In this document: positions 1 to 64,000 of the stretch, piece by piece
Layout of the letters: each line of letters starts with the position of its first letter
Position numbering within the stretch: the first letter of the stretch is position 1
Origin: Auanema rhodensis
Lineage: Eukaryota; Animalia; Nematoda
Direction: 5' to 3'
Assembly: GCA_964057225.1 (NCBI GenBank)
Contig: OZ059896.1
Location: 16,306,001 to 16,370,000, forward strand
Length of the DNA: 64,000 nt
Notes under the pieces: model-generated
What the model was told of the DNA's origin: nothing
Seen by the model: only the letters and a program-made list of their open reading frames with translations
Databases searched by the model: none
Made by a program: the position numbers and the translations under genes

Positions 1-314
1 ACCATCTATCCGAACGACTGGACAATATTCAACATTCGTTAAATCTGAAACTAGACAATTTGACCATTCAGACTGCTCCTAAAGCTTCATGTGTATTCTG
101 CAATAAACCGACAGCTGATGGGCACCGTACTGCGGCCTGTCCGATTTATCCTTCCTCACCGGAACGCACTCTCCGTCTTCATGAACTGGGGTTATGCATC
201 AGATGTTTGAATCAAAAACATCCAGCGATTTGCGAGGTATCCTGCTATAGATGTAAGGCGGATACGCATCATGGAGTGGTTTGTGGTGATATAAAACGTA
301 AAAGACCTTTGTAG
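1..314 (+). CDS. C-terminal part of BEL/Pao-type Gag (three zinc knuckles), 5'-partial
   Basis: CVFC...H....C / CIRC....H....C / C..C....HH...C arrangement typical of BEL/Pao Gag; stop at 312-314. Confidence 0.7.
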   Translation, partial: HLSERLDNIQHSLNLKLDNLTIQTAPKASCVFCNKPTADGHRTAACPIYPSSPERTLRLHELGLCIRCLNQKHPAICEVSCYRCKADTHHGVVCGDIKRKRPL

Positions 315-409
315 GCCTTCTTCTCATTCCCGCATTGCCGGGAGTGTCGCGATAAGCGAGTGAGTTTGTATAAATTTTATCTTCAACAATTGTTTTATTT
401 GTTTCTCCT

Positions 410-411
<2 letters not shown>

Positions 412-461
<50 letters not shown>
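412..461. repeat. (CT)n microsatellite inside the BEL-like LTR
   Basis: Uninterrupted TC run. Confidence 0.95.
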
Positions 462-465
<4 letters not shown>

Positions 466-741
466 TTCTTCTTTCTTCTAACTTCCTAAGTAATTTTTAT
501 CCATACCACATGTTGTGTTATACATGTGGCATGACTAATTCTTTGTTTCAGGCTGACGACCGCCCACGAGAAGAGATCAGTCTTACATTTTTCAACGTTC
601 GCAGTCAGTGATTTTATTCCGTGCTTGTCTTGTTAATTCATCAATAAACCCTTTTCTACATATTCGCTTTGTGTTTTACTTCCAACCATACTATACACTT
701 GTGGTATAACGCCACAATTCTGAAAAGAAAGGTAAGCATTC

Positions 742-860
742 GCTTACGACCATACCACGTTGAAAATACGCCATCCCGTCCGATCTGGCAAGTCAAGCAA
801 CGTTGGGCCCGGTTAGTACTTGGATCGGAGACGGCTTGGGAATCCCGGGTGCCGTAAGCT
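742..860 (+). rRNA. 5S rRNA (copy 1)
   Basis: GCTTACGACCATACCACGTTG...AGTACTTGGATCGGAGAC...GTAAGCT followed by an oligo-T Pol III terminator; near-identical to nematode 5S. Confidence 0.98.
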
Positions 861-961
861 TTTTCTTTTTCTCACTTTCTCATCTAGTTTGTAATCAGTA
901 GTTACCTATATGGTATACGGTTATCTGGAAATGTTTTCATTTTCCGAGACAATTCTTAGAC

Positions 962-1102
962 AGCTTTGCGCAGTGGCGATAACGTGACCAATGAGGCTTT
1001 GCCGAGGTGCGTTTATTGCTGGTTGAAAACTTTTCCCAATTACCCGCGATATTCCCTGAAACATGGGTGATATACGCAATTTTTGAATGCCTGATAAGGC
1101 TG
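962..1102 (+). ncRNA. U4 spliceosomal snRNA (copy 1)
   Basis: AGCTTTGCGCAGTGGC 5' end (U6 stem II), k-turn stem-loop, TGCTGGTTGAAAACTTTTCCCAAT, Sm site AATTTTTGA, 3' hairpin GCCT-GATA-AGGC. Confidence 0.96.
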
Positions 1103-1212
1103 AATGGCATATTATGGAAGAATGTTCCACGTGAAAAGACGTCAATTTTCAAAATCAAACTAAAACGAACGGTTGCACTGCATACATATTCTGAAAAGAA
1201 AGGTAAGCATTC

Positions 1213-1331
1213 GCTTACGACCATACCACGTTGAAAGTACGCCATCCCGTCCGATCTGGCAAGTCAAGCAACGTTGGGCCCGGTTAGTACTTGGATCGGA
1301 GACGGCTTGGGAATCCCGGGTGCCGTAAGCT
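1213..1331 (+). rRNA. 5S rRNA (copy 2)
   Basis: Full 119-nt copy with oligo-T terminator. Confidence 0.98.
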
Positions 1332-1432
1332 TTTTCTTTTTCTCACTTTCTCATCTAGTTTGTAATCAGTAGTTACCTATATGGTATACGGTTATCTGGA
1401 AATGTTTTCATTTTCCGAGACAATTCTTAGAC

Positions 1433-1573
1433 AGCTTTGCGCAGTGGCGATAACGTGACCAATGAGGCTTTGCCGAGGTGCGTTAATTGCTGGTTGAAAA
1501 CTTTTCCCAATTACCCGCGATATTCCCTGAAACATGGGTGATATACGCAATTTTTGAATGCCTGATAAGGCTG
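1433..1573 (+). ncRNA. U4 snRNA (copy 2)
   Basis: Full copy; variant GCGTTAATTGC. Confidence 0.95.
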
Positions 1574-1683
1574 AATGGCATATTATGGAAGAATGTTCCA
1601 CGTGAAAAGACGTCAATTTTCAAAATCAAACTAGAACGAACGGTTGCACTGCATACATATTCTGAAAAGAAAGGTAAGCATTC

Positions 1684-1802
1684 GCTTACGACCATACCAC
1701 GTTGAAAGTACGCCATCCCGTCCGATCTGGCAAGTCAAGCAACGTTGGGCCCGGTTAGTACTTGGATCGGAGACGGCTTGGGAATCCCGGGTGCCGTAAG
1801 CT
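1684..1802 (+). rRNA. 5S rRNA (copy 3)
   Basis: Full copy. Confidence 0.98.
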
Positions 1803-1903
1803 TTTTCTTTTTCTCACTTTCTCATCTAGTTTGTAATCAGTAGTTACCTATATGGTATACGGTTATCTGGAAATGTTTTCATTTTCCGAGGCAATTCTTA
1901 GAC

Positions 1904-2044
1904 AGCTTTGCGCAGTGGCGATAACGTGACCAATGAGGCTTTGCCGAGGTGCGTTTATTGCTGGTTGAAAACTTTTCCCAATTACCCGCGATATTCCCTG
2001 AAACATGGGTGATATACGCAATTTTTGAATGCCTGATAAGGCTG
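1904..2044 (+). ncRNA. U4 snRNA (copy 3)
   Basis: Full copy. Confidence 0.95.
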
Positions 2045-2082
2045 ATTTGCATATTATGGAAGAATGTTCCACGTGAAAAGAC

Positions 2083-2421
2083 CGTTCCATATTGGTTCCT
2101 AGGGTTCCGGCTAGGTAACCATATGGACTTTAATAGTGTGAATGCCTTTGTAAAAGTAACAGAGAGTAGAGAAAAAGAAGTTTATTCAGAATATGGAAAT
2201 ACAATTATAAAAGCAAAATACAATAATCAAATAAATGAAACTACATGTTATGAGAAAGCCAACCTAGTTGCTTTCTCAGGGGTTTATATAGAAAAATATT
2301 AATTACAAATATAATTGAATTTATACAAAAAGTAGTTCAGGTCTAGTTTCTTATTGAATTCCATTAACCAAAAGTCGGTTGACGTTGTCAACCGCCTTCT
2401 TTATAAGACACGTATGGAACA
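2083..2421 (-). repeat. 3' LTR of the gag-only element
   Basis: Direct repeat of 5535-5873; termini CGTTCCATA...TATGGAACA on + strand. Confidence 0.95.
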
Positions 2422-2664
2422 TGCCTTATATTGAAAAAGTAGCTGACCTCAGCTATAAGAAATTAGACTTTTTTAGGAAAAGAAACAAAAGAGAAAAAAA
2501 TATATATATATATAAATGAATTAGAATTGGAATACTAGAATAGGAATAATAGTGTAATAGGAATAATATAAAAAAAAAAATGAAAACAATATAAAAAGAA
2601 AAAAGAAAAGAAATGAAAAGAAAAGAAAAGAAAAGAAAAACTCTGAATTCACCTCGTGCAGCTG

Positions 2665-2901
2665 TTATCCTTCTTCCTCCTCGATTTGTCCCAGCTGGAA
2701 GTCTGTCGCGGGTTGCCGGTCGGCGACCGTCCATATGTGGAACAGGCTGACGTCTGTCAGCAGTTCCGTCGCCTGGCCTGCTATCATCATTTTCTTTCTT
2801 TTCTGGTCCGGAGTGGTGGCGCGCGTCGCCATTAGTATCCTTAAGGCCTGGCTGATCAGGTCTCCCGCCTTCCTAATCGACTGGTTAGTCGATTCCATCA
2901 T
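2665..2901 (-). CDS. 78-aa small ORF overlapping the gag stop codon (unknown function)
   Basis: ATG overlaps the gag TGA (GTA-TGA-TG); basic KRKK patch and acidic tail; no recognised homology. Confidence 0.4.
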   Translation of the reverse strand: MMESTNQSIRKAGDLISQALRILMATRATTPDQKRKKMMIAGQATELLTDVSLFHIWTVADRQPATDFQLGQIEEEEG

Positions 2902-4403
2902 ACTTTCTTCTGTCCAGCTCTTGTGGATCTCTTCCTTCTGCTATCATATCGATCGTTTCCTCTGCTGTTGTATCGATCATTGTATCTATCGTACCGTTGG
3001 GGGCTACGATAATTGTTGTATCCTCGTTGATATCCATTGTTTCTGTTATCCTGTCTGAAGTTGTGACGGTTATTTTGTCGATCCTCTTGGTATCTTGGTG
3101 AGCGGTATCCTTCTCTTCTTTGATTCCATTGCTCTTGTGGGTGTTGTGGTCTTGATTGATTTCCATAGAATGTTCTTGATTGGTGTGTTTGTGATCCGTC
3201 ATAGATTTTCTCCTGTTGTGATGCTCTCATGTGGTTTATGAGACCGTTATTAATCTCTAGTTGTTCCACGTCTTTAATCAAGTTGTTGACCAAGAGCGAA
3301 GGATCCTCGTCAGCTTCCACAGTTTCGGCAATAGTCACGGCTGCATCAAAGGTGATAGGGCTGCGGTTATTGACATGTGTTCTTAAAGTCTTTCGTAGTC
3401 CTCCTAAGAATGAAACTCGTAGTATTCTTTCATCGGCTGTCGAGTCCATGTTGCATGATTCATAGGCAAGGTTTCTGCAGCGTTGAGCGAAATTTTGTAC
3501 CGTTTCGTGCTCTCCTTGTTTCAAATGAGTGAGTTTTGTGAATGCTGCATCTCTCTTTTCTGGAGGTTGTAATTTCTCCGATAGTATGCGTTTGACGTGG
3601 TTCCATCCCTGGCGTAAGTCTTCTGCTGGTATAGTTCGAAGAGCTTCAGCGGCTCTATCCGTTCCGAGAAGTAGATAGAGATGGGAAAGTCTCTCGGCAA
3701 TAGGGACTTGAAGGGCATCGAAATATCCTTCTAGTCTTTGCATGTAGAGGTTGAATGGAACCGATCCATCATAAAGCGTAGGTTTGTGATGGCGAATAGA
3801 AACGTTGTGGGCTCTTGCAATAGGAGAGTTGTCTTGCTCCATCTGCTCTGCCATTTGAGGGCGACTTCTCTGCTCTGTAACATTCGAAGTCAAATTTACG
3901 TTATTGTCTGACGAAGAAGAGACAGGAGACAGAGAGTGCCCGTGCAAAGATTGATCAGTGGAAGAGGGAGAGTTTCTAGGAATAGGAGAGGTGAGGATTT
4001 CCGCATTTGCGGTTTGAACAAGGCGTTGAGGAGAAGTGTGATTTGGAGGACAAGTGTTAGTGCCGGTATTAACAACTGTTTTTGGAGAGTGAGAAGAGCG
4101 TTTGGGCGTGGATTTACTGGATGATGCTTTATTCTTATTCAAGCTAATTGCATGCCTAGTAGTTTTAATAGCAGTAGTATAAAGTTTCTTAGCAGTTAGC
4201 GGTGTACCCGGAATAGGGGGTAATTTCTTTGATTTCGCGTTCGTTTTCGGATATTTCGCATCTGGTCGGAATGCATCCGGTGGTCCTCTTTTTCTTTGGT
4301 TTCTATGCAGTGCTGCTTCCACTGTCTGAGTTTTCTCTGCGCTATTCGTAGCATTTTGGGCAATATTTCCCGGCGGAGGGTTTTGATTCGCTGCGTCAGC
4401 CAT
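2898..4403 (-). CDS. Ty3/gypsy Gag (501 aa): disordered N-terminus, capsid domain, R/N/Y-rich C-terminus without zinc knuckle
   Basis: PTLYDGS...LKQGEHETVQNFAQRCRNLA...FLGGL...TFDAAVTIA capsid motifs; ATG in AAAG-ATG-G context 13 nt after a TTCCAG acceptor. Confidence 0.92.
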   Translation of the reverse strand: MADAANQNPPPGNIAQNATNSAEKTQTVEAALHRNQRKRGPPDAFRPDAKYPKTNAKSKKLPPIPGTPLTAKKLYTTAIKTTRHAISLNKNKASSSKSTPKRSSHSPKTVVNTGTNTCPPNHTSPQRLVQTANAEILTSPIPRNSPSSTDQSLHGHSLSPVSSSSDNNVNLTSNVTEQRSRPQMAEQMEQDNSPIARAHNVSIRHHKPTLYDGSVPFNLYMQRLEGYFDALQVPIAERLSHLYLLLGTDRAAEALRTIPAEDLRQGWNHVKRILSEKLQPPEKRDAAFTKLTHLKQGEHETVQNFAQRCRNLAYESCNMDSTADERILRVSFLGGLRKTLRTHVNNRSPITFDAAVTIAETVEADEDPSLLVNNLIKDVEQLEINNGLINHMRASQQEKIYDGSQTHQSRTFYGNQSRPQHPQEQWNQRREGYRSPRYQEDRQNNRHNFRQDNRNNGYQRGYNNYRSPQRYDRYNDRYNSRGNDRYDSRRKRSTRAGQKKV

Positions 4404-5515
4404 CTTTGTTGGTTTCCTGGAAGGAAATTATTAATCAACGAAGACTGAGCTTAAATTATACAAAACGTAAGAGACAATATGGGGTTGGTATGCGCGACTC
4501 CTGTTCCTGTCAGGGGGCCAGCCTGCAGCGGGTCTCTAGTCGGAGAATAGCCTGGTCAGGTTCATACACGAGTCCGCAACTACGTGTGACCTTTAGCAAA
4601 GGACCAAGTTCTTATCTCTCGAAGAGGCATGAGATATGAGACAGTGGTCTGTGTATTGCTCCTTTTCAGTCATGGACAAGATCAGGTACACAGGCTTCTC
4701 ATACTCACTTTTCCAGACTTCTCTTACCTAAGCAAACCCCCAAAAGACGTTCCCTTTTAACCTTACTTCTGTTCCCCTGGGTCTTGCTAGGTGGGACCAC
4801 TCAACTTCAAAATATTCTTTAATTCTCATATGGGACCAAAAAGGGTTAATTTCAAATGATTGCGCGTCTTATATCAAAAAGTGTACGCCTCCGCGCGATG
4901 TCCCGAGAATGTCTGGTATTGTTTCTTACGGGGCTTTCTCATAAAAATGCGTTAGATATCAAGAATAGTGGTTTTGTTTATGAATCAATGTTTTCAGAAT
5001 GATTTATGAATAGATTTTCAAAATTAGCTTGTGATAAGAAGTTTTCAAGATGACTTATGGGTAAGTGTTGCAATATGAATAAATGTCTTTAAGATATTTC
5101 ATGAATTGATAGTTTTTAATATTATTCGTGGTTAAATATTTTGATATGCTTGTTCCAAAAAGAGTTTTTATGCATTATATGCTTTAAACATACAGGAAAG
5201 TAGAGGAATAAAGTAGGAATATAGATTGTAATAGATAATATGTGTAAGACATTTTTTTTTTTTCAAATAGATATATCAGAAATGATGTTAGAAGAATGAT
5301 ATTTAGAGATAAATTCGAATTACTAGATTAAATTGAAGTTTTTGTTTTAGATACAAAATTGACTTGAAAGTTTGAAATATAAAATTTAATTAGAATTTTT
5401 GGATATGAAATCAAGATAAATTTTTAGAGTAAAAAGGATTTCAAAGAAAGAGAAAGTAATTTAAAGGTGAGAAAAGTAGCGGCAATGGTCCATAGAGATT
5501 CGTCCCTTATAGACG

Positions 5516-5534
5516 AATCTCGGTGGAACCTCCA
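5516..5534 (-). other. Primer-binding site complementary to the tRNA-Gln 3' end
   Basis: + strand AATCTCGGTGGAACCTCCA equals the 3' end of metazoan tRNA-Gln plus CCA, directly adjacent to the 5' LTR. Confidence 0.88.
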
Positions 5535-5873
5535 CGTTCCATATTGGTTCCTAGGGTTCCGGCTAGGTAACCATATGGACTTTAATAGTGTGAATGCCAT
5601 TGTAAAAGTAACAGAGAGTAGAGAAAAAGAAGTTTATTCAGAATATGGAAATACAATTATAAAAGCAAAATACAATAATCAAATAAATGAAACTACATGT
5701 TATGAGAAAGCCAACCTAGTTGCTTTCTCAGGGGTTTATATAGAAAAATATTAATTACAAATATAATTGAATTTATACAAAAAGTAGTTCAGGTCTAGTT
5801 TCTTATTGAATTCCATTAACCAAAAGTCGGTTGACGTTGTCAACCGCCTTCTTTATAAGACACGTATGGAACA
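5535..5873 (-). repeat. 5' LTR of the gag-only element
   Basis: Direct repeat of 2083-2421. Confidence 0.95.
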
Positions 5874-5949
5874 AGACGTCAATTTTCAAAATCAAACTAG
5901 AACGAACGGTTGCACTGCATACATATTCTGAAAAGAAAGGTAAGCATTC

Positions 5950-6068
5950 GCTTACGACCATACCACGTTGAAAGTACGCCATCCCGTCCGATCTGGCAAG
6001 TCAAGCAACGTTGGGCCCGGTTAGTACTTGGATCGGAGACGGCTTGGGAATCCCGGGTGCCGTAAGCT
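5950..6068 (+). rRNA. 5S rRNA (copy 4)
   Basis: Full copy. Confidence 0.98.
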
Positions 6069-6169
6069 TTTTCTTTTTCTCACTTTCTCATCTAGTTTGT
6101 AATCAGTAGCTACCTATAGGGTATACGGTTATCTGGAAATGTTTTCATTTTTCGAGACAATTCTTAGAC

Positions 6170-6310
6170 AGCTTTGCGCAGTGGCGATAACGTGACCAAT
6201 GAGGCTTTGCCGAGGTGCGTTTATTGCTGGTTGAAAACTTTTCCCAATTACCCGCGATATTCCCTGAAACATGGGTGATATACGCAATTTTTGAATGCCT
6301 GATAAGGCTG
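6170..6310 (+). ncRNA. U4 snRNA (copy 4)
   Basis: Full copy. Confidence 0.95.
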
Positions 6311-6420
6311 ATTTGCATATTATGGAAGAATGTTCCACGTGAAAAGACGTCAATTTTCAAAATCAAACTAAAACGAACGGTTGCACTGCATACATATTCT
6401 GAAAAGAAAGGTAAGCATTC

Positions 6421-6539
6421 GCTTACGACCATACCACGTTGAAAGTACGCCATCCCGTCCGATCTGGCAAGTCAAGCAACGTTGGGCCCGGTTAGTACTT
6501 GGATCGGAGACGGCTTGGGAATCCCGGGTGCCGTAAGCT
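6421..6539 (+). rRNA. 5S rRNA (copy 5)
   Basis: Full copy. Confidence 0.98.
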
Positions 6540-6640
6540 TTTTCTTTTTCTCACTTTCTCATCTAGTTTGTAATCAGTAGTTACCTATATGGTATACGGT
6601 TATCTGGAAATGTTTTCATTTTCCGAGACAATTCTTAGAC

Positions 6641-6781
6641 AGCTTTGCGCAGTGGCGATAACGTGACCAATGAGGCTTTGCCGAGGTGCGTTTATTGCTG
6701 GTTGAAAACTTTTCCCAATTACCCGCGATATTCCCTGAAACATGGGTGATATACGCAATTTTTGAATGCCTGATAAGGCTG
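6641..6781 (+). ncRNA. U4 snRNA (copy 5)
   Basis: Full copy. Confidence 0.95.
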
Positions 6782-6891
6782 ATTTGCATATTATGGAAAA
6801 ATGTTCCACGTGAAAAGACGTCAATTTTCAAAATCAAACTAAAACGAACGGTTGCACTGCATACATATTCTGAAAAGAAAGGTAAGCATTC

Positions 6892-7010
6892 GCTTACGAC
6901 CATACCACGTTGAAAGTACGCCATCCCGTCCGATCTGGCAAGTCAAGCAACGTTGGGCCCGGTTAGTACTTGGATCGGAGACGGCTTGGGAATCCCGGGT
7001 GCCGTAAGCT
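6892..7010 (+). rRNA. 5S rRNA (copy 6)
   Basis: Full copy. Confidence 0.98.
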
Positions 7011-7111
7011 TTTTCTTTTTCTCACTTTCTCATCTAGTTTGTAATCAGTAGTTACCTATATGGTATACGGTTATCTGGAAATGTTTTCATTTTCCGAGAC
7101 AATTCTTAGAC

Positions 7112-7252
7112 AGCTTTGCGCAGTGGCGATAACGTGACCAATGAGGCTTTGCCGAGGTGCGTTTATTGCTGGTTGAAAACTTTTCCCAATTACCCGCGAT
7201 ATTCCCTGAAACATGGGTGATATACGCAATTTTTGAATGCCTGATAAGGCTG
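7112..7252 (+). ncRNA. U4 snRNA (copy 6)
   Basis: Full copy. Confidence 0.95.
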
Positions 7253-7362
7253 ATTTGCATATTATGGAAGAATGTTCCACGTGAAAAGACGTCAATTTTC
7301 AAAATCAAACTAGAACGAACGGTTGCACTGCATACATATTCTGAAAAGAAAGGTAAGCATTA

Positions 7363-7481
7363 GCTTACGACCATACCACGTTGAAAATACGCCATCCCGT
7401 CCGATCTGGCAAGTCAAGCAACGTTGGGCCCGGTTAGTACTTGGATCGGAGACGGCTTGGGAATCCCGGGTGCCGTAAGCT
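7363..7481 (+). rRNA. 5S rRNA (copy 7)
   Basis: Full copy. Confidence 0.98.
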
Positions 7482-7582
7482 TTTTCTTTTTCTCATTTTC
7501 TCATAAAGTTTGTAATCAGTAGTTACCTATAGGGTATACGGTTAACTAGAAATGTTTTCATTTTCCGAGACAATTCTTAGAC

Positions 7583-7723
7583 AGCTTTGCGCAGTGGCGA
7601 TAACGTGACCAATGAGGCTTTGCCGAGGTGCGTTTATTGCTGGTTGAAAACTTTTCCCAATTACCCGCGATATTCCCTGAAACATGGGTGATATACGCAA
7701 TTTTTGAATGCCTGATAAGGCTG
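7583..7723 (+). ncRNA. U4 snRNA (copy 7)
   Basis: Full copy. Confidence 0.95.
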
Positions 7724-7833
7724 ATTTGCATATTATGGAAGAATGTTCCACGTGAAAAGACGTCAATTTTCAAAATCAAACTAAAACGAACGGTTGCACT
7801 GCATACATATTCTGAAAAGAAAGGTAAGCATTC

Positions 7834-7952
7834 GCTTACGACCATACCACGTTGAAAGTACGCCATCCCGTCCGATCTGGCAAGTCAAGCAACGTTGGGC
7901 CCGGTTAGTACTTGGATCGGAGACGGCTTGGGAATCCCGGGTGCCGTAAGCT
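7834..7952 (+). rRNA. 5S rRNA (copy 8)
   Basis: Full copy. Confidence 0.98.
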
Positions 7953-8053
7953 TTTTCTTTTTCTCACTTTCTCATCTAGTTTGTAATCAGTAGTTACCTA
8001 TATGGTATACGGTTATCTGGAAATGTTTTCATTTTCCGAGACAATTCTTAGAC

Positions 8054-8194
8054 AGCTTTGCGCAGTGGCGATAACGTGACCAATGAGGCTTTGCCGAGGT
8101 GCGTTAATTGCTGGTTGAAAACTTTTCCCAATTACCCGCGATATTCCCTGAAACATGGGTGATATACGCAATTTTTGAATGCCTGATAAGGCTG
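8054..8194 (+). ncRNA. U4 snRNA (copy 8)
   Basis: Full copy; variant GCGTTAATTGC. Confidence 0.95.
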
Positions 8195-8304
8195 ATTTGC
8201 ATATTATGGAAGAATGTTCCACGTGAAAAGACGTCAATTTTCAAAATCAAACTAAAACGAACGGTTGCACTGCATACATATTCTGAAAAGAAAGGTAAGC
8301 ATTC

Positions 8305-8423
8305 GCTTACGACCATACCACGTTGAAAGTACGCCATCCCGTCCGATCTGGCAAGTCAAGCAACGTTGGGCCCGGTTAGTACTTGGATCGGAGACGGCTT
8401 GGGAATCCCGGGTGCCGTAAGCT
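8305..8423 (+). rRNA. 5S rRNA (copy 9)
   Basis: Full copy. Confidence 0.98.
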
Positions 8424-8524
8424 TTTTCTTTTTCTCACTTTCTCATCTAGTTTGTAATCAGTAGTTACCTATATGGTATACGGTTATCTGGAAATGTTTT
8501 CATTTTCCGAGACAATTCTTAGAC

Positions 8525-8665
8525 AGCTTTGCGCAGTGGCGATAACGTGACCAATGAGGCTTTGCCGAGGTGCGTTTATTGCTGGTTGAAAACTTTTCCC
8601 AATTACCCGCGATATTCCCTGAAACATGGGTGATATACGCAATTTTTGAATGCCTGATAAGGCTG
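8525..8665 (+). ncRNA. U4 snRNA (copy 9)
   Basis: Full copy. Confidence 0.95.
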
Positions 8666-8775
8666 ATTTGCATATTATGGAAGAATGTTCCACGTGAAAA
8701 GACGTCAATTTTCAAAATCAAACTAAAACGAACGGTTGCACTGCATACATATTCTGAAAAGAGAGGTAAGCATTC

Positions 8776-8894
8776 GCTTACGACCATACCACGTTGAAAG
8801 TACGCCATCCCGTCCGATCTGGCAAGTCAAGCAACGTTGGGCCCGGTTAGTACTTGGATCGGAGACGGCTTGGGAATCCCGGGTGCCGTAAGCT
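8776..8894 (+). rRNA. 5S rRNA (copy 10)
   Basis: Full copy. Confidence 0.98.
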
Positions 8895-8995
8895 TTTTCT
8901 TTTTCTCACTTTCTCATCTAGTTTGTAATCAGTAGTTACCTATATGGTATACGGTTATCTGGAAATGTTTTCATTTTCCGAAACAATTCTTAGAC

Positions 8996-9136
8996 AGCTT
9001 TGCGCAGTGGCGATAACGTGACCAATGAGGCTTTGCCGAGGTGCGTTTATTGCTGGTTGAAAACTTTTCCCAATTACCCGCGATATTCCCTGAAACATGG
9101 GTGATATACGCAATTTTTGAATGCCTGATAAGGCTG
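8996..9136 (+). ncRNA. U4 snRNA (copy 10)
   Basis: Full copy. Confidence 0.95.
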
Positions 9137-9246
9137 ATTTGCATATTATGGAAGAATGTTCCACGTGAAAAGACGTCAATTTTCAAAATCAAACTAGAAC
9201 GAACGGTTGCACTGCATACATATTCTGAAAAGAAAGGTAAGCATTC

Positions 9247-9365
9247 GCTTACGACCATACCACGTTGAAAATACGCCATCCCGTCCGATCTGGCAAGTCA
9301 AGCAACGTTGGGCCCGGTTAGTACTTGGATCGGAGACGGCTTGGGAATCCCGGGTGCCGTAAGCT
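9247..9365 (+). rRNA. 5S rRNA (copy 11)
   Basis: Full copy. Confidence 0.98.
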
Positions 9366-9466
9366 TTTTCTTTTTCTCACTTTCTCATCTAGTTTGTAAT
9401 CAGTAGTTACCTATATGGTATACGGTTATCTGGAAATGTTTTCATTTTCCGAGACAATTCTTAGAC

Positions 9467-9607
9467 AGCTTTGCGCAGTGGCGATAACGTGACCAATGAG
9501 GCTTTGCCGAGGTGCGTTTATTGCTGGTTGAAAACTTTTCCCAATTACCCGCGATATTCCCTGAAACATGGGTGATATACGCAATTTTTGAATGCCTGAT
9601 AAGGCTG
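9467..9607 (+). ncRNA. U4 snRNA (copy 11)
   Basis: Full copy. Confidence 0.95.
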
Positions 9608-9717
9608 ATTTGCATATTATGGAAGAATGTTCCACGTGAAAAGACGTCAATTTTCAAAATCAAACTAGAACGAACGGTTGCACTGCATACATATTCTGAA
9701 AAGAAAGGTAAGCATTC

Positions 9718-9836
9718 GCTTACGACCATACCACGTTGAAAATACGCCATCCCGTCCGATCTGGCAAGTCAAGCAACGTTGGGCCCGGTTAGTACTTGGA
9801 TCGGAGACGGCTTGGGAATCCCGGGTGCCGTAAGCT
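9718..9836 (+). rRNA. 5S rRNA (copy 12)
   Basis: Full copy. Confidence 0.98.
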
Positions 9837-9937
9837 TTTTCTTTTTCTCATTTTCTCATAAAGTTTGTAATCAGTAGTTACCTATAGGGTATACGGTTAA
9901 CTAGAAATGTTTTCATTTTCCGAGACAATTCTTAGAC

Positions 9938-10078
9938 AGCTTTGCGCAGTGGCGATAACGTGACCAATGAGGCTTTGCCGAGGTGCGTTTATTGCTGGTT
10001 GAAAACTTTTCCCAATTACCCGCGATATTCCCTGAAACATGGGTGATATACGCAATTTTTGAATGCCTGATAAGGCTG
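9938..10078 (+). ncRNA. U4 snRNA (copy 12)
   Basis: Full copy. Confidence 0.95.
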
Positions 10079-10174
10079 ATTTGCATATTATGGAAGAATG
10101 TTCCACGTGAAAAGACGTCAATTTTCAAAATCAAACTAAAACGAACGGTTGCACTGCATACATATTCTGAAAAG

Positions 10175-10540
10175 CGTTCCATTATGCTCCTACGTATATT
10201 GAACAGACCATTGTAGTCTGCTCAACTACGCGTATAGTATTCCATAAGTGTAGCGGTATGGAAACAGAGCATAAGGATTACATAAGATAAGGAAATATAT
10301 AGGTTTATTATACACAATACAATATCATTACAATACATTAACACAAGGATAAAGTAAACTACATTTACAAGACAAAGACTAATATATAAGATTAACTAAG
10401 TTAGATGCAAACCGTCCATGGGCTTGCAAAGGGGCGAACTCCCGAATAGGGGCATGAGGGAAGGCGGTGCCATTCCTCATTCCTCTAGTCGGTCTGGCTC
10501 TAACCCTGCAGTTACATATATAGAGTCTCCGAATGGAACG
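10175..10540 (-). repeat. 3' LTR of the gag-env-pol element
   Basis: Direct repeat of 21883-22248; termini CGTTCCATT...AATGGAACG; preceded on - strand by polypurine GAAAAAGGG-CA. Confidence 0.96.
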
Positions 10541-11246
10541 TGCCCTTTTTCAAAGATTGTCGCGACCTCGCGATATTTTAAACAAAAATTTGGGCTTATA
10601 TGTAACTGAGTTTTAGAGTTCAATTGTTTTAGCTTCACAATAACTATAGTATGATAGAGTTTTAGTTAGTATACAAACAAAATTACAATAATTTATAAGA
10701 AGGGTTCAATATAATATGAAGGGACGATGAATTAGAATATTATTAATTTCATAAATTAATTATCTTAATATTCAAGCATTTCCTAATAGAGATTGTAGAA
10801 TAAAGGGGCTAGTAATGAATGGGAATATGTTATTATTTTGACTAATGGTCTCAAGAAGTACTCATTTCTAAATTGAACCGAGATTATGATTTAATAATGT
10901 GTCTCCATATGTCTCCCAGAGTGAATCCTTGATTACTAATGGAGACTACCACTTAAGATGAAATTGTGGTTGATACGCCTACCAGTGTTCATCTCATCTT
11001 ATTTGGAGAGGCACATGGAGCTCGGATGGTTGTCAAAATGTCCTCTAGTCCGCATAGGATTACGGTAACTTGGAACCATTAGTCATAACATCTCCTCGTT
11101 TAGAATTTGCCTTATTTTTCCTTTCTCAATCTCTATTAAATGCTATTTTTATTTTGAATGTTATTTAGCATTAATTTTTTTTTTTTTTTTTTTAATTCAT
11201 CGTTATTTTGTTACAATAATTTAAATAACGTAGCATTATCTTGTTG

Positions 11247-14200
11247 TTATTCTTCTTCATTCCTCGGAAGCCATATTTCGTCTTCATTTTCATCTTCTGG
11301 CTCTGTATCTATGCTATCCTTGTTGTTCCTGTTGATCACTTCTATTATTTCGATGTCGCTATCTTCTTCTGCTTGACTTTCTCGAAACCTTGCGCGAGTG
11401 TTGTAAGAGATGTTTTGTGAAGCAGGAGAGAAGATTTTCAAGTTATCTTTGTGGATATCTTGTAGTTTTCCTGATGAATTTCTGATTTGAACTTTTGATC
11501 CTTCTACGTTGATGACTTCGCATGGTCCATCATAGCTTTTCCGAAGCTTTTGGCCGATTTGGTGTGATTTTATAGTCGTCATCACCATGTCGCCCGGTTG
11601 AATGTCTCTATGGTGTGCTCTTTGCGTTCTATCTTTCTTCTTTTTCGCATTTTCTTGATTTTTAGCTATGCGGTTCTTTATTATTTCGTCTCTCTTGTCC
11701 ATATCTGGTCTTCTTTGGAGTAATTCTTCAGAAATTTCTTGAATTTTGGTGATCGTTTCTGGTAATTCAGCGTCCATTGACATTCTGCATTCTTTACCGA
11801 ATAATGCAATGTATGGCGCAATCCCTGTAGTCGCGTGCTGAATATTGTTAATAGCAAAAGTGATTTTTGGTAATACAGTATCCCAGTCACTAAGGTCCTC
11901 TTTTAAGTAGTGGGTTAATCCTTCTTCGAGGGTTCGGTGAAGTCTTTCCACTTGTCCATTTGAGTTCTTTTGGTGTGGTAGTGTTGGTTCATGTTTGATT
12001 CCAAGTTTAGTACACATTTCTTCGAACTTTTTAGATACAAAGTTTGAACCTCTATCGGTGATCAAGCGATGGGGTGGTCCAAAAATGTAAACGAAATGTC
12101 TTAGAAATCGATCAATTGTGATTTCCGTTGTTATTTGTGGTACAGCAATTGTTGTTGACCATTTTGTAAATGCGTCTTGCATGGTAATGACGTAGGTACA
12201 GTTTCTTTTTGAAGGGGGAAATGGTCCCATTACGTCCATGTGGACTCGTTCAAATGGCTTGCTTGGTATCTCAAAATGACCTATTGGTTGTACCGTCATG
12301 GAATGTGGATCTTTTTTTCTTTGAGCACATTTAATGCAGTTCTTGATGAATATAGTAATGTCGTTCTGCATATTTGTCCAATAGAATCTTCTTAGAATTG
12401 CTTCTTTTGTTTTAATAATTCCTTGATGTGCTGCAATTGTAGGATCCTCATGAAAAACTTTGATTATTTCCTCAATTATGGGGTGTTCTTGTGGTATTAC
12501 GATAGCGGGTTGTGGCTTTTTGTCTGTTGGTTTTGTATAGAGCAAGTCATTTATGACACAATATCTGTCATTAGCTGTCATGTTCTTTTGTGCTCTATAT
12601 TCAATCTCCGCTATCGTCCGTTTAATCCAAGGGGTGCTTAGTTGAATTTCCTTTATTGTTGGTGTATTTATGGCGTTAATGTGAATTTCTTCCATTTTCT
12701 TCTTCTTTGTTTCCGGCTTAGCATCGTTAGCTTCTTCACCTATATATCGAGATAGAGCATCGCATACTTTATTTAATTGGCCTGCGCGATATTTTATTTC
12801 AATATCATATTCTTGGATGACCAGCTGGAACTTCGCAAGACGACCAAATAAGTCTCTGCGTGTCATTAAGCTGGTAAGAGGTCGATGGTCCGTAATACAT
12901 ATAGTATGAGTTCCAAGAATGTATGTACGGAATTGATTTAATGCATATACAAGGCCTAATGCTTCTATCTCGATTGGTGCGTAGTTACGTTCGGCTTTAA
13001 CTAGTTTTCTGCTTGCAAATGCGATAGGGTGTAGATTTTTCAGAGGTTGTTTTGGATCTTCCGGTTGTAATAATACAGCACCTATGGCGATGTTACTACC
13101 GTCGCTTTCAACTATAAACAAGCGGTCCGATTTAGGTGGGCTTAAAACGGGTGCCTGTATTAAACTTCTTTTAAGGAGGTCTAAAGCTTCTTGATGTTTG
13201 TTTTCCCATTTGAATTCAGTATCTGCCTTTGTCAGATCGTATAAAGGGCTTGCGATACGTGCAAAATCTTTCATGAATTTGCGAAAGAATCCAACCATTC
13301 CCAAGAATGCTCGTACACCTGTTGCATTCTTTGGTGCCGGATAATCTTGTATGGCGGCGACTTTTTGAGGGTCAGGTTTTATACCTTGACGTCCTACAAT
13401 AAGTCCTAGAAATTTCACTTCTGGTTGAGCAAAAGCGCATTTCTTAAGCTTTATCTTCATTCCCAATTCTTCTACTGCTTGCAGTAAATCATCGATATCT
13501 TTGAGATGTTGTTCTCTTGTATCAGATATAACTAATAGATCGTCCAAATAAACAAATAGTTTACAAGAACATTTACTTTGCAAATACCTTACTGCTGTTT
13601 GAAAGGTATGAGGGGCTCCACAAAGGCCCATCGGCATCCGTTTGTACTGGTATGTGCCGGATGTGGTCGTAAATGCTGTTAGTGGTCGATCTGATTTTCT
13701 CAAGGATATTTGAAAAAATCCTGACACTAAATCGAAGTTTGAGAAAAATTGGGCGCCTGCTGCCAAATCAACTATGTCAGAAATGCTTGGAATGACATAA
13801 GTTTGCTTGCGTGTGACATTATTTAAAGCTCGAAAATCTGTCACAAACCTATACGTGTCATCTTTCTTCTTAACTAGTACTACAGGGCTATTAAATAGAG
13901 ATGTAGAAGGCTCTATTATGCCTTGCTCAAGCATTTCTTTGACTTGTTTTTCAATTTCTTCCTGTTTTCCTAAGGGAATACGTGTTATTCTCGGCTTTGG
14001 CATATCCATATCTGTTCTCAATGGTATGGTATGCTCTATAGGACCTTTAAATAAGCCTATTTTCCTGTCCTCGTTAAGAAATGCCTCACGATGGCTTTCA
14101 ATTATTTTTGTAAGCTCATGTTTTTCTTCTTTCGTGAGATCAGCATTCTCTAGATCAAGATCTTTTATGAAGTCTCTTGGAAAATATGGTAGTTTACTCT

Positions 14201-17200
14201 CCCAATCGGCCTCTGGCGGAACATATGGTAGAATTGGCTTATGCTTAAAGGGTTCACAAGCCGGAATTTCTCCAATTATTGCCTGTCCGATGACTGAATT
14301 AGCTTCCATAGCTATTGTTTCATCGGTATTGTTACGGAACATAACATATACTCCACTGGTATCACGAAACGCAGTTGGATATAATGATTTTAATGCGCTT
14401 CCACTATCCCCTAAGACAACCACTTCGTTAGATTCTAGTGGTTTATCTGTCTTTATTGGGATAGGTGCCTCTTCATCAGGCTTTAATGTTTTTGTTCTTA
14501 AATTAATGATATTCACAGTTATCTCCGTATGCTTAATAGATTCGTTTCCTATTAATGGGATGGCATTGTTTCCAATCTCCAACCTCTTCTTGGATGGTTT
14601 AAGGCTGACGTCGATGTTTTCGCTGTCAAGCGCTTTCATGAAATCTAGTCCAATTAAAGCGGGAGCAGGACAGTCATGATCGTTTGAGACCAAAAAGGTG
14701 TGTTCGATCTCGTAACCGGCAATTTCAATTACAAGATTTATCTTTCCATAAAATGTGAAAGTGGACTTGTTGGCTGCCATCGCTACTAAATGTCTCTTCT
14801 TGACATTTTCGGCCATGTTCAGATATTTGAGGGTGGAGAGCCTAACATATGACACTGATGAGCCTGAATCCCATAAAGCTAAAATCAGTTTATCTTCAAC
14901 TGATATATATATTAATGGTAACTTTGTTTCCGCTGATACAATAGAAGCAACAAATGGTATTGCGATTGGAATAAATGTTACTAAAGCAGGATAGTATTGC
15001 TTCATGATGTTATCTGGCATCTGTTGGTCTGGGCGGCTTACAAGTTCCAATGTTTCTTCATAGCTTGGGGGCTCATTATCTATTTCGTGGACATGCATTA
15101 CGGTTAGTGGAGTGGCTCTGAAGAACCAAAATTTAGCAACAACGAAAAGAATTATTAATACTGCGGCAATCGTAACCATTGATCCTATGAAGATGAGTGT
15201 TCTCTCAATTGATCCTATTAGAAATTGCTTTACGCTAGTCCAGGCGGAAGTTGTGAACTCAGCTGCTTTAGAGATATAGTCACTGCCCTTTTTCAAAAGA
15301 TTAAAGGCGGACGTAATTTTTGGATCGTTGTGAATAGTATGTAAAACATGGTTCTGTCGTATGGATGCTAAACTTGCTCCATATGCAATAGCTGTTGACA
15401 TTGAGTAAACTCTCAATGATAAATTGGTGTATAAGTTAGCGCCTGTGAACTTTAAAGGTGTTAATTGGTGGTATTGCGCTTTATCAAAGAGTGATATTGG
15501 TTTTACTTCAACCGATCCATTTATATTTATCCATTCTCCATTTTGATAGTATACATCTGTGGGTACATGTTCGCAATCTATCTCTTTTCCATGTGTTAAT
15601 AAGTCTCTTGATCCTGGAGCAGCAAAATATAATCTCTCATCTTCTGTTATTACTGGTGTTTCCAAATAGCATGTATCATTGATCTTATGATTATGATAAA
15701 CAGCTTTAGGTTGAAGAGGTAGGCATATATGAACATGAACTATATCGCTGCCTACGAAACGGGCTGCAATATCCTCTCTTCCTAAAATAGTCCTCATTGC
15801 TATTGTAGGTTCTATGTGTAAAATAGAACGCCATAGCTCGAGGTATCTATTTTGAATCTCACATATGGATTCATAAGATTCCATGAAATGTTTCTGTAGC
15901 TCTTCTTGTATGAGTGTTGTTGTATATTGTAGATGATCTTGAGCTATTCTGCGAGATACGTTGAGGTTGAATTGTATTTCGTTGTTCACTTTTGACGCTG
16001 TATACGTTGCCTGAGCCTGAATTTCTCTGGTTTCTACGGGTGGAGATGATGTTCTTTGTTTCCTTAAGATTCGTGACGCCGTGTCAGTGACTGTTGCTAA
16101 TGTTGTTGGCGAGAGAGTCGTAGTTATCGCGGCTGTTGTCGTCTCAACTGTGGTTGTCGTCGGAATCCGAGTCGTATGGCTTTTAGTTGTCTCCTGAACT
16201 AGTGAAGCGGGTTTGTCCGTTGTTGTCGTTAATGACAGTCTTCTAGTCAGATAAGGCGGTGTTTCAATATCCTCTAACAGTGGTAAAAATGTTTTTATAA
16301 GTAGCTGGCGTGTATCTGCGCTTGGGTTTTGAATGCGAGGGTGGGGCCCTATCGATATACCGTAGTTAGAATCTTTATCTCGATATAATTTGTTGGTATC
16401 TGGCACATTGATTGTTAATTGTCGGAACTTTTCATCATCTACGGCTGCTGCTGTTTTATTTGGCCTTATTACTCGCAATGTCATCAAGTTATGGTATAAG
16501 TAAAGAGTGTTTCTAAGTACTATACGCTCATCAGCATTGTCAGTTGTTAGAGTTGGTCGGATCGGCGGCATGTTCACAAAGGATTTTAAAACCTCTTGCC
16601 TTGATGGTACCGACAGATTGTTTTCAAATATTACCGGTGTATAAGCTAACTCCATCGCTATGCTTTCGGCTCTTTCACGGTAGGATCCGTCTTTTTCTAG
16701 CAGTTTTTCGTCAAATTCGTGTGCTGTTAATCTGTCACCTATCTGTTCTAATAATTGTTGTGAGGTTAAATACCGTATAGCGCCGCGAGTGGTTGCTGCC
16801 AGTTCCTTTTGCGCAAGAAAATAAAGTATTGCTTCCTCAGGGTCGTGTATTTCGTATGTTTGAAGGAAACGTTGTATGGATTTATCAGATACGGGACTTC
16901 TTAAGAAGAAATAAAACTTCTCGGGATGTGCTGAAACCCAGTCAATAATTGAATATGAAGGGTTGACAGCTCGTCTGGCCTTTATAAGCGGTATTATCTG
17001 ATAAATACCAGGATTACTCATCACCGGTCGTAAGAAAGGATAAGGACAAATATTTAATATTAAAGTTTCAAAATCTTCCTGTTTTTGTATCCACTCCTTG
17101 TTTAATTCAACCGTGCATTCCGCAATTGCTCTTTTATCTCTTTTCGCCGGAAGTTTCTTATATTCTCTCTCTATTAAAACATGGATATTGGTGTCATTTG

Positions 17201-19952
17201 GGTACTGTGGTAAGAGAATGTAATTGCCAGTTGTGGTGTGGAAGATTGGCTGTTTAAAACAAGAAGATATTTGCTTCGGTATCTCTTTTTGATCGATTAC
17301 AAGGGCTGATTGAGTGGTTGGTAACAGAATAATGCCGTCTCCAATTATCACATCATATTCACTCATGTCGATATAGTTGCATCGATATTCATAAGGCTGT
17401 TTCTCCCATATGATGATTGAGGTATCTGATGCACATTCTCCATGATGCGCTAAGCATCCTTCAGTATTTAGTATTAAATTGGAGATTATAGTTTCATCTG
17501 GCATCCGTGTCATAACCCCTCTTTCGATAACCAATCTGGCTTTCTCTTCACATAGCTCATTATTAAAAGATCGGCCTGGCGAGAAGGAAGGCTCGTCAGT
17601 TGCATATGTTATGCTGTCGATCTTCTTTAATTCACTCCAATTCCATCTTCTATCTCTCACTGCCAGTCTGCATTCTGCAGCTGGTATCTTTTCAATTCTC
17701 GCTATCGTTGTATTGGTATCTCTAAGGAACAAAAGGTCTCTGATACACATTTTATGAATTTCTTTGGAGCATCTCCATGCATCCCATTCATGTGCCGTTT
17801 GATTCCTTGTATAAAGATGAACTTTTGTTCGTAAGATATGCTTTATTGGTGGTAATAAGCATTTTCGGAGAGATGGGGGACGGAGAAGGGCTCCTCCAGT
17901 AGCTTTAGTACATAGCTGGTATGCTTCAGCTGTTGTAACCAGTGATAAGATTACTGATAAAGCTACGGCTAAAGTCAAAGGAGATATCAGAGTCAAATTA
18001 TTGACTCTTGAGCCTCTACCTCTGCCTCTATTGTTGTTATTTCCCCTAAAGGTACTGTTATTTCTCTGTCTATTATTGCTCATTTCTTGATTTTGTGATG
18101 CATTATGGCTTCTTTGATACCCATTTTGATTTTGATTCTGATAATTTCGACCGCGGTCACCAAAATTGCGGTTCCTAGCAAATGGGTTTTGGAAATTCCA
18201 GCCTTTTTGATTTTTTGAAAATTTATGATAATTTTGATTGTTTTGAAAGTTTGGATGATAATTGTTATAATTATTATAATTTTGATAATTTTTATTATTA
18301 AAAGATTGATAACCTCTTGCCATACCTCTCCCACCATTGTTTCTGCGCGGGGGGAAAGTTCTTTCAATTGCGTTAACCAATAGCGCCTGAGGGTCTGCTA
18401 CTTGGTTTGCAATTGATTCCTCCCAGCGAGCACTATCAACAGCCTCAGCAAAAGTTTTGGGTTTTGCTCGAATTACCCCTGGGCGTATCGTATTTTTCAA
18501 GCCTCTCAAAAATGTGGACCTCAGAATGTGATCTTTATGAGTATCACTATTAGAGAAAGCATTTAAGCTGAGGTTTCTTAACGTTTGTGCAAAACCATCA
18601 ATTGATAAATCGCCTTGAGTGCTGTTTTGAAGTGTGATAAGGGCAGGGTCTTGATTGTATTCGGGACACAGCTTGGATGTTAACTCTTCTATTAGGGTAA
18701 CCCAAGGTCCAGCAGTTCTGACCTTGTCAGGTAGCTCTAAATAAGCTTCCTCTGCTCTATCATTTTTCAATAGTAATGGTAAAATAGTTAGTCTTTCGGG
18801 CATCACTAAGCCTAAGGCGTTAGAAAAGGTATTAAACTTTGCCACGAAATCTCTAAAGTTACGACTTCCGTCGTATATGGGGCAATAAGGTGAGCTTAAT
18901 GCGTGCGCAATGGTAGATTTACCAGCTCCCGGAAGACGTGGTGTCTCCGTCATGGTTGGTATATCCTCAGGGTATGTGCGAGATGACGTAATCCCTTTAC
19001 TGCCTGAGCTTCTCGCCGTTAAATTCTTACCTCCCTTTTTCGAGTTACCAGATGTTGGATAACTAATGGTAGGGGCGGCTGAGGAGAACCGCTTCCCTGG
19101 GAGTTTGATAATTCGACTCGTTGCCTGAGGCGTCGAATGTATTGATACGCTTGAGCTGGGTATAGCGCTATCTGACTTATTAAGGGTTGGGTTGGAGGAT
19201 ACGTGAAGAGAGTTATCAACTTGTTCTGTTGTTACCTCCCCTGGAGACAAATTCAAAACTTTTATTAAGCGAGCTGTTAAAGATTTCTTACTTTTGAACT
19301 TATCAGTAGTTAGTGATAAGGGCAAAACTTCGGTAATTTCCTGATTTGGTTCTACGGGATTATTAGAGGTTGAGCGCCTACGCGGTGTATTAGTTTTTCT
19401 TTTATTAATTTTTTTAGAATCAAGCTTTTTCGAATCAAGCTTATCAGTGATAACTGATAAGGGTGATTTGCGAATAGTGAGAGATGAGGTTTTATTAAGT
19501 TGTGAGTTTTCTATCGGAGTGGAAAATGCCTGCGGTGTTAGAGTTAGTTCAAAAGAAGATGCAAGATCGTTATCAGTATTAACTGATAAAGTTGATAAGT
19601 TTAGGTGGGGAGTGGCTGGTGAAGTATTAGAGGTTATTTGTTTTGGTTTTTGAATTTTTTGAATCTTTTTATTACTTTTAAAAGAGTGTACCTTTGGAGT
19701 TGAAGCTGAAGTTTGAATATTGTAGTCCTGAATATAGAAATCAGGGTCCTCCTCGGTGTTGTCCGGAGGTGAATACGTGCCTTCTCGAGGAATGAAGGTT
19801 TTCTCGACTTTGGGTTTTACCTCTTGTTCAGGCTCTTCAATCTGAACACTGAGGAGTCGAGTGCGGCTTCTGGTTCGACTGGCGACTGCGATGTCGTCAC
19901 TGGACTCAGAAGGGTATAGAGCAGGGACGGCCGAAGAGTATCTTCGTGCCAC
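11247..19952 (-). CDS. Gag-Env-Pol polyprotein (2901 aa from GTG; first ATG at 18953)
   Basis: Capsid motifs (PIYDGS...QGDLSIDGFAQTL...FLRGL); hydrophobic signal ~17922-17997; Cys-rich gB-like ectodomain; TM ~15120-15200; protease LWDSGS (~14862-14870); RT MPMGL and YLDD (~13539-13550); RNase H (ESDGS, EIEALG, TDHRPL); integrase HHCC plus DVMGP/TDRGS/VERLHR; GPY/F-like GPCEV. Confidence 0.96.
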   Translation of the reverse strand: MARRYSSAVPALYPSESSDDIAVASRTRSRTRLLSVQIEEPEQEVKPKVEKTFIPREGTYSPPDNTEEDPDFYIQDYNIQTSASTPKVHSFKSNKKIQKIQKPKQITSNTSPATPHLNLSTLSVNTDNDLASSFELTLTPQAFSTPIENSQLNKTSSLTIRKSPLSVITDKLDSKKLDSKKINKRKTNTPRRRSTSNNPVEPNQEITEVLPLSLTTDKFKSKKSLTARLIKVLNLSPGEVTTEQVDNSLHVSSNPTLNKSDSAIPSSSVSIHSTPQATSRIIKLPGKRFSSAAPTISYPTSGNSKKGGKNLTARSSGSKGITSSRTYPEDIPTMTETPRLPGAGKSTIAHALSSPYCPIYDGSRNFRDFVAKFNTFSNALGLVMPERLTILPLLLKNDRAEEAYLELPDKVRTAGPWVTLIEELTSKLCPEYNQDPALITLQNSTQGDLSIDGFAQTLRNLSLNAFSNSDTHKDHILRSTFLRGLKNTIRPGVIRAKPKTFAEAVDSARWEESIANQVADPQALLVNAIERTFPPRRNNGGRGMARGYQSFNNKNYQNYNNYNNYHPNFQNNQNYHKFSKNQKGWNFQNPFARNRNFGDRGRNYQNQNQNGYQRSHNASQNQEMSNNRQRNNSTFRGNNNNRGRGRGSRVNNLTLISPLTLAVALSVILSLVTTAEAYQLCTKATGGALLRPPSLRKCLLPPIKHILRTKVHLYTRNQTAHEWDAWRCSKEIHKMCIRDLLFLRDTNTTIARIEKIPAAECRLAVRDRRWNWSELKKIDSITYATDEPSFSPGRSFNNELCEEKARLVIERGVMTRMPDETIISNLILNTEGCLAHHGECASDTSIIIWEKQPYEYRCNYIDMSEYDVIIGDGIILLPTTQSALVIDQKEIPKQISSCFKQPIFHTTTGNYILLPQYPNDTNIHVLIEREYKKLPAKRDKRAIAECTVELNKEWIQKQEDFETLILNICPYPFLRPVMSNPGIYQIIPLIKARRAVNPSYSIIDWVSAHPEKFYFFLRSPVSDKSIQRFLQTYEIHDPEEAILYFLAQKELAATTRGAIRYLTSQQLLEQIGDRLTAHEFDEKLLEKDGSYRERAESIAMELAYTPVIFENNLSVPSRQEVLKSFVNMPPIRPTLTTDNADERIVLRNTLYLYHNLMTLRVIRPNKTAAAVDDEKFRQLTINVPDTNKLYRDKDSNYGISIGPHPRIQNPSADTRQLLIKTFLPLLEDIETPPYLTRRLSLTTTTDKPASLVQETTKSHTTRIPTTTTVETTTAAITTTLSPTTLATVTDTASRILRKQRTSSPPVETREIQAQATYTASKVNNEIQFNLNVSRRIAQDHLQYTTTLIQEELQKHFMESYESICEIQNRYLELWRSILHIEPTIAMRTILGREDIAARFVGSDIVHVHICLPLQPKAVYHNHKINDTCYLETPVITEDERLYFAAPGSRDLLTHGKEIDCEHVPTDVYYQNGEWININGSVEVKPISLFDKAQYHQLTPLKFTGANLYTNLSLRVYSMSTAIAYGASLASIRQNHVLHTIHNDPKITSAFNLLKKGSDYISKAAEFTTSAWTSVKQFLIGSIERTLIFIGSMVTIAAVLIILFVVAKFWFFRATPLTVMHVHEIDNEPPSYEETLELVSRPDQQMPDNIMKQYYPALVTFIPIAIPFVASIVSAETKLPLIYISVEDKLILALWDSGSSVSYVRLSTLKYLNMAENVKKRHLVAMAANKSTFTFYGKINLVIEIAGYEIEHTFLVSNDHDCPAPALIGLDFMKALDSENIDVSLKPSKKRLEIGNNAIPLIGNESIKHTEITVNIINLRTKTLKPDEEAPIPIKTDKPLESNEVVVLGDSGSALKSLYPTAFRDTSGVYVMFRNNTDETIAMEANSVIGQAIIGEIPACEPFKHKPILPYVPPEADWESKLPYFPRDFIKDLDLENADLTKEEKHELTKIIESHREAFLNEDRKIGLFKGPIEHTIPLRTDMDMPKPRITRIPLGKQEEIEKQVKEMLEQGIIEPSTSLFNSPVVLVKKKDDTYRFVTDFRALNNVTRKQTYVIPSISDIVDLAAGAQFFSNFDLVSGFFQISLRKSDRPLTAFTTTSGTYQYKRMPMGLCGAPHTFQTAVRYLQSKCSCKLFVYLDDLLVISDTREQHLKDIDDLLQAVEELGMKIKLKKCAFAQPEVKFLGLIVGRQGIKPDPQKVAAIQDYPAPKNATGVRAFLGMVGFFRKFMKDFARIASPLYDLTKADTEFKWENKHQEALDLLKRSLIQAPVLSPPKSDRLFIVESDGSNIAIGAVLLQPEDPKQPLKNLHPIAFASRKLVKAERNYAPIEIEALGLVYALNQFRTYILGTHTICITDHRPLTSLMTRRDLFGRLAKFQLVIQEYDIEIKYRAGQLNKVCDALSRYIGEEANDAKPETKKKKMEEIHINAINTPTIKEIQLSTPWIKRTIAEIEYRAQKNMTANDRYCVINDLLYTKPTDKKPQPAIVIPQEHPIIEEIIKVFHEDPTIAAHQGIIKTKEAILRRFYWTNMQNDITIFIKNCIKCAQRKKDPHSMTVQPIGHFEIPSKPFERVHMDVMGPFPPSKRNCTYVITMQDAFTKWSTTIAVPQITTEITIDRFLRHFVYIFGPPHRLITDRGSNFVSKKFEEMCTKLGIKHEPTLPHQKNSNGQVERLHRTLEEGLTHYLKEDLSDWDTVLPKITFAINNIQHATTGIAPYIALFGKECRMSMDAELPETITKIQEISEELLQRRPDMDKRDEIIKNRIAKNQENAKKKKDRTQRAHHRDIQPGDMVMTTIKSHQIGQKLRKSYDGPCEVINVEGSKVQIRNSSGKLQDIHKDNLKIFSPASQNISYNTRARFRESQAEEDSDIEIIEVINRNNKDSIDTEPEDENEDEIWLPRNEEE

Positions 19953-20365
19953 TTTGGAATCACTCTTGGTTCGGAAAAACCGCGAGTGTTTCGTTATATG
20001 GGGGATGTTGACGTTGAATGAGTGACAAGAAATTCGGGTCGGTTATAGGAAAAGTAAGAAACGTTTGAAGATTGAGACGTGGCGTCTTTCGCCGAGAATC
20101 GTTATTAGATGAGAAAGAGTTTTAAAATCTTGGCCTGAGATCTGGCTCCGCCTATCTACCGTATTCTCTTTTCTTTATTCTATTTCACAGATGTTCATCA
20201 ATTATAAATTTTTTTTGGTCTTCGCTCTTTCTAGCCTCAATCTTAATACTTTACTCTAATTGAATTCTTGAAAGTATGAGAGAGATTTTCAGTCGTTTTA
20301 TGTCCCCTTTTTATGCATAAGAATCTTTATATTTGTAGAGCTGAAAAAAAAAAATAAATCAAAGA

Positions 20366-20899
20366 ATGGCTTATGAAGGTCTATCGGGAATGACTTTTGT
20401 CTTGAGGAAGCTGTACGCTGACCTCGTCTTGTATGATCAAGACGAAGTGTTAGCTTATAGGCCGCACCCAGACATAATTAAGATGGTTGGTTAAAACAAA
20501 GAAACATGTTATCTTAATAAGAATTTTTAGTTTATTGAGGATTTAAAGATGCATTATCTGGGAAGGGGATTAGTAAACTTCTCCCTAATGCAGGAAATAG
20601 CGGATGAGGTTGCAGCTATCCGGCGATGGTGCCTCACCGACTTGTGCGCGCATTGGTATGAAAACCCAAATCTGGTCGCATCCCCTTGGAATTGGTATGA
20701 GCATAAGTCTCATGATTTTTATGATTATATGTCTAAAATTTTGTTTAAAATTTATTTATTTTATGAACAGTCTCCTATGGGCTTATTGCTAAGGACCTCT
20801 GCGGATTCGGTGTATTCGCAGTATTTAGAGCCTAGCGATGAGCCCATCTCACAGCCTATAGAATTTGTGAGACAGTTGCATTTTAAATGGGGCTTTTAA
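20366..20899 (+). CDS. Antisense two-exon accessory gene inside the gypsy element (exons 20366-20485 and 20531-20899; 162 aa, unknown function)
   Basis: AGA-ATG-G start; 40 codons; 45-nt GTTGGT...TTTTTAG phase-0 intron that removes an in-frame stop; exon 2 in frame with the 116-aa ORF; AATAAA at 20916-20921. Confidence 0.65.
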
Positions 20900-21869
20900 C
20901 AATTGTTTCATATATAATAAATACTTAATTTCACTCATTTGTTCTCTCTCTCTTTTTTTTTTTTTTCCATAACACAAACTTTGGTCGAGCTTATTAATAA
21001 AGAAGGAGTGCGTGCGCCTTGGGAAAATGGCTCATGTGCACGTTATTATTAAAAGCCGTGGGCGATTCTTTTTCGGAATGATTTTGGCATGCTAATGAGA
21101 TTCCGAGAATATTTAAAAAGATTGCTCATTTTACTAATGGACTGAGACCAAAGCTCGTTTATAAAACGCAATTTTTTTCTTTAAACCATTCTACTAATTT
21201 ATAGAATATTACAATATGAATACTACGGTAGGTGTGTGGGAATATCTTATGATGTTAGCAACAAAAATGAGCTGAGGAAGGTGACACATTCTACGGAGAA
21301 GAAAACATCCGTAGCCCATGTGCTTTCGCCAAAATGACCTGACAGGCAATAAAATTTGTGCCAGGATTTTTCGGACTAGTGTGGTCTATTCTCACAATCA
21401 AAAAAAAAATAAAAACCGAATAACGGCTCCCGCAAAAATATTTAGTTAGCATGCTCTTTTACGCCTGAATTTAACTTTCAAATCTCTAGTCCTGACCACA
21501 ATAAAATATTAAACTTTGTGCGCTTTCAAAATTTCATTCTAACTCCTCGTTGCCAAATAATAATGTAATCAAAATTTCGTTTGGTGAAATTGTCCCCTAT
21601 TTCGATCCAAACGTCCTCAAAAAAAAATGCAAGAGAAGCGGTGCAGGATACGGTATTATAAGGGTGGACACTCAGACGGTTTTATGAGTGGGGACAGCGG
21701 GTGAAATTTCAAAATTATGTAGTCCTAGCTCTCTAAAAGAGAGATCCCTTGTACCTGCACCTTATACAAGTTGGCGCCCTCATTATGTTGCTAACCGTGG
21801 AGGAAGTTTTAATTTAGATATCAAAATATGGACTTTTTATGCGAGTTTTTGCGACAAAAATGAGTTCGA

Positions 21870-21882
21870 GGTGGAACCTCCA
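21870..21882 (-). other. Primer-binding site (tRNA-Gln 3' end, 13 nt)
   Basis: + strand GGTGGAACCTCCA adjacent to the 5' LTR. Confidence 0.85.
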
Positions 21883-22248
21883 CGTTCCATTATGCTCCTA
21901 CGTATATTGAACAGACCATTGTAGTCTGCTCAACTACGCGTATAGTATTCCATAAGTGTAGCGGTATGGAAACAGAGCATAAGGATTACATAAGATAAGG
22001 AAATATATAGGTTTATTATACACAATACAATATCATTACAATACATTAACACAAGGATAAAGTAAACTACATTTACAAGACAAAGACTAATATATAAGAT
22101 TAACTAAGTTAGATGCAAACCGTCCATGGGCTTGCAAAGGGGCGAACTCCCGAATAGGGGCATGAGGGAAGGCGGTGCCATTCCTCATTCCTCTAGTCGG
22201 TCTGGCTCTAACCCTGCAGTTACATATATAGAGTCTCCGAATGGAACG
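21883..22248 (-). repeat. 5' LTR of the gag-env-pol element
   Basis: Direct repeat of 10175-10540. Confidence 0.96.
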
Positions 22249-22266
22249 AAAGAAAGGTAAGCATTC

Positions 22267-22385
22267 GCTTACGACCATACCACGTTGAAAGTACGCCATC
22301 CCGTCCGATCTGGCAAGTCAAGCAACGTTGGGCCCGGTTAGTACTTGGATCGGAGACGGCTTGGGAATCCCGGGTGCCGTAAGCT
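22267..22385 (+). rRNA. 5S rRNA (copy 13)
   Basis: Full copy; sequence upstream of -18 replaced by the LTR. Confidence 0.97.
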
Positions 22386-22486
22386 TTTTCTTTTTCTCAC
22401 TTTCTCATCTAGTTTGTAATCAGTAGTTACCTATATGGTATACGGTTATCTGGAAATGTTTTCATTTTCCGAGACAATTCTTAGAC

Positions 22487-22627
22487 AGCTTTGCGCAGTG
22501 GCGATAACGTGACCAATGAGGCTTTGCCGAGGTGCGTTTATTGCTGGTTGAAAACTTTTCCCAATTACCCGCGATATTCCCTGAAACATGGGTGATATAC
22601 GCAATTTTTGAATGCCTGATAAGGCTG
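22487..22627 (+). ncRNA. U4 snRNA (copy 13)
   Basis: Full copy. Confidence 0.95.
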
Positions 22628-22737
22628 ATTTGCATATTATGGAAGAATGTTCCACGTGAAAAGACGTCAATTTTCAAAATCAAACTAAAACGAACGGTTG
22701 CACTGCATACATATTCTGAAAAGAGAGGTAAGCATTC

Positions 22738-22856
22738 GCTTACGACCATACCACGTTGAAAGTACGCCATCCCGTCCGATCTGGCAAGTCGAGCAACGTT
22801 GGGCCCGGTTAGTACTTGGATCGGAGACGGCTTGGGAATCCCGGGTGCCGTAAGCT
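22738..22856 (+). rRNA. 5S rRNA (copy 14)
   Basis: Full copy; box A variant AGTCGAGC. Confidence 0.97.
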
Positions 22857-22957
22857 TTTTCTTTTTCTCACTTTCTCATCTAGTTTGTAATCAGTAGTTA
22901 CCTATATGGTATACGGTTATCTGGAAATGTTTTCATTTTCCGAGACAATTCTTAGAC

Positions 22958-23098
22958 AGCTTTGCGCAGTGGCGATAACGTGACCAATGAGGCTTTGCCG
23001 AGGTGCGTTTATTGCTGGTTGAAAACTTTTCCCAATTACCCGCGATATTCCCTGAAACATGGGTGATATACGCAATTTTTGAATGCCTGATAAGGCTG
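22958..23098 (+). ncRNA. U4 snRNA (copy 14)
   Basis: Full copy. Confidence 0.95.
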
Positions 23099-23208
23099 AT
23101 TTGCATATTATGGAAGAATGTTCCACGTGAAAAGACGTCAATTTTCAAAATCAAACTAGAACGAACGGTTGCACTGCATACATATTCTGAAAAGAAAGGT
23201 AAGCATTC

Positions 23209-23327
23209 GCTTACGACCATACCACGTTGAAAATACGCCATCCCGTCCGATCTGGCAAGTCAAGCAACGTTGGGCCCGGTTAGTACTTGGATCGGAGACG
23301 GCTTGGGAATCCCGGGTGCCGTAAGCT
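23209..23327 (+). rRNA. 5S rRNA (copy 15)
   Basis: Full copy. Confidence 0.98.
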
Positions 23328-23428
23328 TTTTCTTTTTCTCACTTTCTCATCTAGTTTGTAATCAGTAGTTACCTATATGGTATACGGTTATCTGGAAATG
23401 TTTTCATTTTCCGAGACAATTCTTAGAC

Positions 23429-23569
23429 AGCTTTGCGCAGTGGCGATAACGTGACCAATGAGGCTTTGCCGAGGTGCGTTTATTGCTGGTTGAAAACTTT
23501 TCCCAATTACCCGCGGTATTCCCTGAAACATGGGTGATATACGCAATTTTTGAATGCCTGATAAGGCTG
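23429..23569 (+). ncRNA. U4 snRNA (copy 15)
   Basis: Full copy; one A>G change (CCGCGGTAT). Confidence 0.95.
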
Positions 23570-23679
23570 ATTTGCATATTATGGAAGAATGTTCCACGTG
23601 AAAAGACGTCAATTTTCAAAATCAAACTAAAACGAACGGTTGCACTGCATACATATTCTGAAAAGAAAGGTAAGCATTC

Positions 23680-23798
23680 GCTTACGACCATACCACGTTG
23701 AAAGTACGCCATCCCGTCCGATCTGGCAAGTCAAGCAACGTTGGGCCCGGTTAGTACTTGGATCGGAGACGGCTTGGGAATCCCGGGTGCCGTAAGCT
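23680..23798 (+). rRNA. 5S rRNA (copy 16)
   Basis: Full copy. Confidence 0.98.
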
Positions 23799-23899
23799 TT
23801 TTCTTTTTCTCACTTTCTCATCTAGTTTGTAATCAGTAGTTACCTATATGGTATACGGTTATCTGGAAATGTTTTCATTTTCCGAGACAATTCTTAGAC

Positions 23900-24040
23900 A
23901 GCTTTGCGCAGTGGCGATAACGTGACCAATGAGGCTTTGCCGAGGTGCGTTTATTGCTGGTTGAAAACTTTTCCCAATTACCCGCGATATTCCCTGAAAC
24001 ATGGGTGATATACGCAATTTTTGAATGCCTGATAAGGCTG
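23900..24040 (+). ncRNA. U4 snRNA (copy 16)
   Basis: Full copy. Confidence 0.95.
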
Positions 24041-24150
24041 ATTTGCATATTATGGAAGAATGTTCCACGTGAAAAGACGTCAATTTTCAAAATCAAACTA
24101 AAACGAACGGTTGCACTGCATACATATTCCGAAAAGAAAGGTAAGCATTC

Positions 24151-24269
24151 GCTTACGACCATACCACGTTGAAAGTACGCCATCCCGTCCGATCTGGCAA
24201 GTCAAGCAACGTTGGGCCCGGTTAGTACTTGGATCGGAGACGGCTTGGGAATCCCGGGTGCCGTAAGCT
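24151..24269 (+). rRNA. 5S rRNA (copy 17)
   Basis: Full copy. Confidence 0.98.
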
Positions 24270-24370
24270 TTTTCTTTTTCTCATTTTCTCATCTAGTTTG
24301 TAATCAGTAGTTACCTATATGGTATACGGTTAACTAGAAATGTTTTCATTTTCCGAGACAATTCTTAGAC

Positions 24371-24511
24371 AGCTTTGCGCAGTGGCGATAACGTGACCAA
24401 TGAGGCTTTGCCGAGGTGCGTTTATTGCTGGTTGAAAACTTTTCCCAATTACCCGCGATATTCCCTGAAACATGGGTGATATACGCAATTTTTGAATGCC
24501 TGATAAGGCTG
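24371..24511 (+). ncRNA. U4 snRNA (copy 17)
   Basis: Full copy. Confidence 0.95.
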
Positions 24512-24621
24512 ATTTGCATATTATGGAAGAATGTTCCACGTGAAAAGACGTCAATTTTCAAAATCAAACTAGAACGAACGGTTGCACTGCATACATATTC
24601 TGAAAAGAAAGGTAAGCATTC

Positions 24622-24740
24622 CCTTACGACCATACCACGTTGAAAATACGCCATCCCGTCCGATCTGGCAAGTCAAGCAACGTTGGGCCCGGTTAGTACT
24701 TGGATCGGAGACGGCTTGGGAATCCCGGGTGCCGTAAGCT
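24622..24740 (+). rRNA. 5S rRNA (copy 18; G+1>C variant)
   Basis: Full-length but begins CCTTACGAC. Confidence 0.93.
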
Positions 24741-24841
24741 TTTTCTTTTTCTCATTTTCTCATAAAGTTTGTAATCAGTAGTTACCTATAGGGTATACGG
24801 TTAACTAGAAATGTTTTCATTTTCCGAGACAATTCTTAGAC

Positions 24842-24982
24842 AGCTTTGCGCAGTGGCGATAACGTGACCAATGAGGCTTTGCCGAGGTGCGTTTATTGCT
24901 GGTTGAAAACTTTTCCCAATTACCCGCGATATTCCCTGAAACATGGGTGATATACGCAATTTTTGAATGCCTGAAAAGGCTG
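24842..24982 (+). ncRNA. U4 snRNA (copy 18)
   Basis: Full copy; 3' hairpin loop variant GAAA. Confidence 0.95.
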
Positions 24983-25092
24983 ATTTGCATATTATGGAAG
25001 AATGTTCCACGTGAAAAGACGTCAATTTTCAAAATCTAACTAAAACGAACGGTTGCACTGCATACATATTCCGAAAAGAAAGGTAAGCATTC

Positions 25093-25211
25093 GCTTACGA
25101 CCATACCACGTTGAAAGTACGCCATCCCGTCCGATCTGGCAAGTCAAGCAACGTTGGGCCCGGTTAGTACTTGGATCGGAGACGGCTTGGGAATCCCGGG
25201 TGCCGTAAGCT
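25093..25211 (+). rRNA. 5S rRNA (copy 19)
   Basis: Full copy. Confidence 0.98.
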
Positions 25212-25312
25212 TTTTCTTTTTCTCATTTTCTCATCTAGTTTGTAATCAGTAGTTACCTATATGGTATACGGTTATCTGGAAATGTTTTCATTTTCCGAGA
25301 CAATTCTTAGAC

Positions 25313-25453
25313 AGCTTTGCGCAGTGGCGATAACGTGACCAATGAGGCTTTGCCGAGGTGCGTTTATTGCTGGTTGAAAACTTTTCCCAATTACCCGCGA
25401 TATTCCCTGAAACATGGGTGATATACGCAATTTTTGAATGCCTGATAAGGCTG
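25313..25453 (+). ncRNA. U4 snRNA (copy 19)
   Basis: Full copy. Confidence 0.95.
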
Positions 25454-25563
25454 ATTTGCATATTATGGAAGAATGTTCCACGTGAAAAGACGTCAATTTT
25501 CAAAATCAAACTAGAACGAACGGTTGCACTGCATACATATTCTGAAAAGAAAGGTAAGCATTC

Positions 25564-25682
25564 GCTTACGACCATACCACGTTGAAAATACGCCATCCCG
25601 TCCGATCTGGCAAGTCAAGCAACGTTGGGCCCGGTTAGTACTTGGATCGGAGACGGCTTGGGAATCCCGGGTGCCGTAAGCT
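25564..25682 (+). rRNA. 5S rRNA (copy 20)
   Basis: Full copy. Confidence 0.98.
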
Positions 25683-25783
25683 TTTTCTTTTTCTCATTTT
25701 CTCATAAAGTTTGTAATCAGTAGTTACCTATAGGGTATACGGTTAACTAGAAATGTTTTCATTTTCCGAGACAATTCTTAGAC

Positions 25784-25924
25784 AGCTTTGCGCAGTGGCG
25801 ATAACGTGACCAATGAGGCTTTGCCGAGGTGCGTTTATTGCTGGTTGAAAACTTTTCCCAATTACCCGCGATATTCCCTGAAACATGGGTGATATACGCA
25901 ATTTTTGAATGCCTGATAAGGCTG
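25784..25924 (+). ncRNA. U4 snRNA (copy 20)
   Basis: Full copy. Confidence 0.95.
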
Positions 25925-26034
25925 ATTTGCATATTATGGAAGAATGTTCCACGTGAAAAGACGTCAATTTTCAAAATCAAACTAGAACGAACGGTTGCAC
26001 TGCATACATATTCTGAAAAGAAAGGTAAGCATTC

Positions 26035-26153
26035 GCTTACGACCATACCACGTTGAAAATACGCCATCCCGTCCGATCTGGCAAGTCAAGCAACGTTGGG
26101 CCCGGTTAGTACTTGGATCGGAGACGGCTTGGGAATCCCGGGTGCCGTAAGCT
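26035..26153 (+). rRNA. 5S rRNA (copy 21)
   Basis: Full copy. Confidence 0.98.
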
Positions 26154-26254
26154 TTTTCTTTTTCTCATTTTCTCATAAAGTTTGTAATCAGTAGTTACCT
26201 ATAGGGTATACGGTTAACTAGAAATGTTTTCATTTTCCGAGACAATTCTTAGAC

Positions 26255-26299
26255 AGCTTTGCGCAGTGGCGATAACGGGAATCCTGGGTGGCGTAAACT
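26255..26299 (+). pseudogene. Truncated U4 (first 23 nt) fused to a diverged 5S 3' end
   Basis: AGCTTTGCGCAGTGGCGATAACG then GGAATCCTGGGTGGCGTAAACT (cf. 5S GGAATCCCGGGTGCCGTAAGCT). Confidence 0.8.
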
Positions 26300-26951
26300 G
26301 GAAAATCTGAAATAATTTCTATGTTTTTAAAACGAAAGTATAACTTCACAGCGACTTCAGAAAAACAACAACTATTTCCCGCTCTTTCGAGGGGATTGCA
26401 AAAAATGAATTTACTCATATGCGTCCCTATGCACGGAAATCTTTAGTAAAAGGCGAAAGATTTTCACGGAGGATTGCAAAGGAACCAGAGGATACATATT
26501 CCGCATTACGTGACACCGCGTTTCGTTGAATAGCGTATCTGATATGGGTTTTAGAGTGTTAAATGTTAGTTTAGATGACCGAAAATTAAACATAAAATAA
26601 CTGAGAAGTAAAACGTATACTATAAAAAGAGACCAACACTGCACTTGATGCCAATAAAAGCAATATCAACAAGTAATTCCCTATAGTAATTCATATTTTT
26701 CCTCTTTAAAGCTGTTATTGAACCATCATGGCCAAGAAAGATGCTTCTTTTATCTTATGCCATCTATTCTCTGACCGCGCCTCCAGGGGATTATTCCTAG
26801 GAATCATTTGACAGATTGCCTTCAACCATATGTATTAATAGTCATATTCAAGTTTATAATAGTTGAAAACATGGCCTTATTATTTATTTCTAATTTTTGC
26901 TTAACTATTATATTATTTTCATATTATTTGAGGAAAATATTGGAATGAACA

Positions 26952-29566
26952 ATGTTATTATTACGTAAGTACTTGCTACTCTTTACTTTCCTTTTCGCTC
27001 ATGATATTTATGGAAGTGAAGACGAGTATCGTTTATTAGCTGATTTAAAATATAATTATGATTCGTACGAAAGGCCTGTAGCTAATTCTAATGAAACATT
27101 AGTTGTATCTGTCAAACTATATTTACAGCAAATATTGGATGTGGTTAGTTTTAGAAGTTTTTTTTTTGAATTTTAAAAGTTTCATGTTCATGTATATTAT
27201 ACTAAGTATCATAGCCCATAATGATAAAGCAAATCTTCCTAACCATTACCGTCAAATAACCCAAAAATGGTTTTTTATGATATTTATTGTAATTACATGA
27301 CTTTTCTTTAAATTTGAAATAACTTTATGTATTATTATGTGTCTTCTTATACGTTTAGGATGAGAAAAATCAGGTTATAACTTTAACAGCTTGGATTGAA
27401 TATCAGTGGACGGATTATAAACTTAAATGGGAACCAGCAGAATATGGAAATATCAAAGATATTCGCATCCCAGGAGAAGCTCATACAATTTGGAGGCCTG
27501 ATGTGCTGTTGTATAATAGGTTTGTCATATTTTTTTGATGAACAAGTCCAGAAAAATAATATAATTTTAGTGCCGATGAAAACTTTGACTCAACATACCC
27601 GGTTAATTATGTTGTTAGTCATACAGGACACGTACTTCAAGTTCCGCCAGGAATTCTGAAGTTATCCTGCAAAATTGATATAACATATTTTCCATTTGAT
27701 GATCAAATATGCCATTTGAAGGTTATTTTTCAAAACTTCAAGTATTTCTTTTCGAATATTTTAACACGTATAGACCTCACAGAATCCTCTATAATCCTTT
27801 CTAATTCATCATTTCACATTCAGTTTGGCTCTTGGACATATAGCGGAAATTTCATTGATTTACGAATAAATGGGCCTGACGGTTATAATATTTCTGAACA
27901 AGGGATGGATATTTCATATTATATAGAAAATGGAGAATGGAATCTTTTAGGTTAGTTAAACTAATCCAAACTCATATAGTTAGTATAATCGCTAGTTTTA
28001 GCTGTACCAGCTCGTAATGAAACGAATGTGTTCGATGGTGAACCATATCCGTCCATTTACTTCTATCTCATCATACAAAGAAGAACCCTTTATTATGGTA
28101 AACTTGAAGCTTACACAATATTAGTGATAAATCGAATTATAGGTTTAAATCTAATTATACCATCATTGTTAATATCTTTGATGACTGTTCTTGGCTTCAC
28201 ATTACCCCCTGATGCAGGAGAAAAAATAACTTTAGGTATTGCCTGGAAGTCTTATTACGGCAAATAATGATTTATAGAAATTACAATTTTGCTATCGGTG
28301 TGTTTCTTTCTCAGCATGGTTGCAGAAATGACTCCACCAACTTCTGATGCAGTTCCTTTAATCGGTATTTCTTATGTTGTATGACTTTTACTTAACAACA
28401 ATTTGAGGTGCATTCTTCTCCTGTTGTATGCTTGTTGTATCAGCTTCTGTTGTTTTCACTGTTTTGGTTCTGAATCTGCATAATCGTAAACCAGAAACTC
28501 ACGAGATGAGTCCATTTGTAAGATTTACTTTCGACGAAATAATAACCTTTGTAAATAATTGTTCAGTTAAGAGAATTTCTTCTGGTCTGGTTACCTGGTA
28601 TTCTCATTATGCAACGTCCGCATTTATCAAATGATGAAGGGGTATATATTTAACGAATATTATAAATTTTCTAAACTGTATATAGAGTACTCCAACAGTT
28701 CCCCAGCCACCAGTCCGTAAACGTTATGACCCTTCCATGATTTTGGGTAAGTATTTTTCGAAAATAACAGAAAACAAATTGTACAACTATTATTCATTCA
28801 AAGAAAAAAAGATAACAGTTAGTGCAGATGTTTGTAATGCTTAATGGTTATGTTTATTCAAATGAATTTATTAGCATATTGATAGATGTAATACTAATAA
28901 TACATATACAACACATTAATTCGTATTATAATTAAATTTTTAATATTATTAAATGATTAAATAAAAATTAAATAAAAATTAAAAATAAATATAAATAATT
29001 ATAATATTTTTAGACAATAAAGCATGTTCCACATTAGGACCTATGTATCACTCTACAATGTCTTATAAAAAAGGAAATTGTTCTTACGATTGTCATTCAG
29101 ATACAAGTAAAATATATGTATTGTTTGTATATGTCATGTATCATTTAGATGAGTTGGCAAAATATCTGAAGAATGCTTGCTCAGAGCTGAAAGCAATATC
29201 AAATCAAATAAAAATCATACGCAAACGTAGTGATGAAGAAGAAAGGGTATTTTTGTATCATATAATCTTTTGACCTATTTTTAATCATCAAACTTTGTGC
29301 GTATATGTATGTATAAAGTCGTTTCTATTTGAACAAATATAACAATATTTCTATAGCTTATAACGTTTAGAAGATAAAATACAGTATATACTTAAATGTT
29401 TTATCTACTTACCTTTCTAAGTTTAGTTTTACAGGACGAACTCGTTGAAAACGAATGGAAGTTTGCAGCAATGGTCGTTGATAGATTATGTCTTTTCGTC
29501 TTCACCGTATTCATTGTGGTCTCAACATGTGGAATTATGCTATCATCACCTCATCTAATTGCCTAA
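26952..29566 (+). CDS. Nicotinic acetylcholine receptor subunit, ACR-16-group non-alpha type (ACR-14/ACR-9/ACR-25-like); multi-exon
   Basis: Signal peptide, [13 protein letters not shown], Cys loop [23 protein letters not shown]2 entry [22 protein letters not shown] before TM4; loop C lacks the vicinal CC. Confidence 0.93.
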
Positions 29567-30060
29567 ATATCAAATAAAAATGATAATGTTTATGCTTTTT
29601 TTCTGAACAACTTTTATTATTCAGATATCATCATATAGTCTAACAATCTCTCCATTAATTTTTTTTCAACCTCTCTTCCTCAATACCATCCTCCCTCCCC
29701 CTCTCTCACGCTCTCTCTATATTCTTCTTTTGAAACTTTCCCTTTTATATCGTTGCCATGGAATCAATATTTGTGGAAACGGAAACCATATGAAATATGT
29801 TTTCCTCTTGTTGCCTATGTTATAAAATATTTTAAACGTTTCCAAATCCGTTCAAGTGATTTGTACAACGCACTATTGCAACTTTAGGTTATCATGTTCC
29901 ATTTTATTAGTTTGGTACATTTTGATATCATATCAAACAGTTCCTTTCACCTGATGATAAATCTTAAAAAGAAATTTTATCAACACATGCTGTATCTAGT
30001 GTTTATATTCTATTTTCAAATTCTTATACTTTAAATCTATATTTGCAGAATTAAAAGTAA

Positions 30061-31871
30061 ATGTATGGCATCATTATTATTATAACTGTTATATCTTTCT
30101 ATGCTGTAGTTCTACTTTTTGGTAATTCTAGGGATTTCATACCAACTGAGTCAATTTTAGATTCGAAAGTTGCAACTCGACTACGTAAGCTTTTTGTAAT
30201 ATTTCTAAACTAAACAACAACTTACATCTTTCCAGAACTAATTAACGAAACAGAGGATTATGACGAATCTGATGTAACTAAGTGTATTCCTCAATACGAT
30301 TTCTATCAAGAGTTCTTTTTAAATAATCGTGCAAATCGTTTATTTGACAAGACGCCATTATTATTGTTAGCAGCATATAAGTACATCGATCATATTGATG
30401 TTTCTATTCAATCAGACGGGTGGTATGGGTATAAGCTTGAATCATCATTTATCACTTCATTCACTGCTTTTTAAGACAATCGGTCTACTGTAGATACTTA
30501 GACTCAGATTTCAAAGAAATTGGTGAGCCACTAGCAACCAAAGTATTCCCAGAATGGTCGGTCAGTTGTTGTTTACGAAGTAAATCAAAGTATATGAGTA
30601 TAACGAAGAATAAACAAGATCCTATTGTTCAATATACGAAAATATTGAATCGTATGCCGAATGGTTTGTTTAAACTCAATATCTTTCTAATTGTATGTAA
30701 TGTATTAACAAGATTCCTTAGTTCAGGTTATAAGTATGAACTATCATTATGTCTGGCTCCAATGTATGGTGAAGAAAGCAAATGGTTGCTATTAGCTGAA
30801 ACAATCGAACATTATAAACTTCAAGGTGTGGAACATTTCTATTTATATATAAAAGATATGGACGAATATTCCAGACGGGTACGATTTTAAAGCTAATATT
30901 TACAACAAAACATTTTTTCTTATTTTCAGCTAGTTGATTCTTATGTAGTTTCGGGTGATGCTGAAGCAATTGTTTTCGAACATCGACAAGATAGAACAGG
31001 AAGAGAATGGCAACTGCTCGGAGTACAGGTAATCTCTTTTTTATAAACTCTTTAAGTCTATTGCCGAAACGTATTGCTATGCCTATCGGTTTGGTTCAGT
31101 GTCTTATTTAATCATAAATGATATGACTATTACAGGATTGCTTACTTCGAAGTCGATATGAATCACGTCATTCTATATTTGCGGACATTGACGAGAGAAT
31201 CACGCCATCAAAAAATGATAATTTACTTCAGATGACAAAGTAAAACAATTACTTTGTTTTTGTTTTTATTCGTGAAAATTCAGAAAGATATTCGCAGATG
31301 AAAAAGTTGGCTTAGCTCAATTCCGACCTCGTTGGATATTCAGGTATCAAGCGGTTCCAAAAGTCTATGAGGTAATTTCAAATACGATTTGGTAAGCTGA
31401 AGCTTAGGTTAAAGGGAGAATCAACCTTGAACAAACACTTACCTACTTTGGTATATCATAACACAACACATTGGCCAGGACCTGGACATACTTCAAAATG
31501 CATTTTGGATCCTTTGAAGGTATCTCCAACCTCATCAAACCAGTTTTTCCACAAGAATGCTTGTAGATTTTCATCATGTGGGTTCATGGACCTATGGCTT
31601 CCTATCCTGGATATACACAATTTGATGTCGATCCACATGACGCAGTTATACGGTATAACAACTAACAGATAACCAGTTTAAATTTTGCTAATTTAGGCAT
31701 TATCGTGATATTGATGCCGGTGATTGGAAGAAGCACTGGATGAAAGGTACATTGGAGTTTGGAAGTTGGACAGAAACTCATTATCCAGAAAAGATTATGC
31801 CTATTCTTCTGAAAAATATTAAAAATCGACTAGATTATACATATAATAAGGAAATTCCATTAGGTGCTTAA
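30061..31871 (+). CDS. Glycosyltransferase family 92 protein (type II membrane); multi-exon
   Basis: N-terminal TM, LSLCLAPMYG...IEHYKLQGVEHFYLY, DCLLRSR...FADIDER (DxD), SKCILDP, RHYR. Confidence 0.88.
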
Positions 31872-32100
31872 ATATGGTTATATGACAGAAAAAGAAATTA
31901 TATAAAAAAAATAAATTATTTACTAATCTATGACTGATCTTTTTCAAATAAAACTGAAATCTACAAATAACATGACTAATCAGAACTAGTTGTTCCCGTA
32001 ATTCTTTTGAGCGAATTTTTAAATCCATTTGAGGGGTATTGCTAAGCAATGTTTTAAATTATGAGAATAGTAGGTGGATAAGTGAACTTTCCCTCTTCAA

Positions 32101-35342
<3,242 letters not shown>

Positions 35343-36028
35343 TTCTCTGAAATTAATAATTATTAAATTTTAAATATAAAGTGAACATAGATTTGAAGAA
35401 ATGCAATGAATATATAATACTTGAAATACAGTGACGGCAGACTGAAAAGATTGTGCATGTTTTAATCGAGTACATTTCGCAACACTATGAGAAATTGCCA
35501 CATTTCATAAACATTTTGAAGCAAGTTTTTGATTTTTATATTTCTGCCCATGTTTTACAAAATTTTTATATTTAGAAGTATATTTAGTTTAATTACTATT
35601 CGTTTTTGACAGACTCACCTACATTTCAATCAAAACATTTTAATAACGAAATATTCTTTGGTTCTACTTTTCATTTATCAAAACTGTTACACTTATTGAA
35701 CGACCACCAAATTACCAAGTTGCAACTACATTCAAATCTTAATTTAAAAATGCGGACTGAACGCTGCCCCAATTATATTTGAACCGCTTTGCGCCGTTCA
35801 AAAATTTGTTTCGCGCGCTCTACCGCGAACATTCGGTGTGAGAATCCAGCGATTATTGTACGAAGGCTCTCGGGGCCGCCTGCTGACCGATTCATAGTGA
35901 TTTGCCCTACCCTCTCCTCTTTTACTTATCTTTTCATTTGCGTTTGGTTTAAGATTTTATGGAATAAGTTTGATGACGTAAAGAGGAAAGATTCATAAAC
36001 GTCTTTTGGACATGGTTTTATCAAATGA

Positions 36029-36773
<745 letters not shown>

Positions 36774-36986
36774 TGATGAGTTTCCGTTTTCCTCCCGATG
36801 TAATATAAACGTTTTATGACTGGATTTTTTTTATGTGTTTGTGCTACTGTGGTTTTTCGCATTGTAATTTATCTGACCACCTGAGTGATAAACTCATTGT
36901 GCAATGAAAACTCTCTTATTCTGGTAGTTTCCATATTTACTTGAAATTAAATCTTGAAACATTCATACTTGATAAAGTTGTAGTTA

Positions 36987-39538
36987 ATGACAGTAAATCT
37001 CACCTACGTTCCTTGTGGGTCGTTTGTGGATTTCGGATTCTGGAGTGAGGTTAATAGAAGGAAATTGAATGAGTGGAAACTGGATGAGACGCCTAAAAGT
37101 CTGAAGGGATTCTTTTCCATTTGTTGGTCTGCAAAATGATACATAAGGGTACTTTACACTTCAGATGATCAGGTTGGAGCAGAATGTAGAGTTACTTTCG
37201 GTCATGAGAGTTTTGATAAAGATGCTCATGGTTTACCTGGCACTTTGAAGCTATTTAATACCATAGAAGCTTTCAAAGCTTTATCCAAAGGGGATTATTT
37301 GAAGTCTGAGGGAATGAAGGTAGGTTTCATTCGAGCATACAATATACAGCTATCATTTGACTAGATTTGGAAAGTTATAACAGATGGCTCTTGGCTTGAA
37401 GATACCTTGACATTGCAAAACTTTTCTTTAACATTATTTGCTGATTTGAAGAAATTTCATTACTACTACTGGCTTTGTACTCCAGCCGTACTGAATTTTC
37501 CCAAGGATTTCAAAGGACAGGTTTGTCTGGTTATCTGGATGTTTTTTATTAATATAATTCTAAGAAAAAACCTTATGAAACTTTGGAGAAAGAAGTACTG
37601 CTCAAATATTTTGAGACAAATTTGCAAAGCGTTTTCCTTGCTGATGAAAAAGGATGCTATCCTATCTCTGTCCTTAAACAAATGCCAAATTTGAATGACA
37701 AAAAGGTGAATTAGGATTATCATTGTGTTACTTTAATTTGTCTATACTTCAGGTAGTATTTGCTGATTCATCTCCAGTTCTTGATCACCCAGGATGGTTC
37801 CTTCGTAATCTTGTAGCTGCCGTTGCTGTTATGAGACCTGACTTAACATCCGCTTCATTTGTATCTTTGAAAGGACATGGCTCACTTCAAGAATATTCAA
37901 TTTCTTGGACTTCTTCTCCTGTATGACACCAACGTTAAATAATTAGATTTATATTTAATATTCTTATAGTTTCCTGAGAATCCTGAATTTACGGGATGGG
38001 AGCCTAATCCTCAAGGAAAAATGGGTCCTCGCGTTGCTGATATGAAAAAACAATTCGATCCCAAAGAGTTTGTTCTTAGTTTGATATCTTCTGTTACATG
38101 ATTTTTCTTTAAAGACTGATGCGACAATCTGTAGGTTTAAACCTTTCATTAATCAAGTGGAGGCTAGTACCAGAGCTAGCATTAGAACGATTCGAAGCTT
38201 TGCGGGTATTATGACTTCAAAGACTTGCGACAACGTATTGTTTTTTGTTTAGGTTCTCATATTTGGAGCTGGAACTCTAGGATGTAACCTTGCAAGGAAT
38301 CTTATGGCGTATAATGTTAAAACCATCACATTCATAGATAACTCAACAGTTAGTTACAGCAATCCTGTGAGGTATGATCTCATTTTGTTCCTAGTCAAAA
38401 TACTTTCTTCCCTTTTTAAGGCAATCCCTTTCAAAATTTGAGGATGCTAAACTCGGTAAAGGAAAAGCTGAAACCGCCGCTAGTGCTTTGAAAGAGATAT
38501 ATCCAACAATGGATGCTCATGCTGTCAACTTAACTGTTCCTATGCCGGGACATACCATTAGTCTTAACCGTAGGCTATTTGATAATATGGTTGTCATTCT
38601 TTCTGTTTTTATAGAGGAAGCCCAGCTAGAAGCTGATATAGCTACGTTGGAGGAACTAGTTTCACAACATGACGTTTTGTTCTTAGCTCTTGACAGTAGA
38701 GAAGCTAGATGGTTACCTACCGTGATTGCAAATAAGTATGGAAAGGTTAGTACATTTTGTCTATGTTACAATATTTAAAATATTCCCTAGATGGCCTATA
38801 GTGTTGCTTTGGGATTTGATACTTACGTTGTGATTCGTCATGGATTATGCATAGAAAAAGAAGCCCATGTATCAGACTCTCCTGACGATGTTTCTCAATT
38901 GTTGCCTGGATCTGTAGTACCATATTCTCAACTGGCTTGCTATTTCTGCAGTGATGTTACTGCTCCTGGCAATTCAACTGGGGATCGGACTTTAGACCAG
39001 CAATGCACTGTAAGTTCATTTGCTCATTTTGCCAATTTCATTATAATTTCTTCAGGTAAGTCGTCCAGGGTTATCACCTGTAGCAGCTGGAGTTGCTGTT
39101 GAGCTTATGGCTTCTGTTCTGCAGCATACAAATCCTGTTAATGCTAGTGCCAATATAGGTAAACTAGTCAAGTTTATGAACTAGTTTAAGATCATACTTC
39201 ATTAAGGCGATCCTGATGATACTTCTTCTCTTCTTGGTGCTACACCTCATCAGATTCGCGGTTTCATGTATAAATTCCAACAAGTATATTCTTTTTCACT
39301 TTCTTGAAACTATACTTCAATATTGTAGATTACACCTTGTGTGAGAAGATTCCAGAAATGCGTAGCATGTGGTGATGCAGTAGCTGCTCGTTATGAGTGT
39401 GACGGTTGGAAGTTTGTAAAAGAAGTAATGAATAGTCCTTCTGAACTGGAGCGGGTCTCCGGGCTAGATTCACTTCAATTGTCTGTAGATGATGTCCAAA
39501 TTGATTTTAGTGATAATGATTCTGTGATGTCATTGTAG
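36987..39538 (+). CDS. atg-7: Autophagy E1-like enzyme ATG7; multi-exon
   Basis: FW...[10 protein letters not shown]-terminus, [44 protein letters not shown] (catalytic Cys), PHQIRGF. Confidence 0.95.
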
Positions 39539-39824
39539 GCGCTTTAATCTACCTCATTTTATAACAAAGAAATCTAAAAATTGATTGCTATGTTTGTTTG
39601 TAAATATTTTCACTAATTATCAAACTATGGGTTTCACATAATGATAGGTTATTAGCATTGGTGTCTAATTATTCCGTTATGTTCATAAAATTGCCAAAAA
39701 TGAATGTTGCCTTAGCGGTTTTTCTTATTTATTTGAAAAACCCATCGAAAGTTCTTGGTTTTTATAACTTTGTTTTTATGAAAGAATTTGCAAATAGCAA
39801 AAATAACTATGTATATTGAGAAAG

Positions 39825-41960
39825 ATGACTACGAAGAATGGCTTTACCTGCATAATTTGTGGTAAAGCATTTGATGTCAAAAGGTATGATCCCCTCCCGA
39901 CGTTTTCAAAATTAGTTACGAGGATTACTAGATATTTGGTGAAGCATGAGAAGCGTATGCATTCTGATACTTCGATTAAGAAGGAGCCTGTTGTTGACTT
40001 GAAATGTTCCATGTGCGGAAAGGTAATCATCCGAGAAAGGGAAGAAACCTAATCATGTTTAGGCTTTTCCCCGTCTTTCACACTTGCAGCGACATCAGTT
40101 GACACATCTTAATATCAGAGAATTCCAATGTCCTTTCTGTAACATGCAATTTGTTCAAAAGGTTTGAAAAAGCATCTTGGATATTACGATTCTCTTTACT
40201 TACAGCCTCACTTAATCAGACATGTCAGTCGTTTTCATGCTTCGGAACAAGCGTCGACAATGAGTAACATCATGTCTACGGCTAGAAAAAACAAGCTGAA
40301 AGGTTAATTATTTGTGTTTGGGCGCACAAAAATAATCCACTACTTAATATAGATCCAAATATAACGAAAAATAGCTGTGAAGCATCTACTTCATCAGACA
40401 CTTCTGCCTTTTGTGGGTCTCTCGTCAAATATTTTCTTTGTTTTCGCTGCGGTCAGTTGTTCGACAACAGATTTGATCTCACACGCCATTTGAAAGTGGG
40501 TTGACAAAGCTCGAAAATGTTCAAAATGAGGAAATACACGAAATTACAGAATACACATAAGCCTCTCGTATGCCATCATTGTAATCTAATCTTTTATGGC
40601 AATGAGTCACTGAAATTACATGAACTTAAAACTCGAAGTGGATTCTATTCATGTCACTGTGGTGCCTCGTTTAATAAAAAAGATACTTTCGAGTAAATAT
40701 TATTAAATTCTTATCTTAGTTTGAAAACTACATTGCTTTATGGTTTCAGTCGACATAAAGATGCTTGTTCTGGCAAAGGGACGTTCATTTGTATGGAATG
40801 CGGTCAGGTGTTTGTTCAGCGTATTCAGGTATTATCCAAATTTTAAGTGAAAAATCAAAGCTTATACTATTTCAAGTTTGATCGACATTATAAGAAAGAA
40901 CACTTCTTGGATTGTCGTTGTCGTCTATGTGATTGGGTAGCAGATTCTCCGGTTATTATGAATAAACACATGAAAGAAGATCACTTGCTAACTGCGTAAA
41001 TAGAAACATTTTTTTGTAGACGATCTTTCAATTTAGGTGTGGCTTTTGTGGAAAGCTCGACCCCGAAAGAAATCATATCTTCACTTACCACTGGAAAAGA
41101 GTCAAAAAACCAATTTCTCTCTCGAAGAAGTAGGCGTTTGAGATTTAGTGTGATACGATGCGATCTTCTCACCACATTTTCAGAGTTCGAGTGCCAGTTG
41201 TCGGAAAAAAAAATTTGAAACTGACGGAAGAGGAAAAAGGTGACATTGCTGGAGAGGAAGCAAGCGAATGCCTATATGATAGCGATGCTGATGTTAAGCC
41301 CAGCATCTTCCACGATGGTTCGTAACTGTTTTTCAACACAAGGAATTGCTCTAAATGTGAGGAAATTATAATAAGATTTTTAGAATCATCCGGGGAAGAA
41401 AAAATATTTTTGAACGAAGGTCAATATGAATTTATTATGCGAAATGCACATTTAGCGTCGAAAAGTACTTCTCAATTTCCGAAATCAGGTTTAGATGGTT
41501 TGAAAATGAAGATTAAGTGAAAGTTCTTGTATAACGCTGTATTATAGTTGATTTGAAGGATCATATGGAATCATTTACTGATACAGATATTTTTGAAAAA
41601 GCTTCTACGAATACATTACAATCAGAAGTTGTTTTGAATGTTGTTGTTTCGGTCCCCGATATGGTAGTTTCGCTACAACTGTAACGAAAATTCATTTTGT
41701 GTACTTCAGGCTGACGAAATCAACTTGGCCGATCGACTTCCTCCAGATTTGCTTGAAGCTTTTCCTGATTTACGATCAGCAGGTGAATTTAGAAAACGTT
41801 TTATATTTGCCCTTCATATGATGAGCACTTTATTTCAGTGATACTAATTGACCACAGCTATCCTCAACAACGATTTCTTAATCTGAACATTCCCTTACTT
41901 CCACCCGCTAGTGATGCTATAGATATAACAAAATGGTTGAATGTTCCCATACATATTTAA
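39825..41960 (+). CDS. Multi-C2H2 zinc-finger protein; multi-exon; start uncertain
   Basis: Repeated CxxC...H..H fingers (CIICGKAF, CSMCGK-AFPRLSHLQRHQLTH, CPFC, CMECGQVF) across short GT-AG introns. Confidence 0.8.
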
Positions 41961-44137
41961 AAATAGAGGTTTTCTAAGGGAAATTTCCTTATTGAGCTCA
42001 TATCAACTTTTCCTAACTGTTTCATAGAATATTCAATGACGATTTCCAGAACCCAATTCCATAAATCACTCTTTTAGATAGCATATTCTCTTTCTATTCC
42101 TCCCTCTCTCTTTCTCTTTCTTTTTCTCTCCTAATCCTCACAACAAGTTCTCTATCTTTCTTTCCAATTTTTGAGCTGAAATTACGCCATCAGGTTAACT
42201 AGTCCGTACTGAATATTGGATTAGAGCACATTAGTAATGGTGCTTCATCAATTCATGACGTTGTTTCAGGCGTCTGTGAGCAATTTTAATAAAAAAGAAA
42301 TAGTTTATAATCTGCAGGAAATTATCCTCTCGTGTATATATTTTACTTTCGTATGTTATCATGTTGTCATTAGTTTTTTTCAGTATAATTAACGCAATTT
42401 TGGTCTTTTAGCCATGATTGATATGATCAACTACATTGCCTATTAATTTGAACCATGTAAGCAAAAGTCATGATTATGTGTTTTAACTTTCATCTTTAAT
42501 TATATGTATTCAAATTTAGATATACATATATATGTGTATATTAATAGAATAGTTATATTGAACAGATTTTCATACTTAAAGGAATATTATAATTATTGAA
42601 GAGAAAATACTATTTTTTAAAATTAATATTTGTTTATTCGCCCTATAATTCAAAAAATTATGCTGTGAATTAAAATAGATTTGTTTGAGAACATTTTGTG
42701 AAGTTCATACTTCTATGTAAATTTTATAATTTTACGAAATATTCATTAATTCTTCGATTAAATTCAAAAGAGAAAGGTTGACTTAATTATGAAAACAAAT
42801 AGAAAGAATATATTCTTAATTTAGCTCGTTAAATTTCTCATAAAATTCCTGTAATGAAAAAAGGGATAAAATAGCTTTTAAGGTCAAATTTTTATGTTTT
42901 ATTTCCGATTTATGGAAATTGCTGACTGGAAGTAGTTAAAAGATATGTTGCAACAACATTTGTTAAATCGTTCAGTATTATAGTTTCTAATAGATGTTTT
43001 GGCACTAGTTTTAAATTTATGAATTGTAAGCTACAAGGTCATATAATAATAATATGACGTTTATTAAAGTTTATTTGAAGAACTTTATATTAATATGAAA
43101 CTTCGGTTATATGTATATCTGCATGATGTCTATTACTATAGCAGTTCCAAGTAAGTACTTCCGTTTCACAAATATTTAAGTCGCTGAGAAGGAGTGCTTG
43201 TACAGACACCAAGCTACAAGTCAGAAATTTGTGAATGTCGTTAGCAACCAATGTTTTTTCAAAGTTCCAAAAGTAAAAAAAGTTAAATGTAAAATACATC
43301 ATATGCTTAGTTATTCAATACCTTTGTGCATCAAGTAGTTTTTTTGATTATGTAAAGTTTTTGATGAATATTTCATGGTTTGTTTTGAAATTTTTTTTTT
43401 GAAATTTTTGAGGAGTTGCCTGAGAAAAAAAGCGAACAAGATGAATTCCACGTAAACGATGTGCGCACACGCAGCTCGTTTTTCAATTTCATAATATGGA
43501 AATGGTAGTCTCATTATTTCTATTGACGTAACCCATTTGTATTGTAGTTTGAATTTAAAGCTTTTCAAATACTACGATATCGCAAAAGCCAAATAGATCA
43601 AATTGGAATGTGAGTCATTATGATAGCAAAAATAGTAATATATTCTATATGATATAGTTGTTATTTGAATCAAATGATTGAGTATTATTGCGTATTATGT
43701 TAATTAATTACTTATTATTATTATTATTTATAATATTATTATTAACAATGATTTTATTCACACGTTTGCAGAAAATGGTAAACACAGACGTTACAAAATG
43801 TTTTTTTTTCAACCAAATAATGATTGAAGTATAGAACTTATGTTTCAAAGAAACTAGAGTTGATAGATACTTTTAAAGATTAAATAAAGAAGAAAAAGTA
43901 ATACGATAGTTGCTTTACTAAATACAATAATATATACTGTAGTCGAGTATCTTTTCCTTCCCTCTTCTAAGAGTTAAAAAATCTTTTTCTTTGTCACAGG
44001 CAAGAGATAGACAGAGAGAGTCAGAGAGAGACAGTGATCAACTGTGAAGGGAGAGTGGGCAAGAGAAATGTGGTGAATAAGACAGTGCGCTTGACGATTG
44101 AGGGTATGTTAGATCTCAGAGACTAAATACGATCTAT

Positions 44138-47100
44138 CTAGCCAAATCGAACAAAGCTTGGCTTTCGTTTATCCATTAACATCATATCTTGATCCAGATT
44201 ACTACTGCTGCGTTTACCAAAGCGTACAAACGAAGGTTTGCGTTTTTCCATTGGTGGATGCTGAAAAATGGAATTTATCATAAGTAATTCAGGAATTATC
44301 TTGCAAATTAAAATGAATTTTTGTAATACATACCTCATAATCGTCCAAATAATTGTCTTGTTGAAGCAAGTATTCACATATCTCGCGGTTTTCAGCCTTC
44401 CTGCACAGCTCTACCAGCCTATCATCGTCCTGAAAACATGAAAAAGTATTTCATATAATTAGAGTCATAAAATAAATATTATAATATAAGCTTTTTGAGA
44501 TTAATAGAGGATTTTTTTTGGATGACAAATCAAACTATAACAAATTTCTTGACTCGTTAATCAAAAAAACTTGTATTTCCGGGCAATCCTCAATTCTATG
44601 ATGTATATTCTATAGATAATATGCTTATTATTATTCCAAAAATAGAATATTATATATAAATCTATGTAATGCTAAATTCTTCGAATAATTATTTCTTTTC
44701 TTAAAAAAAAAACGAAAAAATCCAATTTACTAAGGATATATGTATGTATATATGATAAAGTTTTTAATGGTTGATAGCTTTACTAATAATCTTATGATTA
44801 TAGATGTGACTTTGACATTGACGTTGGTTCATATGCATATATGGAAATGTTTTCGTTTAGTAAAGCTTTGATTTAACATATGAAATATTCAAATTTCAAA
44901 ACATCTTTTCTGAAGCTTTACGTTTGAGCTTCAACTGCTCATCAGAATGAGTTGATCTATACATTATTGAAGAAGTTCAAGTTAACATGACGTTTAAAAA
45001 GAGTTTAAGTTAATGCACCGAGGACAAAGCTTTACATAATCATATGCTGAACCTCAAAACTTAAACAGCATTTCTAATCCCCCTTTCTCTTTCAACAACC
45101 AAGAGTTAAATATTCAGTTAATATATCTTTAAATATATTTTCTTCATATAAACATACATATATACTATCGTCGTAGATGACTAAAAAGAAAATTTATAGT
45201 TAAACTGAAGTTATAGTGATAGCATAACTTTCAATTACTGCATAAAGCAATAATTTTCCTGAAAAATTATAATAAATTTCATATCATTTACAGCCTTGAT
45301 AGACTATGGACATGTATTAGTAATATACCATATAATGCATAAAATGACATCAAAAGTTATGAGTTTAATAAAAATTAGAAGAAATTGAGAGAAAATAAAA
45401 TTATTCCAGAGAGAGAGAGAAAAAAAAATTGGGAGGAAAAGAGAGATAAATAAAAGGAATTTAGTTCAAAGTCTCAAAAAGGAGCGAATATTAACTACGA
45501 GGATACGAATTAATATGAAAAGCTGTTTGCTCTTTTGTCATCGAGTTTTATTACAATACAAACTAACTATTACTTTTGCCACTTTATCGTAAATTAAAAT
45601 TGTTCTTTTCCTTCCTAAAAATGAAAGAATGGAAAAAAGTATTTATGTAGTACATTGATATGAAAGTTGTATATTAAAGTTGAAAAGTTGTTCTAAAACT
45701 ACAAAACATATGGCATATTCATGTATGTTTCAATATGGCATAATAGCTATTACATCTCTGAGCTTGACACAAATTTATATTTTAAACCCCGTCAGGATTG
45801 ATGTGATATGTGACTGTTCTATATAGAGAAGTATTTAAGATTTATTTAAATACATCTAGAATATTAATTCTATTTATATATATTAAAAGCCCAATAAACA
45901 TTCTTATAATAATAATAATAATTATTATTATTATTGTTAGCATAATTAACAATAATTGCAACATAAATAAGCCTATTTATAAACATATTTAAAGCATTTT
46001 ACTCATTCTCAAAAGATATTTAAAACATTGATTTACTAAATACTATTCATATTATATAATGTTATATAAGGAACACTTCAAATTTCATATTTTGTTCATT
46101 GAATTACCAAACTTTGAGCTTTAACTGAACTTCTAAACTATGCTACAAAGGAGTTAGAACATATGCTATTCATGATGGTCATAAGCTTAAGCAAGAAGCA
46201 GAGAAAAGAATTAAAAACATAGTTCAAAGTAGTCTTAAATAGATAAAAAAGATGAATAGAGTCCGGAAGTAATTTAGCAAAAATCCTGTTGAAATTGCCA
46301 TATTGAGAAATTAAATAAAATGGTGATGTTTTGTTAATGTTTGATGTACACACACGAATATGGATGTCGGAAAATTTTCTGTTTGTTGGCTTCATCATAC
46401 TAGCTAATATGCTTCTATTTCTTGAATTTAATCTGATACAAAGAGAAAATTCATGTTTTTCTTCCCCAAAAAAATTAAATTTTTTGACAATTAGTTGAAT
46501 TAAAGTCCAGATCATTCATGCTTCTTTCGTATTTCTCTTCTTTAGTATTGGGAACAGGCAATAGAAAGCGTAGAGACATACTATATGAAATCTATTGTTT
46601 CCAAAATCTCAGATAGATTGAGAAAGAGAGAAAAACGAGGGAAGAAGAGTTGAAGAGATAGAAATGCTTTTTTCAATTAAACTACAAAGAAACAATTTTC
46701 TTGTAGACTTCATACTGAAGATACAACAATTCAACAAGTTCATCGACCTGAATATATGTCTTGTGCAAAAATAGTCTAATTTCGAAGTTTCTTTTTCGGA
46801 AAATTTTTTAAATTTTGAATCAAAAATATATTGTTTGTCTCTTGAGTCATGTAGTTTAAGAAGTTATTTTTTTGACTTTCTTTTTTCATTGGGTAACTCA
46901 AGCATGAAGGACGAATCTCTATTAGTTTTTTTTTTCAAATTTCACTTCTACTTGTCAATTGAAATAGTAAAACTCACGAGAAAATTCAGTGCGGAAATCA
47001 GATTCAAGATCTTTCAGTTCGATAATGGCACATTGTGGGTTGAAATTACTCCATCAAACAGCTTCATGTTTATAGTCACATCATGTCACCAAACGTATTA

Positions 47101-50100
47101 TAAGACGGAGTGAGATAAGAAACAATGAGCATCATGATTGGGTTTCTATTCTATTCGTTGATGTCGACGTCAGATTATCTGATTCTTGTATGCTTTGCAC
47201 CAATCGAAAAAGTCTGTGACTATTGTCTTTAACAATGAAAAATGGTCATTTTCTCAGAATTTCGTTTAATATTCTCAATTAAGAAAAGCAATACGTTATT
47301 CCAGAAATAAATATAAAGACTAAGCTATACGATAATGTGAGCTTTCGAACTTTCAAAAGAAACACTTCAGATGACTTTATGATGAATGTGAGAATGCGTC
47401 AGGTTCATGTCTCTGTTGTCCGTTATTCGGCTTCTTCGTTACGTCACATACCTCTTGGTATTGGCGAAAAAAGAGAAAGACGAGTCAGAGACTGACGATG
47501 TCTTGCTTTCGCTGGATATTTGCCAATTTTGAGATGGTTACTATGTTTATTCTCAGTCGACGATCAGAAGACATCCAATTTAATTTAGGCAATTCGATCG
47601 TAGCTTTCCTTTTGGTTTTCGTTGTTGCATGACATCATTCTATTCAATCGCGGCAATTTGAACAAGTTTTTCCAAATTTACGGTAACTATTCATCAGCGT
47701 AAGCTTAACTAAATGATCTACGAATAATAAGAGTAATAGATCGTAAAGTGGGCGAACGCCAGTAGTTCGAACGAATTCATGAACTTAGATATTGAGCGAA
47801 CGTATAACTAAAGAATAGTTTTTTTGGCTGAGTCTATTCTTTTTGTTCTTTTTAATAGACTTTTCTGAGTTTTCATCCAATGCCTAAGAGTAATGGATCC
47901 ATTGTTAGGACAAACCATCACTTGCTCAGTTTGGGCTTTCATACTGGTACAAAACATCAACCTAGCAAAAGGACTGCTTCTCTTCGTCTTAATGTTGTTT
48001 CTTCCAAATTAGTCCATTAGCAGCTTATACAGCCTTTTCTACGTCGTTTCCTTATACGAGCTCTTCTTCCTTGTTTCGTTAAGGCTCTGAATTGGGATGA
48101 GAAGAGAAGCATTGCGGTGGTGGCTTACATCTCATCCCTCTCTATCTCTCCCTTTGTTCTCACTGAAGCTTTTTATGTCTTTTTCATCACTTCTTCATCA
48201 ACTCTACACGACGTTATCTACTAGTTTTCTCTCTTAAAACAATATACATTTTCCTTTAAGTTAACCTTGGTGAATTTTGAAACGAATAGTAAGACATCGA
48301 AGATCATGTATGATCCACCGATAATGTGTATAAAAGCTTTTCTTCATTGTCTTTGGGGACAAACTTTGGACACATTTTCACAACTCAGAGTTTGACAATT
48401 CAATCTTCACTGTCGTTAAAGATTGTGAATCATAATACGGAGATGAGGAGGTGTCATCGTCAGAATCTGTCGTTTGAGCTGTCGCCTGGATATTCCATTG
48501 AGACAGAGAGTACCCTGCCAGACGTCATGATTTCACAAAAAAAAAAGTTTTTGTATTGCACATGATATTGGATAAGGAAATAAGAAAAGAATAAGAGAAT
48601 AAAATAGGGGAGGAAGAAGGCAACCAGAAAAGGGAGAAAAAGTTGGAAGAGCAGAACGATCAGTTGAGTCAAACAAGTTTCAGCAAGTTTTATGCATATT
48701 CTGTGAGGTTTTCTAGATCGTTTTCAAATAATTAATCAATCATTCCTATTCTCTTGCACGGTCTCAAACGGGTTCTCTTTATCAATTGACAAAGAAAGTA
48801 ATGTGAAGTAACTTGAACAGTACAAACAATTAGGGTTTTGCATCATACGACTCTGATAATTAGATTTTCAGTTTAAGTGTTCGACGGGTAATTACTCCAT
48901 ACCAGATATCCATATCAGTATTTTCCCTTTTACATGTAAATCTTGTGTCCATCATTCAGTTTTTTTTTCTGATTTTAGCTCATCGGATCTTAATTTGTGA
49001 ATATTGAATTGAAATTCCGTGATTTCTGTTCATTAAAACAATGCACATGAAAGACATTTCTCATGTTCTTGTTCGAAAGGAATCCATTTTTTGAAAAATT
49101 GCCTTCATTATGTAAGTGATCTTATATGATTTATCATAATTTTCATGTTCTCCCATGCTTCAAGAAAGGCTACCAATTCTGATGAATCAGAGACCGTGGA
49201 AAAGATAATTAGAGATCAAGTATATCAACATCATCTCCTCACTCTTGATTATCGTCATTTTGAGAATCAAAAAAAAAAGTTTTTCCTGAACTCTATTCAT
49301 CAAAGATTAGTTGTTTCAGTTTTAAGAGCAGTCTATGATTCTTTAGAGATATAGTTCGTTGAAGTTTCTGATAAAAATAAATATTTTTTTTCAAAATATT
49401 CATGTAAGTTCAAAAAGAAAAAAAAATGAAAATAAAAGGATGAAATTAAGAAATCAAAAGATTGTATTGATGACATGCGATCAAAGTTTTATCCGCAAAT
49501 CTTTTTTTCTAATTCGATTGTAATCTAATGTAAACGATATGTTATTTTCGGAAGTGATATAGTAAGAGAAAATTGGTGAAAGAAAAAAAAAGAAATTCAA
49601 TTGTTTCTGGTAGCCAATTCAATTGAAAAACTTTTTTTATGTTTGATGATCGTTTTAGAACTATTTTTGATATTTAAAGTTACAAATTTGTTTCTTTGTT
49701 ATTCTATCAATTATTTTTTTGGCATAAAAAAGAAGTTTGAACAAAACAAATCAACAACAGTTTAGCTCAGGATGAGCTGTTTGCATTATCCTAACGCCTA
49801 CCAACTCCCTCCGCTCCCTTGCTCCCATCCCTCCCATTTCTATTTCTATCTCTTTGAGAAGTTTTTTTTCCCGATGTTGCCGCTTTTGTCTTTCGTTCAA
49901 CAATTTTGAAATTCTACGAAAATATGTGGCCATATTTAGAACCAAGTAACATATGAATTAGAAGATGAAGATGAAAAAGAAGCCAAGTGGTAGACTTTGT
50001 CTGCTATATTTATGAGCTTCATCTTGAAGCTAATTCAAATCCTTACATGCTTAAGCTTCTGACAAGTTTGATTTAATAACATTGACAGGCATATTGTTCA

Positions 50101-51848
50101 ATGTGGAGTTTAGTCATTTGCCATACGTGTCATAATAAACGATCGTCACATAAGGCAAAGGAAATCCTTCATGACAAGGACAGAGAATTCATGACGAGAT
50201 CGCCAGAGAGAATGACAAAAAACGTTGCAACTTTGATAGGAAGAGGCAAATGGTTGAAAAGATACAACTTGAATGAAAACATTATAATTAGTTTGTTACT
50301 GAAGCTATTTTTGATTTGTTTCTTTTGCAAGTTTAGGAAGTATTTCATTTGATTCAATGACTTTTAGAATAACGTATTTACTAGAAGCATGATCATTTGC
50401 TGATCATTAGATGAGGTTGGGTGAAGGATGAAGAGAATCATATGTGGACAACAAGAAAGATTATGAAGCTACTAATGATGACATAGAATCTACTATTCTG
50501 CTAAAAATTGAAAAATTAGAAATCAAGCTAACATATGAACTAGCGTAAGTTCATTTGTACGCAAATATATGCTGAAAACATGCTGGATTTCCTTACCTAG
50601 CATCATTCTTGCTGTCATCATATACTGGTAATAGTCAATCAAAAAGACAAGCATCGCAATATTAAGAGAGCAAGAGAGAGAGAAGATATAAAAGAGAAGG
50701 AGAGAAGCTGGAGTAACAAGAGAACGGAAGACGGGCTAAGAGAGATTGAGGAAATTGGGAAGGGAAACATGCAGATAGACTACGAGACTAACGGTTGATA
50801 GTATGGCCATTCTACTTGAATGAATCTCAAAATCTCATTCGTGAAGAGATGCAAGCAAGAAGAATCATAGAAATGAAAGAAGAAGAAACTATCTGAATTA
50901 TCTTTGATATTCATGATATCAATAACAACCGCAAAAAAACATTCAAAAAAATTCTATTTTAGCTTTGTTAAGCCATTCAGTATGCTTCAACAGGTATTGG
51001 TTATTGGTGTCTATTGAAGGAAATGACCATATCATATAGCAACAAGCTTTTGTTTTTGTATTTTCATTAACCGAATAAAGAAAAAAGCTAATGACAAGCT
51101 TTTATTCTTTTTTTAGTTTAAATATCTGTCTGCGTTATTTTAACTTTATTCTCTCGTAGTTTTGAGCTTTTGTTTGTCGTGGTGAAAAATGATAAGAAGA
51201 GAGTATTTTTTGGAAAAAAGGGAAGAAAAATGAGAACAGATGAATACGACGGGCTAATAAGCTCACTTTATGCTCCATTTGTTTGTGTTTTTGTTGGATA
51301 AATTCAAACTCTATTGAGTTATTATTACAATTATTGACACACATCATCCAATTTGTCTTCCGACCTCAAGACGATAAAGGAAAAATAAAAAGTTAAAGAA
51401 AACTTCATGAATAGGCTTTTACGCTGTAAGCTGCATCGTCGTAGAGTAAAGAAGATTTTCAATCATATGCACATTTTAACCAGATGATGAAGGAATGAGT
51501 GATGTTGAAGGTTGTAGCTCAATCAAAAAAGAGGAGAGTATGAGATATTGAAGAAACATTGGGATTTTCTATTGAAAGACCCATGAGATAGTCTTTCAGA
51601 GACGTGAAGCTGAATTTTTAGAAGGCATGTTCATCCGAAAGGTTTTGGGAGAGAAAAAGTATTCGAAAGACAAATCAGTAGAAAGTATGAAACATTCAAC
51701 GGCAATTGTTCTCGCGTACGGAATAGTTATAATAGTTATTGCTTATTATATAAATATAGTAAATGTAGGAACTAACCTTGATGTGATAGGCATGAGCTGA
51801 TAGTACGACGACGAAGACAATGGCCAAGCTGACGAAGATCGACTGCAT
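44138..51848 (-). CDS. flp-9: FMRFamide-like neuropeptide precursor with 2x KPSFVRFamide (exons 51848-51777, 44429-44334, 44260-44138; 96 aa)
   Basis: Signal exon MQSIFVSLAIVFVVVLSAHAYHIK with GTTAGT donor; phase-0 TTTTCAG acceptors; KR-KPSFVRF-G twice. Confidence 0.9.
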
Positions 51849-52245
51849 TCCTATAGGCAAGCTGGAGTTGACTGAATTTCAAGAATAAACGTGTGTATGG
51901 ATGTGGTGGGTGTGCTTCTGCACAGCAAGTACAATGAGCTCGAATGGAGGCGGAGCCAACAGAGTTGGCGAAGGGGTTGGCTGAGAGACTCGCGGACAAG
52001 GAATCTGGACAACGGAATTGAGCAAAAAATAGAGATCACATAGAAGAAAGAGAAAATGATGAAAAAAAGGAATGAAAGAAAGATGCAACGGAAGGTAGAG
52101 AATAAAAGAGCAGTAGGTGGAAACCGTAAAAAGAGATATATACTAAGATTTATATGAAAAAGGGAAAAAGAGAGAGAAAAGAATGAGTATGCGTGGGTGA
52201 CAGACATAGAGAGATATAAAGAGAAATATAAAGAGAAAGAGAGAA

Positions 52246-52276
<31 letters not shown>

Positions 52277-54436
52277 TTATAGTAAAAATTAAAAAAATTA
52301 AATTTTCTTGAAATTTTAGGAATAATGAGGCAACAGTCAAGTTGAAATTGAGGACAAATTGAAGAGTTCAACCGTCGGCAGCGTTTATTATTCCAAAATA
52401 ATAGAGCGTGCATCTACGTGGAAGACGTCGTATTACGTGAGTCTTCGCAGATACATGTAAGATATACGGTATATACTAATGAGGTGTAGTAAGTTTATAC
52501 GAATGAAATCAACTAGGTCATTAGTTTTTATTTATTTATTATTTTTCTTTTTAGTAAAAGATATTAACGAAGATAGTTAAAATAACAAATTAATCATATT
52601 TTCGAGTAAATTATAGGTAAAAATGGTACGAAATAGCATAATTATCATCATTATAACTACGATAAACATCATAAATTTATCTCAAAATACATGTTATCAT
52701 TAGTTTAGCTTATATCTCATATAAATAACGACCATAAACCACATGTTGAAAATAATTTTTAGTGTTTCTGTTTTTGCTCCCACCCTCCCATGCTTTCTCT
52801 CTCTCTCTTTCTTCATCGTACTACATGATCCTATCACAAATCATGAGGTTGAGGGTGGTTTACATCTTCTCTTCAAAAAAAGAATATTTTTTTATAAAAA
52901 TTAAAGATTTATGGATGTAATATGCAGAATAATTATATATTAATTTGCAGAGAATAGCATCATACAAGCAAAAGTTAGTACAAGAAGTATACGATGTAGT
53001 AATGTGGTGAAGTAAAATATCCAACTTATACTCTCAATACTAATAATTTAAAAATATTATTTGAATAATATGTGGATTACTATTAAATTATTAGTATTTA
53101 AATAAATTATACATTTATAAATACATATGTCGGTATGTTTGACTGCATATAGTATAATGTGTACAGATAATATAGTTAAAATTGATTATAATATTATATT
53201 AAGTTAGTGATTACGACATATGTATATTTCGTATGGTTTATGTGACTGTAGCTAACATGTATGTTTTGCTTTCAATAACTTTCAAATGCCAGCAATTATC
53301 TGATTTGTATGGATTAAAAGTCTGATGAATTATCAGTTTAGCAGTTTTTTTCAATAATTTTAAACAAAAATGGCAAAAATTGCCATTTATCTTCCGTTCA
53401 TTAACTGTGAAAATAAAAACATAAACACGGATTAAGCATATTCGGCTAAAGTTTGTTAGAGAAAGAAATTAAATTTTGTTGTCAAAATAATAATAAATGA
53501 AGATTACAACAGTATGCTATATGTATATTTGATTTTTCAGAAGTTCTGAGACTATATTTCAGAAAAAAATATAAAATTTCTAGTAAGAAAGAGACAAAGA
53601 ACGAAAAAGATAGGAAGAAGGAGAGAAGAAGAAAGAAAAGAAGATATATTATGTGATACGTGAGAAGATTATTAATAATTATAAATTTATGTATAATTAA
53701 TTAATAAATGTATCCTAATTGAATTACTAGAAATATGAATGTTATATTTAAAATATTTGCATAAAAGTTGTTAGAATATACTATTTTTAAATAAGAAGAT
53801 ATTAACAATATAATTTATTATTTTATTCAAAAACGATTTTTAGTATATAATATTAAGTGTTATATTCATTTTTAGTTCGAACAATAGCAATTTAAACAAA
53901 CTTTCTCTCTCTCTTTCTCTCATTTCTCTACATCTCTCTCTCTCTCTCTATCTTGCTCTTCCTTTATCTTTTCAAAAAAAGGAAAGAATTATTTTGAAGT
54001 TTTCTTTGTTCATTCACCAAAAAATTGGATATTTTTTCCATTTAATCATCACATATTTGCTAAGTGAAATAAGAAATTAAGCGCATAAGCTTGAAGTTAG
54101 TTGAGGCTTTCTGATGTAAAAAGGGGGAACGAAAGTAAGATGGAACTACATAGCTTATCCTTGAAATCCGTTTTATACAAAAGTACAAAAACAGTTAAGT
54201 TTATATTAAATATAACTATAAAAATAGAAACCTTTGAACAAACGAATTTGTTTGTTAAAACTTCAGAGTAAGGTTAACTCATTTTTTCTATAATTTATTC
54301 AAAAAATAAATAAATTTTGATTCCTTTGAGAAAGTAAAATAATAATGAAAAAAGTTTTAAAAGGAATAAACATCTATTTATTTATTCAGATACTACACAA
54401 TTACGTAAATCTCATTCCTCTTTCTTTCTCTTTCTT

Positions 54437-54446
<10 letters not shown>

Positions 54447-54490
<44 letters not shown>
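54447..54490. repeat. (CT)n microsatellite
   Basis: Visible TC run. Confidence 0.95.
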
Positions 54491-54492
<2 letters not shown>

Positions 54493-55786
54493 ATTATTTA
54501 TTCTCTGGGCTTATCTCTATCTATTGGCTTCATGATAGCAATAGAGAAACAAATATAAAACTTTGAAAAACTAACACAAACACAAGATAATATGAAAAGG
54601 AAGTTGCTTATGTAGCAATCAAAAACGGTTTTCTGCAACTACTGATTAGGCTAGGTGATAGGCCAAGATGCAGATGAAGTGAAAATCTGTAGGAATATAT
54701 GAAAACAAGCAAGTTAGATGTGCAGACAAAACAATCAGGAAAGTAGATTAGCGGATGAATTCTAAACGTCATTTTTTAAAAATTTCAAAACTTTTATCTG
54801 ATCTCTCTCTCTATCTCTTTTAAAATATCTTCTATTATATAATATATTTTATGTATACAAAATTATAAAAATATTAGTTATATTATGAAAATAATAAAAA
54901 ATTAGTCGAAATATACATAAATGATTGGATTGGATGAAGTGCAGGTGTTTGATAAATTGGTTCAATGTCATCTAATACATAACATATAGCTTCATTTAAT
55001 TATATTATCTATTAAACTATATGAAATACAAGAATATATCTCATTGAATATATATATAAATTTAGTTAGCCTAATCATCTGTATATAATATCATATAGTT
55101 ATTATAGTTTAAATATAGAATATTTTTGTTTGAATAGGTGTGTTCTGCAAGGGTTGATAGATTAGTGATTACAAAAAGATTAGACTTTCAACCTATTAAG
55201 CTTGATTTGAAATTTTGTTAATTTAAAAACTTTATAATTAAAGTTTTTAAATCAAACTTAATACGTAAGCTTCAAACATGGAATCAGGTGAGAGAACACG
55301 GGCTACTTACAGCTTTCTTTTCCAGCTATAGTCACAGCAGTTAGGAGGAGCTTGTGCATAGAACCTAAGGTATTGTTTTCTATGAAAAAGCATATACAAT
55401 GGCTAAAATACAATGTTAGTTCATATTCTTCATTTTGAAGCTTTCTCTGATGGCATACTTACTCTTCCTTCAAATTTCTTTACTTCAATACAAGACAATT
55501 GTTCATATTAGATATTGAAAAAAAGGAGAAATTATGAAGTAAAACTAAGTAAAAATGAAACAGAATGATGAGATTAGAAGATTGAAAAACCTTTTTTATC
55601 TCAGATTGTTATATTTTATCGAAAATTGAATATCATGCATGATGAATAAGATTATATTAATCGGAAGAAGAGAAGGTTTTCTCAATTTCATCTGAGTAAT
55701 AATTCATATCAAATAGTTTGAATTCCTCTTAATTACTTTTTCTTTATCAACTTTCTATTCTATTTAAGCTTAAAACTCTTTATTTT

Positions 55787-55811
55787 TCTCTCCCTCTCTC
55801 TCTTTCTCTCT

Positions 55812-55892
<81 letters not shown>
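55787..55892. repeat. (CT)n compound microsatellite
   Basis: About 100 bp of TC with few interruptions. Confidence 0.95.
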
Positions 55893-56098
55893 CTTTCTAT
55901 GTCTTATCTTTTTTGAAAGCTGCGTGATACTCTGGTTTCTTTTAGCATATCTATTCCATATTTGGTTATTTTGGCTTGATAACCTATCAAGGAAAAATTC
56001 AAAAGAAAATTGATGAATGAATTATAAGCTGTTACAATAAAAATGAAAGAAAAAAGAAAAATGTGTGTAGATGATATCTCTTTATATCTTTTTTTATT

Positions 56099-56115
56099 TC
56101 TCTCTCTGTTTCTCT

Positions 56116-56164
<49 letters not shown>

Positions 56165-56215
56165 TCTCTCTCTCTCTCTCTCCTTCCCTCTCGCTCTCCT
56201 TCTCTCTCTCTCTCT
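56099..56215. repeat. (CT)n compound microsatellite
   Basis: Visible TC run with interruptions. Confidence 0.9.
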
Positions 56216-56403
56216 ATTTAGTTCTATCTATGTCTAAATTGCTCTTAGTGTTTTCCGAGAAAAATACAGAATAATGATGTTGTCAATGTTAAAACTTTTT
56301 TTTTGTTTTACATCGACACCTCTTTATTTCTGCATTTATTCTGATCACAGAAGCACTAAACAGAAATTTAAGAAATTTCAAGAAAAAATATTAAAAGATA
56401 TAA

Positions 56404-56405
<2 letters not shown>

Positions 56406-56454
<49 letters not shown>
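56406..56454. repeat. (GA)n microsatellite
   Basis: Visible AG run. Confidence 0.95.
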
Positions 56455-56459
<5 letters not shown>

Positions 56460-58906
56460 GCATAGAAAGAGTGAAGACGGAATTATAAGAGTAATTCATT
56501 TACGAATTTTCTGCTTAATATTATATTAATATTTAAATGATTCAGATTGATTATATTTTTTATAAAATATATAATTAGGTAAAATAAGTAAAAAAATAAA
56601 ATAAGTATGAAAATTGTTGACCAATTTAGCAGAAAAGTATGGATAATTCCTTTGTGATGGGAAAATATGCGAAAATATGTCGGGATGATAACAAGTAATA
56701 GAAATCGGTCTACAGAACCTGAAAAGCATAGATTAAAGATTTAAATTGAAATAAAATAGCAAGCTTATTCGTTATATTTATGTTTTCTCTACGTATTAGA
56801 AATCATCTATTTTTGTGAATTCGGAAGAAAAAAAATCTGAAGAAACAGATGGAACATTAAGGCATGATAGTATGTATTAGCTTTTTTTTCAACGAAACAA
56901 AGCTTAAAAGATAGAAATTCAATAAGAATATTCTGATATTTTTTATTTTTTTCATGAAACAAAAATATAAATGACTGGTTCAATAGGAGAGGCTTTGTCA
57001 TCGGATACCTTGTGATTCTTTGCAGTATCAGTAACATGGATACAGTATCTTAGAGAACTAAGTACTAAAAGATGTTACAAGACGATGATGATGATGACAA
57101 AAAGAAATAAAAATAAATAAACAAAATCCTTATATATTTAGAGGAAATATGAATGCAAGTATTTGATTTCATTCAGATATTTTGAATGAAAAAAGATTTT
57201 GTAATGTGAGAATCGAATGAAAATGCCATTAATCGCAATTAGTCATCTTGTTTTGGTTTTGTACAGACTATCAACTTCACTCCCTCTAACAATAAGTTTC
57301 CCAGACATGCACCACCTCATCCCCCCCCCCTTTCTTCTCCTATATGCCTATATGTTTTTCAATCGAAATGAAGAAGTTGAAAGTGGAGAACGGGATAAAA
57401 ATGGGTGAGAGAAAGAAAGAGGATTAAGTAGAGTAAGAGTTGTGTATAGATGTGGTAGGTCTCTATGTCTGTGCGTGAATTTTAGGAAAAGAATGAGAGA
57501 TAAGAGGAACATGAAGAGCAATACGACAAGATTGTGAGTTGGTTTATAGAAAGAGGAGTATGATTGAAATAAAAAAGGGACTGATGAATAGTAATAGTAG
57601 AAGAAGAAGATATAGAAGAAGGTTAATATAATACAAAAAGAAGAATCATATGTGATGATATATTGGATAAAGCTTTAAGCTCAAGTTGTTAAAACATTCA
57701 TTTAATCATGGATAAACTTATATGTATGATCATGTTAGCTCAGTTAGAGAAGCACGTGGGATCAATGTCTAATGACGATGTTATGAGTTGTATTCTAAAA
57801 GCAAAAATATATAATATTTTTGTATATAAATAATTATAAACTACAATTATTAACTTCAAACACAATTTTTACTTGAATTGCTTAAGTTATAATAGTTTTT
57901 TTTTTGAAGTTTATATAGTATTTACAGCAGATTCACTCATACACATGCACATCTACACAGACATACAAAACAAAATAGAAGGTTGTGATGATGTACAACA
58001 AGCATATATGGGTGAATAGATTAGTTCAATACATTATTTTCTAATAGTTCGCTCAATTTCAACAATTTTTTTTTGTTTTGTCGTGTTTTTGATAAATAGT
58101 TAAATTTTGTGTTTTTTTTTCTAATTATTCCAGCTGGTTCCAGTCATATATAGCTTTATCTTTTCATTTTATCATTTGTGATGGAAAAGTGTCGAGAAAA
58201 GTAAACTTAAATAGACGAATTCTAATAGAAATTCAATTGTAAAAGATGAAAATGGTCAGAAATTTCTTTTTTTTTTCAATTTTTAAAGATAATAATTCGA
58301 ATGAACAGATTGTCCAACAAGCACGGAAATGAAATGATAAGTAAAATGTAAAATATATCTAATTAAGAGATATTATGATATCTTTTTACGAAATATTTCT
58401 GTGTGTTTCATGTATGTTTCACATATCGTTTGATAGAGTTACGAGCATAGGCCATAAGCATGTGAACAGAGCTTAAGTTCAAAGCATCAAAGCATGAGAG
58501 TTAATGAGTAAAATGCACATGGATCATGTGAATAATTTTTTGATTTATCTTCAAATATTAGTGTCGTATTAAGTCAAACTGATCATTGCTTTTTCATATG
58601 TTCTCATGTTCTCATGTTGAGACTAAGTAGAAGGAATTAACGAAATGACCATATAGATCAAGGAACAATAACAACTATTTCATATTGAAGATATGATGTA
58701 TCATAACGACGAAAAAAATTTTTTTTTGTCGTTTTAGATAATCTTATTATTCCAAAAACAAAGATATGTAATGAGAAAGATGATAATGATGATGATCGTT
58801 TGTTCTTTGTCTTATAGGAGTCGACACCCAGATTACAAGCACAGATTAGTATGGCAGCAGGGAAAAGAAGATGACGATGAAGAAGAGCAAGTTGATAAAC
58901 TGAGAA

Positions 58907-58910
58907 AGAG

Positions 58911-58994
<84 letters not shown>
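58907..58994. repeat. (GA)n microsatellite
   Basis: About 85 bp AG run. Confidence 0.95.
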
Positions 58995-58996
<2 letters not shown>

Positions 58997-61900
58997 ACTT
59001 GAGGAATGAACGATAGGTAGCTTATAGTTGAGAAGATAGTTCGATACACCAATCTTCCATACAAATACATACACAGACCTCTTCACAAAAGAGTCTTTTT
59101 TCTTCCAATTTCTAATGAATTTAATTGTAAAAATCAAAACAATGAAATTGAGAACATCATATGATGTGCTGAAAGTAGCGAATGTAATTTGGGATAAGAC
59201 TCCTCACAGACTCAACATAGCCAACACATTAAATCCAACAATTCAATTTCGTATTGTTTTCTAAGTCATGTACTTTGAATATATTCTAAGATTTCATGAT
59301 GAACTTGCTAGCGAATTATTCCAAGAAAAACTAAAAATCTCATCATAATTCTTTAAGATTGTTTGAAGATCAGAATTTGAAAAGCATTTTTTTCTTAACT
59401 ATACGAGTAAGTTGATGAATTTCAGTTTAAAAGAACATCAACTATACATGTATACTTAAGAAAATACATCAAAAGCTTCTTGAAAGTAAAAGAATTGAAG
59501 ATAATGAGTGGGGGTTTATACATGTACATATGAAGAATTTGAAAAAGAAAGGTTCAAAAGGACATTTCTTAGATGAAAATTCATTTTGAAAAATGTTTGA
59601 TTTCAATAGAAATTCTAATATACTAGATGAAGGATGTTCACAAATAAAAAAAAATCGTTGTTTTCCTTGTTTTCCTTTCTATAATGACATTTGAAAATGT
59701 TTTTCATTCTCAATATGAACTTTCAAAGTTTGAACTAATTTAAATTAAATTAAATCAAAATAAAATAAATTAAAAATGGAAATAAAGATATAAATTGGTC
59801 TTGATCAACTAATTAAATAATTAATATAATATACATTGAAGAATGGTATCTATATGATCTTTCTTCATTTCCGTGTTATGAAGATGGAAGATTTGAAATT
59901 GATGATGACACTAAAATCTATTTTTCCTAATAATATTCCTTTTAATTGGATAATAACAAAAGCTTTTAAGCTGTTCCATATTTGAGTTATTATCTGGCAA
60001 CAGCTTGAGCGCGTCTTTATTTCGTTACTTTAACGCCTGCCAGTTCTATAGACGGGCATACAGCATTATTGTCCTAATAAGACATCCGTATAGATATACA
60101 TATTCATTAACATACTCATATTCACCTTTTTTCCCTCAAAATGAATATACTCCCTTATATATTTTCATTCGCCTATTCATCATTTCTGGCTAAAAATCGG
60201 AAAATTTCAAAATTTTCCTCTAAACAGGTGCGTTTTTCCTAAACACTAGCTCATTGTACCGGTGGGGGGGGGGTGAGGGTTAACAACGTTGTTATCTGAA
60301 GATGTCTATGACCAGGCTAATTAACAAACAACCTTTTCTGGGTAAAAGTTGTTTAAGTACTGAAAGCACTTTGAAACAAGTTTTGTACTTTTATCAACAA
60401 AGTTTTAGGATTTCTCGTATGGATGCTGTAAGAACTGAATAAACCAAAGCAAGTTACTTTCATATTAATTCCCTTGTCTCTTGTTTTTTTTAATTTCTTT
60501 TTCACAAAACGTATATAGATTTTCATAGAAATTATTAAAATCTACGTTTCAGAAGAAAAAAAGAAAGAAGAAAATTAGGATTAGGATGAATAAAAAGATT
60601 TTATTGTGTCCAAAGGAATAAACAAAATTTTGTGAAATGTTTTGGTGTGATTCATGAAAAGAAATATTTTTTCTTATTATTCCTTTCCATTTATATCGTT
60701 CTAGTTATGTTGATTCTTCGAAAAGGAGAGAATAGTCTTTTAACTGCCAGTCTGATTTCTATGTGAGTTAGAAGAATAGGCTTCTCCATCAGTATCATCT
60801 TCTCATGTTGCTTCCTACATAAAGAGCAAAAGAAAGAAGGTGACATAGAGAGAAACGGCAAGAAACGGACAGGAAGAGAGAGGGAGAGAGAATGAGAAAG
60901 AAAAGAGAGAGCAGAAGAGAGAGGGAGAGAGAAGTATCTAAGGTGCATAAGACGGTTATGCGTATCGTCTTCGGAGGGATTGTGTGAACACACATACATA
61001 ACGCACAGTACACAGCATTCTATAGATGTCGACAAGCACAAGAGAGACAAAAAGAGATAATGCAAGAGCACGAAGCAAAGCAACAAGACAGAGTACAAGG
61101 CAACTGGAATAAGTGAGGACACAAGAGAATCAGGTGAAACGAAGGATGAGCACAGTGGGCACGGAGCTACTGATGACGATGACAACTTCAACGATGTTAA
61201 CATCTAGCTGTTTCTCTATCTCTCTTTTCTTCGTTTTCTTTTCGAGCTTGTTGTCCGCCGATTGTCCAACGACACAGTAAGACCATCATCAACAGCATCA
61301 TTATCAGTCTTACAATTGTCTTGACAAAATCTTTGATTATAACCTCATTCTAGGCGATATAGTTCAGAGAAAAGGCTTAGAGAGATGACTCAATGAGCTT
61401 TACTTATATGTTTCTTAAATATTTTATTTTCTGTATATTTGTTATATAGATTAGCATATTATTTGAATGTTCTCTAATCTCGAGGAGTTGTTAGTAGTCT
61501 TAATTCTGCTGCTTCTGCTGGAACAACTATCACATCTAAAGCAACTTGATTACATCTAAATGATGAATCATTTCTACAGATTACGTACTTTTTACATTTA
61601 ATTTATATCATTCAACACCTATATATTATGATTTTCTATATTATATCTATACATCTTCATTCTTCATCTTCACTTTCTACACTATTGTGTCATTCCTTAC
61701 ATAGTTGACCCTTTTTATTTTCTTCAAAATCGTATCCAGCTCAATACCAACATCATTTTATGCTCATGATTAGCATTTGAACATTTCTCATTCATACGAA
61801 AGAGCAGCGTATGAGCCTTTATGATCCAGCTTGATACAGAAAAAAATAAAATAAAAGCTGATGTAAAAGCATATATTACAAAACAATAACGTTTTCATCG

Positions 61901-62251
61901 AAAGAAACCTTTCTTTAGAAAAAAAAGCCAAAATTAATATATAAATGTATTATATATATATATATCATTTTTAAAAAATAATAATATTAATATTATTATT
62001 ATGATTTATGTGATTTTGAAGAAAACTGTTGAATGCAACCATTCACAATAAAAACATTTTTGAAATAAAACTAATTATTTACAACTATTGACGTTCACGT
62101 GAAATAAAAAGTACGTTTTTCACGTGACTGAACTACATCGCCTCACGTTTGTTTTTCGTTTTGTTGTCTTTTACTAATTCAAGCTTGAAATTAAATTTCC
62201 ATTTACATCATTTTACTTTTTTGCAGTAGGGTCAATTGAAACTGTCTGACC

Positions 62252-63171
62252 ATGAGTTCACAAATCGGAGCTATTAACTCTGTGAACTCATTGATTTCAA
62301 AGGTTTTTCAGCAACCGAAAGGAGATTTAGTAAGTTGGATTTGAAGTTTTAATGTAAAATACAAGTAAAGTACAGAAGAATGAAAAAGAAAGAAAATAAC
62401 TTAAATACACTCCGTTTGCCCGCTTACCGTACTTTGCTAAATCGCAACCTTTTACCAGGCTAATACTATGCTTCGTGCGAAATAATTTATTTAAAAAACT
62501 GCTGAGAAGAAGATGAAAAAGAAAGAAGTTTATCGTACTCTTAGCTTTATTCTTTCTCTCTTTTTCCCTCCCTCTTACACACATGCATTCCCTCTCCCAT
62601 CCCTCATTTCATTTTCTACGTTTTTGTAGTGCAATTAGTGATACAACCGTTTGTTTCTCTCTGAAAACCTATAGCATATGTCTGTTACTGTCATGCTCCC
62701 ACGTCTTCGTCGGTTATTCTATAATTGCCTAACTCTCTCCTCATTCAGTATTATCTAACATCAACATTCAACTAGTGCACAAATGTATTGTTAAAGAGCA
62801 AGTTGTGAAGAGAGTTGTAGAAATAGCGAGAAGAGATAGAAGAACATCGTCAAACAATCTGAGAAGAAACAAGATAAGTTGGATTGTCTCATTGGAAGAA
62901 GAAGGGTAACAACAAGGCGACGAAGAAAATGGAAGAGGGCAAATCTTAGGAAGATGCGACTATCTGTTCAGCACGGAGAATATAACGCTAACAGCATGAG
63001 TTCAAGTAATTTTTTCACAGAAAGAAAAACTCAAAGAGCATGTAATAGCTAGGGATTGTGATAATAAAGAGGAGTAATGAGTGAATAGTGGGAAAGGTTC
63101 AAATGATTTCAACAACAATAGATATAGAGAGTGAAAAAAAAAGAGAGCGAGAGATAGAGAGGTAGAGAGAG

Positions 63172-63222
<51 letters not shown>

Positions 63223-64000
63223 AAGAAATATAGTCTTAAAAAAAGCAGGAAGAGAACAAGATAAAGATAAAGACTTAGATAAAGATGAAAAAGTTACAAT
63301 TGCTCTCAAGCATGTACGGAACCGGAAAGAAGAGCTCCTAACAAACGCACCATCATACAATCAAATATTGCACTTCTTATTTAGATAGCATAAACTTAAG
63401 ATCTAAAACGATGTATACGATATAGATAGATATATAGATATATCAAATATATAGATATATATAAATGTTTTGCCTGTCTGAAGCAATAATTGTTGAAAAG
63501 CAGTATAAATAGAAATGAGCGAATCAAATTCGACCAGCCTCCCGAAGGCCAACAAATAGTAGCTAATAGCCCTTTCTATATGCAATATAAATTTCATAAA
63601 AATCATTTTTTTCAACAGAGAAAAGAAGTATTTTTTCATATAATTTGTTGAAAATAAATAAATTGATAGATAAAATAGTAATGTTTCTTTACAATATCTT
63701 TTTTCAGGCGGACAGACTAAATTCACGAATCACAGTATGTCTACTCTCGCTTTCAGCTGTGTTACTCCTTTCTGGTCATTTTATGGGCGATCCCATTACA
63801 TGCTGGACACCAGCTCAATTCACTAAGCAATGGTAAGAATATCATTTGAAAAACAGCCGGAAACATTATCAACGATGTTATGTCTTTAGGTCAGACTTTG
63901 TGAATCAGTACTGCTATGTGCATGGAACGTATTTCGTTCCGTTAGATCAAGAATTATCGTTTGATGAGACAGAACGCAAAAAAATTCCTGTAACATATTA
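62252..64000 (+). CDS. inx-6: Innexin, 5' part (exons 62252-62329, 63708-63832, 63890->64000)
   Basis: MSSQIGAINSVNSLISKVFQQPKGDL/ADRLNSRITV...GDPITCWTPAQF...FVNQYCYVHGTYFVPLDQ matches INX-6 as I recall it. Confidence 0.9.
63142..63220. repeat. (GA)n microsatellite in inx-6 intron 1
   Basis: Visible AG run. Confidence 0.9.

Follow-up and report, generated by a model that had tools for sequence, protein, structure and literature searches.

Young Ty3/gypsy elements in a nematode 5S-U4 array: the U4-to-5S spacer as a likely favoured rather than exclusive landing site

In the nematode Auanema rhodensis, the spacer between the U4 snRNA and 5S rRNA genes of a tandem array is likely a local hot spot for LTR retroelements, favoured rather than exclusive as a landing site. 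The array lies in a 64,000-nucleotide stretch of contig OZ059896.1 (hereafter the window) and is associated with an intact gag-env-pol Ty3/gypsy element (E3), a gag-only relative (E2) and a BEL-like LTR. Strict targeting of 5S genes is contradicted by the flanks of E3 copies in other sequencing runs, and Pol III targeting as a strategy common to these elements is unproven. The explanation that we favour, with a probability of about one half, is a recently active clade of elements with an oriented preference for an A-rich site, meeting an open and redundant array with two such sites per unit.

The array consists of a 471-bp tandem unit at 717..26280 (+) of the window, with 21 5S and 20 full U4 genes (Rfam, TRF). 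Each unit comprises, in order, 5S rRNA (119 bp), a spacer (101), U4 snRNA (139) and a second spacer (112) on the (+) strand. The 5S rRNA and U4 snRNA are thus on the same strand, whereas C. elegans pairs 5S with SL1; our search for literature on nematode 5S rDNA linked to U4 snRNA found only work on 5S-SL1. Three LTR elements lie in 9.7 kb of array as against none found in the 37.7-kb right flank, a contrast compatible with any attraction at the level of the array.

E3 occupies 12,074 bp at 10175..22248 (-). Its two LTRs (10175-10540 and 21883-22248) are 366 bp each, identical, and end in CG...CG. They are bordered by a duplication, AAAG, at 10171-10174 and 22249-22252, corresponding to -18..-15 from the 5S start at 22267. 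A single open frame (11247..20042, (-); 2931 codons from stop to stop, with the first Met at 364) encodes gag, a gB-type env, protease, RT, RNase H and an integrase with an SH3-like domain and acidic tail, in that order. By Pfam, the env is a gB/Monjiviricetes-type fusion protein located between gag and pol; its residues 1368-1511 match PF24664 above the cutoff and PF00606 below it, and hydrophobic segments at 683 and 1612 bracket it. A first reading of the letters had proposed an autonomous, env-carrying gypsy, and this is borne out by an intact element with all gag-env-pol domains. The primer-binding site is of tRNA-Gln type (21870..21882, (-)), with 13 letters common to E2. The non-coding leader is about 1.8 kb long (20043-21869) and 363 codons of open frame precede the first Met; splicing or a non-AUG start is possible for this frame.

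The pol order of E3 is PR-RT-RH-IN and its RT falls inside the nematode Ty3/gypsy clade. The nearest relatives of its pol are from rhabditid nematodes, the best ones being 51-61% identical, and in a tree of RT-RNase H (25 rows, with matches picked by hand and none dropped) E3 nests with Auanema, Heterorhabditis and Caenorhabditis elements. Together with the paired LTRs, the tRNA primer site, the target duplication and the position of env, these features identify E3, as judged from its sequence, as a member of the published nematode gag-env-pol Ty3/gypsy group with gB-type env (PMC13524379, citing Sacco et al. 2022; sections consulted). E3 resembles this errantivirus-like group in its gag-env-pol order, gB-type env, LTRs of 300-400 bp and tRNA-Gln primer. 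In the supplement of that eLife paper, 30 of the 36 nematode rows include eight with tRNA-Gln, two of which carry the 12 letters found in E2 and E3 (PMC13524379). A site preference and CG LTR ends like those of E3 were not found described in the sections consulted, and the main text holds no mention of insertion site, integration site, rDNA or Pol III (PMC13524379). The type of element is therefore already published, and E3 and E2 are additional members of the nematode group.

A homolog search limited to long proteins gave seven distant matches to E3, and two scans of viral contigs for the genomic context of its relatives found nothing. In a metagenome scan, the best 80 of 281 loci were all distant (at most 42%); none had this clade's env or gag, tRNA genes were absent from all of them, and a 5S-like match, of 35 bp, occurred in a single locus. 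These scans have no bearing on targeting. One gene model of C. japonica (P0017) fuses a histone H4 fragment to pol of the E3 clade, which may reflect integration next to a histone gene.

E2 (2083..5873, (-)) is a gag-only Ty3/gypsy-type element, with LTRs of 339 bp at 2083-2421 and 5535-5873 that differ by one mismatch and end in TG...CG. Its duplication, AGAC, at 2079-2082 and 5874-5877, corresponds to -76..-73 relative to the 5S gene that starts at 5950; in E2 alone, the duplication could formally also be read as 5 bp long. The gag frame (2898..4427, (-); 509 codons from stop to stop) carries a Retrotrans_gag domain (Pfam), and no other long ORF was found in the element. E2 has in common with E3 the primer-binding site, here at 5517..5534 (-), of tRNA-Gln type and abutting the LTR, as well as the end of the purine tract, the LTR termini, the 4-bp duplication and the target pattern. 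In both elements the LTR ends are inverted over 7-9 bp, the primer site adjoins the LTR without a gap, and the usual TG...CA is missing. With the cis signals of E3 and without pol, E2 reads as a separate non-autonomous family of E3's clade that likely borrows enzymes of the E3 type. Derivation of E2 from E3 by deletion was ruled out, as the two gags are 30% identical over 260 aa and the LTR bodies are no more similar than shuffles. The gag-only satellite of the sequence-only reading accordingly holds at the level of the clade, through primer site, purine tract, LTR ends and target pattern, and does not extend to gag or the LTR bodies.

The third element is visible as the end of a gag-like ORF (3..314, (+)), which in translation has three Cys/His knuckles and stops just before the LTR, and as a 3' LTR (345..716, (+)) with TG...CA ends and a purine-rich tract before it, after which the spacer resumes at -25. 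Pfam gives just a weak zinc-ribbon match for the ORF and no homologs were found; its top match in Atlas is an unnamed nematode cluster (0.91). The visible part is without pol, and its BEL/Pao motifs (three knuckles, TG...CA LTR) were recognised by eye with no named homolog. We take the BEL label from the knuckle spacing and motif pattern, by which the element is likely gag-only and BEL/Pao-like. The LTR marks the left border of the array, with one junction in the window, the other end beyond it and no readable duplication; insertion into the spacer and a simple array border are both possible readings.

All coordinates of the sequence-only reading are confirmed: E3 lies at -18..-15, E2 at -76..-73 and the BEL-like junction at -25. 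The same applies to their placement in the U4-to-5S spacer, which makes up 112 bp of the 471-bp unit, and to the orientation of E2 and E3, both on the minus strand with their 5' LTRs adjoining the 5S gene. The claim of three LTR elements landing by 5S genes stands for two proven insertions; the third is a single junction, not confirmed as an insertion. For a spacer named in advance, the chance of finding all three within it is p=0.013, rising to p=0.17 for any 112-bp arc and to p=0.05 for the observed 62-bp span. If only non-genic DNA tolerates insertions the value is p=0.145, and for the two proven insertions alone p=0.057. Clustering in the spacer is therefore suggestive by itself, not decisive. 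A fourth junction, at -76 (place 10113), was found in runs X3 and X5 from two studies and coincides with the position of the E2 duplication; the -76 site is at the same time +37 from the U4 end. This junction lies in a diverged spacer copy (four differences in 62 bp in X3), and its foreign side, which by eye is unlike the three known LTR ends and holds a small hairpin, could represent either another LTR end or the product of a rearrangement.

A TATA-like stretch near -30, presumably with a role in nematode 5S transcription, is severed from the 5S gene by the junctions at -15 and -25. For TATA-like elements, background is given in the sections consulted of PMC3082873. Because these junctions split the gene from that stretch, the hit 5S copy is probably not spared, and the idea of the 5S promoter as a safe harbour, put forward from the sequence alone, becomes doubtful.

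Copies of E3 outside the window provide the most direct view of its landing sites. Fifteen runs from four studies contain E3 or part of it, and 11 of the 15 have half or more of its words; with the precise duplications, this rules out an assembly artefact as the origin of the insertions. No RNA run was found among the runs containing E3. Contigs of four runs (X2, X3, X5 and X8, from three studies) were compared, using as query the spacer from -109 to -15 joined to one E3 LTR, without 5S letters. The comparison covers 29 pieces from 73 matching contigs and 20 of 21 loose ends, with 30 letters visible per flank. At least four E3 LTR flanks do not match the spacer (places 10168 in X3 and X8, 10173 in X8, 10540 in X8 and 10541 in X2), and E3 is thus not confined to the 5S spacer. 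Two more E3 flanks were seen in mixed cells at 10175, one each in X3 and X2; the X2 flank, where a 5,148-bp or an 812-bp contig abuts the LTR, is probably the partner of the flank at 10541. The 5.1-kb contig of X2 likewise shows no match to the spacer. The read-level mapping of copies that had been proposed from the window thus yielded, for E3 in these runs, flanks outside the spacer and, among the contigs listed, no E3 LTR joined to another spacer offset. The other junction of the BEL-like LTR was not seen among the 20 of 21 loose ends, and this was not used as evidence.

The depth ratio of LTR to internal sequence is 2.2-2.7 in the four runs, depth being a rough guide only, and by hand arithmetic E3 has about 7-8 full copies if two X3 contigs at a depth of about 160 are single-copy. 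On this estimate most E3 flanks went unseen. Furthermore, contigs resembling human sequence are filtered out, possibly with conserved 5S and tRNA genes among them, and the query was without 5S, so that the visible flanks are possibly biased against Pol III neighbours; further E3 copies at exactly -15 are possible. The absence of spacer cover in X2 and of U3-side flanks in X3 and X5 was kept out of the evidence, these being filtered records. At two U3-side flanks, the 30 letters beyond the LTR do not begin a 5S or tRNA gene by eye. The flank at 10173 ends in letters that we take to resemble the first ten bases of a tRNA-Ala gene, and if this likeness holds, the insertion would lie about ten bases inside the tRNA gene.

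The same runs contain two related sequences of a different kind. At place 10126 in X5 there is a diverged U4-spacer unit at a depth greater than that of the window type, as would be expected if X5 contained another type of array or a related species. At place 10492 in X2 and X3 there is a sister LTR family, alike just near the U3 end and purine tract and at a depth greater than that of E3, which is a candidate helper for E2.

A common sequence was found at the insertion sites. The motif TGAAAAG occurs exactly twice per 471-bp unit, at -81 and -21, both times on the + strand and in the U4-to-5S spacer. The E2 duplication overlaps the end of the first copy (2074..2080, (+)), and the last four letters of the second copy (-21..-15; 10168..10174, (+)) are the E3 duplication. 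The outside E3 flank at 10168 (two of four runs, X3 and X8) shows the same TGAAAAG in the same register, against a background of 0.0002 per position. In addition, the four letters beside the LTR fit an oriented W-N-A-S pattern, chosen post hoc, at six of six readable sites (background 0.07 each), comprising the two window duplications and four outside flanks read from one side. This pattern is not palindromic, and one further flank, from a mixed cell, may not fit it. W-N-A-S sites alone occur across the whole unit, and hence the position in the spacer is explained only by the longer motif, resting on three sites. An oriented sequence preference would account for the position as well as the common orientation of E2 and E3 without a tether. 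Orientation away from the 5S gene, as noted in the sequence-only reading, can be produced by an oriented motif. The 10168 flank could itself come from a diverged copy of the 5S spacer, and tethering would then gain weight.

We propose that an E3-type integrase favours a short A-rich sequence read in one direction, as predicted from these sites, and that in this array such a sequence occurs only in the U4-to-5S spacer. E2 would be mobilised by the same type of integrase. Insertions would be attracted by the motif together with the open chromatin of an array under heavy transcription, and since the array is 21-fold redundant, they could survive there even where a 5S gene is deprived of its upstream signal. 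Descriptions of TE insertions in 5S spacers, gypsy included, as relatively frequent point in the same direction (PMC10946416). For the BEL-like LTR and the -76 junction, the likely reading is that each arose separately in this accessible spacer or marks an array border. Integrase normally acts symmetrically, and a one-directional preference would therefore be unusual; an intact, recently active enveloped element that combines CG ends with such a target preference would be an unusual find.

A possible alternative, which we consider clearly less probable, is loose tethering to the Pol III machinery, with contacts between integrase or RNase H and TFIIIC, TFIIIB or Pol III and with some scatter, more in the manner of Ty1 or DGLT-A than of Ty3. 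None of the three junctions in the window, nor the fourth in X3 and X5, is farther than 76 bp upstream from a 5S start, as tethering would have it; the 10173 flank may resemble a tRNA 5' end, and flanks running into 5S or tRNA genes may be under-detected in the four runs. Against these points stand the outside flanks, at least four of which are not spacer, with two U3-side flanks beginning no 5S or tRNA gene by eye, and the scatter of distances, of which -76 can equally be counted as +37 from the U4 end.

The integrase bears on this alternative from both sides. It resembles the Ty3 and foamy virus integrases, Ty3 being the best sequence match among solved integrases, and E3 shares with Ty3 (and Tj1) the Ty3/gypsy class and an insertion upstream of a Pol III gene. 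In contrast to Ty3, no chromodomain was found by Pfam in the last 157 aa of the E3 integrase, which is thus not Ty3-like. About 60 acidic residues follow the SH3-like domain, and this tail is not conserved among 14 relatives, which argues against tethering. A structural model based on 65 sequences shows one barrel followed by a region of pLDDT about 55 or less, where the alignment depth is thin, and the single-sequence model has a pLDDT of 36. According to the sections consulted, Ty3 integrates 2-3 bp ahead of the transcription start and its chromodomain contacts Brf1 (PMC8632968, PMC6673722), whereas the present insertions lie at -15 (E3) and -73 (E2) and E3 has copies elsewhere. A dedicated targeting of the 5S promoter, as first envisaged, is not upheld in view of the non-spacer flanks, the missing chromodomain and distances looser than those of Ty3. 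In the sections consulted on Dictyostelium DGLT-A, this element targets tRNA genes at -13..-33 via RNase H and Tfc4 (PMC6101501, PMC5911963). The chromodomain is therefore not the sole route, and since DGLT-A uses RNase H and TFIIIC, a Pol III contact without it is conceivable in E3 also. The windows given there for DGLT-A (-13..-33), for Dictyostelium TRE5 at 5S genes (-37..-41) and for Ty1 (about 1 kb) would include the present distances (PMC5911963). However, targeting by DGLT-A, TRE5 and Ty1 rests on many insertions and on protein contacts, as compared with two proven sites and the outside flanks here.

If tethering were true, a safe-site strategy would extend to a compact animal genome, through a new contact. 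In its boldest form, which we regard as doubtful, these would be the first animal LTR elements homing to Pol III genes: a CG-ended, enveloped nematode gypsy clade and its gag-only dependants with a chromodomain-free tether to 5S and tRNA genes and an oriented A-rich site, on which a BEL-like family would have converged. Pol III-targeted LTR elements are described from yeasts and Dictyostelium, and the consulted sections of the review do not mention metazoa, nematode or elegans (PMC5911963). For animals, sequence-specific targeting of small-RNA genes is described, in the sections consulted, for non-LTR and Dada elements (PMC3706591). Our literature search, mostly of non-subscription papers, found no case of an LTR element directed to Pol III genes in animals, and on the C. 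elegans 5S cluster the consulted part of PMC8961926 mentions no insertion of an LTR element.

An unlikely alternative is insertion without any preference, in which broadly inserting elements accumulate in a redundant and open array, while insertions into 5S, U4 or the promoter of U4 are removed by selection or happen to be missed by the sample. The post hoc chance values (0.05-0.17, and 0.145 with genes excluded) agree with it, as do the count of only two proven insertions and the other sites of E3. TE insertions in 5S spacers, gypsy elements included, are relatively frequent, with none known inside the 5S gene and with animal cases from fish only, in the sections consulted of PMC10946416. The plant and fish cases resemble the present one in having LTR and other elements in the spacer and none in the gene (PMC10946416), whereas here a nematode 5S-U4 unit carries elements that are intact and very young. 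On the other side, two events at -76, a common 7-mer and an oriented pattern at six of six sites are improbable by chance, and with some 20 copies per gene, selection against a single hit copy should be weak.

Very unlikely, finally, is recruitment to the array by a factor common to small-RNA and histone clusters (the snRNA machinery or an AT-hook factor) and not by Pol III itself: C. elegans ATTF-6 binds 5S-SL1, histone and piRNA clusters (PMC11822377, sections consulted), the C. japonica relative P0017 is fused to histone H4 and the spacer also flanks U4, but the histone fusion is one gene model with a putative reading and the outside flanks were not placed in such clusters.

At the array end (26277-26493), a U4 copy is broken after about 35 nt and joined to what looks by eye like a diverged 3' fragment of 5S; next comes a U5 snRNA gene in minus orientation (Rfam). 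From 26700 to 64000 no long retroelement ORF was found; this part holds intron-rich, ordinary host genes and many (GA)n tracts. From their translated pieces, we take these genes to include ones that are nicotinic receptor-like, ubiquitin-conjugating enzyme-like and ATG7-like, and one for an FMRFamide-like peptide.

What the first reader, a model, noticed from the sequence alone, without database searches (positions are those of the whole stretch)
742..26153. 5S rRNA co-repeated with U4 snRNA instead of SL1
Seen: every 471-bp unit has a 5S gene and, ~100 bp after its terminator, a complete same-strand U4 gene with intact U6-pairing region, k-turn, Sm site and 3' hairpin. The SL1 exon GGTTTAATTACCCAAGTTTGAG is absent on both strands. 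Established: C. elegans and many other nematodes pair 5S with SL1 in a ~1-kb repeat and keep U4 in a few dispersed copies; 5S linkage to U1/U2/U5 is known in other animals. Inference: a lineage-specific swap of the 5S partner that puts U4 at 5S-like copy number (at least 20 here), with alternating Pol III and Pol II/SNAPc genes packed about 100 bp apart.
Basis: partly seen in the sequence, partly recalled or inferred. Interest (0 to 1): 0.75.

Follow-up and report, generated by a model that had tools for sequence, protein, structure and literature searches.

The report
Tandem 5S rRNA–U4 snRNA gene array
A rhabditid nematode chromosome carries about 20 tandem 471-bp units, each holding a 5S rRNA gene and an intact-looking U4 spliceosomal RNA gene. 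This partner for 5S was not found described in the searchable literature, although linkage of 5S to other small-RNA genes is a familiar pattern.

Summary
Rfam finds 21 full 5S genes and 20 full-length U4 genes, all on the + strand, in a 471-bp unit. U4 starts 101 nt after the 5S gene. No SL1/SL2 gene is in the window.

The 742-26153 span is not one unbroken array. Two young LTR retrotransposons (3.8 kb and 12.1 kb, each with a target-site duplication) split a roughly 9.7-kb array into three in-phase blocks.

Evidence that the U4 copies are real genes:
- They score like a bona fide Caenorhabditis U4.
- The k-turn loop, Sm site and 3' hairpin are intact.
- They form canonical U4/U6 stems I and II with a nematode-type U6.
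- They keep the central hairpin through compensatory changes.
- They have as few variable sites as 5S.
- A weak PSE-like element sits at -58, where other nematode snRNA promoters have theirs, with no TATA box.

Expression is not shown. The host is a rhabditid nematode, species unidentified.

"Swap with SL1" and "lineage-specific" remain untested. Metagenomic nematode-like contigs found here show a 5S-U2-U1-U5-U6-U4-U3 cluster and a U4-only tandem array beside a 5S gene. My verdict is a new variant of a known kind (5S linked to a SNAPc-type small-RNA gene), of moderate interest.

The parts
717..2082 (+). Array block 1. 5S genes at 742-860, 1213-1331 and 1684-1802. U4 genes at 962-1100, 1433-1571 and 1904-2042. 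The third unit is cut after unit position 399.
   Evidence: TRF; Rfam; unit comparison
2083..5872 (-). LTR retrotransposon (a), 3,790 bp, inserted in the U4-to-5S spacer 72 nt upstream of the next 5S. LTRs are 338 bp (337/338 identical). It has a gag-only 501-aa ORF at 2898-4403 and a target-site duplication AAGAC.
5873..10174 (+). Array block 2. It resumes in phase at unit position 395. Nine 5S genes (5950 to 9718, every 471 bp) and nine U4 genes (6170 to 9938). The last unit is cut after unit position 457.
8305..8423 (+). Representative 5S rRNA gene, followed by the terminator TTTTTCTTTTTC.
   Evidence: Rfam RF00001, 107.5 bits; sequence read
8467..8488 (+). Candidate proximal sequence element (PSE) of U4, ACCTATATGGTATACGGTTATC, at -58 to -37.
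   Evidence: Best-scoring position in the spacer with a PWM built from 9 foreign nematode-type PSEs. 15/22 identical in register with the U5 upstream element. The absolute PWM score is low.
8525..8663 (+). Representative U4 snRNA gene (139 nt).
   Evidence: Rfam RF00015, 117.9 bits, full model; alignment and covariation; U4/U6 cofold
10175..22248 (-). LTR retrotransposon (b), 12,074 bp, inserted 14 nt upstream of a 5S gene. LTRs are 366 bp and 100% identical. Target-site duplication AAAG. One 2901-aa ORF (11247-19952) carries a gB-like fusion-glycoprotein domain followed by PR, RT, RNase H and IN.
22249..26277 (+). Array block 3. It resumes in phase at unit position 454. Nine 5S genes (22267 to 26035) and eight full U4 genes (22487 to 25784). 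It ends with U4 nt 1-23 (26255-26277).
26278..26298 (+). Degenerate copy of 5S nt 98-118 (18/21 identical) fused to the truncated U4. This is the decayed right edge of the array.
26376..26493 (-). Single U5 snRNA gene, opposite strand, about 100 nt beyond the array edge.
   Evidence: Rfam RF00020, 72.5 bits
26528..26549 (-). Candidate PSE of U5, ACCCATATCAGATACGCTATTC, at -56 to -35.
   Evidence: Top PWM position in the 101 nt upstream of U5; second-best in 400 nt with the smaller PWM

Best explanation
This is a bipartite multigene tandem array in a rhabditid nematode. Each 471-bp unit holds a Pol III 5S rRNA gene (internal promoter, double T5 terminator). 101 nt downstream on the same strand sits a U4 snRNA gene with its own upstream PSE-type promoter, most likely SNAPc/Pol II dependent. 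A U4 gene was probably captured in the 5S spacer. It was then co-amplified and kept uniform with 5S by unequal crossing-over and gene conversion, so U4 rides at 5S copy number at this locus. Both genes appear functional. The array (about 20.6 units, 9.7 kb) was later hit by two recent LTR retrotransposon insertions. What is shown: gene content, arrangement, integrity of the RNA features, the insertions, and the array edges. What is inferred: promoter use, polymerase, expression, origin by capture, and any relation to SL1.
For: There are 20 U4 and 21 5S hits far above Rfam cut-offs, all full length. The U4 score (117.9) is comparable to a C. nigoni U4 locus (120.6). U4 has the CCAAUGAGG/CCGAGG k-turn loop, the AAUUUUUGA Sm site and a 3' hairpin. 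Cofolding with a nematode-type U6 gives canonical stem II (U4 3-16 with U6 57-70) and stem I (U4 57-62 with U6 48-53). Eleven pairs show compensatory changes across 7 U4s, and the window copy keeps them. Variable sites among units number 3/119 in 5S and 3/139 in U4, against 18/213 in the spacers (Fisher p=0.003). The PSE-like element is at -58 for U4 and -56 for the neighbouring U5. This is the same position as in 9 other nematode-type promoters. The two elements share 15/22 bases in register (4 of 5000 shuffles at that position, 81 of 5000 anywhere). There is no TATA box at -30, unlike the U6 promoter of L010. Removing each transposon plus one duplication copy restores the unit phase. This argues against misassembly.
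Against: There is no expression evidence. The U4 PSE candidate scores poorly in absolute terms against foreign PSE matrices (0.85 and -5.5). Concerted evolution can keep non-functional passengers uniform, and the variable-site contrast rests on small counts. No 3' box could be defined. The rest of the genome is unseen, so other U4, 5S or SL1 loci are unknown.
Confidence: 0.72

Rival explanations
1. The U4 copies are passengers. A U4 gene or retro-copy landed in a 5S spacer and was amplified only because it sits inside the 5S repeat. The copies are silent or barely expressed, and functional U4 comes from dispersed loci.
For: The match of the upstream element to foreign nematode PSE matrices is weak. 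Array homogenisation can explain sequence uniformity without selection. Two of 20 copies carry a change at U4 nt 53, next to the U6-pairing region.
Against: All 20 copies are full length with every functional motif. Divergence from C. nigoni U4 in the central hairpin is compensatory. Variable sites are as depleted in U4 as in 5S relative to the spacers. The upstream element sits exactly at the canonical -58 and resembles the one upstream of the independent U5 gene. A processed retro-copy would lack any upstream promoter.
Confidence: 0.18
2. An ancestral nematode 5S-SL1 unit had its partner replaced by U4 in this lineage, so this genome has no 5S-SL1 array.
For: SL1 is absent from the window. 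The host belongs to the clade (Rhabditina) where C. elegans has about 110 copies of 5S-SL1 (PMC1657053, PMC11822377). The array is bounded on both sides in the window, so it may be the whole 5S locus.
Against: Orientation (same strand versus divergent), unit size (471 bp versus about 1 kb) and the absence of any SL1 remnant give no trace of descent from a 5S-SL1 unit. A second 5S array with SL1 elsewhere cannot be excluded. Other nematode-like contigs link 5S to many snRNA genes, so linkage to snRNA genes may be old or recurrent rather than a swap.
Confidence: 0.25
3. This is an assembly artefact. 5S and U4 repeats were wrongly joined or collapsed.
For: Tandem arrays are often misassembled, and the copy number here may be under- or over-estimated.
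Against: There are 20 junctions of each kind with unit-specific variants forming two interspersed haplotypes. Two transposon insertions have clean target-site duplications that keep the phase. The array edges are unique and decayed.
Confidence: 0.03

Closest known systems
Caenorhabditis elegans 5S rDNA-SL1 tandem repeat (about 1 kb, 100-110 copies, chromosome V)
   Same: It is a nematode 5S array in which every unit also carries one small Sm-class, PSE/SNAPc-type Pol II gene. Pol III and Pol II genes therefore alternate at high copy number (PMC11822377, PMC1657053, bioRxiv 10.64898/2026.01.07.698080).
   Different: The partner here is U4, not SL1. The genes are on the same strand, not divergent with a shared promoter region. 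The unit is 471 bp, not about 1 kb. About 20 copies are seen here.
5S rDNA linked to U1/U2/U5 snRNA genes in other animals (fish, crustaceans, molluscs)
   Same: It is co-repetition of 5S with a spliceosomal snRNA gene. One example, 5S-U1 in Triportheus, is listed in PMC10946416. The wider survey (Vierna et al. 2013) is known to me from memory only and could not be read.
   Different: That is a different phylum and a different snRNA. No paper in the searchable library reports a 5S-U4 unit.
Metagenomic contig L010 (JGI 3300051518, Ga0503115_025643), found here
   Same: A nematode-type U4 lies on the same strand as a full 5S gene within 2.6 kb. PSEs sit at about -57.
   Different: That contig carries 5S, U2, U1, U5, an unidentified Sm-site RNA gene, U6, U4 and U3, once each. 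It is not a two-gene unit. Its organism is unknown, and tandem repetition is not shown.
U4-only tandem array, period about 552 bp, in ENA metagenome contigs L005-L009
   Same: U4 is amplified as a tandem array in a nematode-like genome. One contig (L005) has a 5S gene 183 nt from a U4.
   Different: The unit holds U4 only. The 5S sits at the array edge in convergent orientation. The organism is unknown.

Membership tests
U4 spliceosomal snRNA (Rfam RF00015) | Sequence-and-structure match to the covariance model above the curated threshold over the full length | tested here: met
   20 copies, 115.9-118.3 bits against cut-off 46, model positions 1-138
U4 spliceosomal snRNA (Rfam RF00015) | 5' region able to form U4/U6 stems I and II flanking the 5' stem-loop | tested here: met
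   Cofold with the U6 of L004/L010 pairs U4 3-16 with U6 57-70 and U4 57-62 with U6 48-53. The U6 comes from another organism.
U4 spliceosomal snRNA (Rfam RF00015) | K-turn 5' stem-loop, Sm site between hairpins, 3' hairpin | tested here: met
   CCAAUGAGG...CCGAGG, AAUUUUUGA and the terminal hairpin are aligned to the model. Hairpin pairs are kept through compensatory changes.
U4 spliceosomal snRNA (Rfam RF00015) | Expressed, TMG-capped, assembled into the U4/U6 snRNP | not testable with these tools
   No RNA data
5S rRNA gene (Rfam RF00001), Pol III type 1 | Full-length model match and an oligo-T terminator | tested here: met
   21 copies, 102-108 bits against cut-off 38. TTTTTCTTTTTC follows directly after the gene.
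SNAPc/PSE-dependent Pol II snRNA gene (nematode type) | PSE centred near -55, matching the clade consensus (AACCCGCG...GTACG in the loci gathered here) | tested here: inconclusive
   The best spacer position is exactly -58 and resembles the window's own U5 element. Absolute scores against foreign matrices are low (0.85 and -5.5). The published C. elegans consensus (Thomas 1990) could not be read.
SNAPc/PSE-dependent Pol II snRNA gene (nematode type) | No TATA box at about -30 (which would mark Pol III use, as in U6) | tested here: met
   U4 -36 to -1 has no TATA. The L010 U6 has TTTATATA at about -30.
SNAPc/PSE-dependent Pol II snRNA gene (nematode type) | 3' box for Integrator-dependent end formation | tested here: inconclusive
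   Only short purine-rich similarities lie downstream of the snRNA genes compared. No consensus could be defined.
Nematode 5S-SL1 repeat | SL1 RNA gene in each 5S unit | tested here: not met
   No SL1 22-mer with up to 3 mismatches. No SL1/SL2 family hit.
Nematode 5S-SL1 repeat | Divergent orientation with a shared promoter region, unit of about 1 kb | tested here: not met
   Same strand, 471-bp unit
5S rDNA linked to another small-RNA multigene family (general class) | A second, independent small-RNA gene in every unit of a homogenised 5S tandem array | tested here: met
   20 of 20 complete units

The most novel reading that the evidence does not exclude
In nematodes the 5S array may be a general amplification and transcription platform for SNAPc-dependent Pol II small-RNA genes. 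Its partner would be interchangeable over evolution: SL1 in Caenorhabditis, U4 here, and a whole snRNA set in the organism of contig L010. That would imply a functional coupling, such as a shared Pol II/Pol III nuclear compartment of the kind just described for C. elegans 5S-SL1, rather than chance hitch-hiking. It would also make U4 dosage in this species tied to 5S copy number.
Probability: 0.25. Interest if true: 0.65.

Novelty: new variant of a known kind. Interest (0 to 1): 0.45.

Why it matters
Linkage of 5S to other small-RNA gene families is a known theme. In nematodes the 5S-SL1 unit is now a model for how Pol II and Pol III share one gene cluster.

A natural variant offers a comparative test of that model. 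Here the Pol II partner is U4, on the same strand, with only 101 and 112 nt between genes. It can ask whether the coupling depends on SL1, on orientation, or simply on having a SNAPc-type gene in the unit.

It also raises a dosage question. U4 would be present at about 20 clustered copies, against the few dispersed copies reported for C. elegans. That C. elegans figure is from my memory of Thomas et al. 1990, which I could not read here.

Tried and rejected
- **Species identification failed.** The gag-only ORF of transposon (a) has no homologues. Exact look-ups of window ORFs found nothing. Pol of transposon (b) places the host among rhabditids only: best hits are Auanema 54-56%, Heterorhabditis 46%, then Caenorhabditis and Diploscapter.
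- **Host genes.** Exons were scanned one ORF at a time by reference. The big representative-protein search was not used because the claim does not rest on a protein.
- **Antisense-ORF search.** Searching the 102-aa antisense ORF that spans U4 as a protein did recover other U4 loci.
- **Promoter alignment.** A naive local alignment of U4, U5 and 5S upstream regions showed nothing convincing. My first idea, that the 5S upstream AACGAACGG... matched the U5 -30 region as a PSE, was dropped once real PSE positions were seen.
- **PWM from L004 alone.** It ranked the U4 -58 site only 8th in the unit.
- **Literature.** Thomas et al. 1990 and Vierna et al. 2013 are not held. Four searches found no 5S-U4 report.
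- **tRNA genes.** None in the window.
- **Retroelements.** They were only described.
Full report
**What is there.** Tandem Repeats Finder reports a 471-bp period at 98-99% identity in three blocks: 717-2082, 5873-10174 and 22249-26277. Rfam at curated thresholds finds 21 5S rRNA genes (102-108 bits, cut-off 38) and 20 U4 snRNA genes (116-118 bits, cut-off 46, complete model). All are on the + strand. It also finds one U5 gene on the minus strand at 26376-26493, just past the array.

Unit map, counting from the first base of 5S:
- 5S: 1-119
- TTTTTCTTTTTC terminator directly after the gene
- spacer: 120-220
- U4: 221-359
- spacer: 360-471

The SL1 22-mer is absent with up to three mismatches. 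No SL1/SL2 family hit appears at gathering threshold, nor at E<=1 in two units.

**The span is not one array.** The segments 2083-5872 and 10175-22248 are LTR retrotransposons.
- Element (a) is 3,790 bp. Its LTRs are 338 bp (337/338 identical). It has a gag-only 501-aa ORF and a 5-bp target duplication, AAGAC.
- Element (b) is 12,074 bp. Its LTRs are 366 bp and identical. It has one 2901-aa ORF and a 4-bp duplication, AAAG.

Removing each element plus one duplication copy restores the unit phase exactly: unit position 399 joins to 395, and 457 joins to 454. The original array was therefore about 9.7 kb, or 20.6 units. This, together with two interspersed unit haplotypes, argues strongly against misassembly.

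The array is bounded inside the window. The left edge starts 25 nt upstream of the first 5S. At the right edge, U4 nt 1-23 (26255-26277) is fused to a decayed copy of 5S nt 98-118.

**Host.** Pol of element (b) is closest to proteins from Auanema (54-56%), Heterorhabditis (46%), several Caenorhabditis species and Diploscapter. The U4 is about 90% identical to a C. nigoni U4, including the variable central hairpin. Flanking ORFs match GT92, an M41 AAA protease, an E2 enzyme and a ThiF/Atg7-like protein.

The host is therefore a rhabditid nematode, but I could not name the species. Host exons were searched one at a time by reference. The joined, spliced-model step was left out.

**Is the U4 a real gene?**
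- It scores like a bona fide Caenorhabditis U4 locus (117.9 against 120.6 bits).
- It has the k-turn loop, the Sm site and the terminal hairpin.
- Cofolded with a nematode-type U6 from contig L004/L010, it forms canonical stem II and stem I.
- Across seven U4 sequences, 11 pairs show compensatory changes, and the window copy keeps them.
- Among the units, distinct variable sites number 3/119 in 5S and 3/139 in U4, against 18/213 in the spacers (Fisher p=0.003). Counts are small, and concerted evolution is a caveat.

**Promoter.** I searched the 102-aa antisense ORF that happens to span U4 as a protein. This recovered U4 loci from C. nigoni, Gnathostoma and several metagenome contigs.

Their upstream regions show the nematode PSE (AACCCGCG...GTACG) starting at -56 to -59, and at -65 for U6. 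With a matrix built from nine such elements, none from the window, the results are:
- The best position in the 101-nt spacer upstream of U4 is -58, by a wide margin.
- The best position upstream of the window's U5 is -56.

The two window elements share 15/22 bases in register. Of 5000 shuffles, 81 reach this anywhere and 4 reach it at the PSE position. Absolute scores are low, so I call this feature inconclusive but suggestive.

There is no TATA box at -30, unlike the U6 of L010. U4 also contains an internal T5 run. Both point to Pol II (inference).

**Comparison with other genomes.** C. nigoni and Gnathostoma U4 loci have no 5S in their flanks. Two metagenomic finds matter more.
- Contig L010 (JGI 3300051518, 2.6 kb) carries eight genes on one strand: 5S, U2, U1, U5, an unidentified PSE-driven Sm-site RNA, U6, U4 and U3.
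- Contigs L005-L009 (ENA) are pieces of a U4-only tandem array with a period of about 552 bp. L005 shows a convergent 5S gene 183 nt from a U4.

Both have nematode-type U4 sequences, but their organisms are unknown. So 5S-snRNA proximity and U4 amplification are not unique to this window. The compact two-gene 5S-U4 unit is the distinctive feature here.

**Literature.** The C. elegans background is confirmed: about 1 kb unit, about 110 copies, 5S and SL1 in opposite orientation, Pol III on 5S and Pol II on SL1 (PMC11822377, PMC1657053, bioRxiv 10.64898/2026.01.07.698080). Four full-text searches found no report of a 5S-U4 unit. The key metazoan survey (Vierna et al. 2013) and Thomas et al. 1990 are not held, so prior description cannot be excluded.

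**Verdict.** This is a genuine, most likely functional, 5S-U4 bipartite tandem array in a rhabditid nematode, interrupted by two young retrotransposons. It is a new variant of the known class of 5S linked to another small-RNA gene family. The "swap with SL1" story and U4 expression remain untested. Interest is moderate.

**Handling of the retroelements.** The two elements were only described.

Noticed in passing
window 10175-22248 (ORF 11247-19952, minus strand): An apparently intact 12-kb LTR element with 100% identical 366-bp LTRs. Its single 2901-aa ORF has a herpesvirus-gB / Monjiviricetes class-III fusion-glycoprotein domain (aa 1338-1481) upstream of PR-RT-RNaseH-IN. The same domain order occurs in proteins from C. 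japonica, C. auriculariae, Diploscapter pachys and Auanema.
   Followed up: partly
window 2083-5872: A gag-only 3.8-kb LTR element whose 501-aa ORF has no detectable homologues. It shares LTR termini (CGTTCCAT / ATGGAACG) and a 13-nt primer-binding site (TGGAGGTTCCACC) with the 12-kb element. It is likely a non-autonomous partner mobilised by that element.
   Followed up: partly
window 2082/2083 and 10174/10175: Both retrotransposons sit in the U4-to-5S spacer, 72 and 14 nt upstream of a 5S start, both antisense to the array. This recalls the Pol III-upstream targeting of some Ty3-like elements. With only two cases, it is not distinguishable from survival bias.
   Followed up: no
L010:1-2602 (JGI 3300051518, Ga0503115_025643): A compact one-strand cluster of 5S, U2, U1, U5, U6, U4 and U3, with a PSE repeated about every 250 bp. 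There is an extra PSE-driven gene of about 110 nt (reverse strand, roughly 880-991) that has an AG|GT junction and an Sm site. It is SL-RNA-like or SmY-like but is not SL1, and Rfam does not recognise it.
   Followed up: partly
L005-L009 (ENA metagenome contigs): A U4-only tandem array with a period of about 552 bp in an unidentified nematode-like organism seen in several metagenomes. L005 captures its edge next to a convergent 5S gene.
   Followed up: partly
window 26255-26298: At the right array edge, U4 nt 1-23 is joined directly to a degenerate 5S 3' end (18/21 identical). This is a deletion junction in a terminal unit that has escaped homogenisation.
   Followed up: yes
window 3-311: An open frame running off the left end encodes three Cys-rich CX2C...C knuckles typical of retroelement gag proteins. 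It has no Pfam hit. The array's left flank is probably another transposon remnant.
   Followed up: partly
window 742-26153, unit positions 25, 134, 143, 144, 170, 183, 186: Two unit haplotypes are interspersed along the array. One has 5S G25 and the other has 5S A25 plus six linked spacer changes. Two of those changes fall inside the candidate U4 PSE.
   Followed up: partly
window 26900-39100: Intron-containing host genes lie beyond the array. They are a ligand-gated ion-channel-like first exon (about 26957), GT92 (30594-30890), an M41 AAA protease (32800-33180, minus strand), an E2 ubiquitin-conjugating enzyme (36080-36523) and a ThiF/Atg7-like gene (38488-39102). Long (CT)n/(AG)n microsatellites are frequent in 52-63 kb.
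   Followed up: partly

Follow-up and report, generated by a model that had tools for sequence, protein, structure and literature searches.

A young, intact Ty3/gypsy element of Auanema rhodensis with a predicted gB-type envelope between Gag and Pol

Introduction

How might a Gag-Env-Pol polyprotein assemble, and how might a gB-type envelope (Env) fuse membranes without herpesvirus partner proteins? Both questions are raised by an element in a 64,000-nucleotide window of the Auanema rhodensis genome. In the accessible text of PMC13524379 the authors describe the entry mechanism of gB-type elements as unknown and state that herpesvirus gB needs partner glycoproteins. Novelty of the layout was not borne out: gag-env-pol with an internal gB-type envelope is already known in nematodes. 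The accessible text of Chary and Hayashi (eLife, PMC13524379) gives the GAG-ENV-POL order for Nematoda, Bryozoa and Platyhelminthes and includes 36 nematode elements, Sacco et al. 2022 (doi 10.1099/jgv.0.001739) place Env before pol in nematode metaviruses, and the order is common in databases. The layout itself being known, the value of the locus is practical and lies in its details: the copy is intact and very recent and its host probably a small nematode that can be cultured, which makes both questions testable by observation in the host.

Results

The element spans 12,074 bp on the minus strand and is an intact Ty3/gypsy LTR element, with the two LTRs, primer binding site (PBS), polypurine tract and target duplication of Metaviridae (Table 1). 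Its LTRs are 100% identical over 366 bp, as the earlier note had said, and the very recent insertion claimed there is supported; the element is young as well as intact. Translation of 11247-19952 (minus strand) gave 2901 residues with no stop, in the order Gag, signal-like stretch, Env, transmembrane helix (TM), PR, RT, RH and IN. The motifs were located at residues 677-683 (AEA↓YQLC), 1361 (ESICEIQNR), 1380 (IEPTIAMR), 1446 (PGSRDL), 1628 (PPSY), 1695 (DSG) and 2135 (YLDD). This translation bears out the single stop-free ORF, domain order and motifs of the earlier note. Its ORF start at 19952 was not upheld: the codon there is GTG, the frame opens at 20042 (2931 codons from stop to stop) and the first ATG, at 18953, gives 2568 aa. 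The 363 codons upstream of this ATG are open by more than chance (none of 20,000 shuffles was likewise stop-free); their translation is a candidate only. Other runs show 20 differences in the polyprotein outside the Thr-rich linker of Env, of which 19 are silent; the coding sequence is under constraint. In two DNA-guessed runs, minor contigs with variants suggest further copies or alleles of the element.

Table 1. Features of the element and its surroundings (window positions; aa, residues of the 2901-aa translation)
Feature	Position	Strand	Remarks
Host tandem array	717..26277	+	471-bp repeats of a 5S rRNA gene plus a U4 snRNA gene; the two LTR elements break the array
Gag-only LTR element	2083..5873	-	339-bp LTRs, 1 mismatch; target duplication AGAC; same PBS; same array
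3' LTR	10175..10540	-	same sequence as 5' LTR
Polypurine tract	10543..10551	-	two bases ahead of 3' LTR
Pol	11247..14924	-	protease (DSG), RT (YLDD), RNase H, integrase (H2C2 + core), stop codon
Predicted cytosolic tail/spacer	14925..15125	-	protease-site-like VMHV, PPSY (15060-15071), hydrophobic stretch, protease-site-like VASI
Predicted transmembrane helix	15126..15194	-	aa 1587-1609
Env C-terminal part	15195..16052	-	75-residue central helix, beta domain, membrane-proximal helices; gB domains III-V-like
Thr-rich linker	16053..16232	-	disordered, fast-changing; ends in RKQR (1297-1300)
Inserted all-helical domain	16386..17039	-	aa 972-1189, ~220 aa; limited to a subclade
Env N-terminal beta-rich part	17130..17915	-	gB domains I/II-like; hydrophobic loop aa 740-743
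Internal signal-peptide-like stretch	17916..17993	-	aa 654-679; predicted cleavage AEA↓Y
Gag	17994..18953	-	capsid and N/R/G/Q-rich nucleocapsid-like region, no zinc knuckle
Upstream in-frame extension	18954..20042	-	363 codons, S/T/P/K-rich, no ATG; 5' of first ATG
Antisense gene (likely)	20366..20899	+	exon 1 20366-20485, 45-nt GT..AG intron 20486-20530, exon 2 20531-20899; 162 codons
Primer binding site	21871..21882	-	12-mer shared with two Caenorhabditis GAG-ENV-POL elements listed as tRNA-Gln type
5' LTR	21883..22248	-	366 bp; ends CG...CG; 8-bp terminal inverted repeats
Target-site duplication AAAG	22249..22252	+	4 bp; copy at 10171-10174

Gag falls under the Pfam cutoff for Ty3_capsid (E 0.0034). 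It shares 32% identity over 269 aa (E 7e-21) with the 501-aa Gag of the neighbouring gag-only element, which itself passes Retrotrans_gag, and is a capsid-type Gag as in Metaviridae; its C-terminal end is the protease-site-like VNNL. The Pfam matches after Env (PR, RT, RH, H2C2, rve) give the Metaviridae pol order PR-RT-RH-IN. A 253-aa plus-strand ORF (13918-14679) had no Pfam match and was taken as a shadow of pol.

An RT phylogeny, one of the checks that had been proposed, was built from rows other than Cer1 and the PMC13524379 elements. The element lies in a 13-row clade (100/99) within a 37-row clade (100/100), with GAG-ENV-POL proteins of Diploscapter, Caenorhabditis and Auanema, and so groups with nematode elements of the same order. 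The nearest named proteins among the matches listed come from the same three genera, and together with the tree they substantiate the nematode affiliation. No protein labelled Cer1 is found among the 120 RT matches listed, many of which are unnamed. The same gag-env-pol order is seen in 14 other complete single-chain examples. Two partial, unannotated gene models of Auanema sp. JU1783 are particularly close: P0003 is 43-48% identical across the Gag end, Env, insert, PPSY, hydrophobic stretch and PR, and P0163 is the RT sister (73% identity, support 99/93). P0163 also has the insert; it differs in carrying PSAP in place of PPSY and in having no strongly hydrophobic stretch. The env pattern gave no match in metagenome and viral contigs; an RT search of contigs returned four distant loci (4-6 kb, 35-39% identity), which were left out of the comparison.

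By sequence and predicted fold, Env is a gB-type class III fusogen. It matches PF24664 above that family's cutoff (E 5.6e-15) and PF00606 below it (36 bits; cutoff 43), and all 45 matches at E ≤ 1 in a PDB sequence search are herpesvirus gB (best 2.7e-4). The AlphaFold model of the monomer (pLDDT 73, pTM 0.51) has the class III hallmarks, a beta-rich fusion domain in the N-terminal part and a long central helix of 75 residues. Foldseek matched HSV-1 gB (E 3.4e-11), and a structure search matched glycoproteins of negative-strand RNA viruses (E 7.4e-15). The VIA fold search aligned 371 residues with prefusion EBV gB (Z 13.9, rmsd 5.9); the N-terminal part by itself reached Z 11.1. TM-scores of the whole model are low (0.16/0.23). 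The gB-like ectodomain of the earlier note is thus borne out by Pfam, the PDB sequence search and the fold searches, the structural check that it proposed having been run on the monomer model. Its description as Cys-rich did not hold overall (16 Cys in 911 aa, 1.8%), and of its ~900 gB-like residues the core stands, while about 400 aa, comprising the helical domain and the Thr-rich linker, lie outside the gB core. Across the family the whole ectodomain is kept, including 14 conserved Cys, the hydrophobic loop and the furin-like site, which here is RDKR (938-941) at the end of the N-terminal part. Position 741, in a loop assigned by analogy as fusion loop 1, is hydrophobic in 43 of 43 aligned relatives; candidate fusion loop 2, likewise assigned by analogy, has a lower hydrophobicity than its counterpart in most relatives.

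The two non-core pieces vary differently: all nine variants in the helical insert are silent, and all six in the linker change an amino acid. The linker looks like an exposed mucin-like region. For the insert no match was found in Pfam or in the Atlas, and none in BFVD at E ≤ 0.001. Its best VIA match, to death domains (Z 6.7 over 63 residues), is below the tool's reliability range and was rejected as an identification. The insert has no confident fold match, which does not prove a new fold. This constrained domain may be the receptor-binding part that is otherwise missing.

The signal-like stretch and the single TM of the earlier note were both recovered, assigned from hydropathy alone; a signal-like stretch precedes Env in 49 of 52 Gag-Env chains. 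The family layout places a tail of median 82 aa between TM and PR. Here the tail has an extra hydrophobic stretch (aa 1653-1676) between PPSY and the protease, with a KD of about 2.19-2.4, the top value among 54 tails; it contains prolines, and VSA↓E, a site of small residues, comes after it. KD is above 1.8 in only 4 of 54 tails, and the core [TSM][YF][ILV]P of the stretch occurs in 17 of 77. The sequences share ancestry, and the motif counts are to that extent not independent: P[T/S]AP occurs in 9 of 77 tails (0.42 in shuffles) and in 4 of 55 Gag linkers (0.35), an enrichment in both, and the protease-site-like [VI]N[ASTN][VIL] in 36 of 77 tails (2.4 in shuffles). PPxY was found in 3 of 77 tails, where shuffled sequences give 1.6, and was rejected as a conserved family signal; the PPxY late-domain motif of the earlier note stands for this tail and fails as a family-wide feature. 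P[T/S]AP and PPxY between TM and protease would suggest a budding route. A literature search gave nothing relevant on late domains in errantivirus Env tails.

A small spliced gene likely lies on the strand opposite the element, in its leader. The splice joint is present in two RNA-guessed runs of one study and absent from two DNA-guessed runs, and all six exon variants are silent. Exon 2 has no Pfam match, and a search with it against lengths 67-214 gave no homologue; its Atlas match (0.76, low recognition) was rejected as noise. The nematode metaviruses of Sacco and colleagues are said to have a continuous gag-env-pro-pol ORF, with extra small hypothetical ORFs in some members.

The target duplication AAAG lies 18 bp upstream of a 5S rRNA gene. 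Both insertions in the array fell in the same 112-bp spacer, for which the chance is 0.057, and their distances differ (18 and 76 bp); because of both figures, targeting to 5S is not established. A literature search returned no report on 5S-targeted nematode LTR elements and nothing relevant on 5S-U4 linkage.

Discussion

We consider it likely that the polyprotein crosses the ER membrane twice and that the element would form enveloped particles able to bud and then to fuse with neighbouring cells, probably those of the germline. This likelihood belongs to the explanation as a whole, a Ty3/gypsy element with Gag, a gB-like Env and Pol together with the topology and budding. Synthesis would start with Gag in the cytosol, and translocation would begin at the internal signal stretch. 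A signal peptidase cut at AEA↓Y would leave Gag anchored via the cut signal peptide, in the manner of the capsid proteins of flaviviruses and HCV. Env would fold and trimerise in the lumen and be cut at RDKR and perhaps RKQR. The helical insert and Thr-rich linker would then form a surface piece of their own, whose role is most likely receptor binding or shielding. The TM would stop transfer and place Pol back in the cytosol, tethered to the Env tail; Pol could then be packaged together with Env, no frameshift being needed. PPSY in this tail, like P[T/S]AP in the tails of relatives, may recruit the Nedd4/ESCRT budding machinery, and the element protease would cut the VNNL-, VMHV- and VASI-like sites, freeing NC, spacer and Pol after budding. 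Stretch 1653-1676 would likely lie on the membrane or pack against the protease and make no crossing. Infectivity, this topology and a 1:1:1 Gag:Env:Pol stoichiometry, a ratio unusual for retroviruses, we infer from the sequence. Against this explanation, stretch 1653-1676 is hydrophobic enough for a third membrane segment, candidate fusion loop 2 is weaker than in most relatives and PF00606 falls under its cutoff.

The same topology could serve non-infectious particles that remain intracellular: in germ cells they would bud into the ER or into endosomes, and Env would act as a membrane anchor or let them re-enter the cell that made them. Cer1 capsids have been observed as intracellular germline particles (PMC3315495, accessible text) and the weak second loop fits such a role, yet we hold it doubtful: the family keeps the ectodomain with its 14 Cys, hydrophobic loop and furin-like site, silent changes make up nearly all Env differences beyond the Thr-rich linker, and the fast-changing linker looks exposed. 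Alternatively, RNA processing may set the protein ratio, with spliced or trans-spliced RNAs adding Gag or a regulatory protein, or skipping Env, and the full polyprotein a minor product. A consensus donor (19030) and a strong acceptor (20341) on the element's strand, the ATG-less extension, the gag-only relative with the same PBS in the same array, and the spliced, SL1-capped 2.4-kb RNA that accompanies the 8-kb RNA of Cer1 (PMC3315495, accessible text) all speak for this. We think it quite unlikely, as the donor/acceptor scan found no consensus pair able to remove env, and co-assembly of the two Gags is doubtful because they are only 32% identical. Among the runs listed none is on record as RNA; contigs of two RNA-guessed runs (26/30 and 18/30 bins) contain no env-skipping joint, which is evidence neither way. 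The higher depth of the X13 contig 11244-13416 was dropped as an RNA signal, there being no splice acceptor at its edge.

If stretch 1653-1676, with the highest KD of the 54 tails and VSA↓E behind it, were a true third membrane segment or a second signal peptide, Pol would be luminal and working Pol would have to arise by another route. This is very improbable, since RT and IN in the lumen could not copy the genome, the stretch contains prolines, strong hydrophobicity is rare among tails even though the core recurs, and the sister element P0163 has no such run. An assembly error or one-off nested insertion might be suspected in a tandem array, where assemblies err, and its probability is next to nil: independent DNA contigs span gag-env (X2, 16791-20354; X8, 17526-19933), two overlapping X8 contigs (15035-15707 and 13941-15064) lead from Env through the tail into Pol, 11 of 15 listed runs contain at least half of the sampled words, and the 14 other complete chains have the same order. 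The bridging contigs and these chains refute it.

The membrane-threaded polyprotein thus remains our preferred reading. A broader proposal, which we regard as unlikely, is that the lineage built a new receptor-binding subunit (the ~220-aa helical domain, of undescribed fold, between two gB cleavage sites) that frees the fusogen from a need for gH/gL-like partners, along with a spliced antisense accessory gene, an Env tail serving as budding signal and insertions aimed at 5S/U4 arrays, where they would find a safe harbour. Further leads are the antisense gene and the presence of two insertions in one array. The helical insert and the antisense gene look undescribed; neither these nor the 5S-U4 site were met in the accessible text of PMC13524379, in whose main text, as accessible, "polyprotein", "late domain" and "in frame" are absent. 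The accessible text gives a cysteine-bridge configuration (C1a/d, C2a/c) and several near-identical genome copies as class traits. Two Auanema assemblies were screened there, with ENV-POL hits, and the 36 nematode rows include no Auanema element.

With herpesvirus gB and the glycoproteins of negative-strand RNA viruses, Env shares the common fold, the central helix and the cysteine pattern. Unlike herpesvirus gB, it sits within a retroelement polyprotein that encodes no partner glycoproteins, and a ~400-aa insert occupies the place of gB's cleaved linker. Cer1 of C. elegans, likewise a Ty3/gypsy element of a nematode, expresses Gag and Pol from one ~8-kb RNA; a gB-type Env between gag and pol is not described for it in the accessible text of PMC3315495, and the eLife paper (PMC13524379) places Cer1 beside a flatworm element. 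The Drosophila errantiviruses gypsy and ZAM are Metaviridae with an envelope gene as well (PMC7879559), an F-type Env encoded downstream of integrase, the canonical position in the ICTV genus Errantivirus; here Env is of gB type and lies between gag and PR. The elements of PMC13524379 are also close: by its accessible text they agree in gene order, in having a gB-type Env, intact frames and LTRs, and in the tRNA-Gln-type PBS. The element described here has the gag-env-pol order with uninterrupted frames and a gB-type Env flanked by a signal-like stretch and a TM (both by hydropathy), and its PBS 12-mer is that of Clat_errantivirus_4 and Ctro_errantivirus_1.

Reading frame and organisation

Translation of the minus strand gave 2901 residues without a stop, which bears out the single open frame claimed in the earlier note; residue numbers refer to this translation. 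Its first codon, at 19952, is GTG and the open frame extends up to 20042. The 363 codons upstream of the ATG at 18953 are likely coding, with a putative start, since this stretch stayed open in none of 20,000 shuffles and its composition resembles the S/T/P/K-rich N-terminus of Gag in a small LTR element of the same array. Sequence also predicts, on the minus strand, a consensus splice donor within the extension (19030) and, in the leader, a strong acceptor (20341). Pfam placed a viral fusion glycoprotein (PF24664, E 5.6e-15) and gB (PF00606, E 6.3e-9, below cutoff) at residues 1338-1481, followed by protease, RT, RNase H and integrase. The LTRs are without difference, as the note had also stated. 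Both LTR ends of the large element (10175-10182, 22241-22248) carry CG instead of the usual CA; the small element does so at one end only (2083-2090). The PPT and PBS bases flanking the LTRs lengthen the inverted repeat by two bases per side.

Features of the two LTR elements and the surrounding array (window positions)
Feature	Position	Strand	Details
Large element	10175-22248	-	LTR-bounded
LTRs, large element			366 bp each, identical
Target duplication, large element			AAAG
PBS, large element			Immediately after 5' LTR
Purine tract, large element			Two bases ahead of 3' LTR
Stop-free frame	11247-19952	-	2901 residues
ATG-started ORF	11247-18953	-	2568 residues
Small element	2083-5873	-	Gag-only; 339-bp LTRs with 1 mismatch; young
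Tandem array	717-26277		471-bp units, a 5S rRNA gene and a U4 snRNA gene per unit, same strand
U5 gene	26376-26493	-

Env as a predicted gB-type fusogen

All 45 matches at E<=1 in a PDB sequence search with Env were herpesvirus gB. The ectodomain was modelled as a monomer from a 64-sequence alignment (pLDDT 73, pTM 0.51). Its N-terminal part is beta-rich and confident, the insert is helical and the linker disordered; a 75-residue helix and a beta domain complete the model. The earlier note had proposed a fold search against gB: Foldseek matched the model to HSV-1 gB (E 3.4e-11, with low whole-model TM-scores) and to negative-strand RNA virus glycoproteins (E 7.4e-15), and VIA-align superposed it on prefusion EBV gB (Z 13.9, 371 residues, rmsd 5.9). 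Fourteen of the 16 Env cysteines are conserved in the family. Candidate fusion loop 1 is hydrophobic throughout the family; candidate loop 2 is less hydrophobic in this element than in the family. Together with Pfam, these searches uphold the class III assignment, and the predicted Env is gB-like.

Between the two halves of gB lies a linker that measures 54 aa at the median and at least 300 aa in 9 of 73 proteins; in this element its length is 410 aa. Part of it aligns well with 10 of 154 proteins and with P0163, a predicted protein of Auanema sp. JU1783. Folded alone, this insert is all helical (pLDDT 87, pTM 0.81). It has no match in Pfam, Atlas or BFVD, and its best VIA match (Z 6.7) is too low for trust. 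A furin-like site precedes the insert in the element and in all five relatives covering that point; a second basic site, after the Thr-rich linker (window 16056-16232), is found in the element and P0003, also from JU1783. Among the 40 of 49 differences examined across four sequencing runs, 9/9 in the insert are silent, 6/6 in the Thr-rich linker change a residue, and 10/11 in the remaining polyprotein are silent, so that outside the Thr-rich linker 1 of 20 changes a residue. The insert is under constraint, with a presumed role; the Thr-rich linker is either relaxed or diversifying. Four other relatives (P0028, P0042, P0052, P0138) carry 350-500-aa linkers inside gB that do not match this insert, so domains may have been captured repeatedly at this point of gB.

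Topology and mechanism

Hydropathy located strong hydrophobic stretches at residues 654-679 and 1587-1609, in agreement with the topology drawn in the earlier note, and a third at 1653-1676, which it overlooked. We consider it probable that a putative Gag-Env-Pol polyprotein would be threaded through the membrane and leave by budding as an enveloped particle. Of 52 Gag-Env chains, 49 have a signal-like stretch ahead of Env. A purely intracellular cycle is unlikely. It is slightly less probable still that splicing sets the product ratios as in Cer1, for which the available text of PMC3315495 provides the precedent. A third membrane pass is very improbable: among 54 tails, 4 have a second hydrophobic stretch with KD above 1.8, and we infer that residues 1653-1676 do not cross because Pol must remain cytosolic. 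That the gag-env-pol fusion is an artefact can practically be dismissed; the order gag<env<PR<RT<IN occurs in at least 15 chains, this element included, among 150 listed of 291 representatives (ectodomain search, E<=0.001) plus P0001, P0003 and P0005. In the same set env lies ahead of PR in at least 55 chains and after IN in at least 13.

Motifs were counted against shuffles in 77 TM-to-protease tails, whose related sequences are not independent. PPxY, put forward earlier as a late domain, does not hold as a family feature (3/77 vs 1.6), the PPSY of the element being common only to P0003 and one distant protein. P[T/S]AP occurs in 9/77 tails vs 0.42 (shuffle maximum 4), a [TSM][YF][ILV]P core in 17/77 vs 1.3 and a [VI]N[ASTN][VIL] site in 36/77 vs 2.4. 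As controls, P[T/S]AP was found in 4/55 Gag linkers (0.35 expected), 2/109 luminal linkers (1.0 expected), 0/60 PR-RT linkers and 3/37 pre-PR segments of chains scored env-less; two of these three belong to truncated elements that do bear Env. Because of these tail counts and linker controls, a late-domain-like motif appears favoured in the cytosolic spacers of the family, whose related sequences are not independent. The element putatively functions as an endogenous retrovirus does, its fusogen being of class III.

Antisense frame in the leader

On the opposite strand of the leader, a 45-nt GT..AG intron is skipped in two RNA-guessed runs of one study and retained in two DNA-guessed runs. Splicing yields a 162-codon frame that opens with the ATG at 20366 and closes at 20899. 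In a single variant contig 6/6 exon differences are silent and at third positions (chance 0.002, transitions-only null), and its insertion falls in the intron. Protein, Pfam and Atlas searches found no homologue. This frame is likely a real accessory gene.

Insertion site

The array holds 21 5S and 20 U4 matches; no description of such a linked array was found among the papers listed by a literature search. The large element interrupts the array 18 bp ahead of a 5S gene; in a different unit, the small element occupies the corresponding spacer at 76 bp from the gene, likewise upstream. The chance of two insertions in the same spacer is 0.057, a hint of targeting at most; nothing of this kind was found in the literature search or the available part of the Auanema genome preprint. 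The small element has the same PBS and near-identical LTR ends, and is likely non-autonomous, mobilised by the Pol of a relative. Host exons at 27560-38778 encode a ligand-gated ion channel, glycosyltransferase 92, an FtsH/paraplegin-like M41 protease, a ubiquitin-conjugating enzyme and a ThiF protein, which we take to be Atg7-like; the animal genes in the window contain introns. These genes and the relatives of the element point to a probable nematode host.

Relationship to known elements

Among the RT-IN matches listed, proteins of Caenorhabditis auriculariae, remanei and nigoni, Diploscapter and Auanema are 47-60% identical and have the same gB domains; Cordylochernes proteins rank higher yet are just 34-35% identical, and Env is present in 23 of 119 new matches. 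The RT phylogeny suggested in the earlier note (IQ-TREE; 57 of 140 RT-bearing proteins, all Env-bearing plus 12 without Env) joins the element to P0163 (support 99/93) within a 13-row clade (100/99). Sacco et al. 2022 reportedly described nematode elements with a single uninterrupted ORF and additional small ORFs.

The GAG-ENV-POL layout is common and already published. In the accessible text of Chary and Hayashi (PMC13524379), who credit Sacco et al. 2022 for this order, nematode, bryozoan and flatworm elements have gB-type Env only, in the order GAG-ENV-POL. Auanema is absent from the 36 nematode rows of supplement 1, though two Auanema assemblies were screened. The gene order of the large element departs from that of the canonical ICTV errantivirus genus (PMC7879559). 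The tRNA-Gln-type PBS 12-mer of two Caenorhabditis elements, as given in the accessible text of PMC13524379, is identical to that of the large element, which falls within the nematode GAG-ENV-POL group already published.
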